This document shows, piece after piece, positions 1 to 64,000 of a stretch of DNA of 64,000 bases. The stretch is taken from assembly GCA_963748675.1 (NCBI GenBank), contig CAVVJX010000005.1, forward strand, positions 516,462 to 580,461, written 5' to 3'. The translations under genes and the position numbers were made by a program. The notes under the pieces are model-generated. The model saw nothing but the letters and a program-made list of their open reading frames with translations, was not told the origin of the DNA and searched no databases. Numbering within the stretch: the stretch's first letter is position 1; the number at the start of each line of letters is the position of its first letter. This DNA is from an uncultured Chloroflexia bacterium (lineage in GTDB: Bacteria; Chloroflexota; Limnocylindria; Limnocylindrales; CSP1-4).

Positions 1-786
1 CGAGTCCTGCTTGTTCGGGCTGCCGAAGCCGATGTGCGTCCGGACCGCGATCAGGCTCGGCCGGTCGTCGTGGCGCGCCACCTCGATCGCCGCGGCGATC
101 GCCTCGATGTCGTTGCCGTCCGCGACACGCTGGGCGTGCCAGCCGTAGGCCTCGAACCGCTTGGGGACGTCCTCGGACCAGGCCATCGCCGTCGGCCCGT
201 CGAGCTGGATGTGGTTGTCGTCGTACAGGACGACGAGCTTGCCCAGGCGCAGGTGGCCGGCGAGGCTCGACGCCTCGGAGGCGATGCCCTCCTGGAGATC
301 GCCGTCCGACGCGATGACGTAGGTCCAGTGGTCGACGATCGCGTGCTCGTCACGGTTGAACTCGAACGCAAGCCGGCGCTCGGCGATGGCCATGCCGACC
401 GCATTCGTGAGGCCCTGCCCGAGTGGCCCGGTCGTCGCCTCGACACCGGGGGTCAGGCCGTGCTCCGGATGCCCCGGCGTGCGCGATCCCCATTGCCGGA
501 AGGCCTTGAGGTCGTCGAGCGACAGGTCGTAGCCCGTCAGGTGGAGCAGCGAGTAGAGCAGCATCGAGGCATGTCCCGCGGACAGTACGAACCGGTCGCG
601 ATCCGGCCATTCCGGATTCGTCGGCGAGTGCCGCAGGAATCGGGTCCACAGCGTGTACGCCATCGGCGCGGCGCCCATCGGGGCGCCCGGGTGCCCGGAG
701 TTCGCCTGCTGGACGGCGTCCATCGAGAGGGTCCGGATGGTGTCGATCGCGAGGCGGTCGAGGTCGGGCGTCACGGCAGCGGTCAT
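1..786 (-). CDS. tkt: Transketolase, N-terminal (thiamine-PP binding) part; start codon is in the window and the gene continues past the window start
   Basis: The minus-strand translation begins [38 protein letters not shown]...GDGDLQEG, the classic transketolase N-terminus and TPP motif. It is not in the ORF track because no stop codon lies inside the window. Confidence 0.9.
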
Positions 787-888
787 CGGGCGGGACTCCG
801 GCTCGGGCGGGCAGGTGGAGCGCCATTGTAGGTCGGCCGACGACGCGGGCTGAGCACACCGGCGCGTGCGCGCCTATCCTCGGAGCCC

Positions 889-1873
889 ATGCCGAAGCTG
901 CGCGCCCCCCGCCCTCGCCGACCCATCCGCCCGTCACGCGGCAAGGCCCCGGGACCGGCGCGCATCGTGGTGTTGGGCGACCTCCTGCTCGACGTCGTCG
1001 TCGCGCCGACTCGGCCGCTGGAGCGGGCGACCGATGTTCCCGGCCGCGTCTCGCTCGTCCAGGGCGGGTCGGCCGCGAACGCGGCGCGCTGGCTCGCGCG
1101 CCTGGGTGCGAAGACCACGCTCGTCGCCGCGGTCGGCCGGGACGCCGTGGGTCGCACGCTCGTCGACGCCGTGCGCGGTGAGGGCGTCCAGATGCGGGTC
1201 GTCCGCGTGGCCGGTGCGCGGACCGGTCGCATCGGGGTCATCGTCTCGCCCGACGGCGAGCGGTCGTTCGTGGCCGACCGCGGCGCGGCCCTCCAGTTGC
1301 GACCGGACGATGTGCAGGCCCCAGTGGTTCACCCGGGCCGACGGGCTGCACCTGCCGATGTACTCGTTCCTGGGCGAGCCTCTGGGCGAGGCCGCCCGAC
1401 GCGCCGTTACGCTGGCGCGCGAATCGGGCACGTTCGTGAGCATCGACCTGGCCTCGATCGGCCCGCTGCTCGAACGCGGACGTCAGGCGGCGGTGGCCCT
1501 CATCGAGGAGGTCGCCCCGGACCTGATCTTCGCGACCGCCGCCGAGGCGCAGGCCCTCCTGGGCGCCCACGTGGTCGATAGCCTGCTCGACCACGCGCCA
1601 GTCGTCATCGTGAAGCGCGGCCCGCAGGGCGCCACCGTCCTCGCCCGCGACGGCGCGGCGAATCTCCGCTTCGAAGTCGCCACCGAACACCGCATCGCCA
1701 CAGACACGACGGGCGCCGGCGACGCGTTCGATGCCGGCTTCCTGGTCGGCTGGTTTGCCGCCCGCGCCGCCGGCCGATCCCTCCCAGCCGCCCTCCAACG
1801 AGCCGCCGTCACAGGCCACCGAGCCGCAGCCCGCCAGCTCTCGACGCCCCGCCCGGAGTTGCCGCTGGCGTAG
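889..1873 (+). CDS. PfkB/ribokinase-family carbohydrate kinase (a +1 frameshift near 1320 joins the 889 frame and the 866 frame)
   Basis: The N-terminal frame gives IVVLGDLLLDVVV...GGSAANAARWLARLG. The C-terminal frame gives TDTTGAGDAFDAGFLVGW, the PfkB signature. The two halves lie in different frames. Confidence 0.7.
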
Positions 1874-3611
1874 AGAGCTCAGTTCGTCTGGGGTCGGCGG
1901 GTGGCACCGGGCGGCGTCCGGCGGAGCGAGCGCCGGCGCATACGCCGCAGCGAGCGGAGGCCGGGCGACCGCCCGGGGACAGGACCCGCCGCGCTACGAC
2001 TCCCCGCGTGATCCGGACGTCGTCGATCGCGACCTCGACCAGGCTGTTGCTCCCGCCATCGACCGCCGCGAAGTGGATGCGGACCGTCTTGCCCGCCCAC
2101 GCATCGACGGATGCGGCCACGGATCGCCACACGCCATCGACATCGGCAGGCTTGCCGGCAAGCGTGATGACCGGGGTGCGGGTGCCGTCCGAGGTCTCGA
2201 TGCTGGCCACGAGTCGATCGGCGGACGACGAGTTCGAGCCGTGGGCGAGCACATACCGGAAGAACAGCCGCTGGCCCGGCGCCGTTGACAGCCGGATCGC
2301 CGGACTGCGGACCGACGTCCGCCCGTCGAGGTCGTTCGCATTCGCCGAGGATCCGGCGCCGCCACCGGTCACGAACGCCACCGATCCCGACGGGACGTTG
2401 GTGAGTTGCTTCGGGCCACTCGAAGCCGTCGCAGCCGGGTTCGTCCTCTTGAACTTGCCGGTCGTGGCCGTGTCCGTGCCGTCCGGGTCGTACGTCCAGC
2501 CGCGGAACACCTCGAGGTCGTCGTCGAAGGCGCCGCAGCGCGCCAGCCGGACCTGCTCGCCCAGGACGCTGAGCGGGCACCAGGCTCGTTCGGCGAGGTA
2601 CAGGACGGCGTCCTTGTTGCGGCCCGTTTCGCTCGCGATCATCGAGTCGTCGGGATAGTCCTTCACGGACAGCTCGAAGGTGTACGAGTACGTCCGATAC
2701 ATCCCGTACAGGAAGTCGCGCGTCGTGCCGGACGTGATGTAGAGGCTGCTCGCCTGGATCGGCCGGTAGCCGTTGCTCGCCGCCATCTTCTTGCCGATTG
2801 CCTTGAGGGCAAGGTGGTCGGCACGGGTCATGTCGCTCGGGATATCGGTGTACGTGTAGCCGTACGGCCACATGACGAGCCTGCCCGACTCGTGGAAGGA
2901 GACGGCGACCCTGATCTGCTGGCGTCCACCGATGACGCGGCTGGCCAGGAAGTCGCGCACCGCACGAGCCTCCGGCGTCGAGAACGCCTTCGTGCCGCGG
3001 TAGGTGATGGCCTGCGGGTTCGTGCTCGTGCGACCGCCGCCGCCCCAGCGATACCCGTAGTTCCGATTGAGATCCGTCCCGGTGTACGGCGTCCCAGGCG
3101 TGGGCTGGCGGTTCTTGCGCCAGTGGTGGAACTTGCCGCCGGAGATGTCGTGTTCGGCGCCGTCCGGGTTCGCGAGGAAGATGATCCAGATCTCGCGGGT
3201 GTTCACGATGTTGGTGATGCGCGTGGACGTGCCGTAGCCGTCGGTCAGCCAGCGCATGACCTTGAGGGCGAGCTCGACGCCCATGTGCTCGTCGGCGTGG
3301 TGGCCACCCTCGTACAGGACTTCGGGCTCGGCTTCGTCGACGCCGACGTTGTCCGAGATCTTCATCGCCCAGAGGTCGCGGCCCTTGTAGCTCTTGCCGA
3401 TGCTGAAGCGCTTGGCGATGTCCGGGTGTGCGGTTTCGACCGCCTTCGCGGCAGCCGCCACTTCGGCGTAGGTGTGATAGCCCGAGAAACCGGCAGGGAA
3501 TTCGTCGGCGCCGAGCGCGGTCGAGGGCACGATCAGGAGCGCGGCGAGGGCAACCGCCGTCGCGGCGGCACGGGGCGACGTCAGGCGGGGGAAAGTCGGC
3601 ATGTCGTGCAT
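1809..3611 (-). CDS. Secreted M14-family zinc carboxypeptidase with a C-terminal beta-sandwich extension
   Basis: Sec signal MPTFPRLTSPRAAATAVALAALLIVPSTALGA. M14 motifs HADEHMG, NPDG, NRNY, SFHESG. The ORF extends upstream to 3662, but MHDM (3611) sits before the signal peptide and is the likely start. Confidence 0.8.
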   Translation of the reverse strand: MHDMPTFPRLTSPRAAATAVALAALLIVPSTALGADEFPAGFSGYHTYAEVAAAAKAVETAHPDIAKRFSIGKSYKGRDLWAMKISDNVGVDEAEPEVLYEGGHHADEHMGVELALKVMRWLTDGYGTSTRITNIVNTREIWIIFLANPDGAEHDISGGKFHHWRKNRQPTPGTPYTGTDLNRNYGYRWGGGGRTSTNPQAITYRGTKAFSTPEARAVRDFLASRVIGGRQQIRVAVSFHESGRLVMWPYGYTYTDIPSDMTRADHLALKAIGKKMAASNGYRPIQASSLYITSGTTRDFLYGMYRTYSYTFELSVKDYPDDSMIASETGRNKDAVLYLAERAWCPLSVLGEQVRLARCGAFDDDLEVFRGWTYDPDGTDTATTGKFKRTNPAATASSGPKQLTNVPSGSVAFVTGGGAGSSANANDLDGRTSVRSPAIRLSTAPGQRLFFRYVLAHGSNSSSADRLVASIETSDGTRTPVITLAGKPADVDGVWRSVAASVDAWAGKTVRIHFAAVDGGSNSLVEVAIDDVRITRGVVARRVLSPGGRPASARCGVCAGARSAGRRPVPPADPRRTELSTPAATPGGASRAGGLRLGGL

Positions 3612-3684
3612 CTTGCGCCCGGGAGGTGCATCGGGACACCGGCGAGTTGGGGCCAGCGACAACCCGGCGAACGTCCCATCCGCT

Positions 3685-5797
3685 TCAGCGCAGGTGGCGG
3701 TCGAACCAGCCGAGCATCCTGGTCATCCGGTCGATCCGACGGTCAGGACGGCCGGCAGAGGCATAGACGTGCGACTCCTCGGGGTAGAGGACGTACTCCA
3801 CCTCGCGCCGTAGGTGCCGCAGCGCGACGAACAGCTGTTCATTGTCCGCGGGCGGGCAGCGCAGGTCGGACTCGGCCTGGAGGATCAACAACGGCGTGTG
3901 AACCGCTGGCGCGTTGCGCAGCGGGGACGTGCGCCACATCAATTCGATGCCTTCGGGGGTGTACACGTCGCCCATGAGGGACGCGCGAAAGAACTCAGGC
4001 CCGCTGTCGGAGTTGCCGAAGCCCGAGACCTGGTTCGTCACGCCGTTCTCCGATACGGCGGCTTTGAACCGGTCCGTCGTCCCGACCAGCCAGTTGACCA
4101 TGAAGCCGCCGTAGCTCAGGCCCATCACGCCGAGCCGCTCGGGATCGGCGAGGCCGAGCTCGACGACGTGATCGACCGCCGCGTGGACGTCGGCGGCATC
4201 GACGCCGCCCCAGTCCCCGAGATGTGGCCTGATCCAATCGCGGCCGTACGTGGCAGAGCCGCGGATGTTCGGCAGGATCACGCGGTAACCGGCGGCGACG
4301 AGGAGGATGACCTCGACGTGCGGAGCCGGTGCCCAGGCGCCGAGCGGGCCGCCGTGGACGTCGACGACGGTGGGGAGGGCCTTGTCGCCGGCGCCGGGTG
4401 GGGAGGCGACCAAGGTGTCGATGGGGCCGCCGGGGCCCGGGACCTCGATGCGACGCATCTCCGGCATCGGGTGAAGGTCCTGCCATCGCGAGCCAAGGGT
4501 CGAGCGACGGTGGGGGTTGGCCGGGTCGGAGTCGTCGGTCGTGTAGAGGTCCATGGCGCTCGTGCCATTCGTGGCGAGGAACGCGATGCTCGGCGTACCC
4601 GACGTCGCGACCGCGACCGCGATGGTGTGCGTCGTCAGGTCGCCGCTCGCGGCCACCGTCCGGTCGACCAGACGTCCGGTCTTCGAGTCGATCGCGTACA
4701 CGTGCGGGTGCGAGCGGCCTCGGTCCGAGACGGTGGCGACCAGACGCTGGTCATCGAGCCACGACGGCCCGTGGCGGCCGTCGACCATCCAGCCGTTGAG
4801 GTCCGTGTCCGTCCAGTTGCCGATCGGGCGATCGAGCTCGGGGTCCAGCGCGTGGGGCGGCCGCGAGCCGTCGGCGGGGCCGACGAGGATGTCGGGCATG
4901 AGGTCGTCGAGCGGCTCGGGCTCAAGGACGCCGATGGCCGCGATCCAGCGACCGTCCGGTGACCAGGCAGGGTGGTTCGCCCAGCCGGCAGCGGTGAGGA
5001 TCTCGCGTGGCTCGGCGGCCTTGCTCCCGGTGCGGGCGCCGCGCTTCGTGGCACCGTCGACGTCCACCGCCCAGATCGTCGTCCGGGGACGGAGGTCGGC
5101 TTCTGGGCCGCGGTCGCCGGTGAAGGCGATCGATCCTGCCGTCCGGATGCCAGGCGATGTCCGAGACGCCCCAATCGCCGCTCGTTACCTGGCGCGGTTT
5201 CCCGTCGCCCCAATCGACGATGAAGAGGTGCGTCCATCGATCGCGGTGGCCCTCGCCGTCCCACCGCCAGTCCGCTCGGGTGATGTGTCGCGCTCGGGGC
5301 GTGGACGTCTCGGCGGTCTTCGCATTCGGGCGGCGCCGGCGGCCGACGGGCGCGGTCGGACCGACGATGAACCTGGGTGGGTCGACCTCGGCGGTGAAGG
5401 CGAGGCGGCGGCCATCGGGAGACCACGCGAGCTCGACGACGGCTCCGTGATCGCCAGCCCTGACGTAGCGGACGGGGCGGCCAGGCCGGCCGAGGTCCAG
5501 CAGCCCGATCCTCGCGGGTGCGTCGTCGTCGGTCGGGTCCGTGCGGACGAAGGCGAGGGTCTGCCCGTCGGAGCAGAGGCGCGGCCACGCGTCGCGGACC
5601 GCGCCGCGGGTGAGCTGCCGTGGTCGGGGGGTGGCCCGGCGTTCGAGGTCGATCGCGAACAGGTGGCCGTGGTATCGATCGCCCTTGATCGAACGGCGGA
5701 CGACGACCGCCAGCCGCCCGTCGGTGGAAAGGTCGAGCTCCTCGACCACCACGATGCGGCGGATGTCTTCGGGCGTCATCGGTCGGCGCGCCAGCAT
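3685..5797 (-). CDS. S9-family acylaminoacyl-peptidase / prolyl oligopeptidase (N-terminal beta-propeller plus alpha/beta hydrolase); one frameshift near 5140
   Basis: The C-terminal frame carries GLSYGGFM and the catalytic D and H. The N-terminal propeller (ORF 4922..5797) is in another frame. A one-base indel in ATCGATCGCC joins them. Confidence 0.75.
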
Positions 5798-5831
5798 GTG
5801 CGCAGGGTAGCGGCGACGCTAGGCTTGCGGC

Positions 5832-6791
5832 ATGCCCATCCCGCCTGCCGTGTCCGAGCGGATCGTCATTGCCGCAGACGTCGCCTCGGCCCTCGCGGAC
5901 GGCCGGCCTGTGGTCGCGCTCGAGTCGACGCTCATCAGTCACGGGCTGCCGTACCCACAGAATCTGGAGGTGGCGCTCGCGTCCGAGGCGGCGGTGCGCG
6001 AGACCGACGGCGCCGTGCCTGCGACCGTTGCGATCCGAGACGGCCGCTTGCTCGTCGGGCTGGATGCGGGGGAGCTCGAGGCGCTGGCGACCGCGCCGGC
6101 CGGTTCCGTGCGCAAGGCGGCGCGGCCGACCATGGCGGTCGCGCTCAGCGAGGGCGGCTGGGCGGCCACGACGGTTTCGGCCACGATGATCGCGGCGCAC
6201 GCGGCGGGGATCCGTGTGTTCGCAACGGGCGGGATCGGCGGCGTGCATCGGGGCGCGCTGGGGGGCATCGAAGGCGTGCCGGCGACCCTGGATATCTCGT
6301 CGGATCTCGAAGAACTGGGGCGCACACCGATGGCCGTCATCTGCGCGGGGCCAAAGGCGATCCTCGACGTGCCCGCCACGCTGGAGTACCTGGAGACGCG
6401 GGGCGTGCCGGTCCTGTCCGTCGGGCAGGCGGAACTGCCCGGGTTCTTCGCCCGCTCGGCGGGGATCGCGGCGCCGCACACGGTCATGGACGTGGCGGGA
6501 GCGGCGGCGGTCGTCGGCGTGCACCTGGGTCTCGAGCTGGGGAGTGGCGTTCTCGTGTGCGTGCCGGTACCCCGGGACGTGGCACTCCCCGAGGACGTCG
6601 CCCGCGATGCCGTCGAGCGAGCGACCGCCGACGCCGAAACGGCCGGTGTACGTGGGCCGGCGCTCACCCCCTGGCTCCTGGCACGGATCGCCGAGCTGAC
6701 TGGCGGTGCGTCCGTCCGGGCCAACACCGCCCTGATCGTGAACGACGCCCGGGCTGCCGGGGAGCTTGCCGCGTTCCTTGGGGCGCCCTGA
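5832..6791 (+). CDS. psuG: Pseudouridine-5'-phosphate glycosidase
   Basis: The 319-aa product matches the PsuG family along its full length (LESTLISHGLPYPQNLE, GGIGGVHRG, ICAGPKAILD). Confidence 0.85.
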   Translation: MPIPPAVSERIVIAADVASALADGRPVVALESTLISHGLPYPQNLEVALASEAAVRETDGAVPATVAIRDGRLLVGLDAGELEALATAPAGSVRKAARPTMAVALSEGGWAATTVSATMIAAHAAGIRVFATGGIGGVHRGALGGIEGVPATLDISSDLEELGRTPMAVICAGPKAILDVPATLEYLETRGVPVLSVGQAELPGFFARSAGIAAPHTVMDVAGAAAVVGVHLGLELGSGVLVCVPVPRDVALPEDVARDAVERATADAETAGVRGPALTPWLLARIAELTGGASVRANTALIVNDARAAGELAAFLGAP

Positions 6792-6807
6792 CCGTCCTTG
6801 CCCACCC

Positions 6808-7110
6808 GCTGGGCGGGTCTACTGGAGGACGAGCTTGGCCCTTGACCCCTCTGGCGGGTCGATCGACAGCTGGCACCGCCGTCGACGTTCAGTTGACCCG
6901 CGGACCGGGTGGACCAGCGCTCGGCGTGGACCACGACGAGCATCGGTCTGCTAGTAGACCCGCCTGGCGGGTCGGTCGGGCCCTGACCCAGCCCGAAACG
7001 GCCACACCACCGCGGTGCCCGCCCCGACCATCGGAGTCTTGCTGGCAATCGGGTCGCTCGCTACACTCCCGCGACGGGGGTCATCCGCATTTCCGCGTGG
7101 CGGGTCGCGG
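6808..7110. repeat. Intergenic repeat cluster: four copies of (C)TGGCGGGTC and a perfect 10-bp long-range inverted repeat CGGGTCTACT / AGTAGACCCG
   Basis: Seen directly in the 370-bp non-coding gap between psuG and the next CDS. Motif copies lie near 6811, 6851, 6964 and 7098. The inverted arms lie at about 6815-6824 and 6953-6962. Confidence 0.5.
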
Positions 7111-7162
7111 AACTCCCGATGCTGGACGAGACCCATCGGTTTCCTGAGGAGGACGGCTGCTC

Positions 7163-7705
7163 ATGCGGATCTACGAGGGCAGCCCGCGCCAGGACTTCGA
7201 GGAGGTCTTTCGCTCGATCGGCGCGTTCCTCGATCAGCGTGGCATGAAGGACGTCCTGCTCGTCGAGGCTCCGGACGGGTTCATCGTGCAGGGACTCGTG
7301 ACATCGGGCCAGGCCGGTGGCACGTGGTCCGAATCGCTCGGGACCCAGGTCAAGGAGACCCTCACCTTCCTTGACGACGACATCGCGCGGTTCATGGAAG
7401 AGGCCGCCGCCCGCCGGGGGCTCGGCCCGGAAGCCGCCCCACCGCCACCCGCCCACCAGGCGGGCTACTATGAGACCGCGTTCCGAGTGCTCGGCAGATA
7501 CGTCGACGAGCAGAAGCCACGCGATGTGTTCTTCTTCGAGCAGGACGGCGCGTTCGTCCTCCGCCTGCTGCTCGGCTCACAGGCCGGCAGCCGCCACGAA
7601 CTCGCCGAGTTCACGCGGGAGGACATCACCAACATGGTCGCGCGCGGACCCAACCTTCGCCATCCGGTGACCAGCCCCGGATCCGGCAGTACGACCAGCG
7701 CCTGA
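7163..7705 (+). CDS. Hypothetical protein with an internal tandem duplication of a ~60-aa module
   Basis: Good RBS (GAGGAGGACGG N5 ATG). The halves KDVLLVEAPDGFIVQGLVTSGQAGG and RDVFFFEQDGAFVLRLLLGSQAGS are clearly related. I recognise no family. Confidence 0.6.
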   Translation: MRIYEGSPRQDFEEVFRSIGAFLDQRGMKDVLLVEAPDGFIVQGLVTSGQAGGTWSESLGTQVKETLTFLDDDIARFMEEAAARRGLGPEAAPPPPAHQAGYYETAFRVLGRYVDEQKPRDVFFFEQDGAFVLRLLLGSQAGSRHELAEFTREDITNMVARGPNLRHPVTSPGSGSTTSA

Positions 7706-7760
7706 CGACCCCGACCACCAACGACATCAACCAAGCCCGCAGACCACAGGAGGCCCAGCC

Positions 7761-7916
7761 ATGAAGGCTCTCAAGACCGTTGCCGTCGCCCTCGGCATCA
7801 CCCTCGCCGCCCTGATCGTCATCCCGCTCGCCGTGCTCGCCGGGCTGTTCGTCTGGCTGAAGCTGACCGAGGAGGCGGACGAAGAGCTCCTCGAGCTCGA
7901 CCGCGACGGCGCCTGA
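7761..7916 (+). CDS. Small (51 aa) single-pass membrane protein
   Basis: ATG preceded by AGGAGG. One hydrophobic helix (VAVALGITLAALIVIPLAVLAGLFVWL) followed by an acidic tail. Below the ORF-track size cutoff. Confidence 0.5.
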   Translation: MKALKTVAVALGITLAALIVIPLAVLAGLFVWLKLTEEADEELLELDRDGA

Positions 7917-7926
7917 GCGACCCCCT

Positions 7927-7999
7927 GCCCGCCCCGGTGGCGGGCGAGGCTGAAACTCGCCGCCCGACGCAACCGACGCCCGCCGGCAGACCGGCGGGC
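7927..7999 (+). terminator. Two GC-rich hairpins; the second is a perfect 9-bp stem (GCCCGCCGG caga CCGGCGGGC) followed by a T-containing tract
   Basis: Seen in sequence just downstream of the small membrane-protein gene. This also argues that the EamA gene starts after the hairpins, not at 7937. Confidence 0.4.
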
Positions 8000-8049
8000 G
8001 TTCCACTGTTCCGCGACCGCCGCCTGACCGAGATCGCCGTCATCGGCGT

Positions 8050-8923
8050 GATGGTGCTGTGGGCGGCGAACTTCATCGTCGTCAAGGACATCATCGGGAT
8101 CCTGCCGCCGGTCGGGTTCACGTTCCTCCGCTATTTCCTCGCGTCGATGGCGCTGCTGGCGATCCTGCGCTGGTCGGAGGGCGCGATCCGGTTGCCGAGG
8201 CCCGGAGCGGCACGGATCCTGTTGCTCGGCGGCCTCGGTTTCGGCATCTACCAGATGCTCTGGACGGTCGGCCTGCAATCGATCCCCGCGGGCGACTCGG
8301 CCCTGCTGATCGCCGCCAGCCCGGTCCTCACCGCGGTCATCGCCGTGGCCATCGGGACCGACACGCTCAACGCCCGCAAGGCGGTCGGGGTCGTCCTGTC
8401 GTTCGCCGGGGTCGTGCTGGTCATCGCGGCAGGTGTCGGGATCGAGCTGACCGGTTCGCCCATCGGGTTCGCCTTGACCATGGCGGCCGCCCTGTGCTGG
8501 GCGACGTACACGGCCTTCGGCGCGAAGGTGCTGCGGCGCCACTCCCCGCTGGTGCTGACGACGTGGGCCACGATCGGTGGCACGCTCGTCCTCGCGCCCG
8601 TGGGTATCGGTCAGCTCCTCGCGCCTGGCGCGATCGGTCCGGAGCAGGCCGCCAATCTGCCCAGCATCGTCTTCGCGATCGCCTTTTCCGGGTTGCTCGC
8701 CGCGGCGCTGGCGAACGTCGTCGTGTTCCAGGGCGTCGGGCTGCTCGGCCCGACCCGCGTGATGACCCTGCAGTCGCTCGTGCCGGCCATGGCGGTCGTC
8801 CTCGCGTTCCTGTTCCTGCAGGAGCCGATCCGGCCGGTCCAGATCGTGGGTGGCGCCGTGATCATCCTCGGCGTCGCGCTCACACGGCTGGCCTCGCGCG
8901 GGCCTGCGGCGGCGCGCCCGTGA
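8050..8923 (+). CDS. EamA/DMT-family transporter (10 TM helices)
   Basis: Two EamA repeats and a hydrophobic profile. The ORF track begins at 7937, but the hairpins at 7927-7999 and the first TM helix favour the ATG near 8050. Confidence 0.7.
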
Positions 8924-9774
8924 CGGACGAGATCGGACCCGGCCGGTCGCCGGACGATGCGCCCCCGCCGGCCGTGCGCCCACCGGTGGACGGCGAGCTG
9001 CCACTCGCGATCCTCATCGACTATGACGGGACGATCTCGCTCACCGACGTGACCGACATGGTCATGGCCGAGCACGTCCCGGGCGTCTGGGAAGAGGCCT
9101 CCGCGCTGTACGACGCCGGCGGCATGGGCTCGCGCCGGCTGATGGCCTGGGAGATATCGCTGGTCGAGGCGGATCCTGCGGCCCTCCTGGCCACGGCCGC
9201 GCGCCAGCCGCACGACCCGGGGTTCGTCCCGTTCGTGCGGACGGCCCAGGCCGCCGGCATCCCGGTCGAGATCGTGTCGGACGGCTTTGGCTTCTTCATC
9301 GAGCCCGCGCTCGCCGCCCTCGGCGTTCCTGAGCTGCCCGTGGTCACCGCCCGGACCACGTTCACGGGGCGTCGTCCATCGATCGCCTTCCCGAACGGCC
9401 ATCCGGCGTGCTTCGTGTGTGGGACGTGCAAGCGCGAGCGCGTGCTCGCCTATCGCGCGGCCGGTCGACGCGTCCTGTTCATCGGCGACGGCGAAAGCGA
9501 CCGCTATGCGGGCGGCTACAGCGACGTCGTGTTCGCCAAGCGCTCACTCGAGCGCATCTGCCTGGAGGCGGGCTGGCCGTTCCACCGGTGGACCGCCTTC
9601 AGCGAGATCGAGACGTGGCTGGCCGACCTGCTCGCGACATGGCGTGCCGACCCCAGCGCGCTGCAGCCCGTGGCGCCGGGCGCGCCGCCACCGAACGGCT
9701 ACTTCTGCGGCCCAGAGGCGTGGGGCGACGGCCTGGTCGACCCACCACCGGGGTCGTGGCCGCCGCCCCGCTGA
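8920..9774 (+). CDS. HAD-superfamily hydrolase (MtnX / phosphoserine-phosphatase-like subfamily)
   Basis: GTG start overlaps the EamA stop (GTGA). Motifs LAILIDYDGTIS (DxDGT), VSDGFGFF, FIGDGESDR. Confidence 0.7.
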   Translation: MTDEIGPGRSPDDAPPPAVRPPVDGELPLAILIDYDGTISLTDVTDMVMAEHVPGVWEEASALYDAGGMGSRRLMAWEISLVEADPAALLATAARQPHDPGFVPFVRTAQAAGIPVEIVSDGFGFFIEPALAALGVPELPVVTARTTFTGRRPSIAFPNGHPACFVCGTCKRERVLAYRAAGRRVLFIGDGESDRYAGGYSDVVFAKRSLERICLEAGWPFHRWTAFSEIETWLADLLATWRADPSALQPVAPGAPPPNGYFCGPEAWGDGLVDPPPGSWPPPR

Positions 9775-9777
9775 GGA

Positions 9778-13429
<3,652 letters not shown>

Positions 13430-13548
13430 CGGCGCAACGGTTCGATACGCACCTGTCGCGTCTCGAACGATGCGCGCCGCGAAGGTGCGTGCCCGCACGG
13501 GGGTAGAATCCCTGCCCACACTGCCTGCCTGATCGGAGCCTGCCCGCC

Positions 13549-14262
13549 ATGAAGATCTTCCTCGACACCGCCGACATCGAAGAGATCCGCACCGTCGCCC
13601 GCTGGGGCATCCTCGACGGGGTGACCACGAACCCGACGCTGTTCGCGAAGACCAGCGGCATGAGCTACGAGGAAGTCCTCAAGGAGATCTGCTCGATCAC
13701 GAGCGGACCGGTGTCCGCCGAGGTGGTCGCCGAGGACGTCGACGGCATGCTCACCGAGGGCCGCGCCTTCGCGAAGCTCGCCCCGAACATCGTCGTCAAG
13801 GTCCCGATGAGCGAGGAAGGTCTCGAGGCGATGAGCCGCTTCGCCGACGAGGGCATCAAGACCAACTGCACGCTGATCTTCACGGCCAACCAGGGCCTCC
13901 TGGCCGCCAAGGCGGGTGCCAGCCTGCTGTCGCCGTTCGTCGGGCGGCTCGACGACATCAACCAGGACGGCATGATCGTCGTCCGCGAATTGGCCGAGAT
14001 CGTCGCGATCCACGAGCTGGAGACCGAGGTCCTCGCGGCCTCCATCCGCAACCCGGTGCACATGACCCAGGCGGCCCTGGCCGGCGCGCACGTGGCGACG
14101 CTCCCGTTCAAGGTCCTCAAGCAGATGGTCCACCACCCGCTCACCGACAGCGGCATCACCCAGTTCCGCTCCGACTGGGAGAAGGCTCGCGAGGCGCTGG
14201 CGGCACGGGACGGCGGCGAGAAGAAGGAAGTCGCGGCCACGGCGGCCAAGCCCGGCGAGTAA
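13549..14262 (+). CDS. tal: Transaldolase (short Tal/FSA type)
   Basis: MKIFLDTADIEEIR...GVTTNPTLF...KVP (the Schiff-base Lys region); 237 aa. Upstream -10-like TAGAAT. Confidence 0.85.
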   Translation: MKIFLDTADIEEIRTVARWGILDGVTTNPTLFAKTSGMSYEEVLKEICSITSGPVSAEVVAEDVDGMLTEGRAFAKLAPNIVVKVPMSEEGLEAMSRFADEGIKTNCTLIFTANQGLLAAKAGASLLSPFVGRLDDINQDGMIVVRELAEIVAIHELETEVLAASIRNPVHMTQAALAGAHVATLPFKVLKQMVHHPLTDSGITQFRSDWEKAREALAARDGGEKKEVAATAAKPGE

Positions 14263-14328
14263 CCCGCGCCGGCCGGTCGGTACCGAGCGTCCGGCCGTGC
14301 CATCATCGGTGATCGAACGAGATCAGCG

Positions 14329-16155
14329 GTGAGCTCGCATCAGGACCGCTCGGAGGACGCGCCCGTGGCAGCGACAGAGGAGATACTCGGGCAGTTCCTG
14401 GGCGACGAGTCGTTCCCGGTGACCTGGGAGTCCGACGTCGAGAAGGACTTCTTCTGGGTCTACGACGACCTGCATTGCCCGCACCCGGTCAGCCCGATGT
14501 TCTTCGACATCGGTGGTTGGTGGCTGAGCTGCGACCACATGTTCCGTCGCTTCGGAACGCCGTTCGCGGTCGACTGGCTGGCCAAGAACGTCAACGGCTA
14601 CGTCTACACGACGGCCATCCCGGCCGACCCCGACCTGCGGATCGAGGGCACCGAGTACAGCTCGCGCTACGGGGCCCGCGTGCCGCGCGACGCGTCATAC
14701 GCGGCGGACATGGGCGCGTACCTCGACACCGTCCTGCCCGTGTATGGCGAGCATTTCGCCGATTGGTGGCACGACCGGCTCGTGCCCGAGATGCAGCGCA
14801 ACTTCGCGTCGCTCGAGGAGCGCCTCGACACCGCCCCCGGGATGTCGCTCGCCGAGGTGGCGGTGCTGCTCGAAGACGCGATCGACATGCACGATCGCCA
14901 CTGGAAGATCCACTGGATGCTCAACTTCGCCCAGCTGTCGGCGACCCTCAACCTGCGCGCGGTGATGGAGAAGCACCGCGGGGGAGTCGACGAGCAGTTG
15001 CTCGGGCGTCTCCAGAATTCCGCCTCCGACCGCAACTGGGACTCGATCGAGGCGCTCTGGCGGATGAAGAACGAGGTACGTGACGACGCGGAGCTGCGGA
15101 CGGCATTCGCCGCCGACGAGGTCCCCGATATCGTTCGGAACCTCCAAGGGACGGAGCGCGGCCGACGGTTCATCGCCGAGCGTGTCGAGCCGTATCAGCG
15201 GGAGTTCGGCTGGCACGCCGTCTGGAGCCACGAATTCATCTTCCCCACCGTGCGCGAGCACATGGAGCCGGCCATCGAGCTCGTTCGCGGCTACCTCACG
15301 ACGGACTACGACTTCCCGACGGCGATCGAGGCGATGCGTGCGGACATCGAAGGGGCATCGCGCGAGATCCTCGAGGGCCTCAGCGGGGACGCCCTCGAGG
15401 AGATGCGCGCCGCGAACGCGGTCAACCTCCGGATGGCGCCGCTCACCCCCGACCACCACTTCTACATCGACCAGGGGGCGAACGCCCACGTGCGCCTCGT
15501 CCTCATCGAAGTCGGGCGGAAGCTCGTCGACGCCGGCCGCCTCGACGAGCCGGACGACGTGATGTTCCTGCGCTACAACGAGCTCCGCAGCCTGATCGGC
15601 AGTGCGACCGCGCTCGATGCCCGCTCGATCGTCGCGGCTCGGCGCGCCGAGCGTGAGGCCGCCGCACGATTGCACCCGCGCGACTGGGTCGGCACGGTGA
15701 CGCCGTCGCAGCTCGCCTTCCCGTACCTCGTCAACTGGGGCTACCCGGACCGCTTCTACCAGACGCAGTCGGACGACGAGCGGTTGATCACGGGTATCGG
15801 GGGCTCGCCCGGCGTGATCGAGGGGGTCGCCCGGGTGGTGCGAACCGTCGACGAATTCGACGAGGTCCGTGACGGCGACATCCTCGTCTGCCAGATGACG
15901 AACCCGGCCTGGGTCGTCCTGTTCACGAAGATCGCCGGGCTCGTCACCGACACCGGCGGCACCACCTCGCATCCAGCCGTGCTCTCGCGCGAATTCGGGA
16001 TCCCGGCAGTCATCGGTACATCGGTGGCGACCCAGCGGATCGTCACGGGCGACCGCATCAGGATCGATGGGACGGCCGGTAGCGTCGAGATCCTCCGCGA
16101 CGAGGAGGCTCGACCGCACACGGCGTCGGCACCCGCGACGGCGATCGGACGATAG
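14329..16155 (+). CDS. PEP-utilizing-enzyme family protein: ~470-aa N-terminal domain of unknown family plus a C-terminal phosphohistidine swivel (mobile) domain; PpsA-like
   Basis: C-terminal GGTTSHPAVLSREFGIPAVIGT is the PEP-utilizers His signature. No ATP-grasp domain and no PEP/pyruvate TIM barrel. Confidence 0.7.
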   Translation: MSSHQDRSEDAPVAATEEILGQFLGDESFPVTWESDVEKDFFWVYDDLHCPHPVSPMFFDIGGWWLSCDHMFRRFGTPFAVDWLAKNVNGYVYTTAIPADPDLRIEGTEYSSRYGARVPRDASYAADMGAYLDTVLPVYGEHFADWWHDRLVPEMQRNFASLEERLDTAPGMSLAEVAVLLEDAIDMHDRHWKIHWMLNFAQLSATLNLRAVMEKHRGGVDEQLLGRLQNSASDRNWDSIEALWRMKNEVRDDAELRTAFAADEVPDIVRNLQGTERGRRFIAERVEPYQREFGWHAVWSHEFIFPTVREHMEPAIELVRGYLTTDYDFPTAIEAMRADIEGASREILEGLSGDALEEMRAANAVNLRMAPLTPDHHFYIDQGANAHVRLVLIEVGRKLVDAGRLDEPDDVMFLRYNELRSLIGSATALDARSIVAARRAEREAAARLHPRDWVGTVTPSQLAFPYLVNWGYPDRFYQTQSDDERLITGIGGSPGVIEGVARVVRTVDEFDEVRDGDILVCQMTNPAWVVLFTKIAGLVTDTGGTTSHPAVLSREFGIPAVIGTSVATQRIVTGDRIRIDGTAGSVEILRDEEARPHTASAPATAIGR

Positions 16156-16226
16156 GCACCTCGATGGCGACCGCCGCGCTGCTCGGTCGCGTCGTCATGG
16201 CCGACCGGGAGCTCTAGGCGCCGCCG

Positions 16227-17100
16227 ATGCGAGCCTTCGCGTACGAGCGGCCGACCGGCCTCGATGACGCCATCGCCTTGCTCGCCTCGGGGGATGCCGA
16301 GGCGCGCCCCCTGGCCGGCGGCACCGACCTGATCATCCGGCTCCGCGACGGCACGATCCGCCCGCGAACCGTGGTCGACATCAAGGGGATCGCCGAGCTC
16401 GACGGCGACATCCGCGATGGCGACGGGCACCTGCGGATCGGGGCCCGGACGGTGATGACGGACATCGTCCGCGACGAGCGCATCCAGCGTGACTACGAGG
16501 CCCTCGCCGAGGGAGCGGCCGTGGTCGGGTCCGCCCAGATCCGGAACCGGGCGACGCTGGCCGGCAACATCTGCAACGCCTCTCCCGCGGCGGACACGGC
16601 GCCGGCGCTCCTCGTGTACGGCGCGGTCGTTACCGTGGCGGGGCCCGCGGGGGACGCGGCGCATCCCGATCGACGACTTCTTCGTGAGCTCCGGTGTCAC
16701 GACGCTGGCGGCCGGCGAGCTCGTGACGTCGATCGAACTGCCACGTTCGCCGATCCGGCAAGGGGCCGTCCATGTCCGGCGGACCCGACGCCGTGGCCAC
16801 GACCTCGCGTCGGTCACGCTGGCCTGCGCCGTCCGTGCCGACGGGGTCACTCGGCTGGCGTACGGCAGCCTCGGGCCGCGGCCGGTGCTGGTCGTCGACG
16901 AGACCGGGGTCCTGGCCGATCCCGCGGCGCCGGACGAGTCGAAGATGCGGCGGCTCGAGGAGCTGTTCGTGGGCGCCAGCCCGTCCGCGCGTTCGATGCG
17001 GGCAAGCCCGGAGTACCGGCTCGCGATGCTGCGCGTGCTCGGCCTTCGGGCGGTCGACACGGCGATCGCGCGCCTGGCCGACGGGAATGGCCGGGCATGA
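16227..17100 (+). CDS. Molybdopterin dehydrogenase FAD-binding subunit (CoxM/XdhB-like); one frameshift near 16650 in a G5 run
   Basis: LAGGTDLIIRLRDG...ATLAGNICNASPAADTAP. The C-terminal half (IPIDDFFV...) is in the 16489 frame. A GGGGG run versus GGGG explains the shift. Confidence 0.75.
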
Positions 17101-17664
17101 CGACGCCTCGGCGGATCGACGTGACGGTCAACGGCCGTGCCCGGTCGATCGAGGTCGCGGCGCACCACACGCTCCTCGAGGTGCTGCGTGACGACCTCGG
17201 GCTGACCGGGACGAAGGAGTGCTGCCTGGTCGGCGAGTGCGGGGCCTGCACGGTGCTGGTCGACGACGTCAGCGTCGATTCGTGCCTGGTCCTCGCGGCC
17301 GAGGTGGACGGCGCGAGCGTCACGACCGTCGAGGGCCTCGCGACCGGCGACGGGCTCCATCCGCTCCAGCAGGCGTTCCTGGACACGGGCGCCGTGCAGT
17401 GCGGGTTCTGCATCCCGGGCCAGCTGATCGCGGCGCAGGCGCTGCTCGCCAACACCCCGCACCCGTCGCGCTCCGAGATCGAGGAAGGGCTCGCCGGGAA
17501 CCTGTGCCGGTGTGCCGGGTACGAGCAGATCATCGAGGCCGTGGTTTTGGCGGCGGCGCGTCGACGCGGCCGGCGGCCAGGCAGTCCCGCGAGGCGCGGG
17601 CGCCTACGCGCCGGCGATGGGGGACCGAGCATCGACGCCGGACGCCGACGTCGCGCCGCAATGA
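17097..17664 (+). CDS. (2Fe-2S)-binding small subunit of the Mo hydroxylase (CoxS/XdhC-like); C-terminal frame uncertain
   Basis: ATG overlaps the preceding TGA. CCLVGECGACTV...CGFCIPGQ...CRCAGYEQI. In frame it reads into the large subunit through an Arg-rich stretch with no stop. A +1 frame ends CAATGA exactly on the large-subunit ATG. Confidence 0.65.
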
Positions 17665-19916
17665 CCGGGAGTGTCGGCACGTCGCCGGCGCGGGTCGGCG
17701 GCATCGGGCGCGTGACGGGACAGCAGGCGTACGTCGCCGATCTCGATCTCGATGACGTGCTCCACGTGAAGCTCGTCACGCTCGATGTCGCCCGTGGCCG
17801 GATCGGGGAGATCGACACGAGCGCGGCGATGGACGTCCCGGGCGTTCGGCTCGTGATGACCGCCGCCGACCTGCCGCAGCCGATGCCGCGGTTCGGGCCC
17901 CAGCGGCGCGACCGACCCGTGCTGGCCGTCGGGGAGACGAAGTACCACGGTGAGCCCGTGGCGGCGGTCGCGGCCGAGACGTCCGATGCGGCGGAGGAGG
18001 GGGCACGGCTCGTCCGCGTTGCCTGCGAGGAGCTGCCGGCGAACCACACCCTCGCCGCCTCGCTGGCCGATGGGGCACCGCTCGTCCAGGACCCGGGCCT
18101 GCGACCGGACGATCCGCTCGCCGGGACCAACGTCCTCAGCGAGCACCGCTACGGCTGGGGCGACCTCGACGCCGCAGCGCGCGAGGCGGACGTCGTCACC
18201 GAGGGCACCTACACGTTCCCGATGGTCACCCAGTTCGCGATCGAGCCCCACGCCTTCATGGCAGCACCCGACGGCGACGGCATCGCGATCTGGAGCGCGA
18301 TCCAGCACCCGTACTGGTTGCAGCGGGTCATCGCGGACCTGGTCGGCCTGCCACTCGCCAAGGTTCGGGTCTTCGCGCCTGACCCCGGCGGGGCGTTCGG
18401 CGGCAAGCAGCACGCGAAGTACGAGCCGTTGCTCGCGTTCATGGCGCTCAAGACAGGCCGGCCCGTTCGGCTCGTCCTGAGCCTCGAGGAGACGTTCCAG
18501 GCCGTCCGTCGCGGGGCCGCGCAGGTCCACGTCCGGTCCGGCTTCCGCCGCGACGGGACCCTCGTGTTCCGGGACATCGAGGCGGACTACCTGATCGGCG
18601 CCTATGCCGACATCGCCGACCGGACGGTCGCCAAGGGCAGCTACACCTCCGGGGGGCCGTATCGATGTCCGGCTACGCGTATCGTCGCCCGGAGCGTGCT
18701 GTCCCACACGGTCCCGTCCACCGCGTTCCGTGGGTTCGGCAATCCCCAGCAGATCTGGGCGGTCGAATCGAGCATGGACGAAGCCGCCGTGGAGCTCGGG
18801 ATCGATCCCCTGGCGCTCCGTCTCAAGAATCTCGCCAGGCCCGGTGAGGTCTTCCTCCCCGACGACCGCCCCGCCGACGGCGACTGGGCCAAAAGCGTGG
18901 ACCGCGCCGCCGAATTGATCGGTTGGGGTACGCCGCTCCCGCCGGGGCGCGGACGGGGATTGGCCGTCGGACTGAAATCCGGCCCCACGACGGGCCTCTC
19001 GTACTCGACGGTCCGGCTGCTCGCAGACGGGAGCGTGGTCGTCAACGCCGGCACGTCCGACATGGGCCAGGGCGCCCGGACGATCTTCGCTCAGATCGCG
19101 GCGGGGGAGCTCGGCGCGCCGATGGAATGGGTCAGGGTCGTCATGGGCGATACCGCCGTCGTCCCGTACGACCAACAGACGTCGGCGAGTCGATCGTCCG
19201 TGCTGATGGGCAACTCCGTCCTGCTCGCCTGCCAGGACGTCCAGGCCAAGATCCGGGCGATGGCGGCACGGCTCGAATCGCTGGACGAGGATGCCATCGA
19301 GGTGTCGCGCGGCGAGGTCCGGATCGGTGACCGCGTCCTGCCGATCCGCGACGTTCTGGTCCGCGGATTGGGTCGGCTCGGTGGGGAGGTCATCGGCATC
19401 GGCGAGGCGCGCAAGGAGGCGGAGCCAGAGCATCCGCTCGGTGGGACCGCCGCGTTCTACGAGTTCAACTGCACCGCCGTGGAGGTCGAGGTCGATCGCG
19501 CGACCGGCGACGTCGTCATTGCCCGCTACGTGACCGTCTCGGACGTCGGCAAGGCGCTCAACCCGACGCAGGTCCGAGGCCAGGACGAGGGCGCCGCGAT
19601 CATGGGCCTCGGTCACACGTTGATGGAGCAGTACATCTACGACGACACGGGCCGGCTCCGGAACCTCGGTGCGATCGACTATCGGATCCCGACGAGCATG
19701 GACCTGCCGCTCCAGATGGAGAGCGACATCGTCGAGAACGAGGACGGCCCCGGGCCGTATGGCGCCAAGGGCATGAGCGAGGGCGCGCTGCTCCCGGTCG
19801 CGCCGGCCGTGGCGGCGGCGGTCCGCGACGCGACCGGCGTCGTCATCCGCGACCTGCCGCTCACACCGGAGCGGGTCTGGCGGGCGATCCAGGAGTCGGA
19901 GGCTCCCGCGCCGTGA
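17661..19916 (+). CDS. Molybdopterin-binding large subunit of a xanthine-dehydrogenase-family hydroxylase (752 aa)
   Basis: GGAFGGKQH, TAFRGFGNPQ, GQGARTIFAQI, EGALLPVAPAVAAAV. XDH / aldehyde-oxidoreductase-like signatures, and the CO-dehydrogenase AYRCSFR motif is absent. Confidence 0.8.
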   Translation: MTGSVGTSPARVGGIGRVTGQQAYVADLDLDDVLHVKLVTLDVARGRIGEIDTSAAMDVPGVRLVMTAADLPQPMPRFGPQRRDRPVLAVGETKYHGEPVAAVAAETSDAAEEGARLVRVACEELPANHTLAASLADGAPLVQDPGLRPDDPLAGTNVLSEHRYGWGDLDAAAREADVVTEGTYTFPMVTQFAIEPHAFMAAPDGDGIAIWSAIQHPYWLQRVIADLVGLPLAKVRVFAPDPGGAFGGKQHAKYEPLLAFMALKTGRPVRLVLSLEETFQAVRRGAAQVHVRSGFRRDGTLVFRDIEADYLIGAYADIADRTVAKGSYTSGGPYRCPATRIVARSVLSHTVPSTAFRGFGNPQQIWAVESSMDEAAVELGIDPLALRLKNLARPGEVFLPDDRPADGDWAKSVDRAAELIGWGTPLPPGRGRGLAVGLKSGPTTGLSYSTVRLLADGSVVVNAGTSDMGQGARTIFAQIAAGELGAPMEWVRVVMGDTAVVPYDQQTSASRSSVLMGNSVLLACQDVQAKIRAMAARLESLDEDAIEVSRGEVRIGDRVLPIRDVLVRGLGRLGGEVIGIGEARKEAEPEHPLGGTAAFYEFNCTAVEVEVDRATGDVVIARYVTVSDVGKALNPTQVRGQDEGAAIMGLGHTLMEQYIYDDTGRLRNLGAIDYRIPTSMDLPLQMESDIVENEDGPGPYGAKGMSEGALLPVAPAVAAAVRDATGVVIRDLPLTPERVWRAIQESEAPAP

Positions 19917-22045
19917 CCTACACGTTCCCCTTGGACGCGGCGCATCCCGGGACGCTCGACGACGCCAAGGCGCTCGTCGGCGGCAAGGCCGCGAACCTCG
20001 GGGTCATGGCGCGCGACCTCGGCCTTCCGGTGCCGCCGGGCTTCGCGATCACGACGGCGACGTGCCGCGTCTTCCTCGCGAGCGGGTGGCCGGACGGACT
20101 CGACGACGAGATTCGCGCCCGGATGGCCGACATCGAAGCCGCCGTCGGGCGCCGCTTCGGCGACCCGGCAGACCCGCTGCTCGTCAGCGTCCGCTCGGGT
20201 GCTCCGGTGTCGATGCCCGGGATGATGGACACGATCCTGAACCTCGGCATCAACGAGGCGACCACCGTCGGGCTCGGCCGGACAGCCGGCAGCAAGGCCT
20301 TCGCGCAGGCGTGTCGAGAGCGCTTCGTCGCGAGCTTCCGGTCCATCGTCGGTGTCCAGGACGTCCCCGACGACCCGTGGACCCAGCTCCGACTCGCGAT
20401 CGAAGCCGTGTTCCGGTCGTGGGACAGCCCCCGAGCGAAGGCCTACCGGCAGAAAGAGGGGATCGCGGACGACCTTGGGACGGCTGTGACCGTTCAGGCG
20501 ATGGTCTTCGGCAATCGCGGACCGGATTCCGGCACCGGCGTCGTGTTCACGCGCAACCCCGCGACCGGCGAGCCCGGCCTCTACGGCGACGTCATGTTCG
20601 AGGCCCAGGGGGAGGACGTCGTCGCCGGCACCCATCAGACCGAGCCGATCGCCGTCCTCGACGAGCGCATGCCGGCCGTCGCTGCCGACCTGCGTACGCA
20701 CGCGACACGGTTGGAGCGCCACTACGCCGACTTGTGCGACATCGAGTTCACGATCGAGGACGGGCGGCTCTGGATGCTCCAGGTCCGGGTCGGCAAGCGC
20801 AGCCCGCAGGCCGCGGTGCGGATGGCCGTGGACATGGCCGAGGACGACGCGTTCCCCTTGTCGCGCACGGAAGCCGTCGAGCGGGTCGCGTCGCTGCTCG
20901 CCGATCCGCCCGAGACCGCGACGGGCCGCACTGACGCGGCATCGCCCCTGACGGTCGGCCTGGCCGCCTCGCCGGGAGTGGCGAGCGGCCCGATCGTCAC
21001 AAATCCCGAAGCGGCCGTGGCCGCCGCCGATGCAGGACGTGCCGCGATCCTCGTCCGCGCCGAGACGTCCCCTGACGACGTCCACGGCATGGCCAAGGCG
21101 GCCGGCATCCTGACCTCGCGGGGTGGCCTCGCGAGCCACGCTGCAGTCGTCGCACGCGGGTGGGGGATCCCGGCCGTCGTCGGCGCTTCGGGGATCGAGG
21201 TCCGCGACGGCGAGGTCGTCGTGGGCGATCGGACCTTGAAGTCCGGCGAGGTCGTGACGATCGATGGCAGCACCGGCGAGGTCTTCGAAGGCACGGTCGC
21301 CGGGGCGACAGAGCCGATGCCGGAGGCTCGGACGCTGCTGGCCTGGGCGACTGATCTCGGAATCCCAATCGGTGACGACGGCGAGGCCGAATCGGAGCCC
21401 GCCGCTGTGGCGGCGACCGGTCGCGACGCCACACCAGACGACTGCATCCGCGCGCTCGCGATCAAGGGCTTCGCCCAGGCCGAGGCGGTCGCCGACTTCG
21501 TCCTGTCAACGCCAGACGAGGTCCGCCCGATCCTGGACCAGGTCACCGCGGACGAGCTGGCCGCGACGGTCGCAGGCGCCTACAAGCTGACCGATGCCGG
21601 GACGAGCCGGGCGACCGAGATCCTCGTCGCGGAGCGAGACGCGTGGGGAACGGACCGCGCGGTCGCGGCACTCGACACGTTCCTGGAGCTCGACCACCGC
21701 GTGAAGGTCATCGTCACCGCCTGGCAGCTCCGCGGCGACCCGGACAGCGGCGTCATCAACGACCACTCGGACGCCGACTACGACCGTGGCGTGCTGGAGG
21801 ACCTCGCCGCCCTCCACGGGGATGCCATGACCTGGCTGAGCACGCAGGCCGAGGGTCTCAACCGACTGGCCGACTACGGTGTTCGGCTCGGTCGCGCTCT
21901 TGATGGGGCCGCCGGTGGCGACCACCGGTTCGTGGCCTCACCGCGAGTCGACAGCTACCACGGCATCTGGTTCGAGCTCCACGAGGACCTGATCCGCCTC
22001 GCCGGCCGCACGCGCGAGGAGGAATCCGCCGCCGGTCGCGCCTGA
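19913..22045 (+). CDS. Pyruvate-phosphate-dikinase-like phosphotransferase: PPDK N-terminal ATP-grasp domain plus phosphohistidine domain, with no PEP/pyruvate domain and an unknown ~230-aa C-terminal region
   Basis: LVGGKAANLGVM...PLLVSVRSGAPVSMPGMMDTILNLG (PPDK_N) and GGLASHAAVVARGWGIPAVVG (His domain). Start overlaps the large-subunit stop. Confidence 0.75.
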   Translation: MTYTFPLDAAHPGTLDDAKALVGGKAANLGVMARDLGLPVPPGFAITTATCRVFLASGWPDGLDDEIRARMADIEAAVGRRFGDPADPLLVSVRSGAPVSMPGMMDTILNLGINEATTVGLGRTAGSKAFAQACRERFVASFRSIVGVQDVPDDPWTQLRLAIEAVFRSWDSPRAKAYRQKEGIADDLGTAVTVQAMVFGNRGPDSGTGVVFTRNPATGEPGLYGDVMFEAQGEDVVAGTHQTEPIAVLDERMPAVAADLRTHATRLERHYADLCDIEFTIEDGRLWMLQVRVGKRSPQAAVRMAVDMAEDDAFPLSRTEAVERVASLLADPPETATGRTDAASPLTVGLAASPGVASGPIVTNPEAAVAAADAGRAAILVRAETSPDDVHGMAKAAGILTSRGGLASHAAVVARGWGIPAVVGASGIEVRDGEVVVGDRTLKSGEVVTIDGSTGEVFEGTVAGATEPMPEARTLLAWATDLGIPIGDDGEAESEPAAVAATGRDATPDDCIRALAIKGFAQAEAVADFVLSTPDEVRPILDQVTADELAATVAGAYKLTDAGTSRATEILVAERDAWGTDRAVAALDTFLELDHRVKVIVTAWQLRGDPDSGVINDHSDADYDRGVLEDLAALHGDAMTWLSTQAEGLNRLADYGVRLGRALDGAAGGDHRFVASPRVDSYHGIWFELHEDLIRLAGRTREEESAAGRA

Positions 22046-22095
22046 ATGACGGGAATGCCGGCGGTGTACTCGCGGTCGAGCGGCCGCGTTCTAGC

Positions 22096-22422
22096 ATGGG
22101 TGCCATGACGTCCTCGCCCGCCCGACCGGTCATCACGAACGCGCCTTCGCGCGACCGCTACGAGGCCCATATCGACGGTGAGCTCGCGGGCGTCCTCGAA
22201 TACAAGGTCGCGCGGGGGCGGATCGCGCTCATCCACACCGAAGTGCCGCCGGTCCACGAGGGCCGTGGCGTGGGGTCTGCGCTCGTCCGCTTCGCGCTTG
22301 ACGACGCCCGCCGGCGTGAGCTTCGGGTCATCCCGACCTGTCCGTACGTCCAGGACTACCTCAAGCGACACCCGGAGGCCGAAGACATCGTTGTCGGGCG
22401 CGCCCGGACGACCCCCGCCTGA
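22096..22422 (+). CDS. Small GNAT-family N-acetyltransferase (YjdC-like, ~100 aa)
   Basis: HTEVPPVHEGRGVGSALVRFALDDAR...VIPTCPYV matches the minimal GNAT fold family. Confidence 0.6.
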   Translation: MGAMTSSPARPVITNAPSRDRYEAHIDGELAGVLEYKVARGRIALIHTEVPPVHEGRGVGSALVRFALDDARRRELRVIPTCPYVQDYLKRHPEAEDIVVGRARTTPA

Positions 22423-22443
22423 CACGAGCCGGCGTCGGGACGC

Positions 22444-23339
22444 TCAGCGCCCCTTCGAGTATCCCTTCGCGGTCAGCTTGTCCCAGAGCGACCCGGCGTT
22501 GTTGTTCTGGATGTGATCCATCATGTAGCCCTGCCCGACGTCGACCGGGCCGAAGGCGTCGTCGAAGCGGACCCGCTGCGATGGTCTCCTCGCGGGTCCA
22601 GCCCTTGGCGACCGCGTCGGCGACCGCGGCCTTCCAGGCAAGCAGCACGGCCCGCTGGGTGTCCACGTAGCTGAGTGGCTGCACCGGCCCGTGGTCCGGG
22701 CACGAGACGGTCGACGTCCAGCTGCCGGATGCGCTCCAGCGCCTCGATCCATTGGTCGACGTCCGACGTCATCAGCCACGTCTGGACCTCGCTGAAGATC
22801 GTGTCGCCGGTGAACACGACGCGCTCCTCCGGCACGTGCACCGCGAGCTGGCCCGGCGTGTGGCCGGGCGTGTGGAGCAGGTGGAACGTGTGGTCGCCGA
22901 CTCGCAGCGTCAGGTCGCCCGTGAACACGACGGTGCCCTTGTTCGGATCCTCGTAGTAGACGTCACGGTCGGGGATCAGCGGGGCCGCCTCGGGGTCATC
23001 GGTCGGGATGGCCTCGAGCGCGTACGCGAACGGATCGAGGGCCGCATTCGGGTCCATGAAGTTGTCGTACAGGCCCTGGTGGTTGACCACCGGCACGCCC
23101 TTGAACCAGTAGTTGCCGAAGATGTGATCGACGTGGTGCTCGGTGTTGATGAGGTAGCGGATCGGGCCGTGCGTCTCGGCCTCCGCGCGCATCGCGATCG
23201 CGCGCGTCGGCAGCTGTGGCGTGTCGATGTGGACGACCCCGTCGGACGTGGTGACGAAGCTCGGGTTGCAGCCGCGCAGCTTGGTCGTCGTGTAGACGTT
23301 GGGCGTGACGCGCTCGAGCTCGATGGCGGCGGTCGCCAT
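22444..23339 (-). CDS. MBL-fold metallo-hydrolase; two frameshifts near the 3' end (about 22565 and 22690)
   Basis: HHVDHIFG (HxHxDH), HTPGHTPG, VFTGDT. The C-terminus is recovered from ORFs 22361..22684 and 22444..22779. Extra G and C bases in homopolymer runs. Confidence 0.7.
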
Positions 23340-23341
23340 CG

Positions 23342-24127
23342 TTACTGGGTCGCCGTCAGGCCGCCGTCGATCCCCAGGATCTGGCCGGTCACGAACGAGG
23401 CCGCGTCGGAACAGAGGAAGATCGCCGGGCCGACGATGTCCCGCGTCTCCCCGACCCGCCCGAGCGGGATCCGGTTGACGATGCCGGCCTTGAACTCCGG
23501 GTCCGCGAGCAGCGACGCGACCTGGGGCGTGTCCACGAACGTCGGCATGATCGCGTTGACGCGGATGCCGTGCGGTGCCCACTCCGTCGCCCACTGGCGG
23601 GTCAGGGAATTGATCGCGCCCTTGGCCGCCACGTACGCCGAATAGCCGGCCTTGATCCCGAGGTTGCCGCGGACCGACGAGATGTTGAGGATCCGGCCGC
23701 CACCGCCCTGGGCGATCATCTGGCGCGCGGCGGCCTGCGTCGGGACGACCGTGCTGCGCACGTTCAGGTCCATGATCCAGTCCCAGTCCGAGCGGGGATA
23801 GACCTCGGCGTTGTGCAGGACCTTGCCGGCACCGCCGCCGACGGCGTTGACCAGGATGTCGAGGCGGCCGAAGCGCTCGACCGCCCCCTTGACCAGCCGC
23901 TCGGCGTCCGCCTCGTCCGTCGCATCGGCGACCACGGCCAGACCTTCGCGGCCGGCCGCCTGGACCTGCCCGACGGTGGCGTCGAGCGACTCCTGCGTCC
24001 GACCGCCGACGACGACGCTCGCTCCGGCTCCGGCGAGGGCCACCGCCAACGCCGATCCGATGCCACCGCCACCGCCCGGGACGAGGGCCACGAGGCCGTC
24101 CAGGCTGAAGTCGTCGAGTCCGGCCAT
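23342..24127 (-). CDS. SDR-family oxidoreductase
   Basis: LVPGGGGGIGSALAV (TGxxxGIG-like), NAVGG, YSAYVAAK (YxxxK). Confidence 0.8.
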   Translation of the reverse strand: MAGLDDFSLDGLVALVPGGGGGIGSALAVALAGAGASVVVGGRTQESLDATVGQVQAAGREGLAVVADATDEADAERLVKGAVERFGRLDILVNAVGGGAGKVLHNAEVYPRSDWDWIMDLNVRSTVVPTQAAARQMIAQGGGGRILNISSVRGNLGIKAGYSAYVAAKGAINSLTRQWATEWAPHGIRVNAIMPTFVDTPQVASLLADPEFKAGIVNRIPLGRVGETRDIVGPAIFLCSDAASFVTGQILGIDGGLTATQ

Positions 24128-24274
24128 CGTGCTCCTTCTGAGTTTCGATCGATTATCGCGTAGCGGCGCCGGCCGGTCGCCGTCCGCGCGTTTGGGCCAA
24201 CGCTGGTAGGGCCTTCCGGCGTACGATAGTAAACGGTTACTGGTCCCGCCCCACACGACCCCACGGAGCGCGCC

Positions 24275-25216
24275 ATGACGCTGAACCTCGACGGCCTGAT
24301 TCCCGCCACCGTGCTGCCCATGGACGCCGACGGCGGCATCGATGAGGCCGCCCTGCGGTCGTACATCGGCTGGGTCGTGGACCAGGGACCCGTCGCCCTC
24401 GCGATCAACGTCGACACCGGCGAGGGGCCGCACCTGACCCACGACGAGAAGGTCCGCATCCTCAAGATCGTCCGCGACGTGACGGACACGCCCATCGTCG
24501 CGGGGCTGGCCGGCCCGTCCACCGATGCGGCCGTTCGCCAGGCTCGCGACTTCCGGGCCGCCGGCGCGGATGCGCTGCTCGTGTTCCCGATCCCGGCCTA
24601 CCTGAGCCAGCCGCTTGATCCGCGCGTCCCGGTCGCCTATCACGAGGCCATCGCCGACGTCGGCCTGCCGCTGATCCTGTTCCAGCTGCAGCCGGCCCTG
24701 GCCGGTGTCAACTTCGAGACCGACACGCTCCAGGCGATGGCGTCGGTGGACGGCGTCGTCGCCATCAAGGAAGCGTCGTTCGACGCGCGACGCTTCGTCG
24801 ACACGGCTCGACTCCTGGAGCAGCTCCCGCGCAAGATCACCCTGCTGACCGGCAACGACAACTTCATCCTGGAATCGTTCCTGCTGGGTGCGACGGGCGC
24901 GCTCATCGGCTTCGGCGCGGTGATGACCCGCGAGCAGGTCGACATGATCGCCGCGTGGCAGGCCGGTGATACCGAGACGGCGATGGCCCTCGGTCGCCGG
25001 GTCCAGCGCCTCGCCGATGTCGTGTTCGCGGCCCCCGTCGGTGACTACCGGGTCCGGCTGAAGGAATGCCTGCGAATCCTGGGTGTCCTGGAGAACGCCC
25101 ACGTTCGTCGCCCGCTCCTGCCGCTCGGCGATGACGAACGCGCCTTCCTCAGCAGCGTCCTGGCCGAGGTCGGCCTGCGGGAGGACACCCCGGCATCGCC
25201 GGTGCTCGCCCGATGA
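24275..25216 (+). CDS. DapA-family (dihydrodipicolinate-synthase-like) class I aldolase
   Basis: Length and pattern (PMDADGGID, Schiff-base region GVVAIKEAS) fit DHDPS/KDG-aldolase family proteins. Divergent from the SDR across a 147-bp promoter gap. Confidence 0.8.
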   Translation: MTLNLDGLIPATVLPMDADGGIDEAALRSYIGWVVDQGPVALAINVDTGEGPHLTHDEKVRILKIVRDVTDTPIVAGLAGPSTDAAVRQARDFRAAGADALLVFPIPAYLSQPLDPRVPVAYHEAIADVGLPLILFQLQPALAGVNFETDTLQAMASVDGVVAIKEASFDARRFVDTARLLEQLPRKITLLTGNDNFILESFLLGATGALIGFGAVMTREQVDMIAAWQAGDTETAMALGRRVQRLADVVFAAPVGDYRVRLKECLRILGVLENAHVRRPLLPLGDDERAFLSSVLAEVGLREDTPASPVLAR

Positions 25217-26827
25217 CCGCCGAACCCGCCGATGTCCTGATCGTCGGCGCCGGCGCCTCGGGCGGCGTCGTGGCCCTTCGCCTGGCCCAAGCCGGGTTTT
25301 CGGTCGTGTGCCTCGAGCAGGGTGACTGGCTCGATCGCGCGGACTACCCGGGCAACAAGCTCGACTGGGAGCTGAAGGCTCGCAAGGATTGGGCGACCAG
25401 CCCGAACATCCGCGGACTCGCGCAGGACTACCCGATCGTCGAGGACGACACGCCAGTCTCGCCGCTCATGTACAACGCCGTCGGCGGGTCCACGATCATC
25501 TTCGCGGGCGCCTGGCCGCGGGCGCTCCCGTCCGACTTCCGTGTCCGTTCGCTCGACGGCGTCGCCGACGACTGGCCGATCGACTACTTCGAGCTCCTGC
25601 CGTACTTCTACCGCACCGACCGACAGTTCGGCGTGTCCGGCCTGCCGGGCGATCCGGCCTACCCGCCGGACACCGAGGACGCCCCGATGCCGCCGCTCCC
25701 GATCGGGTCGGCCGGGCTCAAGGTCGCTCGGGGCATGACGAAGCTCGGCTGGCACTGGTGGCCGGAGTTCAACTCGATCAACTCGGTCGCCTACGACGGT
25801 CGCCGGCCGTGCGTGCAGCGCAGCACCTGCCAGTCCGGTTGCAACGAGGGTGCGAAGGCGTCGACCGACCTCACCCACTGGCCCAAGGCGCTCGACCTCG
25901 GCGCGCGGCTCGTCACCGGCGCGCGCGTCCGGCGCATCGAGACCGACGCGAAGGGACTTGCGACCGGCGCCACCTGGATCGACCGCGACGGTGCCGAGCA
26001 CTTCCAGCCCGCGAAGGTCGTCGTGGTGGCGGCCAACGCCATCGGCACGCCCCGCTTGCTGCTGCTCTCCGCGTCACCGGCTCACCCGGACGGTCTCGCC
26101 AACTCCTCCGGCCTGGTCGGGAAGCGGCTGATGATGCATCCGTTCGCCAACGTCGCGGGCCTGTTCGAGGACCCGCTGATGAGCTGGCAGGGGCAGTTCG
26201 GCGACCTCATCGAGTCGCTCGAGTTCTACGAGACGGACGAGAAGCGCGGCTTCGTCCGCGGCGCTCGCTGGGGTCTGGCGCCGACGGGCGGACCGATCAA
26301 CACGGCCCTCCCGAGCCGGGCCGGCGAGCAGATCTGGGGCGCCGACCACCATGCGCACGTGCGGACCCACCTCGGCCACGGGGCGAACTGGGGCCTCTTC
26401 GCCGAGGACCTGCCCGACGAGGCGAACCACATCACGATCTCGTCGACGGTCACCGACTCGTCCGGCATCCCGGCCCCGGAAGTGCACTACACGATGGCCG
26501 ATAACGCGCGCCGGATGCTCGATTTCCACATCGAACGGGCGAAGGAGTCGATGGACGCGGCGGGCGCGTACAAGATCGAGGTCGACCGGCTGATGCGGTA
26601 TTCCGGCTGGCATCTCCTGGGCACCGCGAGGATGGGTGACGACCCGACGACGTTCGGTGCTGGACCGCTGGAACCGCGCGCATGACGTCCCGAACCTGTA
26701 TGTCGTCGACGGCTCGTGCTTCGTCACGTCGTCGGGGGTGAACCCGACGTCGACGATCGTGTCGATCGCCCTGCGCGCGGCCGACCACATGGTCGAGACG
26801 CGCTTCGAGCAGCAGGTGCCGGTATGA
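25213..26827 (+). CDS. GMC-family FAD oxidoreductase (catalytic subunit); frameshift near 26655 (extra T)
   Basis: VLIVGAGASGGVVALRLA (GxGxxG)...CxxxC... The C-terminal NLYVVDGSCFVTSSGVNPTSTI comes from ORF 26636..26827. Confidence 0.8.
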
Positions 26828-27447
26828 CGGATCGCCTGGACACCGATACCCGCACCGAGGTCACCGGCGCCCCGACCGACCTGACGGGCGGCATGCCGGC
26901 GACGATGGAGGACGGCCCCCGGCCGCGCCTCGACGATGGGGAGCGCGCCACGCTCGCGGCGATCGCCGACCACTTCATCCCGGCCGCTGACGGGATGCCC
27001 TCGGCGGCGGACATCCTGACCGACGATCGGCTCGCGTTCGTCGTTCGCGCTCGCCCCGACCTCGCGGACGCGCTGCAGGCTGCCCTGCGCTCGGAGCTCG
27101 GCGCCGACGTCGGCGAGCGCCTCACGGCCCTCGCGGCCGAGCCGACTAACCTGGCGGCCCTCCAGCTGGCGATCGTCGGGGGCTACTACACCGACAAGCG
27201 GGTTCGTGAGCTGATCGGCTACCCGGGGCAGATGGCGATCGAGGTCCGGTCGTGGGAATACCCCGTCTATCTCGAGGAAGGGCTGATCGACGCCGTGCTC
27301 GCACGCGGGCCGGTGTGGCGTGACCCGGCGACCGGGCAGCGGGCCGTCGCCACGGGCGCGCCGACGACCTACGCAGAGCGCTGGTCGGACGTGAAGGCGG
27401 ACGCGATGGCGTCCGAAGGAGGAATCGATGGCCGCGATCGCACCTGA
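26824..27447 (+). CDS. Gluconate-2-dehydrogenase subunit-3-like small subunit that partners the GMC dehydrogenase
   Basis: ATG overlaps the GMC stop (ATGA). ~200-aa protein with TLAAIADHFIPA, typical of GMC dehydrogenase small subunits. Confidence 0.55.
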   Translation: MTDRLDTDTRTEVTGAPTDLTGGMPATMEDGPRPRLDDGERATLAAIADHFIPAADGMPSAADILTDDRLAFVVRARPDLADALQAALRSELGADVGERLTALAAEPTNLAALQLAIVGGYYTDKRVRELIGYPGQMAIEVRSWEYPVYLEEGLIDAVLARGPVWRDPATGQRAVATGAPTTYAERWSDVKADAMASEGGIDGRDRT

Positions 27448-28906
27448 CACGACGGAGTCCGCGGCACCGCGTTGGCTCGGGTCCTTTCTCGAGACGTGGG
27501 AACCCGGCACGGGCGCGCCGATCGAGGACCGCGAGCCGGCCACCGGCCGGCACCTCGCGACCATCGCGGGCTCGACGCCGGACGACGTCGCGCGCGCCGC
27601 GGAAGCCGCGAAGGCCGCTCAGCCAGCATGGGCCGCGACGAGCTACCAGGAACGCGCCCGCGTCCTGCGCCGCGCGGCCGAGATCTACGACGCGAACCGG
27701 GACGAGTTCGGTACCTGGACGCAGCGCGAGACCGGCGCGTCGCACAGCAAGATGCACCACGAGTCGAACTTCGCGTATCACGAGATCCTCAACGCGGCGA
27801 CGCTGCCGTCGCAGGCCTACGGATCGCTCATGCCGTCGGCGGTAAAGGGGCGCCTGTCGATGGTCCGGCGCGTGCCGGCGGGCGTCATCGGCGCGATCAC
27901 GCCATGGAACTCCCCGTCCGTGCTCGGGATGCGCGTCGTGGCGCCGGCGCTGGCGCTCGGCAACGCGGTCGTGCTCAAGCCGGATCCGCAGACGCCGGTC
28001 GTGGGCGGCGCGATGTTCGCGGCCGTCTTCCGCGAGGCCGGCCTGCCCGAGGGCCTGCTCCAGGTCGTGGTCGGCGGTGCGGACGTCGGTGAGGCGCTGG
28101 TCACGGACCCGAACATCCCGGTCGTGTCGTTCACGGGCTCGACGGCCGTCGGGCGGCGGGTCGGCCAGCTGGCCGGCGGCATGCTCAAGAAGGTCTCGCT
28201 CGAGCTCGGTGGGAACAACGCGTTCATCGTGCTCGACGACGCGGACCTCGACGCGGCGACGTCCGCCGGCGCGTTCGCGGCCTTCCAGTTCCAGGGCCAG
28301 GTCTGCTTCGCCGCCGGACGCCACCTCGTCGACCGCCGGCTCGCGGACGACTACACCGGTGCCCTGACCGAGAAGGCCAAGCGCCTGCGGACCGGCGATC
28401 CGTTCCGCGAGGACGTGCAGCTCGGGCCGATCGTGAACGAGAAGCAGGTCGCCCGCGTCGACGACATCGTCCAACGCTCGATCGCCGCGGGCGCCGTGGT
28501 CTCCGAGGGCGCCACTCGCGAGGGCCTGTTCTACCGCCCGACGGTGCTCACGTCGGTCACGCCGGACATGGCCGCGTTCACCGACGAGATCTTCGGGCCG
28601 GTGGCACCGATCACGGTCTTCGACACCGACGACGACGCCATCGCTCTCGCGAACTCCAGCAGTTACGGCCTCGTGGCCTCGATCTACACGCGCTCGCTCG
28701 GTCGTGGCCTGGCGATGGCCGATCGGATGCGGACCGGCATGGTCCACATCAACGACGGCACGCTCAACGACGAGGCGATCATCCCGTTCGGTGGGATGGG
28801 CGATTCCGGCAACGGCAGCCGCTACGGCGGGGAGGCGAGCCTCGACACGTTCACCGAGTGGCAATGGGTCACGGTGCGCGACGAGCCGCCGACGTTCCCG
28901 TTCTGA
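27428..28906 (+). CDS. NAD(P)-dependent aldehyde dehydrogenase
   Basis: ITPWNSP, VSLELGGNNAFIV (catalytic Glu), FQGQVCFAAGR (catalytic Cys), EIFGPV. Confidence 0.85.
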   Translation: MAAIAPDTTESAAPRWLGSFLETWEPGTGAPIEDREPATGRHLATIAGSTPDDVARAAEAAKAAQPAWAATSYQERARVLRRAAEIYDANRDEFGTWTQRETGASHSKMHHESNFAYHEILNAATLPSQAYGSLMPSAVKGRLSMVRRVPAGVIGAITPWNSPSVLGMRVVAPALALGNAVVLKPDPQTPVVGGAMFAAVFREAGLPEGLLQVVVGGADVGEALVTDPNIPVVSFTGSTAVGRRVGQLAGGMLKKVSLELGGNNAFIVLDDADLDAATSAGAFAAFQFQGQVCFAAGRHLVDRRLADDYTGALTEKAKRLRTGDPFREDVQLGPIVNEKQVARVDDIVQRSIAAGAVVSEGATREGLFYRPTVLTSVTPDMAAFTDEIFGPVAPITVFDTDDDAIALANSSSYGLVASIYTRSLGRGLAMADRMRTGMVHINDGTLNDEAIIPFGGMGDSGNGSRYGGEASLDTFTEWQWVTVRDEPPTFPF

Positions 28907-28917
28907 GCGCGATCGAC

Positions 28918-29982
28918 GTGGCATCCATCACCGACGTCGCCAGACTGGCCGGGGTCTCCACGGCCACGGTCTCGCGGGTCGTCTCGTCCGCGCCGTACGC
29001 CGTCAGCCCGGCCACCCGTGCGCGGGTGCTGGAGGCGGCGCGGGCGCTCGACTACGTCCCCAACGCGCTCGCCCGCGGCCTGCACAAGAGCCACGTGCCG
29101 GTCGTCGGGGTCATCGTGCACGACATCACCGACCCGTACTTCAACGAGGTCGTGCGCGGCGTCGAGGACGCGGCCTCGGTCGGCGGCTTCCTGGTGGTCA
29201 CCTGCAGCTCGGACCGGATCGCCGAGCGGGAGCTCTCGTACGTGCGCCTGCTCCGCTCGATGCGGGCCGCGACGCTCATCTTCGCCGGCAGCGGCCTGAT
29301 CGATCCGACGCTCAACGTCGAGGTGGCCAAGCACGTGGCCGCCATGCGGGCGTATGGCGCCGCGATCGTGCACCTCTCGCCGCACGCGGCCGGAGACGCC
29401 GACATCGGCATCGACAACGCCGCCGGGATCGCGGCCATGGTGGCCGCCCTGGTGGAGCTGGGCCATCGCCGCATCGCGTTCCTTGCGGGCCCGGCCTCGT
29501 TGTACGTATCGCAGCGCCGGCAGGAGGGCTACCGTCGCGGCCTGGCCGAGGCCGGCATCGCGTATGACGAGCGGCTGGTCGTGAGCACCGGCTTCAACCA
29601 GGACGGGGGTGCCCTCGGAATCGACGCGCTGCTGGCGAGCGAAACGCCCTTCACGGCGGTCTGTGCGGCCAATGACCTGCTGGCGCTCGGGGCCCAGCAG
29701 CGGCTGGCCTCCCTCGGCGTCGACGTTCCCGGGGAGGTCTCGGTCGCGGGGTTCGACGACATCCAGACCGCGGCGATGGCCACGCCCGGCCTGTCCACGG
29801 TGCGCCTCCCGCTGCACGAGATCGGTCGTCGCGCGTTCGGCTTCGCGGAAGCGCTGCTCGCCGGGGGAGAGCCTCCGCGCGAGGTGCTCTCGACCGAGCT
29901 CGTCCTGCGCGGATCGACCGCGCCACCGCCGGCCAGCCCCGTCGAGCCGCGCGAACACGGCAGCCCCGTCGGGGTCGGCTGA
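28918..29982 (+). CDS. LacI-family transcriptional regulator
   Basis: N-terminal HTH ITDVARLAGVSTATVSRVV plus a periplasmic-binding-like sugar domain. GTG start just after the ALDH stop. Confidence 0.8.
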   Translation: MASITDVARLAGVSTATVSRVVSSAPYAVSPATRARVLEAARALDYVPNALARGLHKSHVPVVGVIVHDITDPYFNEVVRGVEDAASVGGFLVVTCSSDRIAERELSYVRLLRSMRAATLIFAGSGLIDPTLNVEVAKHVAAMRAYGAAIVHLSPHAAGDADIGIDNAAGIAAMVAALVELGHRRIAFLAGPASLYVSQRRQEGYRRGLAEAGIAYDERLVVSTGFNQDGGALGIDALLASETPFTAVCAANDLLALGAQQRLASLGVDVPGEVSVAGFDDIQTAAMATPGLSTVRLPLHEIGRRAFGFAEALLAGGEPPREVLSTELVLRGSTAPPPASPVEPREHGSPVGVG

Positions 29983-30737
29983 TGGCCGGAGCGCTGGCGG
30001 GCCGCGTCGTCCTGATCACCGGCAGCAGCCGCGGGATCGGCGCGGAGGTGGCCGTCAAGGCCGCCGCCGAGGGAGCGTCGGTCGCGATCCACTACCACCA
30101 CTCGGAGGACGGCGCGCAGGCCACCCTGGCGCACGTCCGCGACGCCGGAGCCGACGGGGCGATCTTCGATGCGGACGTAGCCGACGGACGACAGGCGGGC
30201 CAGCTGGTCGAGCGCGTGATCGCCCATTTCGGGCGCGTGGACGGCCTGGTGAACAACGCCGGGCGGACGCAGGTCGGCCCATTCCTGGAGATCGAGCCGG
30301 CGCAATGGGACGACATCATCCGGACCGATCTGACCGCCGCGTTCCACACCTGCCAGGCGGTGCTGCCGTCGATGGTCGAGCGGGGGAGCGGCACGATCGT
30401 CAACATCGCCTCCCGCCTCGGCCAGATGGGCGTCGCCGAGACCGCCGCCTACAGCGCCGCGAAGGCCGGCCTGATCGGGCTCACCCGTGCCCTCGGCCGC
30501 GAATTCGGCCCGCACGGCATTCGCGTGAATGCGGTGGCCCCGGGCGTGACGATCACCGAGATGACGACCGACCTCGTCGACAGCGAGGCCGGCCGGCAAC
30601 GGCTCCGTGACATGCCGTTGGGCCGGTTCGGGCGCGCGGACGAGGTGGCGGACACGGTCATCTTCCTGCTGTCCGACGCCTCGGCCCTGTTCCTCGGGCA
30701 GACCCTCAATCCGAATGCCGGGGGCTACATGCCGTGA
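29982..30737 (+). CDS. SDR-family oxidoreductase
   Basis: ITGSSRGIGAEVA, NNAG, YSAAKAGL. Start overlaps the LacI stop (TGATG). Confidence 0.8.
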   Translation: MAGALAGRVVLITGSSRGIGAEVAVKAAAEGASVAIHYHHSEDGAQATLAHVRDAGADGAIFDADVADGRQAGQLVERVIAHFGRVDGLVNNAGRTQVGPFLEIEPAQWDDIIRTDLTAAFHTCQAVLPSMVERGSGTIVNIASRLGQMGVAETAAYSAAKAGLIGLTRALGREFGPHGIRVNAVAPGVTITEMTTDLVDSEAGRQRLRDMPLGRFGRADEVADTVIFLLSDASALFLGQTLNPNAGGYMP

Positions 30738-30747
30738 GCGACCTGCT

Positions 30748-32307
30748 GTGACCAAGATCCTCGACGTCCGGGAAGCGGTCGGCTGCGTCCGCGACGGCAG
30801 CACGGTCGTGATCGGCGGCTCAGGCGCCGGCCACGCGTTGCCGCAACGCTTCATCGACGAGCTGGCGGCGGTCTACAGCGCCGAAGGCCGGCCGCGGGAC
30901 CTCACGACGGTCCGCGTCGTCGGGATCGGCGATTTCGCCGACCGCGGGTTCTCGCAGCTCGGTCTGCCGGGCCTGATGCGGCGCACGATCGGCAGCAACA
31001 TCGGCAACGAGCCGCGCCTCGGCGCGCTGGTCGAGGCCAACGAGATCGAGTCCTACTCCTTCCCGCAGGGCGTCCTGTCGGAGCTGATGCGCGAGATCGC
31101 CGGCGGTCGGCCGGGCCTCGTGACGCAGGTCGGCCTGGGCACGTACGTCGACCCGCGCCAGACCGGCGGCAAGCAGAACGCGAAGACCACCGAGGATCTC
31201 GTCGAGGTCGTCACGCTGCGCGGCCGTGAGTGGCTCCTCTATCACGCGTTCCCGATCGACGTCGCGGTCATCCGGGGCACGACCGCGGACGAGGACGGCA
31301 ACATCACCATGGAGGGCGAGGCCGTCCAGGGCGAGATGCTGGCCATGGCGATGGCCGCACGCAACAGCGGTGGCATCGTCATCGCGCAGGTCCGCCAGCT
31401 CGCGACCCGCGGCAGCCTGCGCATGCGCGACGTGAAGGTCCCGGCCGCGCTGGTCGACCACGTGTACGTCGATCCCGACCAGTGGCAGACGTACATCACC
31501 CAGGACTCGCCGTACTACGCCGGCGCGGCTCGTCGTCCGGTCCGGCCGGAGCCGCCCCTGCCGCTCGACGTTCGCAAGATCATCGCCCGCCGCTCGTTGC
31601 TCGAGTTCCCGCGCGGCGCCATCTGCAACCTGGGCTTCGGGATCAGCCAGCTCATCGGCCGCGTGGCCTGGGAGGAGGGCATCACGGATCAGCTGGTCCT
31701 CACCGTGGAGCAGGGCATCTTCGGCGGCGTACCGGTGGCCGGCAACGAGGGCGGCGCCGGGTTCAACTACCAGGCGATGATCGACCAGCCCTACATGTTC
31801 GATTTCTACGACGGCGGCGGGCTCGACATCGCCAGCCTGTCCTTCGCGGAAGTGGACCGGGAGGGCAACGTCAACGTCCACGCGTTCGAAGGGCGGGTCC
31901 GCGGCCCGGGCGGATTCCCCAACATCAGCGCGCGGACCGGCAGGATCAACTTCGTCGGCACGCTGACCGCGCGCGGTCTCGACATCGAGATCGACGGTGG
32001 CGTCCGGATCGCGACCGAGGGCAGCCTCGGCAAGTTCGTGCCCCAAGTCCGCGAGATCTCGTTCAACGGCCGCCTAGCGCGCGAACGCGGCCAGCTGGTG
32101 CGCTACATCACCGAACGGGCGGTGTTCGCGCTGGAGGACGACGGGCTGGTGCTCGTCGAAGTCGCACCCGGCATCGACGTGGAGCGCGACGTGCTGGGCC
32201 AGATGGGGTTCCGGCCACGGGTGGCCGAGGACCTGCGGACCACGGACCCGCGGGTCTACGCGACCGGGCCCATGGGCATGGCCGCCGATTTCGAGGGTGC
32301 CTCGTGA
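30748..32307 (+). CDS. Family I CoA-transferase (fused AtoD/AtoA-type, propionate / acetate-CoA-transferase-like)
   Basis: GTG start VTKILDVREAVGCVRDGSTVVIGGSG. Fused alpha/beta CoA-transferase halves (GGAGFNYQ, catalytic Glu region EVDREGNVN). Confidence 0.75.
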   Translation: MTKILDVREAVGCVRDGSTVVIGGSGAGHALPQRFIDELAAVYSAEGRPRDLTTVRVVGIGDFADRGFSQLGLPGLMRRTIGSNIGNEPRLGALVEANEIESYSFPQGVLSELMREIAGGRPGLVTQVGLGTYVDPRQTGGKQNAKTTEDLVEVVTLRGREWLLYHAFPIDVAVIRGTTADEDGNITMEGEAVQGEMLAMAMAARNSGGIVIAQVRQLATRGSLRMRDVKVPAALVDHVYVDPDQWQTYITQDSPYYAGAARRPVRPEPPLPLDVRKIIARRSLLEFPRGAICNLGFGISQLIGRVAWEEGITDQLVLTVEQGIFGGVPVAGNEGGAGFNYQAMIDQPYMFDFYDGGGLDIASLSFAEVDREGNVNVHAFEGRVRGPGGFPNISARTGRINFVGTLTARGLDIEIDGGVRIATEGSLGKFVPQVREISFNGRLARERGQLVRYITERAVFALEDDGLVLVEVAPGIDVERDVLGQMGFRPRVAEDLRTTDPRVYATGPMGMAADFEGAS

Positions 32308-33087
32308 CCGATCCGCTCATCGACCTGCAGGTCGGACCGGTGGCACGGCTGACGCTCGTCAACCCGCCGCTCAACCTCGTGACCCGCGAGCTGCTGGAGG
32401 CGTTCGGGGCGGCGCTCGACACGCTGGAGGCCGCGGAGCCCGGTGACGTCCGAGCGGTCGTCGTGACCGGGACCGGCGAGCGGGCGTTTTCCGCGGGCTC
32501 GCACGTCGGGGAGTTCGAAAGCCAGCGCGGGTCCGCCGGGCGGGCGCGGCACGAACTCGAGTCGGGCGTGGCGCGGCGCCTGGCCGAGCTGCCGATGCCG
32601 ACCATCGCCGCGATCGAAGGCAACGCGCTGGGCGGCGGCCTCGAGCTCGCGCTGTGCTGCGACCTCAGGATCGCGTCCGAGCGAGCGCGGCTCGGGCTCC
32701 CGGAGGTGCGTCTCGCGGTCACCCCGGGCGCCGGTGGCACGCAGCGACTCCCGCGGGTCGTCGGGGCGGCACGCGCCAAGGAGCTGATCCTGACCGGACG
32801 CGTCCTGACCGCGACCGAGGCGGAACGGATCGGCCTCGTCCACGAGGTCGTGCCGGCGGGCGAGGCCGTCTCGCGCGCCGTCGCGGTGGGCGAGGAGATC
32901 GCTTTGCGCGGCCCGCTCGCCGTGCGCGAGGCGAAGCGGCTGATCGACCTAGCGACCGAGACGGACATCGACGCCGGCCTGGCCGCCGAGCTCGACGCGT
33001 CCGACCGGCATCTTTTCGACCGACGACATGCTCGAGGGCGCCGCCGCGTTCTTCGCCAAGCGTGACCCGGAGTACCGCGGCCGATGA
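32304..33087 (+). CDS. Enoyl-CoA hydratase/isomerase (crotonase) family; frameshift near 33008
   Basis: AAIEGNALGGGLELALCCDLRIA is the crotonase signature. The C-terminus DRIFSTDDMLEGAAAFFAKRDP is restored by deleting one G in GACCGGCAT. Confidence 0.75.
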
Positions 33088-33120
33088 GGCCGCCCGCAAG
33101 CACTCGGAGGTGGCTCGTTC

Positions 33121-34185
33121 ATGGCTGACGTAGGCCGTTTCGGCGTCTTTCTGCCGTCGTATGTCTGGGAGGGCGACGGACCGGAGCGCGCCCGCGGCAT
33201 CAAGGCCTTTGCCCGCGAGGTAGAGAAGCTGGGCTTCGACTCATTGTTCATCACCGACCACCTGCTGGTCGGCAAGCGCTTCTACTCGGTCAACTGGCTC
33301 GAACCGCTCACGACCCTGGCGGTCGCGGCCGGTGCGACGGAGCGGGTGCGCCTCGGTACGTCGGTCCTCGTGATGCCGCTGCGCAACCCCGTGATCCTCG
33401 CCAAGGAGCTGGCGACCCTCCAGTTCCTCAGTGACAACCGGGTCATCCTCGGCGCCGGCGTCGGCTGGAACGACGCCGAGTACGAGGCCGTCGGCGTCCA
33501 CAAGTCCGAGCGCGGCAAGCGCACTGACGAGATGCTCGACATCATGATGCCGCTCCTCGAGGGCGAGACCGTCACCTACCACGGCCAGTTCTACTCGGTC
33601 GACGATGTGTTCATCGAGCCGCGCACGGCGCAGCGCCCGCTGCTCTGGATCGGCGGCGGCTCGCAACTCGCCTCGCCCAAGTCGCCGGACCTGCCGAAGT
33701 TCGTGGAGTCGGTCAAGCGCCGGACCGTCCGCTCCGACGGCTGGATCCCGCGGCCAACGTGCCCGCCAGCCGACATCGCCCGCGACTGGGTCGAGCTGCA
33801 GGCCGCGATGCGCGAGTCCGGCAAGGACCCGAGCGACACGCTCGTCGCCCACGAGAACTTCCTGCACCTGGTCATGACCAACGACCCCGCCGAGGCTCGA
33901 CGCCAACAGCACGAGGCGTTCCTCAAGGTCATGAGCGCGGAACGCGGGCCCGAATACCTCGAGTCGGTCTACTTGTTCGGGACACCGGACGAGATCGTCG
34001 CCTCGCTCCAGGCCCGGGTGGACGCCGGCGTCGAGTACTTCTTCCTCCACACGATGACCCCCGACCCGGCGCAGCTCCAGCTGTGGGTCGACCACATCAT
34101 CCCGAACGTCACGTTCCCGGCGACGGCTGGCCCGGTCCGTCGGCCACCGACGCCGTGGCGGCGCTCGGCGGCCGCCATCGGATGA
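33121..34185 (+). CDS. LLM-class (luciferase-like) flavin/F420-dependent oxidoreductase
   Basis: FGVFLP, FDSLFITDHL, LGTSVLVMPLRNPVILAKELATL are characteristic of the LLM family. Confidence 0.7.
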   Translation: MADVGRFGVFLPSYVWEGDGPERARGIKAFAREVEKLGFDSLFITDHLLVGKRFYSVNWLEPLTTLAVAAGATERVRLGTSVLVMPLRNPVILAKELATLQFLSDNRVILGAGVGWNDAEYEAVGVHKSERGKRTDEMLDIMMPLLEGETVTYHGQFYSVDDVFIEPRTAQRPLLWIGGGSQLASPKSPDLPKFVESVKRRTVRSDGWIPRPTCPPADIARDWVELQAAMRESGKDPSDTLVAHENFLHLVMTNDPAEARRQQHEAFLKVMSAERGPEYLESVYLFGTPDEIVASLQARVDAGVEYFFLHTMTPDPAQLQLWVDHIIPNVTFPATAGPVRRPPTPWRRSAAAIG

Positions 34186-34189
34186 TCCG

Positions 34190-35050
34190 ATGACCCGTCG
34201 GGTCGGCCTCATCGGGAAGCCGCTGAAGCGCCGCCACTCGCAGGTCATGCACGACGCCGCGTTCGACGCGGCGGGGATCGATGCCCGCTACGTCCTGCTC
34301 GAGCTGGAGCCCGAGGCGGTCGAGGGCGCCGTCCAGGAGGCGCGCGGCGACGACTGGCTCGGGCTTGGCGTGACCGCGCCGTACAAGCGGGTGGTCGCCG
34401 GCCTGGTCGATACCGTCGAGGACGATGCCGAGCGGATCGGCGCGGTCAACAACGTGGTTCGGCGGGACGACGGGCGCCTCGTCGGCATCAATACCGATGC
34501 GCCGGGGTTCCGCGCCGGCGTAGAGCTGGCGATGGGCGAGTCGCTGCGCGACGCCGATGTCGTCGTGGTCGGCGCCGGCGGCGCGGCCCACGCGGTCGTG
34601 TATGCGTGCCTGGACGCCGGGGCTCGGCGAGTGCAGATCGCCAACCGGACACTCGCGACGGCCACGGCGCTCGCCGAGCGATTCCGTGGCGTGGGAACGG
34701 GGACCGTCACGGCCATTCCGGCCGACGACGCAGCGTTCGAAGCGGCGCTCGCTGCCGCCGACCTGGCGGTCAACGCGACGACCGTCGGCATGCTCGATCC
34801 GGGCATGACCATCCCGGTCGAGCGCCTGCCGGACTCGGCGACCGTGTTCGACCTCGTCTACGTGCCGGCCGAGACGCCGCTCGTCGCCGCGGCCCGGGCG
34901 CGGGGCCTTCGGGCAGCCAATGGCTCCGAGATGCTGATCGCCCAGGCCGCCATCGCCTTCGAGCGCTGGACGGGCGTGGGTGGCATGGCCGATGTCATGC
35001 GTACGGCCGTGGCGCCGCTGCTCGCGGATCCCGACGGTCCGGGCCTGACA
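34190..35050 (+). CDS. aroE: Shikimate/quinate 5-dehydrogenase (AroE family); 3' end probably frameshifted (the ORF reads on to 35257)
   Basis: GLIGKPLKRRHSQVMHDAAF...GVTAPYK...VVGAGGAAHAVV. Expected length ~285 aa. A TGA in the +1 frame lies just before the FAH GTG. Confidence 0.65.
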
Positions 35051-35899
35051 CCGTGCGCCTCGCCACCATCCTCGTCGACGGGCGGCCGCGGGCGGCCGTC
35101 GTGCGCAACGACGACCGGGTCGTCCCGATCGACACGCGAGCGACGGGTCTGGCCGGCATCCGAGCCATCGCCGCCGGTGGTCAACCGGCCCTCGATCGCC
35201 TACAGGCGTGGCTGGAGGCACAGCCCGCCGAGGCCGGTCGGCCGCTGGACGCGGTGACGCTCGGCCCAGCCGTCCCGGACCCCGGCGCGATCTACACGGT
35301 CGGCCTTAACTACGACGGCCCAGGGGCGTCGCCGCGCCCCGATCGACCGCTCATCTACGGCAAGGCGGCGGCCTCGGTCGCGGGTCACGGCGCCACCTTG
35401 GCCTGGGACCGCGAAGTCACCGACGACGTCGATGCCGAGATCGAGCTCGGCGTCGTCATCGGCGCGACGGCGTTCCGGGTCACGCCCGGCGGAGGCCATG
35501 CAGCACGTCTTCGGCTACACCTGCATCAACGACGTGTCGGCCCGCGACGAGCGCCTCGACGGGGACCAGTGGATGCTCGGCAAGTCGATGCCCGGGTTCT
35601 GCCCGGTCGGCCCGTGGATCGTCACGGCGGACACGTTCGATCCCGCCAACGTCGCGTTGCGCTGCACCATCGATGGCGCACCGATCCAGGACGGCCGCAC
35701 CTCGTCGATGCGCTTCGGGATCCCGGAGGTCGTCGCCTACCTCAGCCAGCACCTGGAATTGCGGCCGGGTGATCTCATCGCCACTGGCACGCCGGTCCGG
35801 CTGGCCACGCCGCCCGGACCCGAACGTCGCCTTCGAGCCGGCGATACCGTGACCGTCTCCATCGAGGGGATCGGACGCCTGACCACGACCATCGCCTGA
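35050..35899 (+). CDS. Fumarylacetoacetate-hydrolase (FAH) family protein; frameshift near 35485
   Basis: IYTVGLNYDGPGASP...EIELGVVIG...FGYTCINDVSARD...GDLIATGTP. The N and C halves are in the 34606 and 35432 frames. Confidence 0.75.
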
Positions 35900-35921
35900 T
35901 GGCGACCAAGGAGACGACCCG

Positions 35922-36716
35922 ATGACCACGAAGCCCGCCACCGTCTTCCTCGGCGAGATGACCGATCCCGAGGTCCGGGCCGCCCTCGAGCGGACCCAGA
36001 CGATCATCATCCCGACCGGCTCGACCGAGCAGCACGGCCCGCACGGTCCGCTGCTGACCGATGCGCTCGTTCCGACGGAGGTGGGCCGGCGCGTGGCGGA
36101 GCGCATCGACGCGCTCGTGGCCCCGCCCATCAACTACTCCCTGTCCTATCCACACGTCGGGTTCACCGGCGTCGTTCACCTCCGGGTCCCGACGTTCATG
36201 TCGCTCATCGAGGACCTGTGCGCGTCGTTCGGCTCGATCGGCTTCACGCGGATCGTCTTCCTGAACGGTCACTACGACAACACGTACGCCATCGCCTACG
36301 CGTGCGCGACCGCAGCCGAGCGCATGCCCGCCGGCGTGCGCGCCTTCCCGGTCAACTACTGGGATGGGATGACCGCCGACGAGGCGGGCGAGTTCTTCGG
36401 CCCGACCACCGGCCTCCACGCGAATCGCGGTGAGACGTCGGCGGTGATGGCCATCAACGCGGACCTGGTCGACCTGGACGCCGCAAACGCCGAGCTGCCG
36501 CCGTTCCCCGAGGTCACGAACCAGGCGCCGGTCCACACGGCGTTCTTCTTCTCGGCGCCGGGCTCCGTCCACCGGGCGACACATTCCGGGACGTGGGGAG
36601 ATGCGCGGGAGTCCTCGGTCGAATACGGCCAGCGCTACCTCGACGTCGTGACCGATGCCACGGTGCGCCTGCTCGACGATATCGAGCGGACCTTCGCGGC
36701 GATGCCGCCGCGCTAG
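35922..36716 (+). CDS. Creatininase-family amidohydrolase
   Basis: IIIPTGSTEQHGPHGPLLTD and VFLNGHYDN are creatininase-family motifs. Confidence 0.7.
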   Translation: MTTKPATVFLGEMTDPEVRAALERTQTIIIPTGSTEQHGPHGPLLTDALVPTEVGRRVAERIDALVAPPINYSLSYPHVGFTGVVHLRVPTFMSLIEDLCASFGSIGFTRIVFLNGHYDNTYAIAYACATAAERMPAGVRAFPVNYWDGMTADEAGEFFGPTTGLHANRGETSAVMAINADLVDLDAANAELPPFPEVTNQAPVHTAFFFSAPGSVHRATHSGTWGDARESSVEYGQRYLDVVTDATVRLLDDIERTFAAMPPR

Positions 36717-37865
36717 CGGTGGGGAGCTAGACCCACGCTCCGGCGCGCATGACGCGCCGGACCTGCGAGATCGCCGTCGAGCTCCACGAGGTCGGCGCGC
36801 TGACCGACCGCGATCCGACCGCGATCCGAGATGCCGAGCAGCGCCGATGGGTTGCGGCTGGCGGCCGCCACGGCCGCGGGAAGCGGGACCCCGGCCTCCA
36901 CGAGGTTGCGGACCGCCGCGTCCAGCGCGATGACCGATCCGGCCAGCGTGGCCGTCCCGGCCAGGGTGACTCGCTGGCCGACGACCTCGACGGCGAGGCC
37001 GCCGATCTGCCCGCGTCCATCGCCCATTCCCGCGAGCGCGATGGCATCGCTGACCAGCAGCAGCCGGTCCGCCGGCTTCAGGCGGGTGATGAGCGGCCAG
37101 ACCCCAGGGTCCACGTGGATCCCATCGGCGATGAGCTCGACGTAGACCGCGTCGTCGAGCAGGGCCGCGACGGCAACGCCCGGCGAGCGGTGATCGACGC
37201 CGCTCATGGCGTTGAAGAGATGCGTCGTCGACCGCGCCCCGGCCTCGTATCCGGCTCGCGCCTCGGCGAGCGTCGCCGCCGAGTGACCGATCGAGACCGC
37301 GACGTCTCGCTCGTGGAGCCAGCGGATGAGGTCGGTCGCGCCCGGCAGCTCGGGGGCGATGGTCAAAAGCCGAAGGCCGTCGACAAGGGGTTCGAGCGCC
37401 GCAGGCGGCACCTCGGCCGGAACCTGGAGGTGGGCGGTGTCGTGGGCCCCCCGCCTGGCCGTGGCCAGGAACGGTCCCTCGAGGTTGAACCCGAGGGGCT
37501 CGGCGCCGTCGGCCGGGGCGTCAGGGAGCCAGCTCCGGACGCCTTCGGCGAAGGCGACGAGGTCGGTGAGGGGGGCGGTCACGGCGGTCGGCAGGAACGA
37601 GGTCACGCCTCGTCGGAGCAGCGCGCGGGCCATGCCATCGAGGGCGGCGCGGTCGCCCATCGCGTCGTGGCCGCCCCAGCCGTGGACGTGGACGTCGACG
37701 AACCCCGGCGCGATGTACGGCCCGTCCGGGTCGCCCGTCGCCGTCGCCGTCGTCGAGGTCGACCGCTGCGATCCGCCCATCCTCGATCGCGACCCGGCCG
37801 CCGGCGACCCGATCGTCGAGGACCAGGCGGCCGGTGATGGTGCTGTCGGCCGGGCCGCTGCTCAT
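36713..37865 (-). CDS. nagA: N-acetylglucosamine-6-phosphate deacetylase; frameshift near 37730
   Basis: GFVDVHVHGWGG...SIGHSAAT...HLFNAMSG. The N-terminal 70 aa lie in the ORF 37521..37865 frame. Confidence 0.8.
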
Positions 37866-38641
37866 CGCTCGCCGCGCTTGGTCACGCCGCCGGCCGCATC
37901 GGCCGGCTCGGGATCCGGTCCCTCGATGTCGAACCCGACGACCAGGCCGTAGCGGTCGGCCGGGTAGCGCGACTCGGTCGCCTCGATGCGACGGCCGTGC
38001 CCGTCAGCGATGACCCGCCGCTCCACGAGCAGCGGATCGCCGATCCGGACCTCAAGCAGGCGGGCGTCGTCGGGTGTCGCGGCGGCGGCACCGATCGTGC
38101 TGGACCCGCCGCGCAGCACGATTCCGGCGCGCCCCAGCGTCTCGTGCAGCGAACCGTCGGCGAGATCGGCCGTCATGACGGCGTCGGCACACGCCCCGAT
38201 CAGGACCGTGGATTCGAGGGCGATCGGCTCATCGTCGGCCTGCCGCAGTCGGCGCAGGTGGACGACCGGCTGCCCGGCCGGGATGCCGAGGCTTGCGGCT
38301 TCGGCGGGCGAAGACGGGCGGATGATGCGGGTCAGCACCCGTGAGCTGGGAACGCGCCCGGCCCGGCGCATCTCCTGCGTGAACGTCATGAGCCGATTCG
38401 CCCGCCGGTGCGCGGGCGGCTCTGCCACGAAGCTGCCTCGGCCCGGCGTCCGCGTGATCAGGCCATCCTCGGCGAGGCGCTGCATGGCATTGCGGGCGGT
38501 CATCCGGCTGACCCCGAACTCCGCGCACAGCTCCGCGTCCGACGGCAGACGCGCGCCCGGCAACAGGATCGAGATCCGCTCCCGCAGCGCCTGCTCGATC
38601 TGGCGGTAGTGGGGCTGCGCCGCAGCGCTGGCCTGGATCAT
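37862..38641 (-). CDS. GntR-family (HutC/NagR subfamily, UTRA domain) transcriptional regulator
   Basis: N-terminal HTH LPSDAELCAEFGVSRMTARNAMQRL plus a UTRA effector domain. Stop overlaps the nagA start (ATGA). Confidence 0.8.
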   Translation of the reverse strand: MIQASAAAQPHYRQIEQALRERISILLPGARLPSDAELCAEFGVSRMTARNAMQRLAEDGLITRTPGRGSFVAEPPAHRRANRLMTFTQEMRRAGRVPSSRVLTRIIRPSSPAEAASLGIPAGQPVVHLRRLRQADDEPIALESTVLIGACADAVMTADLADGSLHETLGRAGIVLRGGSSTIGAAAATPDDARLLEVRIGDPLLVERRVIADGHGRRIEATESRYPADRYGLVVGFDIEGPDPEPADAAGGVTKRGER

Positions 38642-39601
38642 CGTGCCCCGACCGGTTCGTGGGCTGCGGTCCGGTCGTCTCGCTCGGCCGCCTCCGCGCC
38701 ATGGAGGGCCGCCCCGATGGCCCCGGCCCACGTCCCGAGCTCCGCCGGGACGAGCCGGACGCGATCGAGCGCGGTCGTGTGGACCCGCTCGCGCAGCTCC
38801 GCCTCGATCGGTTCGCGCAGCAGGTCGAACGCCGCCGAAATGCCACCACCGATGACGACCACGTCGGGGGTGACGACCACGATCATGTTGGCGATCCCGA
38901 TGCCCAGGTAGCGCCCCACGGAACGCAGCCCGGCCACGGCCATCGGCTCCCCGGCGCGCGCCGCCTCGACGGCCGCCTCGGCGGTCGCGGTCCCACACGC
39001 CGCCGCGATCCGGTCGGCGCGGGCGAATGCCTCGAGGCAGCCGTGGTTGCCGCAGCCGCACGGCGGCCCATCGGGATCGATCGTCTGGTGGCCGAGCTCG
39101 CCGCCGGTCCCGTCATGTCCCAGGTAGACGCGGCCGTCGATGGCGATGACGCCGCCGACCCCGGTCCCGAGCGTCAGCCCGACCATCGACGACGCGCCGC
39201 GCGCGGCGCCCAGGCGCAGCTCGGCCAGCCCGAACGCCCGCGCGTCGTTGATCAGCGTCGCGGGCAGCCCCAGCGCCGCCCCGACCGGGCCTGCCACGGG
39301 CCGGCCGTCCCAGGCGCCCGGGATGTTGACGAGGAACCGCGTCGTTCCGGCGGCCGGGTCGTACAGGCCCGGGATCCCGATCCCGACCGAGGTCACACCC
39401 GGGTTGCGCTCGATCGCCTCGGCTCCCACCGCTGCCAGGCGAGCCACCACGGCCTCCGGCCCTTCGGCAGCCGGCGTCCCGACCTGACCCCGGTCGAGGA
39501 CCCGCCACTCGCCGTCGTCCCGCTCGACGACCACCCACTTGATGTTCGTACCGCCAAGGTCGAGCCCGAGATGGCGACTCGTGGGCGGGCCGTCCCCCAC
39601 G
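38638..39601 (-). CDS. ROK-family sugar kinase (GlcNAc/glucokinase-like)
   Basis: LGLDLGGTNIKWVV...ROK Zn motif CGCGNHGCLE. No N-terminal HTH. The ORF extends upstream as an Arg-rich artefact, and the likely GTG start is near 39601. Confidence 0.75.
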
Positions 39602-39605
39602 TCGA

Positions 39606-40597
39606 TCAGGACTCCGCCGTGACCCGGGTGTAGGCCGCCGCGACGACGACGATGATCGCGCCGAACAGGATCTGGCGGACGGCCTCGGGCAGGCCGAGGG
39701 TCGTGAGCAGGGATGTCAGCACGGTCAGGATGAGGGCCCCGACGATCGTCCCGCCGTAGCCACCGCGGCCGCCCATGATCGACGTCCCGCCGATGACGGC
39801 CGCGGCCACCGACGGCAGCACCGCGCTGTCCACCAGGGTCACGCTCGCCACGTTGTTGAGACCCGCGTACAGGAAGCCGGCGATCGCGGCGAGGAGGGCC
39901 GAGATGATGTACAGGACGATCAGGACCTGCCACGACCGGGCGCCGGCCAGGCGGGCGGCGATCGGGTTGTCGCCGACCGCGTACAGCAGCCGGCCGTAGC
40001 CGGTCCGCCGCAGCAGGATCAGGACGAAGGCGACCAGCGGTACGAAGACGAGCAGGCTGTTCGGCAGCACGCCGAGGACCGTGCCCGATCCAAGCGGTGC
40101 GCAGGAGCGTCGGGGACGCCAGCCCCGGTCTGGACCATCACGAGTCTGCCAGACGTTGGCCAGCCCGAGGATCACCAGGCTCATGCCCAGGGTCATGATC
40201 AGCGGGTGGACCTTGAAGACGCCGACACCGATGCCCGTCAGGAGCCCGGCGAGCGCCGCGATGACGAGCGCCACGAGCAAGGCGACCGGGAGTCCCTGGC
40301 CCGCGACGAGGGTCGCGACGACGAACCCGCTCATCGAGGCGACGGCGCCGACGGACAGGTCGATGCCGCCGGTCAGCATCGTCAGCGTCTGGCAGGCGGC
40401 GAGGATCGCCAGCGGGATGGCGGCCCGGACGATGCCCGCCGACCCAGCCCGGGTTCACGGAATCCGGCCTGACGAGCAAGACCAGGGCGACCAGCAGCAC
40501 GAGCAGGCCGATGAGCGGGATGAGCGGCCGGTCGCGGAACAGGCGCCGCCAGGCGGCCGCGGTGAGCCACGGGTTGCGGGTGCTGGTTGCGTCCGCC
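39606..40597 (-). CDS. Sugar ABC transporter permease (RbsC/XylH-like); frameshift near 40440
   Basis: Hydrophobic throughout. The N-terminus (MSGVADATS...PLIPLIGLLVLL) is in another frame (ORF 40138..40989), and the C-terminus is in ORF 39606..40379. Confidence 0.65.
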
Positions 40598-41614
40598 ACG
40601 CCGCTCATGCCCGCTCCCGCCGCATCTGGATCAGGCTGCCGAACATGACCACCCCGATCAGGATGAGCGCCCTGGAGGACGACCGAGAGGTTGGTGTTGA
40701 CGCCGAGGAACGTCATGTCGGTCCGGATCAGCTGGAGGATCACGACCGCGACGATCGGCCCGAACACGCCGCCGCGGCCGCCGGCGAGGCTCACGCCGCC
40801 GAGGACGATGGCCGCGACGCTCAGCAGCGTGTAGGGCCCGGGCACCGGCGTCCCGATCCCGGTGCTCGCGGTCAGCGCCAGGCCGCCGAGGGCCGCGAAC
40901 AGGCCCGTCAGCATGTAGGCGACGACGCTTCGTCCGGCCGACCGGCACGCCGCTGCGGAACGCGGCCAGCCGGTTGCTGCCGATGGCATAGAGCGACAGC
41001 CCGAGCCGCGATCGCCGGAGGGGGATCCAGATCAGCGCCACGACGACGATCAGGACGACCAGCGCCCTTCGGGATCCACTCGTTGACCGAGGGACCCGGT
41101 GACCAGGTCCTTGAGCCACTTCGCCGACGCCGCCGCCGGGGGTCTTCAGGACGAGCAGCGCGCAGCCCGCCCAGACGAACGACATCGCCAGGGTCACGAC
41201 GATGTCGGGCACGCGGGTGAGGACGACGACGCCACCGTTGATCGCGCCCAGGACGAGCCCCAGCAGGAGGACGCCGAGGACGACCGCGACGCCGAACTCC
41301 TCGGGCTGGCCCTTCATGAGCGCGGCCGCGACGACGCTCGTCAGCGCCATCATCGAGCCGATCGAGAGGTCGATCCCGCCGGAGATGACGACGATCGCCT
41401 GGCCGACGGCGGCCAACGCGAGCGGCAGGACCGAGATCGCCAGGCCCTGGACGCCGGCCACCCCGTAGCTCGGCTGGATGAGCTTCGTGAAGACCAGGAG
41501 GAGGGCGAGGAAGCCGACCAGCCCGATCACCCAGCCATTGCGTTGCGCAAAGGCGGCGAGGGCGTCCGCCGGGCGGGGGCGGAGGTCGTCGACCGGGGCT
41601 GTCGCGGCGCTCAT
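40594..41614 (-). CDS. Sugar ABC transporter permease (RbsC-like); at least three frameshifts
   Basis: N-terminus from ORF 40658..41614; middle and C-terminus (AYMLTGLFAALGGLALTAS...VVLQG LILIGVVMFGSLIQMRRERA*) from two other frames. ATGA overlaps with both neighbours. Confidence 0.6.
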
Positions 41615-43239
41615 CGGCCGCTCGCCGGCGGCAGGGGCTCGCGGTCCGGAGACGCATCGACCGGCCCGGCATCGACCGGCGCGGCTGCTTCGGCGACCGC
41701 CTCCGCGGCGACCAGCTCGGCCGCGATCTCCTCGGGCATCGGGGCGTCCGAGCGGCAGGTCGTAGGCGGCCCGCAGCAGCGTCGGCTCGTCGGCGTCGGC
41801 GACCGTCGATCTCGGCGACCACCCGGCCGCCGAAGATGACGATCGCCCGGTCGCAGGCGAGCTGGATCTCCTTGAGCTCCGAGGTGTAGAGCAGGACCGC
41901 GGCGCCGGCCTCCGCCAGGTCGCGAAGCAGCACGTAGATCTGCTGCTTGGTCCGGATGTCGATGCCGCGGGTCGGGTCGAAGCACAGCATCGTCTGGACG
42001 CCGCCGGCGACCCAGCGCGCGATCGTGACCTTCTGCTGGTTGCCGCCCGACAGCCGGCGGACCTCGCCCTGCGCGCGCGTGTCGATCTGGAGCCGGCTGA
42101 TCGCCGTCGTCGACCTTGCGTGCGCTCCTCGCCGGTGTTGATCGGGCCCCAGCGGCTCGACCCAGGCGGTGAACGGCAGCGCGATGTTCTCGCGCACCGA
42201 GCGCTGCATCAGCAGCGCCTCGGCGCGGTCGGCCGGCACGTAGACGAGACCCGCCCGGATGGCGTCGGCCGGATGGCGGAAGGAGACGGGCGAGCCGTCG
42301 ACGAGCAGCTCGCCGCTCGTCGGGCGTTCGGAGCCGGCGAGGATGTCGAACAGCTCGTCCTGGCCCTGGCCCTCGAGCGCGACGACGCCGAGCACCTCGC
42401 CCGGGTAGAGGTCGAACGAGACGTCCTGCAGTTTGTGCCGCGCGGCGAGGCTTCGGGCGGAGATGCGGGGCTTCACGTCGGCCGACCGGGCCGCCGCTGG
42501 CGCCCGTTCGGCGACCGCCGCCATGTCCTCGACGATGTCGCCGAGCATGAGCTCGACGATCCGCTCCTCGGAGCCCTCGGTGACGTCGACGACGCCGACG
42601 GTCTCGCCCTCGCGCAGGACGGTCGCGCGGTCGCAGACGGCGGCGATCTCGATCATCCGATGGGAGATGAAGATGACCGAGCGGTCGCCGCCGCGCTGGC
42701 GGCCGATGACCTCGAGGACGCGCTCGGTCAGGTTCGCGGGCAGGGCCGCGGTCATCTCGTCGAGCATCAGCACGTCGGGCTCGATGGCCAGCGCGCGGGC
42801 GAGGTCGATGACCCGGAGCGAGGCCAGCGGCAGGTCGCCGCGCCATGCTCGACAGGTCCAGGTCCTCGAGGCCGAGCTCGGCCAGCCAGTGGCGGAATGG
42901 CTCGACCGGCGTCTCGGTCAGGCGGAGGTTGGACCGGATGTCCAGGTCCGGGATGAGCGCCGGCTCCTGGTAGACCGAGACGATGCCGCCGCGGCGCGCC
43001 TCGGCCGGTGAGTGGGCCATGTGCTCCCGACCGCGGACGGTGATCGTGCCGCCGTCCGGGCGGACCGCCCCGGTGAGGATCTTGACGAGCGTGCTCTTGC
43101 CGGCGCCGTTGGCGCCCATGAGCGCGTGGACCTCGCCGGGGCGCACGGCCAGCGAGGCGGTCTGCAGCGCGACGACCGCGCCGTAGGTCTTCGCGATCCC
43201 GGTGGCCTCGAGCAGGAGCTCCGTCGTGGTGAGGGTCAT
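41611..43239 (-). CDS. Sugar ABC transporter ATP-binding protein with duplicated NBD (RbsA/MglA-like); frameshifted
   Basis: Two Walker A regions (GANGAGKST, ...), signature LSGGNQQKV, and the second NBD in ORF 40908..42773. Frame changes near 42780 and 41800. Confidence 0.7.
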   Translation of the reverse strand: MTLTTTELLLEATGIAKTYGAVVALQTASLAVRPGEVHALMGANGAGKSTLVKILTGAVRPDGGTITVRGREHMAHSPAEARRGGIVSVYQEPALIPDLDIRSNLRLTETPVEPFRHWLAELGLEDLDLSSMARRPAAGLAPGHRPRPRAGHRARRADARRDDRGPAREPDRARPRGHRPPARRRPLGHLHLPSDDRDRRRLRPRDRPARGRDRRRRRRHRGLRGADRRAHARRHRRGHGGGRRTGASGGPVGRREAPHLRPKPRRAAQTAGRLVRPLPGRGARRRRARGPGPGRAVRHPRRLRTPDERRAARRRLARLLPPSGRRHPGGSRLRAGRPRRGAADAALGAREHRAAVHRLGRAAGARSTPARSARKVDDGDQPAPDRHARAGRGPPAVGRQPAEGHDRALGRRRRPDDAVLRPDPRHRHPDQAADLRAASRPGGGRRRGPALHLGAQGDPARLRPGDRHLRRPGGRRDRRSPTPTSRRCCGPPTTCRSDAPMPEEIAAELVAAEAVAEAAAPVDAGPVDASPDREPLPPASGR

Positions 43240-43299
43240 CGGTCCCTCGATGGTAGTACGGGAGATGCCGGCGGATCCGGCACCTCCCGCTGCGTGGGT

Positions 43300-44508
43300 C
43301 TATGGCTCGGGGACGGCTACGCTCGCCCGGGCCCTTGCAGGCGACGGCCTGCTCGGGGGTGTACGTGGTCCAGCCCTCGATCTGGAGACCGAGCGGCCAG
43401 AGCGGGTCGAGACCGTCGACCTTCCACGACTCGAGCAGCGCCTTGCCCTCGTCGGTGACGTTGTCGGCGACGACCGGGTCCAGGAGGACCGTGTTCGCGC
43501 GCGCGGGCGCCGGTGCCGTCTCGATGGTCTCACCGTTGAGGAGCTTGAGCGCCAGGCCGACGCCGGCGCCGCCGACGGCGGCGGGTTGGTGACCGCGGCG
43601 CCCTTGAGCCCGGCGTAGTCGGTCGGGTTCGGCAGCTGGCCGACGAAGCGCGCCGAGGTCCGCGCCGACGATCGGCACGAACGGCTTGCTGTGCGGCCTT
43701 GATCGCGTCGACGACCTGCGAGTCCATGCCCGACGTCCAGATGCCCTGGACGTCGTCGTACCGCCGCTGGTGATGAAGTCGGTTGCGATCTGGGTGGCCT
43801 TCGCCGGGTCCCAGTCCGTGTGGACACCCTCGTCGCTCGGGACGAGCTTGATGCCCGGATACTCGGCCAGCGCCTGCTTGAAGCCGGTGTCGCGGTCGGT
43901 GTCGGCCGGGTGGCCGGCGATGCCGCGCATGTACGACGACGTTGCCCTTGCCGCCCAGCTGCTCGAACAGCCACTTGGCGCCGAGGTAGGCGTACTCGAC
44001 CTGGTTGTTGGACAGGTTGTAGGCGTCCGGGTCGGTGACGAACGCGTCGACCGCGACGGTCGTTGATGCCGGCGGCCTTGGCCTCGTCGAGCGCCGGGTT
44101 GAGGGCGTCGGGATCGTTCGGGTTGAAGACGATCGCGTCGACGTCCGCGGCGATCAGGTCGCGGATGTCCTGCAGCTGGCCGGCCGCGTCCGTGTTGCGG
44201 TGGATGATGGTGAGCTTGGAGACCTGGCCGGACGCGAGCGCCTCGGCCTTGGCCGTGCAGATCTGCTCCTCGCGGAAGCCGTTGCCGACGCCGCCACCGT
44301 TCGAGAACCCGATCGTGTAGCTGCCCGCCGCGCTGGCGGCCGCGTCAGACGGCGCGCCGGCGCTGGGGGCCGCCACGCTGGGGGCCGCCACGCTCGGGGC
44401 CGTGCTGGCCGCGGGCGTGGAGCACGCGCCGCGAACACCGCGACCGCTGCGAAGACCGCGAGCAATCTTGCCCGGGTCGATCCCTTCTCGATCATTCGTT
44501 CTCCTCCT
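43300..44508 (-). CDS. Lipoprotein sugar-binding protein of the ABC transporter; at least five frameshifts
   Basis: Excellent RBS GAGGAGGAGAACGA-ATG. MIEKGSTRARLLAVFAAVAVFAA-C-STPAASTAPS lipobox with a Pro/Ala/Ser linker, then a periplasmic-binding fold. The sequence is split among three frames. Confidence 0.6.
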   Translation of the reverse strand, partial: RRRTNDREGIDPGKIARGLRSGRGVRGACSTPAASTAPSVAAPSVAAPSAGAPSDAAASAAGSYTIGFSNGGGVGNGFREEQICTAKAEALASGQVSKLTIIHRNTDAAGQLQDIRDLIAADVDAIVFNPNDPDALNPALDEAKAAGINDRRGRRVRHRPGRLQPVQQPGRVRLPRRQVAVRAAGRQGQRRRTCAASPATRPTPTATPASSRRWPSIRASSSSRATRVSTRTGTRRRPPRSQPTSSPAAVRRRPGHLDVGHGLAGRRRDQGRTASRSCRSSARTSARFVGQLPNPTDYAGLKGAAVTNPPPSAAPASAWRSSSSTVRPSRRHRRPRARTRSSWTRSSPTTSPTRARRCSSRGRSTVSTRSGRSVSRSRAGPRTPPSRPSPARARASVAVPEP

Positions 44509-44585
44509 CGTTCGATCGGCGCGCCATGGTGGCCGCGCCGTAGGACGACGATCGCCCCCGCCCACGGGGGTCGTTGATCGCTCAT

Positions 44586-45430
44586 CAGCTCGGCTTCACC
44601 TCCTGGCGCGGGGCTCGCCTCGCCGTCATCCGTATCGCGGCTGATGGCACGGGCGATGCGCCGCGCGTGCTCCTCGATAGGCTCGTCGAACAGCGACCGC
44701 GAGCGCTCGGCGCCTACGACCGAGGCTCGGGTGATGACCGGTGGCATCGCGCCACGCTCCACGAGCAGCTGGGCGGTCCGCACCTTGATGGAGTTGACGA
44801 TGGCGACGGCGGTGATCGTCGAGCCCGGACCGACCGGGGTGTCGAGCCCGTCGATCGTCGACCAGGGCGTCGGCGTGCGGCGTGCACAGGTCGATGACGA
44901 GGTCGGCCTCGTCGAGCAGGCGGCTGCCGACCATCGGGATCCGGGTCGGCCGACATCGACTGCTCGACCGAGGTCACGGCGATGACCCGCAGGCCGCGCC
45001 GGCGCGCGCCGCGGGCCATCTCGACCGGCACCGCCGAGGTCCCCGCGGCCGAGAAGACGATCATCACGTCGTGCGGCCCGAAGGTGAAGTTCGACGAGGA
45101 TGACCTCGGCGAGGCCCGGCATCCGCTCGATGAACATCGCCTGGCGCTGGCCGTTGGCGCCGACGACCTGGGTGTGGAACGTCATCGACAGCTCGACGAT
45201 CGGGTTGAAGCCGGGGTACGAGCCGTAGCGCGGGAACATCTCCTCGACCGGGATCCGCGAGTGGCCGGTCCCGAACAGGTGGACGAGGCCGTCGCCGGCG
45301 ATCGCATCGGCGCACCACTGGCTGGCTTCTCGAGGGCGTCGCCCTGGGTCGTGGCGAGCCGATCGAGGAGCGCCCGTGCTTCGTCGAGGAACGGCGGAGC
45401 GCTCACCGACGTGACGGTCCTCGCGTTCAT
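44586..45430 (-). CDS. SIS-domain sugar-phosphate isomerase/deaminase-like protein; frameshifted
   Basis: FGTGHS..., PRYGSYPGFNPIVELSMTFH, MIVFSAAGTSAVPV (the SIS phosphosugar-binding fold) assembled from ORFs 45182..45430, 44714..45067 and 44154..45239. A TGATGA stop lies in the +1 frame at about 44583. Confidence 0.55.
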
Positions 45431-45455
45431 CGGGCGCCCACGACGACGAATCGCA

Positions 45456-46224
45456 TCAGTACCCGCCTTCGGTGCCGGCGCCGGCCGCGGCCGCGGCGCT
45501 GACCGGTGCCTGACCGGCCTTGCGCGCCCGGAAGTCGTCGATGATCGTGTTCGTCGCCGTCGCGCCGATGCGCGTCACGCCGAGCGCCATGACCTCGAGC
45601 AGCGCGTCGAGCGTCCGGACGCCGCCGGCGGCCTTGACCTGGATGTGGGGCGAGGTGTTCGCGCGCATCAGCCGCAGGTCGTCGTGGGTCGCGCCGCCCG
45701 GCGCGAAGCCGGTCGAGGTCTTCACGAAGTCGGCGCCGGCGGCCTCGGTCAGGCGGCAGGCGCGGATCTTCTCGTCGTCGGTCAGGTAGGCGTTCTCGAA
45801 GATGACCTTGACGATCGCGCCGGCCGCGTGGGCGACCTCGACGACCGCGGCGATGTCGGCCTCGACGTCGGCGTCGCGGCCGGACTTCAGGGCGCCGATC
45901 TGGATGACCATGTCGAGCTCGGTCGCGCCGTCGGCCAGCGCCTGCTGCGCCTCGAAGACCTTCGTCTCGGTCCGGTGGTTGCCGTGCGGGAAGCCGATCA
46001 TGGTCCCGACCGCCACGTCCGTGCCGTCGAGGATGGCCGCCGCGCGGAGCGACGTCGGCCGGCCGGACGCACACGCGACGCGACGTCGTACTCGGCCGCC
46101 AGCCGGCAGCCGTCCTCGACGAACGCGTCGTCGAGCTCGGGCCGCAGCAGCGAGTGGTCGATCGTCTTGGCGATGTCGCGTTCGGTCAGCGCGTCGAAGT
46201 CGATCGTCGACAAGTTCTCGCTCA
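45456..46224 (-). CDS. deoC: Deoxyribose-phosphate aldolase family (DeoC-like class I aldolase); one frameshift near 46050
   Basis: VCVRP-like N-terminus, VAVGTMIGFPHG, FVKTSTGF (Schiff-base Lys), KAAGGVRT. GTG start overlaps the upstream stop (GTGA). Confidence 0.75.
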
Positions 46225-47137
46225 CTTGATGTAGGGCCGCAGGACGTCGCGGGCGAGCAGGAAGCCGCGCTTGATCAGGTCGTCGGTCTTCTCGAAGTCG
46301 CGGTCCTCGTGCTCGATGATCACGTCGCCGTCGAAGCCGGCTCGCCACAGGGCCGCGAACAGCGGGCCCCAGTCGACGTCGCCGAGCCCGGGCAGGCGCG
46401 GGATCTGCCAGCCGATGCCCGAGCGCGAAGACGCCGCGCTCGTAGAGGCCGTCGCGGTCGATCATCAGGTCCTTGGCCTGCACGTGGAGGATGTGCGGCC
46501 CGAACTCGCGGATGAACCGCGGGATGTCGATCATCTGGAGGATCAGGTGCGACGGGTCGAAGTTGAGCCCGATCGTGCCGCCCCACTGCTCGAGGATCCG
46601 GCGCCAGATGCGCGGCGTCGTCGCGAGGTTGTGCCCGCCCGGCCACTCGTCGTCGCTGAACAGCATCGGGCAGTTCTCGATCGTGATCTGCCGGCCGTGG
46701 TCCTCCGCGAAGGCCACGATGTCCGGCCAGACCTGGAGCGCCTCCTCCCAGTTCTGCGTCCTGGGTCTTCGCGGCGTCGGCGCCCATGAACGTGTTGACG
46801 AACGGGACGTCCATCTTCTCGGCGGCCGTGATGACGTGCTTCAGGTGGCCGATGACGGTCTCGCGATGCGCCGGATCCGGATGGAGCGGGTTCGGGTAGT
46901 AGCCGAGCCCGGAGATCGCGAGGCCCTTGCCCCGGATCTCGCCGGCCAGCTCGGTCGCCTGCCGCGCCGACAGGTTCGCGACATCGATGTGGGAGGTGCC
47001 GGCGTAGCGGCGGGTCGGCCCGCTCGAGCGCGGCCAGCAGGCGATCTCGATGCTCTCGAAGCCGTTGGCGGCCGTCCAGTCGACGACGTCGGCGAGCGGC
47101 GTCTCGGGGAACGGCGCGGTCAGCAGACCGAGCCTCA
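46221..47137 (-). CDS. Sugar-phosphate isomerase/epimerase (xylose-isomerase-like TIM barrel); frameshifted twice
   Basis: MRLGLLTAPF...FESIEIA...ITIENCPM...FDPSHL...HVQAKD over three frames (46320..47408, 45998..46717). Confidence 0.7.
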
Positions 47138-48354
47138 TCGGGACGCCTGCGCGGTGACGGGCTGCGATCGCGGGACGCCCGATCGATCGACATCCACCCA
47201 GCGGCCTTCGCGCGCGCTCTCGGCGATCGCGTCGCCGACGAGCATCTCGTCGTGGCCGTCCGCGAACGTGGGATAGCCGGGGTGGGAGGAGGGCTCCCCG
47301 GCCACCACGTCCGCGTAGACGGCCCGGAAATGGGCACAGAACGTGTCGAAGAAGCCTTCGACGTGACCGTCCAGGCAGGGCGGCGGCCGCCTTGCCCGCC
47401 GCGCCCATGAGTGCAGGGTTTCGGATGAGGATCTCGTTCGGCCGGTCGCGGTGGCCGACCCACGCCTGGTCGGGCTGCTCGGAATCCCAGGCCCAGGCCC
47501 CGTCGGATCCGTCGATCTCGTAGATGGAGCGAGTTCTTCCGGCCCGCGCTGATCTGGCTGATGCTCACCGCGCCACGGGCGCCGCCGTCGAAGCGGAGCA
47601 GGATCGAGGCGGTGTCCTCGGTCGCGATCTCGCGCTCGACGGCGTCCGTCGAGCGGTCGGTCGAGAACGTCTCGACCGGGCCGGTCGGCTCGCGCCGCGT
47701 GCCGATGAAGGTCGACAGATCGGCCATGACGGCACTGACGTGCTGGCCGGTCACGAAGGTCATGAGGTCGAGCCAGTGCGACCCGATGTCGCCGACCGCC
47801 CGGAGCGCGCCGCCGCGGTCCGGCTGGAGGCGCCAGTTCCAGTCGCTCTCGAGCAGCAGCCAGTCCTGGAAGTAGCGTCCGGTCACGAGCCGGACGTCGC
47901 CGAGGCCGCCGTCCGCGATGAGCTCGCGAGCGTGCTGGTTGAGCGGGTAGTAGCGGATGTTGAAGTTCGTCGCGTTGACGAGGCCACTCGCCGCGGCGAG
48001 GTCGACGAGTTCCGCCGATTCCGCGGCCGACATCGCCAGCGGCTTCTCGCACACGACGTGCTTGCCGGCCGCGAGGATGTCGCGGCTCTGGCTGACGTGC
48101 AGGTCGTTCGGGGAGGTGACGTGGACGACGTCGACGGTGTCGTCCGACAGCAGGTCCTCAAGGGAGTCGTAGGCGCGTGGGACGCCGAGCGCGTCGACCC
48201 GCGCCTGGCCACGTTCCGGCGTGCTGCCGAGCACGCCGCGGACCTGCACGCCGATCCGCCGCAGTGCCTCCACGTGGACCGTGCCGATGAACCCCGTCCC
48301 GATGACGGCGGCGCCGATGTCGGCGATCGTTCTCACCGTTGCTGTCTCACCCAC
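47135..48354 (-). CDS. Gfo/Idh/MocA-family NAD(P)-dependent oxidoreductase; frameshifted
   Basis: AVIGTGFIGTVHVEAL Rossmann fold, EKPLAMS, and a C-terminal alpha/beta domain from ORF 47135..48052. Translationally coupled to the TIM-barrel gene. Confidence 0.75.
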
Positions 48355-48597
48355 TGGCTGGTGCGCACAAACGTCTAGACATTCTAGCGGACGCTCGCCG
48401 CGGACCGGATCTGGTCTGGTGTCGCGCGCTCAAGGGGCCCTCCGGGTTCTCCACCCACCCCTTGCCGACGCATCATCCTAGTTTGTCCTGTCAAGTGCAA
48501 AAGAGGCTCGGATTTCACTCCTGGCGAGGGGGGATCCGTTCGGAGCGCGAATGAACGGGGTTGGGTGCTTCTGCACACCATAGCAGTACTTTAGTTC

Positions 48598-48617
48598 TTG
48601 ACAGAGATAAGTATAGT
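48598..48617 (+). promoter_or_regulatory. AT-rich promoter-like element: TTGACA (48598) and TATAGT (48612) hexamers, flanked by a partial inverted repeat ACTtTAG...TAtAGT
   Basis: Only ~40% GC over about 80 bp in a ~70% GC background, roughly 95 bp upstream of the ATG at 48712. The hexamer spacing (8 nt) is non-canonical, so the exact -35/-10 assignment is uncertain. Confidence 0.35.
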
Positions 48618-48711
48618 AGGCCGAGGACGCCAGGTTGCCAGCCCAGCGGCACGTGCTACCACCAACGCGCCACGGACACCGCGGGCCGACCTGACTGTCG
48701 AAGGAGGCACG

Positions 48712-49971
48712 ATGGTGCTCGACACGAAGCTCAGCCGGCGTCGATTGCTCCAAGCGGGCGCCGCCGGCGCCGCAGCGGCCGCGCTCTTACCTCTCGGTCC
48801 ATCGGGGGTCTTTGCGGCCGGCAAGGGCCGGCTCATCCCAGCAGGTAAAGTGGGGACGATCACCTTCACCCAGCGAGATGTGCCCGGCCGCATGGGCATC
48901 TCGACCGGCAACGCCACGATGGGGTTCCTCGGGGGCGCCAACTTCCCTGAGGATCCGACCGACCTCGGACCGCTCGTTCCGCTGCCGGGCGGCTGGAAGG
49001 AACTCTTCGAATACCTCGGCGGTGTCGGGTTCACGCAGATCGAGTTCGCGGGCTACACCCAGAACGGCGCGAACCCGGGTGGTGCTCAGCCCAGCCCGAC
49101 GACCAACCGCGCCGGCTATCTCGCCTACGCGTCCACCCTGCGCGGGTTCCTCGACGACAACGGTCTCGAGGCCATCGGCAACCACGGCTTCATCCCCAAT
49201 ACGTGGCCCGGACCGAGCAGCCCCGGCGGCGGGATGTCGACCGCCGATTACGACCGGTTCCAGACCGAGCTCGAATTCGCGTCCATCCTCGGCATGCCCT
49301 TCATGGGTACCGGCAACGACCCGACCAGCGCGAACATTCGCAGCGTCGCGTCGTGGACCATCGCGGGCGAGAAGTGGGAAGCGCTAAACACGCTCACCCT
49401 GGCCTGGGGCATCCACCTCTATCCGCACAACCACTCACCCGCCTACAACTTCCTCCAGGACGGTCCGCTCGTAACCGTCACCGAGCATCGCTTGACGGGC
49501 GCACCGATCGCCCCGACGCAGGTCCCTGCCGAATCCGGCAAGCGGTTGATGGAGTTTTACCTCGAGATCACCGATCCGGAGTCGTGCCTTATCGAGATGG
49601 ACATCTTCTGGGCGTACGTCGCCCAGCACCAGCACCGCTGGCGCTACGACGAGAACGGTGACCGGGTCGAGCACGTGTTCGATCCGCTGGCGCTCGTGGC
49701 GAGTCAGCCCAAGCGCTTCCCGTTGTATCACGCCAAGGACGGCGACAAGGTCGACGGCGCCCCGCTGACCGACAACGGTTACAACATGATCCCGTTTGGT
49801 GACCCCAGGAGTGATATCGACTTCGCGACCTTCTTCAAGGAGCAGGGCGCGAAGGGCTTCCACAATCCCAACTACGAGCAGGACAACGCTCCGGGCGGCG
49901 GTGCCGATCCTGGTCGGTCCCTGCGGTTCTCCCACATCAGCGCAGCGAACATGAACGCCCTTCGCGGGTAG
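48712..49971 (+). CDS. Tat-secreted xylose-isomerase-like TIM-barrel protein (sugar-phosphate isomerase/epimerase family)
   Basis: RBS GAAGGAGG. MVLDTKLSRRRLLQAGAAGAAAAALLPLG twin-arginine signal. No frameshifts. Codon usage is visibly less GC3-biased than in neighbouring genes. Confidence 0.75.
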   Translation: MVLDTKLSRRRLLQAGAAGAAAAALLPLGPSGVFAAGKGRLIPAGKVGTITFTQRDVPGRMGISTGNATMGFLGGANFPEDPTDLGPLVPLPGGWKELFEYLGGVGFTQIEFAGYTQNGANPGGAQPSPTTNRAGYLAYASTLRGFLDDNGLEAIGNHGFIPNTWPGPSSPGGGMSTADYDRFQTELEFASILGMPFMGTGNDPTSANIRSVASWTIAGEKWEALNTLTLAWGIHLYPHNHSPAYNFLQDGPLVTVTEHRLTGAPIAPTQVPAESGKRLMEFYLEITDPESCLIEMDIFWAYVAQHQHRWRYDENGDRVEHVFDPLALVASQPKRFPLYHAKDGDKVDGAPLTDNGYNMIPFGDPRSDIDFATFFKEQGAKGFHNPNYEQDNAPGGGADPGRSLRFSHISAANMNALRG

Positions 49972-50129
49972 CGCTCACTCGACCCCCGCGACCGGTAGGG
50001 GCGCCCGGGCCGTCACGGCTCCGGGCGCTCAACCGTTCGTCATCGGCCAACGACCCGACGTCCGCCCGCGCTCCTCGGCGCGCGCGAGCTGATCGATTCG
50101 CCCCGTGCAGGGACTGGAGGCAGGATCCG

Positions 50130-53100
50130 TTGCGCAAGGCCATCACGTTGTTGGGCCTGCTGGCCCTCGTCGGCTCGCTCGCGGCGCCCTCGGTGGCGCT
50201 GTCGGCGCCAGCCGAGAAGTACCGGGTCTTCGTGTTCACGAACGGCGCCCCGGCCTATGCCCAGAAGGGCGTCAAGGCGATCAGGGATCTCGGCAAGGCC
50301 AACGGGTTCGGGGTCCAGTCGAACGGCGACGCCGGATTGTTCACCGAGGCCGACCTCGGCCGCTTCCGGGCGGTCGTCTTCCTCGATACCACCGGCAGTC
50401 CCCTGAATGCCGCCCAGGAGGCCGCCTTCGAGGCGTACTTCCGCAACGGCGGCGGGTTCGTCGGCGTCGGGTCGGCCGTGGAGACCGAGCCCGATTGGCA
50501 GTTCCTCACGGACATCCTCGGGACGCGCTCGGCGGGCAAGCTCGGCGCCCAGACGGTCACGAACAAGGTCGCAGACCGCGGGCACGACGCGAGCAAGAAC
50601 CTGCCCGAGTACTGGAACCTCAACGACACCTACTACAACTGGGCCTCGAATGTCCGCGGCCTGAGCCACGTGCTGACCACGGTCAGCGACGCCCCCTTCA
50701 ACCGCACCGGCGACGGACCGACGATCAATGCCCTGACCGGCGGCACCATGGGCGCCGATCACCCGGTCACCTGGTGCAAGGACTACCAGGGTGGTCGCTC
50801 GTACTACACGAACCACGGCGCCTCCTCCGCTGCGTGGAACGACGCAAACCTCGTCAAGGAGCTGCTCGGCGCGATCGAGTGGGCTGCCGGCGAGTCCGAT
50901 CCCGTGTACAGCGACTGCGGCGCGACGGTCCGCGCGAATTACCAGCAGTCGTTCGTTGCAGCACCGCCGAACCTGAGCGAACCGATCGGGTTCGACGTGC
51001 TCCCCGACGGCTCCGGCCGCGTGATCCAGACCGACCGTCGCGGTGGCGTCCGGCTGCACGACCCGGCCACGAACTCGACGACCCTCATCGCCCAGATCCC
51101 GGTCTATATCGCGAACGAGGACGGGATGTACGGGCCCGAGGTGGACAACGACTTCAACACGAACAAGTGGGTCTACCTGTTCTACTCGCCGCCGACCGTC
51201 GAGGACGTGAAGTTCGCGGACGGGACGCTCCATACCGTGACCACGCCGCTGAACGACCCGGCGACGCCGCAGAACGAGCAGAACGCGCCCAACATCGCGG
51301 GTGCGCTGAGCGCGTGGGATCCGTACGTCGGCTACTTCCAGCTCTCTCGCTTCAAGCTCGTCGATGCGAGCGGTGCCACGCCGGCCCACCTCGACGTGAC
51401 CAGCGAGCAGCAGATCCTGCGGGTCCCGAACAACCGCGGCGCGTGCTGCCACGTCGCGGGCGACATCGACTTCGATTCGCACAACAACCTGTGGCTGGTC
51501 ACCGGCGACGACACGCCGTCGGGCGGTGGCAACTCCGGTGGATTCTCGCCGTTCAACGGCCAGCTCACCAATGAGAGCCAGACAGTCGCCGTCGCCAACG
51601 CGACCGGCGGCACGTTCACGCTGACATTCGACGGCCGGACGACGCAGCCCATCGCGTTCCCGCTCGATAACGCGCAGATCGAGGCGGCTCTCGAAGGGCT
51701 GTCCAACCTCGACGACGTCGCGGTGACCGGGACCGGCACCCGGACGGTCAACTTCCGCGGCAACAAGGCCGAGCAGGACGTTCCGCTGATGACGGCGGAC
51801 GCCTCAGGGCTGACGGGTACCACGCCGACCGTCACCGTCGCGATGGCGACGGTCAATAACGGCCAGGGCACCAACATCCCCGCCGATGGCGGCCTGTTCA
51901 ACGCGCCGCACGTGGACGCTCGCCGGACCGCGCAGAACACCGGCCACCTGGGCGGCAAGCTGCTACGCATCACGGTCAAATCGGGCGACATCGGCGAGGC
52001 CGAGGAAAACGACCTCGGCGGCGCCTATACCGTCCCTGCCGGCAACCTGTTCCCCGCCGGTACGGCTCGCACCCGACCCGAGATCTATGCGATGGGCTTC
52101 CGCAACCCGTTCCGGCTCACGCTGGACAAGGACGACGTGGCCTACGTCAGCGACTATTCGCCCTGACTCGCAGGTGCCACAGCAGTTCCGCGGTCCGTCC
52201 GGGACCGGGCGGTTCGAGATCGTCCGCGCGCCCGCGAACTACGGCTGGCCGCTCTGCTACAAGACCGACCTCCCGTACTACAAGTGGGACTTCAACACCT
52301 CCACGCCGCTCCCCGTGGGTGCGCCGGAGCCGCACGACTGCGACGACCCCACCCGCGGGCCGCAGAACACCTCGCGCTGGGTGGCGAACGGTGGTCCGGC
52401 CGTCGACCCAGGTCTTGAGTACGGGCCACCGATCACGAATCCCGAGATCTGGTACTCGTATCGCGACAACCAGGCGGCTCCCAACGGACCGCAAGGGACC
52501 CAGTGCTTCGCGAGCTATGGGCCCGGCGCACCGGCCAACCCGGTCGGCGCGTGCCCGCAGCTGTTCCCGGAGCTCTTCACGGGCGGCGTCGGACCGCACG
52601 GCACCGCGCCGTACGACTTCGACCCGTCCAACCCGAATCCCACGAAGTTCCCGCCGTACTGGGACGGGGCCTGGATCGCCGGCGAGTTCACCCAGGACAC
52701 GCTGCGCGAGGTCCGCATGGACTCGAACGACGAGGTCCACAAGATCAACAACACGCTGCCGTGCGGCCCGGTGCCAGCGACCCCGACGCGGCCGTGGCTC
52801 TGCGACAACCCCATGGACATGGAATTCGGGCCTGACGGCACGTTCTACCTGCTCACCTACGGTGATGGCTTCTTCGCCATCAACCCGGACGCCGGGATGA
52901 TGCGCTGGGAGTACGTCAAGGGACTCCGCGCGCCGGTCGCCGTGATCTCAGCCACGCCGACCGATGGTCCGGCGCCGCTGACCGTGGCCTTCTCGAGCGC
53001 CGGCTCGAATGACGCCGACCCCGGCGATTCGATCCGCTTCGAGTGGGACTTCGACGGCAACGGCACGGTCGACTCGATCGAGCCGAACCCGACCCACACG

Positions 53101-53940
53101 TACACGACGACCGGGCAGTTCACGGCCAAGCTATCCGTGATCGATTCGAGCGGCAAGGTCGGGTCGGCGAACACTACGATCACGGTCGGCAACACGGCGC
53201 CGGTGGTGACCATCAACGCGCCGGTCGAAGGCGGGACGTTCGTCTTTGGCGAGGACATCCCGTTCACGGTGACGGTCACCGACCCGGAGGACGGTGCGAT
53301 CGACTGCGCCGACGTCCAGGTGACCTTCGTCCTCGGCCATGACACGCACGGCCACGCCGAAGCGTCGACCTCCGGCTGCTCCGGCGTCCTGCCGACCGAC
53401 CCGGAGGGCGTGTCGCACGGCGGCAACGTGTTCGGCGTCATCAGCGCGTCGTACACCGACGGCGGGGGCGCCGGCGGTGTTCCGACCCTGACCACCGTCG
53501 CCCAGAACCAGATCCGCCAGAAGCGTCAGGAAGTGGAGTTCGTCGTCAACCAGTCCGGCACGAATGTTGCCGGCTCCACCGACGTCGGCGGTGGCTCCCA
53601 GCGTGGCGGCCTCAGCGCCGGCGACTGGCTCCAGCTCAACGGGCCGTTCAACCTGCTCAACATCGACTCGATCACGTTCCGTACGTCCGGCGGCAACAAC
53701 GGGGTCGCCAGTGGCGCGGTCGAGATCCATCGCGACACGGTCGATGGACCGATCGTGAGCACCGTGACCATCGTCGGTACCGCCAGCGGTGGGACCTACG
53801 CCAGCCAACCGTTCCCGATCGCAGACAGCGGGACCCACGAGTACTTCCTGGTCTTCCGCGCCGTCCCGACCGGACCCGGCAACAACTTCTTCAACCTCAA
53901 CTGGATCGAATTCGGAGGACCGGGGGTCTCGATCCCCTGA
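50130..53940 (+). CDS. Secreted multidomain protein: ThuA-like domain, glucose/sorbosone-dehydrogenase-like (PQQ-type) beta-propeller, PKD domain and a C-terminal carbohydrate-binding (CBM6/35-like) domain; one frameshift near 52160
   Basis: TTG start with GGAGG, and a Sec signal. YRVFVFTNGAPAY...FLDTTG (ThuA). RGACCHVAGDIDFD...EIYAMGFRNPFR (GSDH propeller). PLTVAFSSAGSNDADPGDSIRFEWDFDGNG (PKD). The NLNWIEF C-terminus (CBM). ORFs 50130..52166 and 51886..53940 are joined by a CCC versus CC indel. Confidence 0.75.
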
Positions 53941-53956
53941 GCGTCTCTCCAGCCCG

Positions 53957-53983
53957 GGGACGGTCCGGCTCACGGACCGTCCC
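53957..53983. terminator. Bidirectional hairpin with an 11-bp perfect stem (GGGACGGTCCG gctca CGGACCGTCCC) between convergent genes
   Basis: Seen in sequence between the stop of the ThuA-fusion gene (+) and the stop of the DUF1080 gene (-). Confidence 0.45.
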
Positions 53984-53990
53984 GACCGGA

Positions 53991-54734
53991 TCACGTCAGC
54001 CGGCGGATCCGGACGTTCCGGAACCACACCTCCTCGCCGTGATGCTGGAGGACCACGCCGCCGGCGTCGGCCGCCATGAAGCCCGGCAGGTCGCGGAACT
54101 TGCTGGCGTCGACCAGGGTTCGCACGTCGGCGCCGCCCCACTCGTAGTCGACCACACGGCTGCCGTTGAGCCAATGCTCGACCTGTCCCCCGTGGACCAC
54201 GATCCGCCCCGTGTTGAACGTCCCGACCGCCTCCAGGCGCTTGTCCGCATTCGGAGCGATCAGCCCGTAGAGCGCCGCTGCCGAAGTCCGCGGATCGCGG
54301 CCGTCCGGGTGTCCGCTGTCGTCGAGCACCTGGTATTCGGGACCGGTCGTCCACGAGGGCGCGTCACTCTCGACGACACGGTAGAGGACGCCGCTGTTGC
54401 CGCCCGGGCTCACGCGCCAGTCGAATTCGAGCTCGAAATCGTCGAAGGTTTCGCGCGTGACGAGGTCGACGCCGGCACCGGGCAGGGCATGGAGCTCCGC
54501 GTCCTCGACGACCCAGCTGGTCGGGAAGGCGTCCGACCCGTAGCCGCGCAGCGCCGCAGTGGACGTGCCGTCGAACAAGGCGATCCAGGGACCTTCCACG
54601 GGCGTGACCTCCGGCGTTGTGGCGATGGGTGCGGGGGAGCCGATCGGGCCGACACACGCGGCCGCCGCGAGCACCGTCGCGAGCATCGCGGCGCCCGCCA
54701 TCCGAAGCGCATCGGGCCTCGCCGACTCCTTCAT
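53991..54734 (-). CDS. DUF1080-family lipoprotein (LamG-like jellyroll; family members reported as 3-keto-disaccharide hydrolases)
   Basis: MKESARPDALRMAGAAMLATVLAAAAC lipoprotein signal. WxVEDGEL-type motifs (WVVEDAELHALPG, GNSGVLYRV, FRNVRIR) typical of DUF1080. Confidence 0.75.
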   Translation of the reverse strand: MKESARPDALRMAGAAMLATVLAAAACVGPIGSPAPIATTPEVTPVEGPWIALFDGTSTAALRGYGSDAFPTSWVVEDAELHALPGAGVDLVTRETFDDFELEFDWRVSPGGNSGVLYRVVESDAPSWTTGPEYQVLDDSGHPDGRDPRTSAAALYGLIAPNADKRLEAVGTFNTGRIVVHGGQVEHWLNGSRVVDYEWGGADVRTLVDASKFRDLPGFMAADAGGVVLQHHGEEVWFRNVRIRRLT

Positions 54735-54803
54735 CCGGCCATGGTCCCCCAATCGCCCGATCCCGTCCGTTCGGGAGCCGACGCCCGGGCGCTATCATCG
54801 CGT

Positions 54804-56121
54804 GGTGACTGAGGGGCCGACGGAGTTGGTACGTGCGCCGGTCGTTGGGCCGCATCAGCCACTTCCCGACGAGGTCCTCGACGCCCTCGTCACCGTGCTC
54901 GACGAGGTCCGCCTCGGGCGGTCGCGCTCCCGGTCCGAGCTCGTGACGAGGACCGGCCTCGGCCGGGCGATCGTGGCGCGACGGGTCCAGGAGCTGATCG
55001 ATCGCGGCCTGCTGAGCGAAGGCGAGGTCGGCCCGAGCACGGGCGGCCGACCGCCGCGACACCTCGCCTTCTGTGCGGACGCCGGGCACGTCCTGGTCGC
55101 GGACCTCGGTGCGACGAGCATCGACGTGGCCGTCACGAGCCTGGATGGCCGGATCCTTGGCCACCACGACGAGCCCGCCCGGATCGAGGACGGCCCAGAG
55201 CGGGCGCTCGAGCGCGTGGACGCCCTGTTCGAGTCCTTGCTGCGCACGACGCAGGACATCCCCGGCCGGCTATGGGGCATCGGCATCGGTGTCCCGGGGC
55301 CTGTGGAGTTCGACTCGGGGCGGCCGATCTCGCCGCCGATCATGCCGGGCTGGGACGGCTACCCGATCCGGGAACGCTTCACCCAGCGCTATCAGGCGCC
55401 GGTCTGGGTCGACAACGACGTCAACCTGCTGGCGCTCGGAGAGTGGCGATCCGGCGTCGCGTCGGGTCACGACAACGTCGTCGTCGTCAAGATCGGGACC
55501 GGGATCGGCGCCGGCATCATCTCCGATGGCCGCCTGCATCGAGGGGCTCAGGGCAGCGCCGGCGACGTGGGCCACATCCAGGTCACGGACGACCCGGCGG
55601 TCGTGTGCCGATGCGGTAATACCGGGTGCCTGGAAGCGCTCGCCGGCGGCGCCGCGCTCGGGCGCGCAGGCGAGGCCGCCGCACTCGACGGTCGGAGCCC
55701 CAGGCTGCAGGCGGCCCTCGACCTGCACGGCAGCCTGTCGGCTGAGGATGTCGCTCGGGCGGCCTCATTCGGTGACCCGGTCGCCGTGGCGCAGCTGCAG
55801 GCCGCCGGTCGGTTGGTCGGCTCGATGCTGGCGGGCATCGTGAACTTCTTCAATCCGTCGCTGATCGTCATCGGTGGCGGCGTCGCCAACAGTCCGGACC
55901 AGCTCATGGCCGCGATCCGCGGGACGATCTATCGACGGTCCCTGCCCCTCGCGACGCGAGACCTGTCGATCCAGCGCTCCTCGCTCGGTGCGCTGGCCGG
56001 TGTGATCGGCGCCTCCTCGATGGTCGTCGACCAGTTGTTCGCCCGGGGTGCCCTCGCCCGCTGGATCGAGGCCGGTGACCCGGCGTCGACGCCGGACCTG
56101 CCCCTCGCGCGCGCCGGCTAG
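54804..56121 (+). CDS. ROK-family transcriptional repressor (N-terminal HTH plus sugar-kinase-like domain)
   Basis: [31 protein letters not shown], then the ROK fold with [11 protein letters not shown]. Confidence 0.75.
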
Positions 56122-56124
56122 CCC

Positions 56125-57221
56125 ATGGGAGTCGCACAAACCCGCGTCGGGTTCATCGGCGCGGGGATCATGGCCCGCCATCACCTCGGGGAGATCCTCG
56201 ACGGGGCTTCCGACACGGAGGTCGTCGCCATCTGCGAGCCGTCGGCGGTCGCCTACGCGGCGGCGGCCCAGCTGTTCGACCAGCACGGCCTGCCGGTTCC
56301 GCCGAACGAGCCCGACTGGACCAGGTTCGTCGAGAGGTACTCCGGCCAGCTCGACGCCGCGTTCATCATCACCCCGCACGTCCTGCATTTCGCCCAGGCG
56401 ACGGCCTGCCTCGAGGCGGGCTTCGACGTCCTGCTCGAGAAGCCGATGGTCATGACCGCCAGCGAGGCGACGGCGCTCATCGACGACGCGCGACCGGACC
56501 GGGCGACTGCTCGTCGTCGCGTTCCAGGGCAGCCTCTCGCCCCAGGTCCGGGAGGCGGCCCGGATGCTGCGCTCGGGCGAGCTCGGGCCGATCCTCAACA
56601 TCAGCGCGGTCGTCTGGCAGGACTGGGCGACCCTGACCGAGGGCACCTGGCGCCAGCAGCCCGAGCTGTCCGGCGGCGGGTTCCTCTTCGATACCGGTGC
56701 CCACATGCTCAACACGGTGTCCGACCTCGCCGGTGAGGACTTCGCCGACGTGGCCGCATGGCTGGAAGACGACGGCCGGCCCGGTCGACATCCGGGCCGC
56801 CGTGATGGGCCGGCTCGTGTCTGGGGCCCTCGTCACGATGAACGCCGTTGGCAGCGCCATCCCGTCCTGCCATTCGGACATCCGCGTGTTCACGTCTAGG
56901 GCGATCCTCCGAACCGGGATCTGGGGCGAGCGACTCGAGTTGCAGCGAGCCGGGTCGGCGCGCCTGCGACGGGTCAGCTCCGTGGCCCCGATGCAGATCT
57001 GGGACCAGTTCCTCAACGTTCGGGCGGGGCGCACCGTCAACCCGAGCCCGCCCGAAGTCGGGCTGCGGATGGCGCGCCTCTGGGACGCGATCCGCGAATC
57101 GACCGAGCACGGCGGCGCCGTCATCTCCCTGCCGCGCACGGTGCCTGAGGCGCCCGAGGCGCCCGCGGAACCGGCCGGACCGGCCGGACCGAACCTCGCC
57201 GAGGCCGTCCGTCCAGTGACC
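56125..57221 (+). CDS. Gfo/Idh/MocA-family oxidoreductase; frameshifted at least twice
   Basis: [14 protein letters not shown] Rossmann fold, EKPM. The C-terminal parts are in ORFs 56564..56899 and 56697..57437. A +1-frame TGA overlaps the GTG of the next gene. Confidence 0.65.
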
Positions 57222-57933
57222 CGCGTGACCGTCTGGAACGAGTATCGCCAGGAGCGCTCCGATCCCGCCGTCGGAACGATCTACCCCGACGGCATCCACG
57301 GCGCGATCGGCGACGGTCTGCGCGCAGCCGGCTTCGACGTGCGCGACGGCGACGCTCGACGAACCGGAGCATGGACTCACCGACGAGGTCCTCGCCGCAA
57401 CCGACGTGTTGACCTGGTGGGGCCACGTCGCGCATGACGAGGTCACCGACGCCGTCGTCGACCGCGTGCATCGCCGCGTCCTCGACGGGATGGGCCTGAT
57501 CGTCCTGCACTCGGGCCACTTCTCGAGGATCTTCAAGCGGCTCATGGGCACCAGTTGCGATCTCACCTGGCGCGAAGCCGGCGAGCGGGAGCGCGTCTGG
57601 GTCGTGGATCGATCGCACCCGATCGCCGACGGGCTCGGCGAGTCATTCGTGATCGAAGCGGAGGAGATGTACGGCGAGCCGTTCGATATCCCGGCTCCCG
57701 ACCGGCTCGTCCTCGTCGGCTGGTTCCAGGGCGGCGAGGTCTTCCGGAGCGGCTGCTGCTACCAGCGCGGTCGTGGCCGGATCTTCTACTTCCAGCCCGG
57801 CCACGAGACCCATCCGACGTATTTCCACCCCGACGTTCGAACGGTGATCGCGAATGCGGCACGCTGGGCGACCCAGCCCGTGGGCGCAGCACCCGTCTAT
57901 GGGAATCGCAAGTCGCCGCCCGAGCCGCTGTGA
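57217..57933 (+). CDS. ThuA-family protein (trehalose-utilisation-type, class I glutamine-amidotransferase-like); frameshift near 57360
   Basis: [14 protein letters not shown]...[13 protein letters not shown]...IVLHSGHFS...[14 protein letters not shown]. Confidence 0.7.
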
Positions 57934-57946
57934 TGGGTCGCTGCGG

Positions 57947-58291
57947 TCAGGATCGCTGAGGGCGCTTCGCGACGAACGCCTCCGACTCCGTCGCGAGGCC
58001 CAGCCAGGCCTCGTCGGACGCCGGCTCCGCAACCGACAGCCATTCCTTCATGAGCCGGCCGTCGCCGGGATCGAAACGCTCGCCGTCACCCGCTTCGACC
58101 AGCTCGTCGACGCGGCGCCGGTCGAGCTTCACGACCAGCCGATCCTTCACGAGCATCGCGAAGATCTTGCCGTTGGTCTTGAGCGACGTCGAGCCGAACG
58201 CCTGCTGGGGGCCCGACTCGTTGCCGTAGGTCGCGGCACCTTCACTGAGGACCGTCGCGACCAACGCCGCCCATCGTTCGTCCGCGGTCAT
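57947..58291 (-). CDS. YjbR/MmcQ-family small protein (114 aa)
   Basis: [18 protein letters not shown]...GKIFAMLVKDRLVVKL resembles the YjbR-family core. Stop is adjacent to the upstream Gfo gene. Confidence 0.5.
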   Translation of the reverse strand: MTADERWAALVATVLSEGAATYGNESGPQQAFGSTSLKTNGKIFAMLVKDRLVVKLDRRRVDELVEAGDGERFDPGDGRLMKEWLSVAEPASDEAWLGLATESEAFVAKRPQRS

Positions 58292-59490
58292 TACGCGCCC
58301 GCCACGACGCGGTCCGTGAAGTCGCCCGAGGCCTCGTCCTTGAGGATCAGCTTGTGGCGCCCGTCCGGCAGGATCTCGCGCTTGATCACGACCAGCCCGT
58401 CGTACGTCTCCGGCGTGGACGCGATGCGCGCCGTCGAACCGCCCCGCCAGTCCAGCTCGACCCCCTCCCACTGGCCGGTCTTCGCCGACCGGTAGCAGGC
58501 GTCCATGATCGCGTTGACGACGTAGCCGTCGTAGAACGTCTCCTGCGGTGCGCCGCCGGTATCGATCGCACGGAACATGTCGCTGAACATGTCCACGTAG
58601 CCAAGCTCCGAGACCTCGTCGCCGACGGGGAACAGCCACCCCGCCGATGTCTCCGCCTTCTCCGCGACGTATCCGCCACCGCCCCCGGCCGTGAACATCT
58701 CGAACCCCGTCCGCAGGAAGTGGTTCAACCAGATGGTGCCGTGGGTACCGGCCACCTCGTCGCGCAGGTCCATGCCGCCGCGGAACGTCCAGCTGACCTC
58801 GAACTGGCCGATCGCTCCGGACTCGAAGCGGATCAGGGCGATCGCGTTGTCCTCGTCGGCGATGGGATGGACGAGCGTGTCGGTGTGGCACATGACGTCG
58901 ACCGGCCGGTTCCCCTTGCCGACGAAGTTGCGCACGATCTCGATGCAGTGGCAGCCGAGGTCGATGATCGCCCCGCCCCCGGTCAGCCGCCCGTCCCAGA
59001 ACCACGCGGAATGCGGCCCGGGATGCGTTTCACGCGACCGGACCCAGGTGACGTCGCCGAGCGCCCCGTCCTGCACGGCCTTGATCGCCTTGAGCGTCTT
59101 GGGCGTGTAGCACAGGTCCTCGAGGTACCCACCGAACACCCCGGCCGACTCGACGACATCGAGCATCCGCTTCGCCTCCTCGGCCGTCCGCCCAAGGGGC
59201 TTCGTACAGAGGACGGCCTTGCCCGCCTTCGCCGCCAGCCCGACGGCCTCCTCGTGGAGGAAGTTGGGCAGCGCCACGACCACGACGTCCGTGTCGGGAT
59301 GGTTCACCGCGGCCGCCAGGTCGGCCGTGGACTCGGGGATCGACCAGCGCTCGCGAAACGCCGACCCGCGCCCCTCACTGCGGGAGTACACGACCTGGAC
59401 CTGGTCACGACCGCGCTGGCCGTGCAGCGTCATCGTGTAGAAGTCGGCGATGAGCCCGGTCCCGAGCATCGAGATGCGATGGCCGTCCAT
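58291..59490 (-). CDS. Gfo/Idh/MocA-family oxidoreductase (400 aa, intact)
   Basis: [24 protein letters not shown] Rossmann fold...CTKPLGRT...long C-terminal domain. No frameshift. Confidence 0.8.
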
Positions 59491-59513
59491 GTGGTCCTCC
59501 TCCAGGTGAGCGG

Positions 59514-60489
59514 TCAGGTGGGGCGCGACGGCGCGGCCGCGAACGTGAACGCGCGCGCCGGATTGGTCACGAACAGTCGATGGCGGACCGACTCGTCCAC
59601 CCCGGCGTCCGCCAGGAGCCGGGTGAAGCCGTCGAGCAACCAGACGAGGCCAGGTCCACCGCCGTGGACCTTGTAGTAGCGACGTCGGGCGGCGTCCATC
59701 CCGAGGACGATCCGCTCGCCGTGCCCGTCCTCGACCATCCAGCGGATGAGCTGGAGGGTCCCGTTCGGCTCGTCGTCCTTCCATCGGAACGAGCCGTCGT
59801 ACTCGCCGTAGGCTCCGGACCCCAGCAGCTCGCGGTGATAGCCCCGATCGACGACCTTGTCGACGTGGCTCAGCACGATGTGCCGCGGCTGCGACGCCGT
59901 GGTCGCGCAAGGTCCGGATCTGCTCGAGGGCACCGGCGCCGTGCTCGCAGTGGGTGAGGATCGGGACGCCCGTTCGGCGATGGGCCTCGGCGGCGGCCTC
60001 GAACACGCGCCGGTCGCGGGCTGACAGGCCGCCCTCGGATCCCGCGACCTTGACGACCCCGGCACGGAACGTGGTCCGGCGCACGACCGGTCCCGCGTAG
60101 TCGTACGCATCGATGCCGTCGGTGACGTCGGCGGTGAACAGGTCCGCGAGCTCCTCGATCGAGACCCGGTGGCTCCAGTGTGCCGGGCCGTAGTAGCGGT
60201 CGTGATGCAGCCCGGTGGGCGCGACGACCTGGACGCCGGTTCGCTTCGAGAGGTCCGCCAGCTTGGCGACGTTGCGGCCCGCATCGCACGGCATGGCATC
60301 GACCACGGAGCGCAGCCCGAGAGCGGCCGCCTCGGCCAGCTCGGTCGCCATCGCGTCGACGTCCCCGAGATCGAATTCTGGCTCCAGCTCGACCGGCCGT
60401 CCGCCATCGATGACGAGGTGCTCGTGAGCGTACGTCACGCCGAGTTCTTCGGGCGCGATGTCCCCGAGCACGGTCCGGACGAAGGTCAT
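59514..60489 (-). CDS. Phosphotriesterase-family (PTE/PHP, amidohydrolase superfamily) protein; likely a lactonase or esterase; frameshift near 59950
   Basis: [12 protein letters not shown] (binuclear-metal HxH), HCEHG, and the C-terminus from ORF 59514..60407. ATGA overlap with the upstream FAD oxidoreductase. Confidence 0.7.
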
Positions 60490-61838
60490 CGCGCGACCGC
60501 CTCGGGCGCATCGGCGACCTCGAGGATCGCGCCATCGGCGCGCAGTCGATCGCGTAATGCGCTCACGTCGAGGTCGCGCGGATCGCGCCCGCCGGCCGCG
60601 GACATGGCCGCCGCCGTCCCCGCCGCCTGGCCCATCGCCATGCATTGCGCCATCGAGCGGACCGATGCGTGCGCGTCGTGCGTGGCGCTGAAGCAGCGGC
60701 CGGCGACGAGCACGTTGGTCGCGTCCCGCACCACCAACGACCGATACGGGATCCCGACCGCCCCGCCGTCGGGCAGGTACTGCCAGACCGTGTCCGCGCC
60801 GCCGTGATGGTCCTCGATCGGCGCACCGCACAGGCCGATCGCGTCGTCGAAGGCGCGCGCGCCAAGCACGTCGTCCCGGGTCAGCCGGTAGTCGCCATAG
60901 ACCCGGCGGGTCTCACGAACCCCGATCTGCGTGCCGAGCGCGACCAGCGACGCGTGTTCGTAGCCGGGCACGCGATCGACGAGGAACCGGACGTATTCGA
61001 GCGCCTGGCGCCGGCCGGCGATCTCGGCCTCGGTCAGGAACCAGGGATCCGTGGCGTTGATGAGGTTGCCGTCGGCGTCGCGCCGGACCGAATCGAGTCT
61101 CGTCATGATCGTGGCCGTCACGCCGTCGATCGGCGTGATGTGGTCACTGCCCTCGCGCCGGGGCAGGTCGTAGTCGCCCGAGTCCGCGGCCTCGGCCATC
61201 AGCCGGTGGAAATCGGTCTTGGAGATCGCGCGCCGCCGCTCGAGGTCGACGTTGGCCATGCGGAAGGTCGTCGTCAGCGTCTGGGCCGGGTCGATGTCAC
61301 CCGCCGTCTCGTAGCCGAATCCCGCGAAGGCGCACAGGTCCGCGTCGCCCGACGCATCCACGAAGGTTCTCGCGCGCACGCGCGCGAGACCGGCCCGCGT
61401 CGCGACGACGATCGTCTCGACGCGTCCATCGCGGACCTCGGCCGCCTGGACGAGCGCATGGAGGAGCGGCCGAGCGCCGGATCCGGTCACGAGCCGCTCC
61501 CACACGACCTTGAGGTGCTCCGCGAGGTAGGTCACGCCGGTCCCGGCGCCGTAGGTGTTGGGCCGTTCCACGACGGGGCCGAGTTCCCGCAGGCCCGCCA
61601 CGACGTCGTCGCCGATGCCACCGACCACCTTGCGCGCGGACGATCCCGGCGTGTAGAAGCCGTAGAACGTGTCGAGGACCGCGGTGCTCGTGCCGCCGAG
61701 GAACGGCAGCCGATCGATCAGCAGGACCGACGCTCCGCCTCGGGCTGCGGCGATGGCCGCGGTCGATCCGGCGGAGCCCGATCCGACGATGCACACGTCG
61801 ACGTCGGCGATCGTGGGTGCCGTTGCCTTGAACGTCAT
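60486..61838 (-). CDS. FAD-dependent oxidoreductase (FAD_oxidored / GlcNAc-locus-type family, 450 aa)
   Basis: [22 protein letters not shown] (GxGxxG) and an intact ORF. ATGA coupling on both sides. Confidence 0.75.
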
Positions 61839-62653
61839 GGGCCGGGCTCCGGCCCGGCCTCGGGCTCGGGGGACACGGACGTCACCGACCAGCCGCCATC
61901 GACCTTGAGCATCTGGCCCGTGACGGCCCGCGATTCGTCCGAGAGGAAGTAGATGGCCGCTTGGGCGACCTCGTCGGGGTCGAGCATCTCACCGGCGAGC
62001 GGCTGCTTCCGGCGGGCGTACGCGAGGATCGCCGGATCGTGGGCCGCGCGCGTCGCCATCGGTGTCCTCGTCAGCGAGGGCGCCACGATGTTGACCCGGA
62101 TGCCGTCGGGCGCATAGGTGGCGGCCATCGTCGTCATCAGGGCCGTGAGCGCGCCCTTCGCGGCGGCATAGGCGTGGGTCGCGAACAGCTCCGGTGCCGG
62201 GTCCGTCGTGGTGACGCTGCCCAGCAGCAGGACGGACCCGTGCGTCCCGGAGGCGTTGGGGGGCTGCTGCAGCATCTGGCGGACGACCGCGGCGCAGACC
62301 AGCACCTGGGTCCGCAGGTTGAGGGCGGCCGTGGCTTCCCAGGCATTGCCCGTCACCGTGTGGATCGGGCCGTCACCGAACCGCCGTCCGCTCCCGCCGG
62401 CGACCGAGAACAGGCCGTCGATCCGACCGAACCGCTCGACGGCGGCGGTCACGGCGGCGCCCACCTCGGCCTCCTCGGTCAGCTCGGCCTGCGCCCACGC
62501 GGCACCCAGGCGCTCCGCGAGCCCGCGGGCGTGGTCGGCGGTTCGCGACGTGACGAAGACGCTCGCTCCCTCCGCGACGCAGCGTTCCGCAGCCGCGGCG
62601 GCGATGCCGGTGGAACCCGTGATGAGGATCACACGATCGCGCAGGCGGTCCAT
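61835..62653 (-). CDS. SDR-family oxidoreductase
   Basis: ITGSTGIAAAAAE, YAAAKGAL. First gene of the coupled minus-strand operon, divergent from the MocR regulator. Confidence 0.8.
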   Translation of the reverse strand: MDRLRDRVILITGSTGIAAAAAERCVAEGASVFVTSRTADHARGLAERLGAAWAQAELTEEAEVGAAVTAAVERFGRIDGLFSVAGGSGRRFGDGPIHTVTGNAWEATAALNLRTQVLVCAAVVRQMLQQPPNASGTHGSVLLLGSVTTTDPAPELFATHAYAAAKGALTALMTTMAATYAPDGIRVNIVAPSLTRTPMATRAAHDPAILAYARRKQPLAGEMLDPDEVAQAAIYFLSDESRAVTGQMLKVDGGWSVTSVSPEPEAGPEPGP

Positions 62654-62752
62654 GCCCACAATGATGACGCGGCGGCCGCGCACGGACGCAGCCGCGCAGG
62701 AGATGGTGCGCGGAGTGCAGAGCCGGCCGTGCTGCGCTAGCATCGCTGGCAT

Positions 62753-64000
62753 CATGGAAGCACTCGCTACACCCCTTCTCGAAGAGGCCACAGGCGGCCG
62801 GGACGTCCTCCTCGAGATGGACCTTCGCCGCGGTCAGCTCCGTCGCAACCTGCGGTGCGCCATTCGTGAGGCGATCCAGGACGGCCGGCTCGCCACGGGC
62901 ACGCGCCTGCCCTCGTCGCGCCGCCTCGCCACGGACCTGCGGGTGTCGCGCGGGGTCGTCGCGGACACCTATGACCAGCTCACCGCCGAGGGCTATCTCG
63001 AGACGCAGCCGCGCCAGGCGCCGCTCGTCGCCGGCGTCGGTGCCGCCCCGCCCTGGCCGACGAGCCGGCCCGCCCTACCTGGGCGGTCGACTTCATCGCC
63101 ACGACGCCGGACGTGGAGCTGTTCCCGCGCCGGGCCTGGATCCGCGCCACGGAGCGAGCGCTGCGGGAGGCCCCCAACGAGGCGCTCGATTACGGCGATC
63201 ACCGCGGTCGGATCGAGCTTCGCCGGGCGCTCAGTGGCTACCTCGGCCGCGTTCGTGGCGTGCGCATCGAACCAGAGCGCATGGTCATCACCCAGGGCTT
63301 CACCCAGGGCCTCGACCTCGTGTCGCGGGTGCTGCTCGCCCGCGGCTCGACGGAGATCGCGTTCGAGGCCCCGTCCCAGCCGAACGGCTGGGCCACCCCA
63401 GAGGCGGTCGGGCTGCGCGTGGTCGGCGTTCCGGTCGATGGCGAGGGTGTCCGGACGGACGCCCTGGACGCGCTGGCCGCGGCCGCCATCGTCGTGACCC
63501 CGGCGCACCAGTTCCCGACGGGGGCCGTGCTGGCGCCAGAGCGTCGCGCGGACCTCGTTTCGTGGGCCAACCGAGCGGATCGGCTCATCATCGAGGACGA
63601 CTACGACGCCGAGTTCCGCTACGACCGGAACGCCATCGGGGCGATCCAGGGCCTGGATCCGTGCCGCGTCATCCATATCGGGACCGCGTCGAAGACCCTG
63701 GCACCGGGCATCCGCCTGGGCTGGATGAGCCTGCCCGACACGCTCATCGACGAGATCCGCGCCGCCAAGGCCGCCCAGGACTCCGGTTCGCCGTCGATCG
63801 AGCAGCTCGCGCTCGCCTCGCTCATCGACAGTGGCGACTACGACCGCCACGTGGCCCGCGCACGCCACGTCTACCGGCAGCGGCGCGATGCCCTGATCGC
63901 GGCGCTCGCCCGGCACCTGCCCGGACTGACGATCCAGGGCGCCGCGGCAGGCCTCCACGTGCTCCTCCGATTGCCCGACGCCGTGGACGACGTCGCGATC
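62753..64000 (+). CDS. MocR-type regulator (GntR HTH fused to a PLP aminotransferase-like domain), 3' partial; frameshift near 63040
   Basis: HTH LPSSRRLATDLRVSRGVVADTYDQL. The aminotransferase fold from about 63060 (ELFPRRAW..., HIGTASKTLAPGIRLGWM) is in another frame and continues beyond the window. Confidence 0.75.

What the first reader, a model, noticed from the sequence alone, without database searches (positions are those of the whole stretch)
14329..22045. Split dikinase-like phosphotransferase pair bracketing a molybdenum hydroxylase: a candidate ATP-dependent activation system for a hydroxylated (hetero)aromatic
Two proteins of the PEP-utilizing-enzyme superfamily flank a three-subunit xanthine-dehydrogenase-family enzyme (FAD 16227, FeS 17097, Moco 17661). 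The flanking proteins are:
- Upstream, 14329-16155: an unknown ~470-aa domain plus a phosphohistidine swivel domain.
- Downstream, 19913-22045: a complete PPDK-type ATP-grasp nucleotide domain plus a phosphohistidine domain, but no PEP/pyruvate TIM barrel, and a novel 230-aa C-terminus.
The five genes are co-directional with 0-70 bp gaps or 4-bp overlaps. Splitting an ATP-grasp carrier from an acceptor-binding His protein is the architecture of phenylphosphate synthase (PpsAB), and conceptually of rifampin phosphotransferase. Coupling it to a Mo hydroxylase suggests hydroxylation followed by ATP-dependent phosphorylation (or the reverse) of an unknown substrate. I know of no characterised system with this composition.
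Basis: partly seen in the sequence, partly recalled or inferred. Interest (0 to 1): 0.75.

Follow-up and report, generated by a model that had tools for sequence, protein, structure and literature searches.

The report
Dikinase pair flanking a molybdenum enzyme
An uncultured soil Chloroflexota bacterium keeps a phosphate-carrying protein, a three-subunit molybdenum oxidoreductase and a cut-down pyruvate-phosphate-dikinase relative side by side; related gene pairings recur in distant bacteria and archaea, and one has genetic support (3-hydroxypyridine breakdown), so this is a new variant of a poorly understood system, not a wholly new one.

Summary
The five-gene block is real. It is conserved in every sufficiently long locus among 85 Limnocylindria (Chloroflexota) loci.

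- **P1 (14365-16155)** is the acceptor-binding plus swivel-His component of a two-component small-molecule dikinase (PpsA/CreH/HpeH architecture, 24-28% identity).
- **The middle genes** encode an XDH-family FAD/[2Fe-2S]/Moco enzyme. In this window the FAD and FeS genes each carry a +1 insertion. These are probably assembly errors, because pyrG and an MBL gene are broken too.
- **The last gene (19913-22045)** is a VadK/Rv1127c-type truncated PPDK: an ATP-grasp plus catalytic His, with ATP-site residues intact. Its "novel" C-terminus models confidently as a winged helix plus four-helix bundle. This domain exists as a separate ~200-aa protein next to truncated PPDKs in Mycobacterium avium and Diaphorobacter plasmids.

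P1 orthologues (42-50% identity) in Moorella, Thermomicrobium, Nitrososphaerales and others lie beside an XDH-family trio in 7 of 10 contexts. They lie beside a PpsB/CreI-like ATP-grasp gene in 10 of 10.

A published precedent exists. In the Ensifer 3hpd cluster, the molybdenum hydroxylase needs adjacent PEP-utilizing and PPDK-like genes.

Most likely this is an ATP-driven phosphorylation step coupled to Mo-enzyme oxidation of an unknown hydroxylated substrate. I rate it a new variant of a known kind.

The parts
14365..16155 (+). P1: acceptor-binding (RPH/PpsA-type, Pfam Rph_4th) domain plus C-terminal phosphohistidine swivel domain. The ORF opens at GTG 14329; the likely start is GTG 14365.
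   Evidence: Pfam PEP-utilizers at aa 514-584. Precomputed PF27448 + PF00391 on 84-90% identical homologues. Full-length NCBIfam PRK08296.1-5 alignment at 177 bits, below the cutoff of 578. 24.3% and 27.9% identity over the full length to Azoarcus PpsA and R. ruber CreH. SD-like GGAGGA lies before 14365.
15970..15972 (+). Codon of the predicted catalytic His548 of P1 (motif GGTTSH).
   Evidence: Invariant across 11 sequences of 30-90% identity. Conserved in all 78 motif instances found across the window and the 85 Limnocylindria loci. Position computed.
16227..17100 (+). FAD-binding (CoxM-like) subunit gene of the XDH-family enzyme, interrupted by a +1 insertion at about 16649.
   Evidence: FAD_binding_5 positions 2-140 lie in one frame; positions 131-169 plus CO_deh_flav_C lie in the next frame. 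There is an extra G relative to L006, whose gene is intact at 293 aa.
17097..17664 (+). [2Fe-2S] (CoxS-like) subunit gene. A +1 insertion at about 17560 removes its stop from the frame; the original stop TGA at 17662-17664 overlaps the Moco ATG.
   Evidence: Fer2 + Fer2_2. Three-frame translation; the higher GC3 of the alternative frame was counted by hand from that sequence. Alignment to L006.
17661..19916 (+). Molybdopterin-binding large subunit of the XDH family, intact.
   Evidence: Ald_Xan_dh_C, MoCoBD_1 and MoCoBD_2. The best solved relative is 4-hydroxybenzoyl-CoA reductase alpha at 325 bits, against quinoline 2-oxidoreductase at 232 bits. No NCBIfam equivalog cutoff is reached.
19913..21350 (+). 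PPDK-like protein, N-terminal part: PPDK-type ATP-grasp plus swivel domain (VadK/Rv1127c type). Catalytic His409 is at 21137-21139.
   Evidence: NCBIfam PRK05878 at 507 bits, above the cutoff of 456. 397 bits to plant PPDK, with the PPDK sequence blocks GGK, LLVSVRSGA..SMPGMMDT, D.EFT and LQ.R.GKR conserved in the alignment; their assignment to ATP-site residues is from memory. 47.6% identity to the M. avium pP7a truncated PPDK and 44.7% to the Diaphorobacter one. The GGLASH motif is conserved in the lineage.
21434..22045 (+). PPDK-like protein, C-terminal module: winged helix (from about 21434) plus four-helix bundle (from about 21593).
22447..24127 (-). MBL-fold hydrolase (22447-23318, frameshifted in the window) and SDR (23345-24127). 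These travel with the block in most relatives.
   Evidence: tblastn. The SDR is 42-46% identical to SDRs next to P1 orthologues in Moorella and Luteitalea. An MBL + SDR pair also flanks the block in L101.

Best explanation
The block encodes one pathway module. An ATP-dependent small-molecule dikinase works together with an XDH-family molybdenum oxidoreductase on the same, still unknown, hydroxyl-bearing substrate.

Proposed steps:
1. The PPDK-like protein binds ATP in its ATP-grasp domain and generates a phosphohistidine. This step is demonstrated only for the homologue VadK, which phosphorylates its own His.
2. The phosphoryl group reaches His548 of P1. This happens either because the ATP-grasp domain acts on P1's swivel domain in trans, as PpsB/CreI/HpeI do, or by His-to-His transfer. 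This step is inferred.
3. P1's swivel domain delivers the phosphate to a hydroxyl group of the substrate bound in its RPH/PpsA-type domain. This is inferred from family chemistry.
4. The phosphate ester is what the Mo enzyme oxidises or hydroxylates, or else the Mo-enzyme product is what gets phosphorylated. The phosphate is later removed by a hydrolase. This is inferred from the Cre-pathway logic and from the genetic requirement in 3hpd.

In this lineage a VadK-type truncated PPDK, fused to its usual ~200-aa winged-helix partner, appears to have replaced the PpsB-like ATP-grasp subunit that P1 orthologues have elsewhere. The frameshifts in the FAD and FeS genes are most likely assembly artefacts.
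For: Domain identities.

Linkage within the lineage:
- Every Limnocylindria locus long enough has P1, FAD, FeS, Moco and the PPDK-like gene.
- PPDK-like is directly next to Moco in 34 of the 40 loci with full-length hits.
- The Mo/PPDK-like operon is inverted relative to P1 in five loci, yet still adjacent.
- The Moco stop and the PPDK-like start overlap (GTGA).

Linkage beyond the lineage (P1 orthologues of 42-50% identity):
- An XDH-family trio lies next to them in Moorella thermoacetica, a Moorella-like metagenome contig, Nitrososphaerales, Thermomicrobium roseum, L089, L100 and L101. That is 7 of 10 contexts.
- In Nitrososphaerales the P1 orthologue sits between the FeS and Moco genes.
- All 10 contexts have a PPDK_N gene, stand-alone or fused to DUF4202. 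The Moorella, T. roseum and Nitrososphaerales ones were compared and are 32-41% identical to PpsB/CreI.
- In the window and the 85 Limnocylindria loci, the only ATP-grasp found within +/-10 kb of P1 is the PPDK-like protein.

Pairing of H-like proteins with VadK-type truncated PPDKs and the ~200-aa partner recurs on Diaphorobacter, M. avium and Rhodococcus plasmids.

Fused proteins with one ATP-grasp and two swivel modules exist.

Both catalytic His motifs are conserved in every motif instance detected across the lineage.

Literature:
- HpeHI/CreHI/PpsAB mechanism (PMC12167813).
- VadK autophosphorylates His422 and co-purifies with Rv1126c (PMC13400623).

Assembly-error reading: all seven frameshifting differences from L006 in pyrG, FAD and FeS are +1 insertions, five of them in pyrG.
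Against: - No biochemical data exist for any member of the P1 orthogroup.
- The PPDK-like protein carries its own swivel His, so it does not need P1. P1's usual partner type (PpsB-like) could be encoded elsewhere in the genome, which I could not scan.
- VadK is described as a regulatory kinase that binds methylcitrate-cycle enzymes, not as a small-molecule kinase subunit.
- The C-terminal module looks like a DNA-binding regulator.
- In 3hpd no phosphorylated intermediate was detected.
- Two P1-orthologue contexts (Anaerolineales, Desulfitobacteriaceae) lack any XDH-family gene within 8 kb, and Luteitalea has only the FeS subunit next to a PQQ dehydrogenase.
- The HprK/PEPCK-like P-loop protein and the GntR regulator, which accompany the module in most relatives, are absent from this window.
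- The frameshifts spare P1, Moco and PPDK-like. Under a uniform error rate that is unlikely (my estimate is about 0.015), so real decay of some genes is not excluded.
Confidence: 0.55

Rival explanations
1. The PPDK-like protein is a regulator, not P1's phosphodonor. Like VadK, it autophosphorylates in response to ATP. Through its fused winged-helix/helical-bundle module it controls transcription of the operon or the activity of the Mo enzyme. P1 would be charged by an unlinked PpsB-type ATP-grasp protein.
For: - VadK is reported as a regulatory histidine kinase (PMC13400623).
- Some homologues are annotated MarR family.
- The PPDK-like protein is the fastest-evolving member of the block (median 69% identity, against 80-81% for P1 and Moco).
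- Several loci, including this window, lack the GntR gene and might rely on this module instead.
Against: - No PpsB-like gene lies within +/-10 kb of P1 in the window or the 85 loci, whereas all 10 P1-orthologue contexts outside the lineage have one adjacent.
- On three unrelated plasmids, truncated PPDK plus the ~200-aa partner sit beside H-like proteins with no other ATP-grasp gene annotated in the fetched stretches.
Confidence: 0.25
2. The dikinase proteins act on the molybdenum enzyme itself rather than on the substrate. Their role would be maturation, cofactor handling, or activation by phosphorylation.
For: - In 3hpd the two proteins are required for HpdA activity, yet no phosphorylated small-molecule intermediate was seen.
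- The genes are interleaved with Mo-enzyme subunit genes in Nitrososphaerales, T. roseum and L089.
Against: - P1's N-terminal domain belongs to the small-molecule-binding RPH/PpsA/PigC family.
- P1 orthologues also occur without any XDH-family neighbour, or with a PQQ dehydrogenase instead.
- Known XDH-family maturation factors (XdhC, CoxDEF) belong to other families; this is from my own knowledge and was not tested here.
Confidence: 0.1
3. The block is decaying in this organism. The FAD and FeS genes are true pseudogenes, so no functional Mo enzyme is made here.
For: - Two frameshifts lie in the Mo-enzyme genes.
- The GntR and P-loop genes present in most relatives are missing.
- Frameshifts are non-uniformly distributed.
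Against: - pyrG has five +1 insertions and the MBL gene two frame changes.
- All seven frameshifting differences in pyrG, FAD and FeS are +1 insertions, which is typical of a read or assembly artefact.
- The frameshifted genes otherwise keep 62-83% amino-acid identity to intact orthologues.
- L006 has the same GntR-less, P-loop-less organisation with intact genes.
Confidence: 0.08
4. The two flanking proteins are simply a split canonical PEP synthase or PPDK that makes PEP from pyruvate.
For: Automated annotations call the homologues 'pyruvate, water dikinase' or 'pyruvate, orthophosphate dikinase'.
Against: - No PEP-utilizers_C TIM barrel was found in any of the ORFs I scanned across the window.
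- P1's N-domain is RPH/PpsA-type.
- The PPDK-like C-terminus is a wHTH plus helical bundle.
Confidence: 0.02

Closest known systems
3hpd cluster of Ensifer adhaerens HP1 (HpdA1A2A3A4 + orf9 'pyruvate-phosphate dikinase' + orf10 'PEP-utilizing protein mobile subunit'); Wang et al., bioRxiv 10.1101/2020.01.08.898148
   Same: An XDH-family Moco/FeS/FAD enzyme is encoded next to a PEP-utilizing swivel protein and a PPDK-like protein. A GntR-family regulator is in the cluster (present in most relatives of this window). Both phosphotransfer genes are genetically required for the Mo-enzyme reaction. The mechanism is unresolved.
   Different: HpdA has a fourth, separate SRPBCC subunit, and maleamate-pathway genes lie alongside; neither is in this window. 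The size and type of orf9 are not given in the text I could read. Sequence orthology could not be tested because the HP1 genome is a WGS record absent from the searchable collections. Here the PPDK-like protein carries its own swivel His and a fused wHTH/helical-bundle module.
Two-component small-molecule dikinases PpsAB (Thauera/Azoarcus phenylphosphate synthase), CreHI (4-cresol), HpeHI (hydroxyphenylethanones); PMC12167813
   Same: P1 has the H/A-component architecture: an RPH-type acceptor domain plus a C-terminal swivel with the catalytic His. It aligns full-length with Azoarcus PpsA and R. ruber CreH. P1 orthologues in other phyla sit beside PpsB/CreI-like ATP-grasp proteins (32-41% identity).
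   Different: P1 is only 24-28% identical, whereas the characterised members share about 45%. It keeps Thr at His-2, where those enzymes have Met. In this lineage the ATP-grasp partner is not PpsB-like. No phenylphosphate carboxylase, P450 or CBS-domain PpsC genes are present. An XDH-family enzyme is the linked oxidoreductase instead.
VadK (Rv1127c) and its operonic partner Rv1126c of Mycobacterium tuberculosis; PMC13400623
   Same: It is a truncated PPDK with an ATP-grasp and a catalytic His but no PEP/pyruvate domain, and it exceeds the NCBIfam PRK05878 cutoff. The ~200-aa partner arrangement seen on M. avium pP7a (truncated PPDK followed by a 201-aa protein) matches the domain order of the fusion here.
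   Different: Here the two are fused into one 710-aa protein. The gene is translationally coupled to a Mo-enzyme operon and linked to an H-type acceptor protein, rather than lying in a prpDC/methylcitrate neighbourhood. Homology of the C-terminal module to Rv1126c itself was not tested; only homology to the analogous plasmid-borne partners was.
4-Hydroxybenzoyl-CoA reductase (HcrABC, Thauera aromatica; PDB 1rm6)
   Same: It is the best solved relative of the Moco subunit (325 bits over the whole length). It works in the same anaerobic phenol pathway as phenylphosphate synthase (my own knowledge).
   Different: The NCBIfam equivalog score is 436 against a cutoff of 994. The FAD subunit (293 aa in L006, two Cys) lacks the extra [4Fe-4S] insertion of HcrB.
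Rifampin phosphotransferase (RPH) and prodigiosin ligases PigC/RedH
   Same: They have the same three domain types. P1 matches their C-terminal ~400 residues (NCBIfam RedH 154 bits, PigC 141 bits; PDB 5fbs 98 bits).
   Different: Those are single polypeptides of about 860-880 aa with a PEPS-type ATP-grasp. Here the domains are split and the ATP-grasp is PPDK-type.

Membership tests
Two-component small-molecule dikinase (PpsAB/CreHI/HpeHI) | H/A component: RPH-type acceptor-binding domain followed by a swivel domain, with the catalytic His near the C-terminus. | tested here: met
   PF27448 + PF00391 on close homologues. Pfam swivel at aa 514-584. Full-length blastp to Azoarcus PpsA (24.3%) and R. 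ruber CreH (27.9%). His548 is invariant.
Two-component small-molecule dikinase (PpsAB/CreHI/HpeHI) | I/B component: stand-alone PEPS-type ATP-grasp protein (~320-380 aa) without a swivel domain, encoded next to the H/A gene. | tested here: not met
   The only ATP-grasp in the window or the 85 related loci is the 710-aa PPDK-type protein, which has its own His and is 24-30% identical to PpsB/CreI. The feature is met in all 10 P1-orthologue contexts outside the lineage.
Two-component small-molecule dikinase (PpsAB/CreHI/HpeHI) | ATP-dependent phosphorylation of a phenolic hydroxyl, giving AMP + Pi. | not testable with these tools
   This needs an enzyme assay.
VadK / PRK05878 truncated PPDK | PPDK-type ATP-grasp plus phosphohistidine domain, with no PEP/pyruvate TIM barrel. 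| tested here: met
   PPDK_N + PEP-utilizers only. NCBIfam PRK05878 at 507 bits, above the cutoff of 456. The alignment to PPDK stops at about residue 480.
VadK / PRK05878 truncated PPDK | Catalytic His and ATP-site residues retained. | tested here: met
   GGLASH with His409. The GGK, LLVSVRSGA..SMPGMMDT, D.EFT and LQ.R.GKR blocks are conserved in the alignment with C. symbiosum PPDK; assignment of these blocks to ATP-site residues is from memory. The His motif is conserved in the lineage.
VadK / PRK05878 truncated PPDK | Associated ~200-aa operonic partner (Rv1126c type). | tested here: inconclusive
   The C-terminal module is homologous to the 201- and 206-aa proteins adjacent to truncated PPDKs on M. 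avium pP7a and a Diaphorobacter plasmid. The Rv1126c sequence itself was not available for comparison.
VadK / PRK05878 truncated PPDK | ATP/Mg-dependent autophosphorylation. | not testable with these tools
   Shown only for M. tuberculosis VadK (PMC13400623).
3hpd-type Mo hydroxylase + dikinase system | XDH-family Moco, [2Fe-2S] and FAD subunits adjacent to PEP-utilizing and PPDK-like genes. | tested here: met
3hpd-type Mo hydroxylase + dikinase system | Separate SRPBCC (CoxG-like) fourth subunit. | tested here: not met
   No such ORF lies in or beside the block. One is present in the related context L089.
3hpd-type Mo hydroxylase + dikinase system | Maleamate-pathway genes (2,5-dihydroxypyridine dioxygenase and others) in the cluster. 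| tested here: not met
   Pfam and NCBIfam scans of ORFs across the window show none.
3hpd-type Mo hydroxylase + dikinase system | Sequence orthology to HpdA1, orf9 and orf10. | not tested
   HP1 sequences (WGS VHKK01) are not in any searchable collection here.
4-Hydroxybenzoyl-CoA reductase | Alpha subunit reaching the equivalog score; beta subunit with an extra [4Fe-4S] loop. | tested here: not met
   TIGR03194 scores 436 bits against a cutoff of 994. The FAD subunit of L006 is 293 aa with two Cys and no insertion.
Canonical PEP synthase / PPDK | C-terminal PEP/pyruvate-binding TIM barrel (PEP-utilizers_C), in the protein or encoded nearby. | tested here: not met
   Absent from both proteins and from all ORFs scanned in the window.

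The most novel reading that the evidence does not exclude
VadK-type truncated PPDKs may be the phosphodonor arm of a histidine phosphorelay, a PTS-like chain for small-molecule activation. They would autophosphorylate from ATP and pass the phosphoryl group to the swivel His of a separate acceptor-binding protein (P1 type). Their Rv1126c-like winged-helix partner, fused here, would couple the phosphorylation state to gene or enzyme control. In this locus the relay would feed a molybdenum enzyme that acts only on the phosphorylated substrate. If true, this would give the orphan M. tuberculosis virulence kinase VadK an ancestral biochemical role. It would also explain why the Mo hydroxylase HpdA needs two phosphotransfer proteins.
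Probability: 0.15. Interest if true: 0.8.

Novelty: new variant of a known kind. Interest (0 to 1): 0.6.

Why it matters
Three threads that have been studied separately meet in this one operon:
- phenol-type two-component dikinases (PpsAB, CreHI, HpeHI);
- the unexplained need of a molybdenum hydroxylase for two phosphotransfer proteins (3hpd);
- the truncated PPDK VadK, a newly described M. tuberculosis virulence factor whose phosphoryl acceptor is unknown.

The comparative data here show two things. First, the acceptor-protein/Mo-enzyme pairing extends across several bacterial phyla and the Archaea. Second, VadK-type proteins and their ~200-aa partner repeatedly sit beside acceptor-type swivel proteins.

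That yields concrete, cheap experiments: phosphotransfer between purified proteins, and genetics in Thermomicrobium roseum or Moorella thermoacetica. These could reveal a general 'phosphorylate, then oxidise' strategy for molybdenum enzymes and suggest what VadK-like kinases phosphorylate. The substrate in Limnocylindria, an abundant uncultured soil and freshwater lineage, remains unknown.

Tried and rejected
- **Single-sequence AlphaFold of the whole PPDK-like protein** gave pLDDT 39.8 and was discarded.
- **The Foldseek afdb50 library** was unavailable. Foldseek against the PDB found no whole-domain match for the C-terminal module at E <= 0.001.
Distant contexts therefore had to come from a homologue search with P0247 plus contig look-ups.
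- **A homologue search with the C-terminal 231 aa** returned 606 hits. All 120 listed hits looked like same-lineage sequences, mostly fragments.
- **Three literature searches** found nothing: 'phenylphosphate synthase' + 'xanthine dehydrogenase family', and 'PEP-utilizing enzyme' + 'molybdenum hydroxylase'. A later wording found the 3hpd paper.
- **Attempts to obtain a 3hpd-type cluster from the plasmid collection failed.** The Variovorax WDL1 hit is an unrelated, fragmented PEP-utilizing locus.
- **NCBIfam and Pfam gave no family** for the C-terminal module, the 295-aa P-loop protein or the Diaphorobacter 304-aa protein, apart from weak HprK_C/PEPCK P-loop hits and DUF7065.
- **The promoter/terminator scan was uninformative** at 71% GC.
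- **4-Hydroxybenzoyl-CoA reductase was considered and rejected** as an identity for the Mo enzyme: the score is below the cutoff and there is no [4Fe-4S] insertion.
- **A split PEP synthase was rejected** because there is no TIM barrel.
- **A sugar-acid or glyceraldehyde substrate was considered** because of neighbours in some relatives (SDR, cyclase, GAPDH-like, PGK, sugar ABC transporters) and NCBIfam glyceraldehyde-dehydrogenase hits. The evidence is too weak to prefer it over a phenolic or heteroaromatic substrate.

Full report
**Source and quality of the window.** The window is about 71% G+C. Its closest relatives are metagenome-assembled genomes of Candidatus Limnocylindria/Limnocylindrales, the 'CSP1-4' lineage of Chloroflexota. 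Locus L006 is 88% identical at the nucleotide level and collinear over 13498-22041.

Relative to L006, the window has single-base insertions that break several genes:
- five in pyrG;
- one in the FAD-subunit gene, at about 16649, in a run of G;
- one in the [2Fe-2S]-subunit gene, at about 17560.

An MBL-fold gene is also split into three frames. All seven frameshifting differences in pyrG, FAD and FeS are +1 insertions, and pyrG is normally essential. I therefore read them as assembly artefacts. The fact that P1, Moco and the PPDK-like gene are untouched is not what a uniform error rate predicts, so real decay is kept as a minor rival.

**What is at the coordinates.**
- 16227-19916 reads as one 1229-codon ORF in the window, because of the two insertions.
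- P1 probably starts at GTG 14365, which has a GGAGGA 8 nt upstream.

Pfam finds the following:
- a swivel domain at the C-terminus of P1;
- FAD_binding_5/CO_deh_flav_C, Fer2/Fer2_2 and Ald_Xan_dh_C/MoCoBD_1/MoCoBD_2 in the middle genes;
- PPDK_N plus a swivel domain in the last protein.

No PEP/pyruvate TIM barrel occurs in these proteins or in any ORF scanned across the window. This removes the 'split PEP synthase' reading.

**P1.** The '470-aa unknown domain' is not unknown.
- Close homologues carry Pfam PF27448 (Rph_4th).
- NCBIfam aligns P1 end to end with PRK08296-type proteins and with the C-terminal ~400 residues of RedH, PigC and rifampin phosphotransferase. All scores are below the family cutoffs.
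- I fetched a canonical phenylphosphate synthase cluster (Azoarcus sp. KH32C pAZKH: PpsA, PpsB, CBS-domain PpsC, ppcBDAG) and a Cre-type cluster (Rhodococcus ruber Y14). P1 aligns over its full length with PpsA (24.3% identity) and CreH (27.9%).
- The catalytic His (His548, motif GGTTSH) is invariant.

P1 is therefore an H/A-type component of the two-component small-molecule dikinase group defined by Dexter et al. (PMC12167813). It belongs to a separate orthogroup, since the characterised members share about 45% identity. Unlike those enzymes, which have Met at this position, Limnocylindria P1 keeps Thr at His-2. That is the regulatory position in PPDK and PEP synthase.

**The molybdenum enzyme.** It is an ordinary three-subunit XDH-family enzyme by domain content.
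- No NCBIfam equivalog cutoff is reached. Se-dependent XDH, aldehyde oxidoreductase, XdhA and 4-hydroxybenzoyl-CoA reductase alpha all score about 436-444 bits.
- Among solved structures, 4-hydroxybenzoyl-CoA reductase alpha is clearly the closest (325 bits, against 232 for quinoline 2-oxidoreductase).
- The FAD subunit has no extra [4Fe-4S] insertion, so it is not that enzyme.

The substrate cannot be read from the sequence.

**The PPDK-like protein.**
- Residues 1-480 are closely related to genuine PPDKs (397 bits). The sequence blocks I take, from memory, to be the ATP-site blocks are conserved, as is the catalytic His (His409, GGLASH). About 48 residues of the nucleotide-domain helical insert are missing.
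- It exceeds the NCBIfam cutoff for PRK05878, the truncated 'PPDK' family that I believe includes M. tuberculosis Rv1127c (507 bits against 456).
- That protein was recently characterised as VadK. It autophosphorylates His422 with ATP/Mg2+ and co-purifies tightly with its operonic partner Rv1126c (PMC13400623).

The last 230 residues were modelled with a 61-sequence alignment at pLDDT 90.9. The fold is a winged helix followed by a four-helix bundle:
- Foldseek's best whole-domain matches, none significant, are wHTH-plus-helical regulators.

This module is not lineage-specific:
- A stand-alone 206-aa homologue (37.5% identity, E 1.6e-33) lies between an H-like PEP-utilizing protein and a 506-aa truncated PPDK (44.7% identical to the N-terminal part here) on a Diaphorobacter plasmid.
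- M. avium pP7a has truncated PPDK (47.6% identity), then a 201-aa homologue, then an acyl-CoA dehydrogenase, then an H-like protein.
- On Rhodococcus pLW3 the module is fused to an AMP-binding protein beside a truncated PPDK and an H-like protein.

The window's protein is thus a fusion of a VadK-type kinase with its usual small partner. Direct comparison with Rv1126c itself was not possible.

**Conservation of the linkage.** Within Limnocylindria (85 loci, P1 66-92% identical), every locus long enough carries P1, FAD, FeS, Moco and the PPDK-like gene.
- In most loci a GntR/FCD regulator and a 295-aa protein with an HprK/PEPCK-like P-loop lie between P1 and FAD.
- Both are missing in the window and in L006, L025, L027 and L037.
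- In five loci the Mo/PPDK-like operon is inverted relative to P1 but still adjacent.
- An MBL-fold hydrolase and an SDR usually travel with the block.

Beyond the lineage, I used a 45%-identical representative (P0247) to reach other phyla. Ten contexts of the P1 orthogroup were examined:
- Moorella thermoacetica Y72;
- a Moorella-like metagenome contig;
- a Nitrososphaerales archaeon;
- Luteitalea;
- the Thermomicrobium roseum megaplasmid;
- an Anaerolineales MAG;
- a Desulfitobacteriaceae MAG;
- three further contigs (L089, L100, L101).

The results were:
- All ten have a PPDK_N gene next to or near the P1 orthologue, stand-alone or fused to DUF4202. The Moorella, T. roseum and Nitrososphaerales ones were compared and are 32-41% identical to PpsB/CreI.
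- Seven have an XDH-family trio. In the archaeon the P1 orthologue lies between the FeS and Moco genes. In L101 the order is H, ATP-grasp-DUF4202, FAD, FeS, Moco.
- Luteitalea keeps only the [2Fe-2S] protein (64% identical to the window's) beside a PQQ dehydrogenase.
- Two contexts have no such oxidoreductase.

Recurrent companions are:
- the P-loop protein (37-47% identical to the Limnocylindria one) or, alternatively, DUF4202, which gives a weak HD-domain match;
- a PF04199 cyclase-family hydrolase;
- an SDR (42-46% identical to the window's);
- a GntR/FCD regulator.

In the window and the 85 Limnocylindria loci, no PpsB-like gene is seen within 10 kb of P1. The only ATP-grasp there is the PPDK-like protein.

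**Published precedent.** Wang et al. (bioRxiv 10.1101/2020.01.08.898148) reported the following for Ensifer adhaerens HP1:
- The XDH-family 3-hydroxypyridine dehydrogenase HpdA1A2A3A4 converts 3-hydroxypyridine to 2,5-dihydroxypyridine only when the adjacent orf9 ('pyruvate-phosphate dikinase') and orf10 ('PEP-utilizing protein mobile subunit') are present.
- Disruption of either gene abolishes growth.
- No phosphorylated intermediate was detected, and the role of the two proteins was left open.
- Similar clusters were reported in Actinobacteria, Thermoleophilia, Rubrobacteria and Proteobacteria.

The window differs from 3hpd in three ways: it lacks an SRPBCC subunit, it lacks maleamate-pathway genes, and its ATP-grasp protein is of the VadK type with a fused wHTH module. 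I could not obtain HP1 sequences to test orthology.

**Most likely mechanism (confidence about 0.55).** The block is a 'phosphorylate and oxidise' module.
1. The PPDK-like protein uses ATP to form a phosphohistidine. This is shown only for VadK.
2. The phosphoryl group reaches P1's His548, either in trans at the ATP-grasp site as in PpsAB/CreHI/HpeHI, or by His-to-His transfer. This is inferred.
3. P1 phosphorylates a hydroxyl group of the substrate. This is inferred from family chemistry.
4. The Mo enzyme acts on the phosphate ester, or its product is what gets phosphorylated. A hydrolase (MBL-fold here; DUF4202/HD-like elsewhere) later removes the phosphate. The R. ruber Cre-type cluster I fetched does encode two HD-domain proteins. 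It would also explain why only 2,5-dihydroxypyridine was seen in 3hpd.

The replacement of a PpsB-like subunit by a VadK-type protein in the same gene neighbourhood is my reading of the comparative data. It is not a demonstrated fact.

**Rivals.**
- The main rival (0.25) is that the PPDK-like protein is a regulator, as proposed for VadK. It would use its winged-helix module, and P1 would be served by an unlinked ATP-grasp.
- Action on the Mo enzyme itself (0.10).
- True pseudogenisation (0.08).
- A split PEP synthase (0.02).

**Substrate.** All characterised H-type kinases act on phenolic or alcohol hydroxyls or an activated carbonyl, and 3hpd acts on a hydroxypyridine. This favours a hydroxylated (hetero)aromatic. 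The neighbours are mixed:
- FAA-hydrolase, ABM and cyclase genes in T. roseum and L089 look like ring-cleavage follow-up steps.
- SDR, cyclase, GAPDH-like, PGK, LarA and sugar ABC transporter genes in Moorella, Anaerolineales and Desulfitobacteriaceae look like sugar-acid metabolism.
- The window itself is rich in sugar-oxidation genes.

I would put no more than about 0.35-0.4 on a (hetero)aromatic substrate.

**Verdict.** The claim of no precedent fails, two 'unknown' domains are now placed, and the second protein is of a different type than assumed. I rate this a new variant of a known but mechanistically unsolved kind. Its real interest lies in linking VadK-type kinases to small-molecule dikinase acceptor proteins, and in showing the dikinase/Mo-enzyme pairing to be widespread.

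Noticed in passing
window 11700-13258 (pyrG), 22447-23318 (MBL, minus strand), 16649, 17560: The window has clustered +1 single-base insertions relative to the closest relative L006: five in pyrG and one each in the FAD and FeS genes. The MBL gene is split over three frames. The 40-45 kb ABC-transporter region also gives only partial domain hits, suggesting more of the same.
   Followed up: partly
L002 12500-13387; L086 11213-12166; L087 5228-6121; absent from the window: A ~295-aa protein with an HprK/PEPCK-like P-loop (GGESNHGKS) has no confident family assignment. It is a conserved companion of the P1 orthogroup from Chloroflexota to Moorella (47% identity) and Nitrososphaerales (37%). It could be a regulatory kinase for the swivel Thr or a third kinase subunit.
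   Followed up: partly
L092 9112-9729; L088 6915-7931; L101 9688-11130; L100 4719-5255: DUF4202 appears in the P1-orthologue clusters that lack the P-loop protein. It has a weak HD-domain match (E 7e-4). It is fused to the [2Fe-2S] subunit in Luteitalea and to the ATP-grasp protein in L101. It is a candidate phosphohydrolase of the pathway.
   Followed up: partly
proteins P0310, P0332, P0344, P0378 (~1400 aa) and P0259 (1123 aa): Natural fusions carry one PPDK_N ATP-grasp and two swivel domains (an RPH-like module followed by a second H-like module). P0259 is a tandem of two H-like modules.
   Followed up: partly
window 15952-15972 versus 21119-21139: In Limnocylindria the P1 swivel motif is GGTTSH, with Thr at the PPDK/PEPS regulatory position. 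Distant P1 orthologues have Leu there, and the PPDK-like protein has Ala (GGLASH).
   Followed up: partly
window 13549-14262 and relatives (L001 8808-9914, L048, L058, L059, L065): A transaldolase-family gene is almost always directly upstream of P1: either the short FSA/TalC type or, divergently, a long 368-aa type. It is unclear whether this is synteny or function.
   Followed up: no
window 24275-32307: A run of genes looks like a sugar-acid oxidation cluster: DHDPS-family aldolase, GMC oxidoreductase, a gluconate-2-dehydrogenase-subunit-3-like protein, aldehyde dehydrogenase, SDR and CoA-transferase.
   Followed up: no
window 49815-57933: This region carries ThuA, GSDH, PKD/CBM6, 3-keto-disaccharide hydrolase and ROK genes. 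ORFs 49815-52166 and 51814-53940 overlap by about 350 bp, which suggests another frameshift.
   Followed up: no
window 9778-12441 (minus strand): This is an amidase with a TAT signal at residues 323-342 of the ORF. The real start is therefore near 11480, and the long 5' extension that overlaps pyrG antisense is a high-GC ORF artefact.
   Followed up: no
window 22096-22422: A small 108-aa ORF lies directly after the PPDK-like gene. An ORF of similar size (98 aa) occupies the same position in L001. It was not characterised.
   Followed up: no
L092 (Thermomicrobium roseum NC_011961.1 56118-72461): A cultured organism carries the orthologous module on its megaplasmid: Tm-1-like ATP-binding protein, PEP hydrolase family protein, GntR, cyclase, ATP-grasp, DUF4202, FAD subunit, FAA hydrolase, ABM, H-like protein, Moco and FeS. 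It is a practical system for experiments.
   Followed up: partly

Follow-up and report, generated by a model that had tools for sequence, protein, structure and literature searches.

Glycosidic linkages can be cleaved by a recently discovered route that may be summarised as 'oxidise, eliminate, hydrate, reduce', and genetic evidence links ThuA to the formation of 3-keto-sugars. The characterised proteins that lie nearest to those described here include the 3-keto-beta-glucopyranoside-1,2-lyases AL1 and BT1 and the hydratase AtHYD; C1 of aldoses is, to our knowledge, the position oxidised by the GSDH-family enzymes characterised to date. We analysed a stretch of 64,000 nt from a soil bacterium (the window), in which the original prediction had placed a single 17-kb locus at positions 45456-62653 (Table 1). 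Most parts of the above route were found here, together with an unusual secreted front end, and sequence evidence supports an oxidative sugar locus with components that fit glycoside cleavage by oxidation, beta-elimination, hydration and reduction. At this class level the 3-keto-glycoside reading of the original prediction is supported; its C-glycoside reading is not.

Table 1. Positions in the window of the genes and the candidate operator discussed in the text
Feature	Position	Strand	Remarks
GntR/HutC-type regulator (GntR + UTRA)	37865-38641	-	Pfam; last gene of the minus-strand operon
ROK-family sugar kinase without HTH domain	38641-39612	-	Pfam ROK 191 bits
Two BPD_transp_2 permeases	39606-41614	-	39606-40454 intact; 40605-41614 frameshifted
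Two-domain ABC ATPase, monosaccharide/CUT2-type	41611-43283	-	Frameshifted
Substrate-binding lipoprotein, Peripla_BP_4	43317-44561	-	Several frameshifts
SIS-domain sugar isomerase, PRK02947 family	44585-45425	-	NF002805 258.6 bits (cutoff 135); frameshifted
Deoxyribose-phosphate aldolase DeoC	45456-46218	-	TIGR00126 225.8 bits (cutoff 117.3)
TIM1, cytoplasmic xylose-isomerase-like TIM barrel (AP_endonuc_2)	46222-47138	-	Split over three frames
Gfo1, Gfo/Idh/MocA	47135-48336	-	Frameshifted; stop overlaps TIM1 start
Palindrome GTCTAGAC	48373-48380		37 nt upstream of Gfo1 start
TatX, Tat-signal (SRRRLL) xylose-isomerase-like TIM barrel	48712-49971	+	Intact
ThuA-GSDH protein, ~1270 aa, secreted	50130-53940	+	Interrupted by a private 1-nt insertion at 52164
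DUF1080/3keto-disac_hyd protein	53991-54752	-	PF06439 147 bits
ROK-family regulator (winged-helix N-terminus + ROK)	54559-56121	+	Start codon uncertain; conserved from ~54859
Gfo2, Gfo/Idh/MocA	56125-57219	+	Three frames; begins 3 nt after ROK stop
ThuA2, stand-alone ThuA protein	57216-57933	+	Start overlaps Gfo2 stop; private insertion at 57341
Small YjbR/TfoX_N-like protein	57950-58291	-	Weak Pfam matches below cutoffs
Gfo3, Gfo/Idh/MocA	58291-59490	-	Intact; best PDB matches 6nor (2e-31), 6a3f, 6jw6
PTE-family (lactonase-like) amidohydrolase	59514-60489	-	One frameshift at ~59888, common to L001
FAD-dependent oxidoreductase, PF12831	60486-61838	-	Intact; 364 bits
SDR oxidoreductase	61835-62653	-	First gene of SDR-FAD-PTE-Gfo3 cassette
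MocR-type regulator	62715-64000	+	Divergent from the cassette; runs past window end

Gene content and units of the locus

Pfam and NCBIfam searches bore out much of the predicted inventory, including both ThuA domains, the DUF1080 and ROK genes, and the FAD-oxidoreductase, PTE-family and SDR genes with a MocR-like regulator nearby. The last was recognised by Aminotran_1_2 at 62975-63998, the aminotransferase-like domain alone having been scanned, and its extent from ~62715 by a match to the L006 orthologue. Four Gfo/Idh/MocA genes had been claimed, but tblastn of the whole window found only three; the gene at 47135 and the supposed TIM-coupled one are two reading frames of a single frameshifted gene. 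Of the two claimed TIM barrels, TIM1 was recovered by Pfam, whereas TatX has no Pfam TIM-barrel match of its own and was recognised only by remote homology.

The minus-strand operon extends past 45456, down to 37865, and the predicted 17 kb comprises at least four transcription units rather than one. The locus holds three different regulators (GntR/HutC, ROK and MocR), which implies separate control, and the SDR-FAD-PTE-Gfo3 cassette and the Gfo2-ThuA2 pair are present or missing independently in relatives. By synteny, the ThuAB-like Gfo2-ThuA2 pair and the MocR-linked cassette are neighbouring but separable units. The predicted equation of the Gfo and ThuA pairing with ThuAB held for ThuA2, which is 58%, 61% and 69% identical to ThuA of R. 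etli, S. meliloti and Deinococcus, respectively (Pfam ThuA 115 bits for its C-terminal fragment), but not for Gfo2, which is only 25% identical to R. etli ThuB and was rejected as its orthologue. Homologues of the FAD oxidoreductase with at least 82% identity are abundant in Chloroflexota MAGs. None of the three Gfo proteins has an evident N-terminal signal peptide or reaches the BT_2158/2159 (27-36 bits vs cutoffs of 650-750), LGDH or IolG thresholds, and a secreted glycoside 3-dehydrogenase of proven type is absent from the locus.

In the minus-strand operon, the Pfam pieces of TIM1 span profile positions 1-93, 95-191 and 202-242. Its PDB matches were 2zds (7e-10) and AtHYD (8ro4, 5.7e-6), the latter its characterised match and aligned almost end to end (residues 14-278), making TIM1 a candidate keto-glycal hydratase; two homologues share 56% and 44% identity with it. 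Neither SIS nor DeoC takes part in the known pathways. The best NCBIfam matches of the substrate-binding lipoprotein (YtfQ/RbsB), the ROK_glcA_fam match of the kinase (171 bits vs a cutoff of 260) and every equivalog match of the GntR/HutC-type regulator lay below cutoffs. HutC-type operators have the consensus GT-n-TA-n-AC, and the palindrome GTCTAGAC, which occurs once in the window and is conserved in L001, L006 and L008, is a candidate operator of such a regulator.

The exported proteins and their recurrence across lineages

The twin arginines of TatX (R9 and R10) are invariant in 34 homologues; Pfam gave a weak TAT_signal match. Its TIM-barrel fold was indicated by sequence (3obe, E=2e-4), by PF01261 in many homologues at 70-88%, and by Foldseek searches with a mediocre structure model (mean pLDDT 61.7), in which the uncharacterised 3obe ranked first, followed by AL1 and BT1 (3.5e-10 to 1.6e-9) and then by AtOGE, AtHYD and a C-glucosyl deglycosidase (1.5e-7 to 3.9e-7). 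The TatX motif TDPxxxxxELDIYWA aligns with AL1, which places D297 and W300 at the metal ligand Asp211 and the substrate-binding Trp214, and the invariant H239-N-H241 is spaced as His178/His180 of AL1. AL1 and BT1 are thus nearest among characterised proteins by fold and motif but remote in sequence (E ~0.03, 14-16% identity), and TatX is a candidate 3-keto-glycoside 1,2-lyase.

The adjacent gene encodes a signal peptide, a ThuA domain, a GSDH-type beta-propeller, PKD and Ig-like domains and CBM6. The reading frames 50130-52166 and 52165-53940 were rejected as separate genes, being a single ORF in L006, L008, L042 and L046. An electron-transfer domain is absent from the protein. The DUF1080 protein is probably a lipoprotein, since its N-terminus carries a hydrophobic stretch that ends in Cys; it matches 8tda and 8rr2 at ~4e-31 and keeps seven of the eight active-site residues of BT2 (N134, E164, Q166, Y190, K245, Q273 and H275).

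By synteny, the recurring core is TatX with ThuA-GSDH-CBM6, variously joined by DUF1080, ROK, a sugar ABC transporter and Gfo-TIM. ThuA-GSDH adjoins TatX in 29 of 41 loci, and DUF1080 accompanies the pair in only ~6. Phytohabitans carries TatX-ROK-ABC-permease-Gfo-ThuA/GSDH on one strand throughout, ROK/ABC/Gfo/TIM or DUF1080 genes recur in L045 and L046, and ThuA-GSDH is joined in a Rhodothermales locus by a triple-DUF1080 protein and a homologue of Gfo1 at 52%. Chloroflexota ZRK35 repeats the order Gfo-TIM-ROK, with 52%, 56% and 40% identity to Gfo1, TIM1 and the ROK kinase, respectively; L048 has Gfo-TIM-DeoC, and L052 a DeoC-Gfo-TIM-GntR unit with a more distant Gfo/TIM pair. Domain identities, active-site residue conservation, signal sequences and the recurrence of gene neighbourhoods across phyla are matters of observation.

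A possible two-compartment pathway and competing readings

We tentatively propose, at a little short of an even chance, that the conserved core of this island, from which Gfo2-ThuA2 and SDR-FAD-PTE-Gfo3 are separable, cleaves a glycoside or glycan oxidatively and non-hydrolytically in two compartments; all catalytic steps are inferred, and so are C3 as the position oxidised, the nature of the substrate and the electron acceptor. Outside the membrane, the ThuA-GSDH protein would bind a glycan through CBM6 and oxidise a hydroxyl group of a sugar, C3 being the most plausible position. Exported TatX, acting with a metal, would then split off the leaving group of the 3-keto-glycoside through 1,2-elimination, and the DUF1080 lipoprotein would eliminate from the other anomer and hydrate the keto-glycal. 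The monosaccharide-type ABC transporter may import the keto-sugar or keto-glycal for hydration by the AtHYD-like TIM1, reduction by Gfo1 and phosphorylation by the ROK kinase, after which SIS and DeoC may lead the product into central metabolism.

Several other readings were weighed. Gfo and TIM-barrel genes, a GMC oxidoreductase at 25.2 kb and the 44% TIM1 homologue of Enterococcus raffinosus, which follows a Dgp-like Gfo/TIM/DUF6379 set, would fit a flavonoid C-glycoside deglycosylation system of the DgpABC/CarABC type. We regard this as highly improbable: DUF6379 and the CGD alpha subunit are absent, tblastn of the window with the DUF6379 protein of Enterococcus and the TIM barrel paired with it gave no match, the GMC gene belongs to a DHDPS/aldehyde-dehydrogenase/LacI operon 20 kb away, and neither TatX nor TIM1 matches a C-C lyase by sequence. 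It is also improbable, if less so, that Gfo1-TIM1 and the operon around them serve to break down a cyclitol or anhydro-sugar (scyllo-inositol, L-glucose or levoglucosan) instead of glycoside-cleavage products. Among characterised proteins, those closest to Gfo1 are indeed levoglucosan dehydrogenase (6a3f, 1e-41) and the scyllo-inositol/L-glucose dehydrogenase LgdA (5ya8, 7e-38), and LGDH tops its NCBIfam list, but at 171.7 bits against a cutoff of 650. No gene reached an Iol threshold (IolG 102-115 vs 355, with 102 for Gfo1; IolE 27 vs 290), which speaks against the iol reassignment named beforehand as the refuting outcome; other iol domains were not found among the ~60 ORFs and fragments scanned, and the characterised match of TIM1 is AtHYD.

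The propeller profile matches 3a9g, 2ism and 7cdy ('glucose dehydrogenase'), which we take to be aldose sugar dehydrogenases. The GSDH protein might accordingly be an AA12-like C1-dehydrogenase of aldoses or oligosaccharides that forms aldonolactones at the reducing ends of glycans, with PTE, SDR and FAD proteins processing sugar acids and TatX and DUF1080 in other roles. For the PTE protein the nearest model is indeed that of a phospho-furanose lactonase (187 bits against a cutoff of 630), and secreted CBM-bearing GSDH proteins, compared with AA12, are known from cellulose-grown Teredinibacter (PMC12055684). The propeller of the GSDH protein in this locus is, however, fused to ThuA, its constant partner TatX has 3-keto-glycoside lyases as nearest characterised folds, and the PTE cassette is unlinked to it beyond the closest relatives, so we think this reading rather unlikely. 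A stronger competitor, though still an unlikely one, is that independent sugar operons with unrelated substrates lie together by chance and resemble a pathway only because Gfo and TIM-barrel genes abound in soil bacteria. The three regulators agree with it, as do the cassette adjoining housekeeping genes in L049, the missing Gfo2-ThuA2 of L001 and L006, TatX and ThuA-GSDH alone amid transposases in Micromonospora, and TatX alone in L047. Against it, combinations of TatX, ThuA-GSDH, ROK, ABC, Gfo, TIM and DUF1080 recur, reordered, in distant lineages, and in L048 the four-gene cassette, conserved in order there and in L049, again adjoins ROK and Gfo-TIM-DeoC.

Frameshifts in the assembled sequence

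Comparison with three collinear soil MAGs revealed ~50 private 1-nt indels disrupting most genes in 40-48.6 kb and 56.1-58 kb. Between 40.1 and 56.1 kb there were 35 private non-triplet insertions, all of 1 nt, and 11 such deletions, likewise of 1 nt except for a single 2-nt event, mostly up to 48.6 kb with only four events beyond 50 kb; five further indels lay in 56.1-57.95 kb. Examples are insertions at 47373 and 47526 and deletions at 47167 and 47183 in Gfo1, and insertions at 46417 and 46755 in TIM1. The coding frame hops repeatedly, the N-terminal part of DeoC sitting in another frame, so that none of the genes for Gfo1, TIM1, DeoC, SIS, the substrate-binding protein, the ABC ATPase, one permease, Gfo2, ThuA2 and PTE is an intact ORF as written. 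Since orthologues are intact in the collinear MAGs, among them L006 and L008, codon position 3 accounts for 61% of the private substitutions, and pyrG, a housekeeping gene, is likewise split, the frameshifts are most likely sequence or assembly errors rather than gene decay.

A decaying pseudogene set, covering the locus or at least 40-48.6 and 56-58 kb, is unlikely in our view. It could account for the uneven indel density (~5/kb in 40.1-48.6 kb vs ~0.5/kb in 48.6-56.1 kb), the PTE frameshift shared with L001 and the excess of position-1 and -2 substitutions over L001 and L006. However, the indels are biased to insertion and lie outside homopolymers, frame-corrected genes contain no stop codon, and L001 and L008 have private indels of their own at other places. 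Real decay leaves far more substitutions than indels; here the ~60 substitutions estimated beyond the L001/L006 codon-position expectation are about as many as the 44 private indels. Were the indels real, much of the system would be dead in this genome. Oxidative glycoside cleavage is a pathway type already known, and what is unusual in this locus is its secreted front end.

Gene content and reading frames

The genes considered here are collected in the table below. The original prediction counted four Gfo-type oxidoreductases; a tblastn search of the whole window finds three (Gfo1 to Gfo3). The stop codon of Gfo1 overlaps the start of TIM1, the cytoplasmic TIM barrel. No NCBIfam model matches TatX (the TIM barrel with a Tat signal), the DUF1080 lipoprotein, ThuA2 (the stand-alone ThuA protein) or the large secreted ThuA-GSDH protein.

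Features of the window discussed in the text (window positions)
Feature	Position	Strand	Remarks
pyrG (CTP synthase)	11497-13529		split
Mo-enzyme region	14329-22045		flanked by two PEP-utiliser/PPDK-like proteins
GMC operon	24233-29982	+	DHDPS-family, GMC oxidoreductase, ORF without known match, aldehyde dehydrogenase, LacI regulator
GMC oxidoreductase	25213-26685	+
Minus-strand operon	48336 down to 37865	-	Gfo1, TIM1, DeoC, SIS, SBP lipoprotein, ABC ATPase, two permeases, ROK kinase, GntR/HutC
Gfo1	47135-48336	-
TIM1	46222-47138	-
DeoC		-	minus-strand operon; TIGR00126, 225.8 bits (cutoff 117.3)
SIS isomerase		-	minus-strand operon; NF002805, 258.6 bits (cutoff 135)
ABC ATPase		-	minus-strand operon; two-domain
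Blocks upstream of TatX	48477-48711		non-coding
TatX	48712-49971	+	divergent from minus-strand operon
ThuA-GSDH protein	50130-53940	+	single gene; signal peptide, ThuA, GSDH-type propeller, PKD, Ig-like, CBM6
DUF1080 lipoprotein	53991-54752	-	PF06439
ROK regulator, then Gfo2 and ThuA2			Gfo2 stop overlaps ThuA2 start
Gfo2	56125-57219	+
ThuA2	57216-57933	+
YjbR-like gene			small; 3′ of ThuA2
Four-gene cassette		-	SDR, PF12831 flavoprotein, PTE-like, Gfo3
PF12831 flavoprotein	60486-61838	-
Gfo3	58291-59490	-
MocR-type regulator			divergent from SDR-FAD-PTE-Gfo3 cassette

The GC content of the window is 66–74%, and a third-position GC frame plot gave clean genes in places and frame hops at 40.4–48.4 kb, 56.1–57.9 kb and about 59.9 kb. 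A scan for relatives, taking one genome per species, yielded three collinear loci from soil MAGs (L001, L006 and L008), with 87–92%, 88–91% and 84–88% nucleotide identity to the window, respectively. In the four-way alignment of 40.1–56.1 kb, the non-triplet indels private to the window comprise 35 insertions, each of 1 nt, and 11 deletions, of which ten remove 1 nt and one removes 2 nt; most are found up to 48.6 kb and just four past 50 kb. Five further private insertions were found at 56.1–57.95 kb. The private indels of the window lie outside homopolymers. L006 has two private non-triplet events, and L001 and L008 each have their own sets.

The genes broken in the window are intact ORFs in L006 and L008. 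When the window proteins were corrected by deleting the private indels, guided by the orthologue frames, they were full-length, contained zero internal stops and were 82–97% identical to their orthologues. Private substitutions on the window branch in the seven broken genes numbered 137, 46 and 43 at codon positions 3, 1 and 2, respectively. The fact that the housekeeping gene pyrG is frameshifted too, with CTP_synth_N (profile positions 1–231 of 265) and GATase in different frames, argues that the indels are sequence errors. Given the indel pattern, the codon-position bias, the stop-free corrected frames and the split pyrG, real pseudogenization of the operon at 40–48.6 kb was judged less likely, and the frameshifts are most probably assembly or read errors. 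The +1 in the PTE-like gene at about 59888, which is common to the window and L001 and absent from L006 and L008, could reflect a genuine mutation that both inherited or share, or else a recurrent error of sequencing. In practice, ORF calls in this window cannot be relied on, because frame-breaking indels reach a density of about one per kb in places.

The exported proteins

The exported part sets this locus apart. In the 'non-Koshland' AL/BT system, known from Alistipes and Bacteroides thetaiotaomicron (BT2156-2160; bioRxiv 10.1101/2024.03.25.586180), a TIM-barrel lyase is exported and a DUF1080 lipoprotein (lyase/hydratase) is likewise placed outside the cytoplasm. The window locus has a comparable layout, with TatX as a candidate for the lyase; it also contains Gfo oxidoreductases and keeps the active-site residues of BT2 (a DUF1080 lyase/hydratase) and the Asp/Trp motif of AL1 (a 3-keto-beta-glucoside lyase, as is BT1). 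The locus differs from that system, which belongs to Bacteroidota, in that it is the lyase-like TIM barrel that carries the Tat signal, the ThuA-GSDH-PKD-CBM6 protein is the sole secreted redox candidate, and the loci most similar to it come from MAGs labelled Chloroflexia or Actinomycetota. No Tat-exported Gfo 3-dehydrogenase of the BT_2158/BT_2159 type was found in the window, all three Gfo N-termini opening with the Rossmann motif.

TatX carries the twin-arginine motif SRRRLL and represents a separate, tightly conserved family of 420-aa proteins whose similarity to AL1/BT1 is remote. Its best 120 homologues are 67–87% identical, many with PF01261, and a family profile at E <= 0.001 gathered only 330 clusters at 50% identity, mostly fragments. 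In a Foldseek search of the PDB with its AlphaFold model, which is mediocre (mean pLDDT 61.7, with most of the core, residues ~130–340, at 72–95), the uncharacterised 3obe came first and the AL1/BT1 3-keto-beta-glucopyranoside-1,2-lyases, as the top characterised fold matches, second (3.5e-10 to 1.6e-9; sequence E ~0.03); AtOGE (1.5e-7), the keto-glucal hydratase AtHYD (3.0e-7) and a C-glucosyl deglycosidase (3.9e-7) followed lower among other TIM barrels. In the family profile, TDPxxxxxELDIYWA of TatX aligns with the same motif of AL1, with D297 corresponding to the metal ligand Asp211 and W300 to the substrate-binding Trp214, and the invariant H239-N-H241 has the spacing of AL1 His178/His180.

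The non-coding region upstream of TatX contains CATCCTAGTTTGTCCTGTCAAGTGCAAAAG, then TTGACAGAGATAAGTATAGT, then a leader of about 90 nt, all kept in L001, L006 and L008. Rfam gave no match in this leader or in the Gfo1–TatX intergenic region, and a sigma-70/terminator scan of the same two stretches found nothing, with no canonical sigma-70 spacing upstream of TatX.

The DUF1080 protein has an N-terminal hydrophobic stretch ending in Cys (a lipoprotein signal), scores 147 bits against its Pfam model (cutoff 26.8) and matches BT2/AL2-type PDB structures at ~4e-31. Aligned to 3osd, with an index offset of 25 from the published BT2 numbering that was verified on four motifs, it keeps seven of the eight BT2 active-site residues (N134, E164, Q166, Y190, K245, Q273 and H275), Glu103 being ambiguous.

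The ThuA-GSDH gene is split in the window by a private T at 52164; it is one ORF (1126–1272 aa) in L006 and in two further relatives (L042 and L046), and L008 crosses the junction in a single frame. The propeller scores 55 bits against Pfam PF07995, matching profile positions 1–72 only; its profile matches 3a9g (3.4e-8) and 2ism (3e-6), and GSDH family motifs are visible in the alignment, with PQQ/Ca binding putative. GSDH-type six-bladed propeller motifs, carbohydrate-binding modules and secretion are shared with soluble PQQ aldose dehydrogenases and AA12-like quinoproteins, from which the protein differs by the ThuA fusion, the absence of a cytochrome domain, large insertions, the putative status of PQQ and the neighbouring TatX, which adjoins a ThuA-GSDH relative in 29 of the 41 loci encoding one. 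The ThuA domain has no BLAST match to rhizobial ThuA, and literature searches turned up neither a characterised ThuA+GSDH+CBM6 protein nor ThuA biochemistry. An insert of ~100 aa in the propeller (GGTFTLTFDG..., window ~51570–51850, residues ~480–575) matches a phage chain named 'tail tip cage gp23' (9d93; 3e-9 to 6.5e-12). The window protein shares this insert with L006 and L046; the homologues of Micromonospora and L045 lack it.

Cytoplasmic enzymes and the class of the pathway

None of the three Gfo proteins reaches a curated equivalog cutoff of NCBIfam. The levoglucosan dehydrogenase (LGDH) model NF052479 (cutoff 650) gives 171.7, 73 and 116 bits for Gfo1, Gfo2 and Gfo3, the IolG model (cutoff 355) gives 102, 50 and 115 bits, and the BT_2158 and BT_2159 models (cutoffs 750 and 650) give 27–36 bits. 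In PDB sequence searches, Gfo1 is nearest to uncharacterised oxidoreductases, then to 6a3f (levoglucosan dehydrogenase, 1e-41) and 5ya8 (scyllo-inositol/L-glucose dehydrogenase, 7e-38); Gfo3 is nearest to 6nor, 6a3f and 6jw6, and Gfo2 shows weak similarity to GFOR-type enzymes. TIM1, a candidate keto-glycal hydratase, matches SCO6571 (2zds) in sequence and, almost end to end (residues 14–278 of 304), the 2-hydroxy-3-keto-glucal hydratase AtHYD (8ro4, E=5.7e-6).

These scores bear on several candidate pathways. The original prediction had named clustering with inositol enzymes as the result that would reassign the locus; the IolG scores lie far from that model's cutoff, TIM1 scores 27 bits against IolE (cutoff 290), and no IolB/C/D-type domain was found among the ORFs and fragments scanned in the window, so reassignment to inositol catabolism is not supported. 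LGDH is the top-scoring NCBIfam model of Gfo1, though so far under its cutoff that a levoglucosan dehydrogenase assignment is not supported either. GMC enzymes include glycoside 3-oxidases, and a GMC oxidoreductase is encoded at 25.2 kb in the window; it was considered as a CarA-type glycoside oxidase but left out of the system on account of the DHDPS, aldehyde dehydrogenase and LacI genes around it, and no TIM barrel lies beside it. A megaplasmid of Enterococcus raffinosus (NZ_CP081847.1, 2741-9865) carries MFS, Gfo, TIM barrel, DUF6379, Gfo, a 44% TIM1 homologue and ROK genes, a cluster that looks like an uncharacterised Dgp-type C-glycoside locus; because of this gene order, we placed the TIM1 family downstream of a Dgp-type lyase. 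Neither its DUF6379 protein nor the partner TIM barrel has a tblastn match in the window, and no DUF6379/CGD-type Pfam domain was found in the scanned ORFs. With no DUF6379 beta subunit in these searches, identity as a C-glycoside deglycosidase (DgpBC/CarBC) is not supported, nor is the C-glycoside option of the original prediction, while that prediction's class-level assignment to 3-keto-glycoside metabolism is supported by the evidence at that level.

The window locus shares the pairing of a TIM-barrel hydratase-like protein with a Gfo with the GlycDH/AtOGE/AtHYD/Gfo pathway of Agrobacterium tumefaciens (PMC10628242) and the levoglucosan LgdA-B-C pathway. The TIM1 match to AtHYD and the position of Gfo1 in an LGDH-related clade are in line with this; unlike the former pathway, the window locus has no GMC-type GlycDH, and compared with both pathways its operon adds a ROK kinase, an SIS isomerase, a DeoC aldolase and an ABC transporter. 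The palindrome GTCTAGAC, 37 nt upstream of the Gfo1 start, is the sole copy in the window and is kept in four of four genomes; it agrees with the HutC-subfamily operator pattern and is a candidate operator.

ThuA2 is 58% identical to Rhizobium etli ThuA (annotated 'trehalose utilization protein ThuA' and situated in a thuEFGKAB-like locus) and 61% to a Sinorhizobium meliloti pSymB homologue, over at least 92% of its length, and 69% identical to a Deinococcus homologue. As in rhizobial ThuAB, it is coupled translationally to a Gfo gene, but the two genes stand in the opposite order, Gfo2 and R. etli ThuB have only 25% identity, no CUT1-type (thuEFGK) transporter adjoins Gfo2, and the pair is dispensable among close relatives. 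Gfo2-ThuA2 forms a clean 1.84-kb presence/absence segment (56122-57960) bounded by the ROK stop and the YjbR-like gene; the window and L008 have it, and L001 and L006 have ~30–45 bp in its place.

Separable units and a proposed two-compartment model

Parts of the locus recur in several combinations. In Phytohabitans, TatX, ROK, ABC ATPase, permease, a Gfo1-like gene and ThuA-GSDH lie on a single strand; in L027 and L029, Gfo-TIM-ROK is divergent from ThuA-GSDH-TatX; L045 has TatX, a GSDH-PKD protein, TIM, ROK, an ABC system, Gfo and TIM; and L046 has ROK-TatX-ThuA/GSDH with a convergent DUF1080 gene. An exported protein of 1099 aa encoded on a Rhodothermales contig (L031, 4420-7719) combines an N-terminal repeat region with three DUF1080 domains in tandem; its gene has a 52% Gfo1 homologue directly downstream and a ThuA-GSDH-PKD gene ~1.5 kb upstream. 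The Gfo1-TIM1-ROK kinase triad (52%, 56% and 40% identity) is found on a plasmid of the Chloroflexota strain ZRK35, which also has a DeoC-Gfo-TIM-GntR set. In L048 and L049, the four genes SDR-FAD-PTE-Gfo form a cassette of their own.

The flavoprotein of this cassette is unusually conserved, its best 120 homologues being 82–96% identical and the named ones Chloroflexota or Ca. Limnocylindrales, which points to that soil lineage as the source of the window. An actinobacterial origin, at first considered in view of the 71% GC, was discarded on the strength of these labels and of those of the nearest loci (Chloroflexia, Chloroflexota or Ca. Limnocylindrales). Elsewhere in the window, a 1229-aa single-chain xanthine-dehydrogenase-like Mo enzyme (FAD + 2Fe-2S + MoCo) is encoded; in L049 (12511-17350), the cassette directly adjoins a PPDK-like gene and Mo-enzyme subunits that have genes of their own, indicating that gene order is rearranged between relatives.

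Taken together, the gene content may be read as a two-compartment pathway of oxidative glycoside cleavage, in which the ThuA-GSDH protein, TatX and the DUF1080 lipoprotein would act outside the membrane, and the ABC transporter would serve uptake, with TIM1, Gfo1, the ROK kinase, SIS and DeoC acting in the cytoplasm. Because the chemistry of the ThuA-GSDH protein (C3/C1 site, cofactor), its substrate and what SIS and DeoC do are inferred or unassigned, we hold this model tentatively, at a little under even chances. Conservation of the TatX and ThuA-GSDH unit extends over genomes labelled Actinomycetota and Chloroflexota, and in Micromonospora sp. NBC_00389 the pair stands alone amid transposase genes. 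That the two proteins form a self-contained, horizontally mobile secreted machine, cutting polysaccharides or glycosides by oxidation and elimination, not hydrolysis, with a propeller-type dehydrogenase rather than an NAD-bound Gfo, is a bolder proposal that we consider unlikely; if true, the periplasmic pathway of Bacteroides would have in it a counterpart that works outside the cell and is targeted by a CBM.

It was only in 2020–2024 that oxidative non-hydrolytic cleavage of glycosides was elucidated, with gut Bacteroidota, Agrobacterium and a small number of C-glycoside degraders. The window locus and its ~30 syntenic relatives suggest that abundant soil bacteria bear a differently built version, in which the lyase/hydratase pair is exported and the likely oxidase is a ThuA-propeller protein with a CBM6. 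Confirmation would assign ThuA domains and CBM-linked GSDH proteins a biochemical role, supply biocatalysis with enzymes of broad specificity and add a further non-hydrolytic route for carbohydrate turnover in soil.

Follow-up and report, generated by a model that had tools for sequence, protein, structure and literature searches.

Among described systems, the protein analysed here can be set beside a ThuA-GSDH-PKD-CBM_6-PKD protein of Cellulosimicrobium cellulans F16, which was purified as a β-xylosidase/β-glucosidase and whose mechanism and catalytic domain were never determined (PMC4562250). The native protein cleaved pNP-β-Xyl, pNP-β-Glc, the fluorogenic MUX and a bulky taxane xyloside, and a form truncated to ThuA..PKD (∼118 kDa) was still active; the subunit was found inside a large multiprotein complex, and when isolated it was active and was not activated by metals (PMC4562250). 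Dou et al. (2015) proposed a new GH family for this activity, working with protein from the native host that was identified by mass spectrometry and was not recombinant, and reported no electron acceptor requirement (PMC4562250). Because the protein was native and non-recombinant, a co-purifying conventional glycosidase could account for the 2015 activity. A second point of reference is the oxidation–elimination–hydration route, in which TIM-barrel and DUF1080 proteins act as 3-keto-glycoside lyases and hydratase (bioRxiv 10.1101/2024.03.25.586180). For the ThuA domain itself, our literature searches found no mechanistic role, and a 2024 PNAS paper that gives ‘dehydrogenation’ as the role of such a protein does so from annotation alone.

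In the window, the 64,000-nt stretch of DNA that was analysed, the initial annotation had placed a single protein of ∼1270 aa at 50130–53940. The coding region and its domains stood up to analysis, but the assembled sequence carries them in two frames, with an extra T at 52164. The gene (forward strand) starts at a TTG codon with GGAGG 11 nt upstream. Its 5′ part (50130..52163; residues 1–678) codes for the signal peptide, ThuA and the initial propeller blades, with a subfamily-specific insert among them, and forms an ORF (50130..52166, 678 aa) that closes with TGA; its 3′ part (52165..53940; residues 679–1269 plus the stop) follows in the +1 frame up to 53940 and encodes the remaining propeller, PKD, Ig-like and CBM6 regions. 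DNA alignment against a homologue 91% identical at the protein level located the single extra T in the context TCGCCC[T]GACTCG, where it forms a TGA at 52164–52166 and moves the frame by +1. With this base removed, the gene encodes a protein of 1269 aa that shares 91% identity with an intact metagenomic homologue (78% for the best match in species-representative genomes), keeps every invariant residue and has no further stops. Because the DNA alignment places the insertion and all homologues read without interruption through DYSPDSQ, we conclude that this is one gene with a 1-nt insertion. A misjoined pair of genes with a real stop near 52160, the outcome that had been named as fatal to the fusion, is thereby ruled out. 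A scan for promoters and terminators gave no signal above chance.

Frameshifts also occur elsewhere in the window, in the gene for CTP synthase and in at least nine others. Frames are broken in genes for an ABC ATPase, an ABC permease, an ABC binding protein, a phosphotriesterase-family (PTE) protein and an S9 peptidase; CTP synthase is spread over three frames, the Gfo/Idh/MocA oxidoreductase gene (47180..48357, reverse strand) carries two breaks that divide it into three reading frames, and a small ThuA gene has a truncated domain, with the GFO fragment beside it likewise affected. These breaks were counted from split Pfam domains and from alignment to intact orthologues (e.g. of locus L030), a codon-usage Viterbi frame caller having been discarded for counting because it changed frame within an intact 1229-aa ORF. 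No clear homopolymer signature was found in the sequence around the breaks. With so many other genes of the window frameshifted, CTP synthase among them, an error in sequencing or assembly is the most probable origin of the T at 52164.

We considered the possibility that the T is genuine and that this copy is a pseudogene in a decaying sugar-catabolic island, an idea in keeping with the frame breaks at 40–60 kb, which number at least nine and appear denser than at 27–40 kb, the near-full Pfam coverage of ten genes tested at 27–40 kb, and the position of the T outside any homopolymer run. However, the S9 peptidase and CTP synthase genes lie outside the island and are broken as well, CTP synthase being normally essential; the related MAG loci L020, L036 and L080 show similar multi-frame breakage of the fusion gene, which is a single open frame in L001, L002 and L030 (taken as long-read and short-read assemblies, respectively, from their record names only); and the copy retains 91% identity and all invariant residues, the single base excepted. 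We therefore regard decay as unlikely. RF2-like programmed +1 ribosomal frameshifting at CCC_UGA_C has in its favor that the proline codon there is slippery and that the stop after it lies in a weak context, but the shift site is not kept in relatives (the extra base is absent from the closest homologue and from all others), the upstream GACTATTCG contains no Shine-Dalgarno-like stimulator, and many other frames in the window are broken, so that this explanation is effectively refuted. We treat the window gene as an ordinary family member whose apparent stop codon should not be read biologically.

The repaired protein has the domain order Sec signal, ThuA, six-bladed PQQ-type sugar-dehydrogenase propeller, PKD, Ig-like and CBM6, and Pfam bears out the order first proposed, including ThuA, PKD and the C-terminal CBM. 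The Sec-type signal peptide (50130..50207; residues 1–26) also agrees with that proposal: by inspection the N-terminus, MRKAITLLGLLALVGSLAAPSVALSA followed by PAEK, is Sec-like, with predicted cleavage after ALSA, and is conserved in the homologue P0001. The ThuA domain (50223..50885; residues 32–252) matches PF06283 over profile positions 1–209 of 209 (E 6e-46; 157.7 bits versus a cut-off of 33.4) and PDB 4jqs by sequence. Structural matches for the fusion protein were made with the model (pLDDT 80) of P0051, a homologue that shares 66% identity with the window protein, in which Foldseek paired the ThuA fold with 4jqs, 4pxy and 4e5v (E 1e-13 to 1e-10, TMt 0.64–0.78). Following the propeller are the PKD domain (52930..53187; residues 934–1019, Pfam), an Ig-like, Big_7-like domain (53200..53535; Pfam Big_7 at 1024–1069) with an invariant His-rich motif, H1070-D-x-H-G-H1075, and a C1059/C1083 pair, and the CBM6 (53548..53913; residues 1140–1261; Pfam CBM_6, 49.9 bits versus a cut-off of 28.9), which matches PDB CBM6 entries by sequence and in the P0051 model resembles 2v4v, 1w9s, 1uxx and 1gmm (TMt 0.80–0.86). 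NCBIfam profiles gave no match to the repaired protein, and Pfam gave no informative match to the His-rich Ig-like domain or the propeller insert. A search of the repaired protein for CxxCH found none, and the JGI name ‘cytochrome c’ of some homologues is therefore not borne out here.

The propeller (50937..52926; ∼residues 270–932) spans the frameshift and was recognized in two stretches by Pfam GSDH (PF07995; 67.1 bits versus a cut-off of 25, E 2e-18). Its family profile picks up 3a9g (E 6e-7), 2ism, 3das and 2g8s, and Foldseek matched the P0051 model to 3a9g (E 1e-17, TMt 0.77), 1c9u and 2ism (TMt 0.80), with E 1e-17 to 1e-14 and TMt 0.60–0.80 overall; this domain check upheld the PQQ-type propeller of the initial annotation. 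The C-terminal blades are modeled at pLDDT 55–75 and match the profile faintly. Three motifs, CCH(V)xGD...TGD, GFRNPFR and GP...NYGWP, do not vary within the family and align to 3a9g, 2ism and 2g8s, and H441, R658-N659, G688-P689 and N703-P707 show little or no variation among homologues. In the invariant Cys439-Cys440-His441 (51444..51452), the His aligns with the HxGG...GD motif of 3a9g and the adjacent Cys residues may form a vicinal disulfide. We take His441 to be the counterpart of the catalytic-base His of sGDH (His144), and for H441, the Arg-Asn of GxRNP and GP...NYGWP we assume the functional roles familiar from the sGDH literature. The insert of ∼107 aa (51570..51890; residues ∼481–587, GGTFTLTFDG...) is missing from Streptomyces-type homologues of 1170–1180 aa. 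We infer that the fusion protein uses PQQ; within the window no pqq genes were found.

These residues bear on two explanations that dispense with redox chemistry. One is that the fusion protein belongs to a new GH family and cleaves glycosides by conventional hydrolysis, with the propeller or ThuA as the hydrolase; β-propellers do host glycoside hydrolases, such as those with GH43-type folds, the F16 activity was reported without added cofactor or electron acceptor, and metals did not activate the isolated F16 subunit. However, the invariant residues are those of a quinoprotein active site, the best fold matches are PQQ dehydrogenases with GH43 TM-scores of only 0.25, and the linkage to keto-sugar lyases and cupredoxin is hard to account for, making a hydrolase improbable. 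The other is that the protein has no catalytic activity and serves to bind glycans or as a scaffold, its propeller being PQQ-less as in HHIP. In favor of this are a fold match to HHIP (7pgn), the presence of several domains of binding or Ig type and the large multiprotein complex in which the F16 homologue resides, but active-site motifs that are invariant over hundreds of sequences and an enzymatically active isolated F16 subunit make it very improbable.

The fusion protein is a new member of a large, mainly actinobacterial secreted family. A homology search returned 627 matches, including full-length proteins with the same Pfam architecture; species-representative genomes contain at least 573 loci, nearly all in Actinomycetota, and at E ≤ 1e-30 there are matches to 2548 clusters (50% identity). 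With full-length homologues numbering in the hundreds and an NCBI name already in use, ‘ThuA domain-containing protein’, the architecture is less novel than had been supposed, and the belief that the domain combination was biochemically uncharacterized is contradicted by the purified C. cellulans F16 protein (PMC4562250). Among relatives, ThuA-GSDH-PKD-CBM6 is joined to an AP_endonuc_2 TIM barrel (Georgenia), the family core is fused to DUF1080 (31 of 120 listed relatives, from Saccharomonospora and others), and in some the core is fused to a cupredoxin.

Similar partners lie beside the window gene, as had been described from the outset. Upstream on the same strand is a Tat-exported, xylose-isomerase-like TIM barrel (48712..49971; 419 aa from MVLDTKLSRRRLL, Tat signal SRRRLLQAG), and downstream, convergent with the fusion gene, is a DUF1080 / 3keto-disac_hyd protein with a lipobox-like LAAAAC (53991..54734, reverse strand; Pfam 3keto-disac_hyd, E 8e-43). 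In 45 of 81 loci a TIM-barrel homologue is encoded ≤400 nt from the fusion gene and in the same direction, and one Streptomyces locus carries the pair as a stand-alone cassette between transposase genes; the Solirubrobacter and Streptosporangiaceae loci have no detectable TIM-barrel partner. The best solved matches of the TIM barrel are 3obe and 3l23, followed by the 3-keto-β-glucopyranoside 1,2-lyases AL1 and BT1 (8tcr, 8tcd, 8tct) and then AtOGE and AtHYD, the resemblance to the lyases being weak (sequence E 0.003–0.04; model pLDDT 63). DUF1080 adjacency is not conserved (a match in 15 of 81 loci, mostly distant and weak). A ROK-family regulator or kinase gene (54559..56121, forward strand, as the longest ORF; true start probably near 54600–54860) has counterparts within ∼3 kb of the fusion gene in ∼35 of 81 loci, and 56125–57933 appears to encode a GFO fragment and a small ThuA, a canonical-type pair. 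The earlier suggestion of an extracytoplasmic branch of a keto-sugar pathway is strengthened by the conserved part of this gene order, by the domain fusions of relatives and by the TIM-barrel fold.

The same partners weigh against an AA12-like role, in which the protein would be a PQQ pyranose dehydrogenase supplying electrons to LPMOs or other redox enzymes. Such a role would suit the common six-bladed PQQ fold and the cupredoxin fusions of relatives, which show that electrons are handed on, and it has a precedent in the pairing of CBM and quinoprotein in fungal CcPDH, which drives LPMOs (PMC5960967). However, the conserved partners are lyase-type TIM barrels, DUF1080 proteins and ROK regulators instead of LPMOs, and the native F16 homologue frees aglycones from glycosides, so that we hold this role unlikely, to about the same degree as decay of the gene.

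The reading that we favor, with moderate confidence, is that the locus holds one secreted family gene of ∼1269 aa, interrupted by an error, whose product is the quinoprotein oxidant of an extracellular oxidation–elimination system for glycoside cleavage. The CBM6 and Ig/PKD domains would keep the enzyme on a glycan or glycoside, and the propeller would take up PQQ and Ca2+ extracellularly and turn a sugar hydroxyl, probably that at C3, into a keto group. The co-transcribed Tat-exported TIM barrel, joined here by the DUF1080 lipoprotein, could then eliminate the aglycone or remaining glycan, and these partners may hydrate the resulting glycal as in the published oxidation–elimination–hydration route. 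Electrons would exit via an external acceptor (a cupredoxin is fused to the core in some relatives), and the ThuA domain would belong to the conserved catalytic core. The site of oxidation, the substrate and the coupling to lyases are presumed here, and it is the linkage only that points to a C3 oxidant giving a 3-keto-glycoside. More broadly, members of the family are probably secreted carbohydrate-binding enzymes that start the oxidative removal of sugars from other molecules.

A further proposal, which we advance tentatively and with somewhat less than even confidence, is that ThuA–quinoprotein fusions constitute a third, PQQ-based class of oxidant in the non-Koshland cleavage of glycosides, one that works outside the cell on polymer-bound or bulky glycosides, with ThuA and a vicinal disulfide participating. 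The first two classes would be the NAD-bound Gfo/Idh/MocA enzymes and the flavoenzymes, and ThuA and the His-adjacent vicinal disulfide would act in the chemistry or in electron transfer.

If the oxidation–elimination reading is correct, soil Actinomycetota hold a widespread secreted quinoprotein system in which sugars are removed by oxidation and elimination instead of hydrolysis. Oxidation–elimination systems tolerate unusual linkages and bulky aglycones, as with the taxane xyloside of the Cellulosimicrobium enzyme, and this tolerance would matter for biomass turnover, the breakdown of natural-product glycosides and biocatalysis. This mechanism would also provide a first functional context for ThuA, whose role in classical ThuAB likewise lacks assignment, and would explain a ten-year-old orphan activity, the ‘new GH family’ of 2015.

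Comparison with the F16 enzyme probably ties the family to a purified protein. F16 encodes P0514 (‘M768_06600’, 1663 aa), which has the domain order of the window protein from ThuA to CBM6; because the locus tags differ (M768_06655 in the paper), its identity with the published protein is likely but unproven, as judged from sequence. P0416, the 90%-cluster representative of P0514, is collinear with the 91% relative of the window protein (38% identity, E 2e-124), and the F16-type homologue and the window family have in common the motifs CCH, GFRNPFR, NYGWP and LGHDxHGH. The active ∼118 kDa truncated form is comparable in extent to the window protein, whereas the full F16 protein has an additional PKD and two C-terminal ConA-like (DUF1349 / GH43_C2) domains and lacks the propeller insert.

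With the soluble PQQ sugar dehydrogenases (sGDH 1c9u, Pyrobaculum 3a9g, Thermus 2ism, E. coli Asd/YliI 2g8s and AA12), the window propeller shares the six-bladed fold and the catalytic-His, GxRNP Arg-Asn and GP...NYGWP motifs. However, structural alignments give only 13–17% sequence identity, the window propeller is nearly twice as long, with large inserts, and its family differs in the invariant vicinal Cys-Cys just before the catalytic His and in being always fused to ThuA and binding modules. The ThuA of rhizobial and Agrobacterium ThuAB has in common with the fused domain Pfam PF06283 and a link to 3-keto-sugars, but it is small, cytoplasmic and paired with Gfo/Idh/MocA, whereas the window ThuA lies behind a signal peptide, is fused to a quinoprotein and resembles the Bacteroides ThuA-like structures 4jqs and 4e5v, which have no assigned function. 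The fused ThuA has no BLASTP similarity (E 2.8) to the small, canonical ThuA 3.5 kb downstream in the window, and the ThuAB analogy drawn earlier, which was overstated, is thus valid at the Pfam-family level only.

Finally, the family resembles the oxidation–elimination–hydration systems (Bacteroides/Alistipes BT/AL1-3, A. tumefaciens AtOGE/AtHYD) in having a putative lyase-type TIM barrel and DUF1080 adjacent or fused, and their broad glycoside specificity recurs in the characterized F16 homologue. The A. tumefaciens oxidant is, we assume, a flavin enzyme. The oxidant proposed for the window locus would be exported from a Gram-positive-type cell, with a CBM as its anchor. Oxidants described for such cleavage systems are Gfo/Idh/MocA enzymes with bound NAD, whereas the candidate here is a quinoprotein fused to ThuA.

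The region at 50130-53940 (+), which the initial annotation had read as a single open reading frame of about 1270 aa, contains two long ORFs in different frames rather than one. The first (50130..52166, + strand; 678 aa) has a TTG start with GGAGG 11 nt upstream and ends in ...DDVAYVSDYSP and a stop, and the second frame picks up with DSQVPQQFRGPSGTGRFEIVRAPANYGWP and is open as far as 53940. Together, the end of the first ORF and the start of the second frame form one unbroken conserved motif of sugar-dehydrogenase propellers. Alignment of the DNA with the locus (L001) of a metagenomic homologue with 91% protein identity (P0001) revealed one extra T at position 52164, TCGCCC[T]GACTCG, which produces an immediate TGA; when this T was deleted, a 1269-aa protein was obtained with no further stop. 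Because a single T is extra and every homologue examined reads through at this site, we conclude that this is one gene with a 1-nt insertion and not a misjoined pair of genes, a possibility the initial annotation had itself raised.

An error in sequencing or assembly most probably accounts for the T at 52164. The window has a G+C content of ~70% and contains many other frame breaks. Compared with an intact syntenic locus (L030), the Gfo/Idh/MocA gene at 48357-47180 has two breaks, and the ATPase and a phosphotriesterase-family gene have one each. Single Pfam domains of the ABC ATPase, permease and sugar-binding protein at 40-44.6 kb are split across overlapping ORFs; the small ThuA gene at 57406-57933 (truncated domain) and the adjoining GFO gene (from 56125; N-terminal fragment only) also look broken; and an S9 peptidase outside the sugar island is split as well. 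The clearest sign of indel errors in the assembly is the normally essential CTP synthase (pyrG; 11524-13532, +), which occupies three frames (11524..12558, 12555..13532 and 12892..13506), with profile coverage of CTP_synth_N 1-231 in one ORF, GATase 2-111 in the second and GATase 115-181 in the third. The fusion gene itself is broken in similar fashion at three related MAG loci (L020, L036 and L080) and is a single open frame at three others (L001, L002 and L030); in our reading, judged from record names alone, the former are long-read and the latter short-read assemblies. Programmed +1 frameshifting at CCC_UGA_C was rejected, the site being absent even from the closest relative and no upstream stimulator being present. 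Frame breaks seem more closely spaced between 40 and 60 kb than between 27 and 40 kb, so that real decay of the sugar island, of which the T would be one mark, keeps some probability, although we consider it unlikely. The sugar-catabolic island (39600-48400 and 56100-60500) has eight or more additional frame breaks, which fall in the genes for the ABC permease, ATPase and binding protein, Gfo/Idh/MocA (two breaks), a TIM barrel, the small ThuA with its adjoining GFO fragment, and the phosphotriesterase-family protein.

With the T at 52164 taken as an error, the repaired protein carries, by inspection, a Sec-type signal peptide at its N-terminus, followed by ThuA (residues 32-252; Pfam 158 bits), a GSDH-type propeller (residues ~270-932), PKD (residues 934-1019), an Ig-like domain (residues 1024-1135) and CBM6 (residues 1140-1261). 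Fold searches with the AlphaFold model predicted for a homologue of 1176 aa (66% identity; pLDDT 80, pTM 0.72) gave domain-by-domain matches to solved structures. For the propeller, the matches were 3a9g, 1c9u and 2ism, all PQQ-dependent sugar dehydrogenases, at E 1e-17 to 1e-14 and TMt 0.60-0.80; ThuA matched the ThuA-like structures 4jqs, 4pxy and 4e5v, and the C-terminal domain matched CBM6 modules (TMt 0.80-0.86). A propeller-only profile also retrieved 3a9g, 2ism, 3das and 2g8s by sequence, and its alignment placed GACCHVAGDIDFD..NLW.VTGD opposite GAYIHNGGRIRFGPDGMLYITTGD of 3a9g, GFRNPFR opposite GHRNPQG, and GP..NYGWP opposite its counterpart. The motif residues so aligned are invariant across the fusion family. 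The searches agree with the sugar-dehydrogenase propeller proposed for the central region.

Several features set the protein apart from the textbook enzyme. None of its twelve cysteines varies in the family, in keeping with six disulfides, and an adjacent pair among them, C439-C440, immediately precedes the putative catalytic His441 (residues 439-441; 51444-51452). A vicinal disulfide beside PQQ is a hallmark of the eight-bladed methanol/alcohol dehydrogenases and is not known as one of sGDH-type enzymes. The Ig-like domain that separates PKD from CBM6 has an invariant HDxHGH (residues 1070-1075; ~53338-53355), which the 38%-identical Cellulosimicrobium homologue still carries as LGHDNHGH; it is a possible metal site, in a loop where model confidence is low. 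Directly behind the Gly-rich loop downstream of the catalytic blade, the propeller has an insert of ~107 residues, GGTFTLTFDG...AALE.L.N...V.VTG (residues ~481-587; 51570-51890), with no match in Pfam. It is a feature of the subfamily of 1250-1320 aa that the Streptomyces-type proteins of 1170-1180 aa lack.

This is a common family that already has a name. A word-indexed search returned 627 matches to the fusion protein, the best 120 of which are almost all full-length (1170-1320 aa) and share one set of Pfam domains, and the NCBI name "ThuA domain-containing protein" is used in Streptomyces, Micromonospora, Nocardioides, Microbispora and others. With hundreds of named full-length homologues, the architecture is that of a well-populated, already annotated family. 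At least 573 loci were confirmed in a scan of species-representative genomes, almost all in Actinomycetota plus a few Chloroflexota-type MAGs, and an exhaustive HMMER scan (E <= 1e-30) gave 2548 clusters at 50% identity.

The neighbours described in the initial annotation are present in the window. A Tat-signal protein (48712..49971), whose homologues often carry PF01261 (xylose-isomerase-like TIM barrel) and the name sugar phosphate isomerase/epimerase, precedes the fusion gene, and a convergent DUF1080 lipoprotein gene and then a ROK gene lie 3' of it; the contig of the 91%-identical homologue has the same layout. Farther out are a Gfo/Idh/MocA gene, a second TIM barrel, a DeoC aldolase, a sugar ABC transporter, an apparent small ThuB/ThuA-like pair, more Gfo/Idh/MocA genes and an FAD oxidoreductase. 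No pqq genes were found within the 64-kb window, a result with little bearing on the remainder of the genome. A single 1229-aa ORF at 16227-19916 (+) with FAD_binding_5, two [2Fe-2S] and molybdopterin-binding domains is of the xanthine-dehydrogenase/CO-dehydrogenase type, with the three usual subunits fused in the order FAD, FeS, Mo.

Of 81 loci, 45 have a Tat TIM-barrel homologue on the same strand within 400 nt of the fusion gene, ~35 have ROK within ~3 kb, and only 15 have DUF1080, mostly distant and weak. In Streptomyces sp. NBC_00316 (CP108024.1, 9001-13937), the fusion and TIM-barrel genes make up a two-gene cassette, isolated and with transposase genes (rve_3, DDE_3) on either side, which hints at module mobility. 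In Microbispora rosea (L083), no TIM barrel is present and a 645-aa FIMAH and ThuA protein (13125-15062) follows the fusion gene, which explains the 5.6-kb tblastn spans at Streptosporangiaceae loci. Solved structures related to the Tat TIM barrel by sequence are limited to 3obe, 3l23 and the 3-keto-beta-glucopyranoside 1,2-lyases of Alistipes/Bacteroides; by fold, using a mediocre model (pLDDT 63), 3obe/3l23 ranked first, then these lyases, then AtOGE and AtHYD of A. tumefaciens and a C-glycoside deglycosidase.

The strongest evidence for linkage is given by relatives in which the ThuA-GSDH-PKD-CBM6 core is fused to other modules within a single polypeptide. Among the 120 listed relatives, an AP_endonuc_2 TIM barrel occurs in 14 (as in P0252 of Georgenia), a DUF1080 domain in 31 (as in P0477 of Saccharomonospora), and an N-terminal cupredoxin (plastocyanin/azurin-type) directly before ThuA in ~26 (residues 19-121 of the larger relative P0437); the cupredoxin suggests a built-in electron acceptor. 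Nasseri et al. showed such TIM barrels and DUF1080 proteins to be 3-keto-glycoside 1,2-lyases and a glycal hydratase that act downstream of a C3 oxidant in broad-specificity, non-Koshland glycoside cleavage (bioRxiv 10.1101/2024.03.25.586180), and DUF1080 had been linked earlier to 3-keto-disaccharides (PMC8121099, PMC9007349). Gene linkage and these fusions thus lend support to the earlier idea of an extracytoplasmic keto-sugar pathway; the initial annotation largely stands, except for its intact ORF, which is broken, probably by an artefact.

Given the observed architecture, motif conservation and genetic linkage, the best-supported reading makes the fusion protein the oxidant, a quinoprotein, in an oxidation–elimination(–hydration) system outside the cell. 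CBM6 would hold the oxidant on its substrate, the neighbouring Tat-exported TIM barrel would be the lyase, DUF1080 would add a further lyase or hydratase in this genome, and electrons would be handed to an external acceptor. Its use of PQQ, its substrate, the position oxidised and what ThuA contributes are inferred. The interest lies in the hypothesis, open to test, of a glycosidase system that is PQQ-based and non-hydrolytic.

Just downstream of ROK (56125-57933, +), the window also contains what looks like the classical cytoplasmic pair of a ThuB-like Gfo/Idh/MocA protein and the small ThuA, both incomplete. The fused ThuA showed no BLASTP similarity to this small ThuA (E 2.8), indicating two different ThuA subfamilies in the window. 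The analogy to ThuAB is thus valid at the family level only.

The domain combination had been thought biochemically uncharacterised, but one member has already been purified in active form. Dou et al. (2015) obtained from Cellulosimicrobium cellulans F16 culture supernatant a beta-xylosidase that strips xylose from 7-xylosyl-10-deacetylpaclitaxel, its active subunit being a "hypothetical protein" with the Pfam domains ThuA, GSDH, PKD, CBM_6 and PKD (PMC4562250). A truncated ~118 kDa form lacking ~500 C-terminal residues remained active on pNP-beta-Xyl, pNP-beta-Glc, fluorogenic "MUX" (the authors' name) and the taxane, with a kcat of 0.061 per second versus 13.2 per second for the intact multiprotein complex; the activity was assigned by native purification and mass spectrometry, not with recombinant protein, and the authors suggested a new GH family without being able to name the catalytic domain (PMC4562250). 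A quinoprotein oxidant within an oxidation–elimination system would account for the slow turnover by the isolated subunit, for its acceptance of xylosides as well as glucosides bearing a bulky aglycone, and for the absence of a known GH fold. The 1663-aa F16 protein P0514 has exactly this domain order, then two ConA-like domains, and the representative of its 90%-identity cluster (P0416) aligns collinearly with the close relative of the window protein (38% identity, E 2e-124), with all family motifs kept. Without its C-terminal 500 residues, the F16 protein approximates the architecture encoded in the window.
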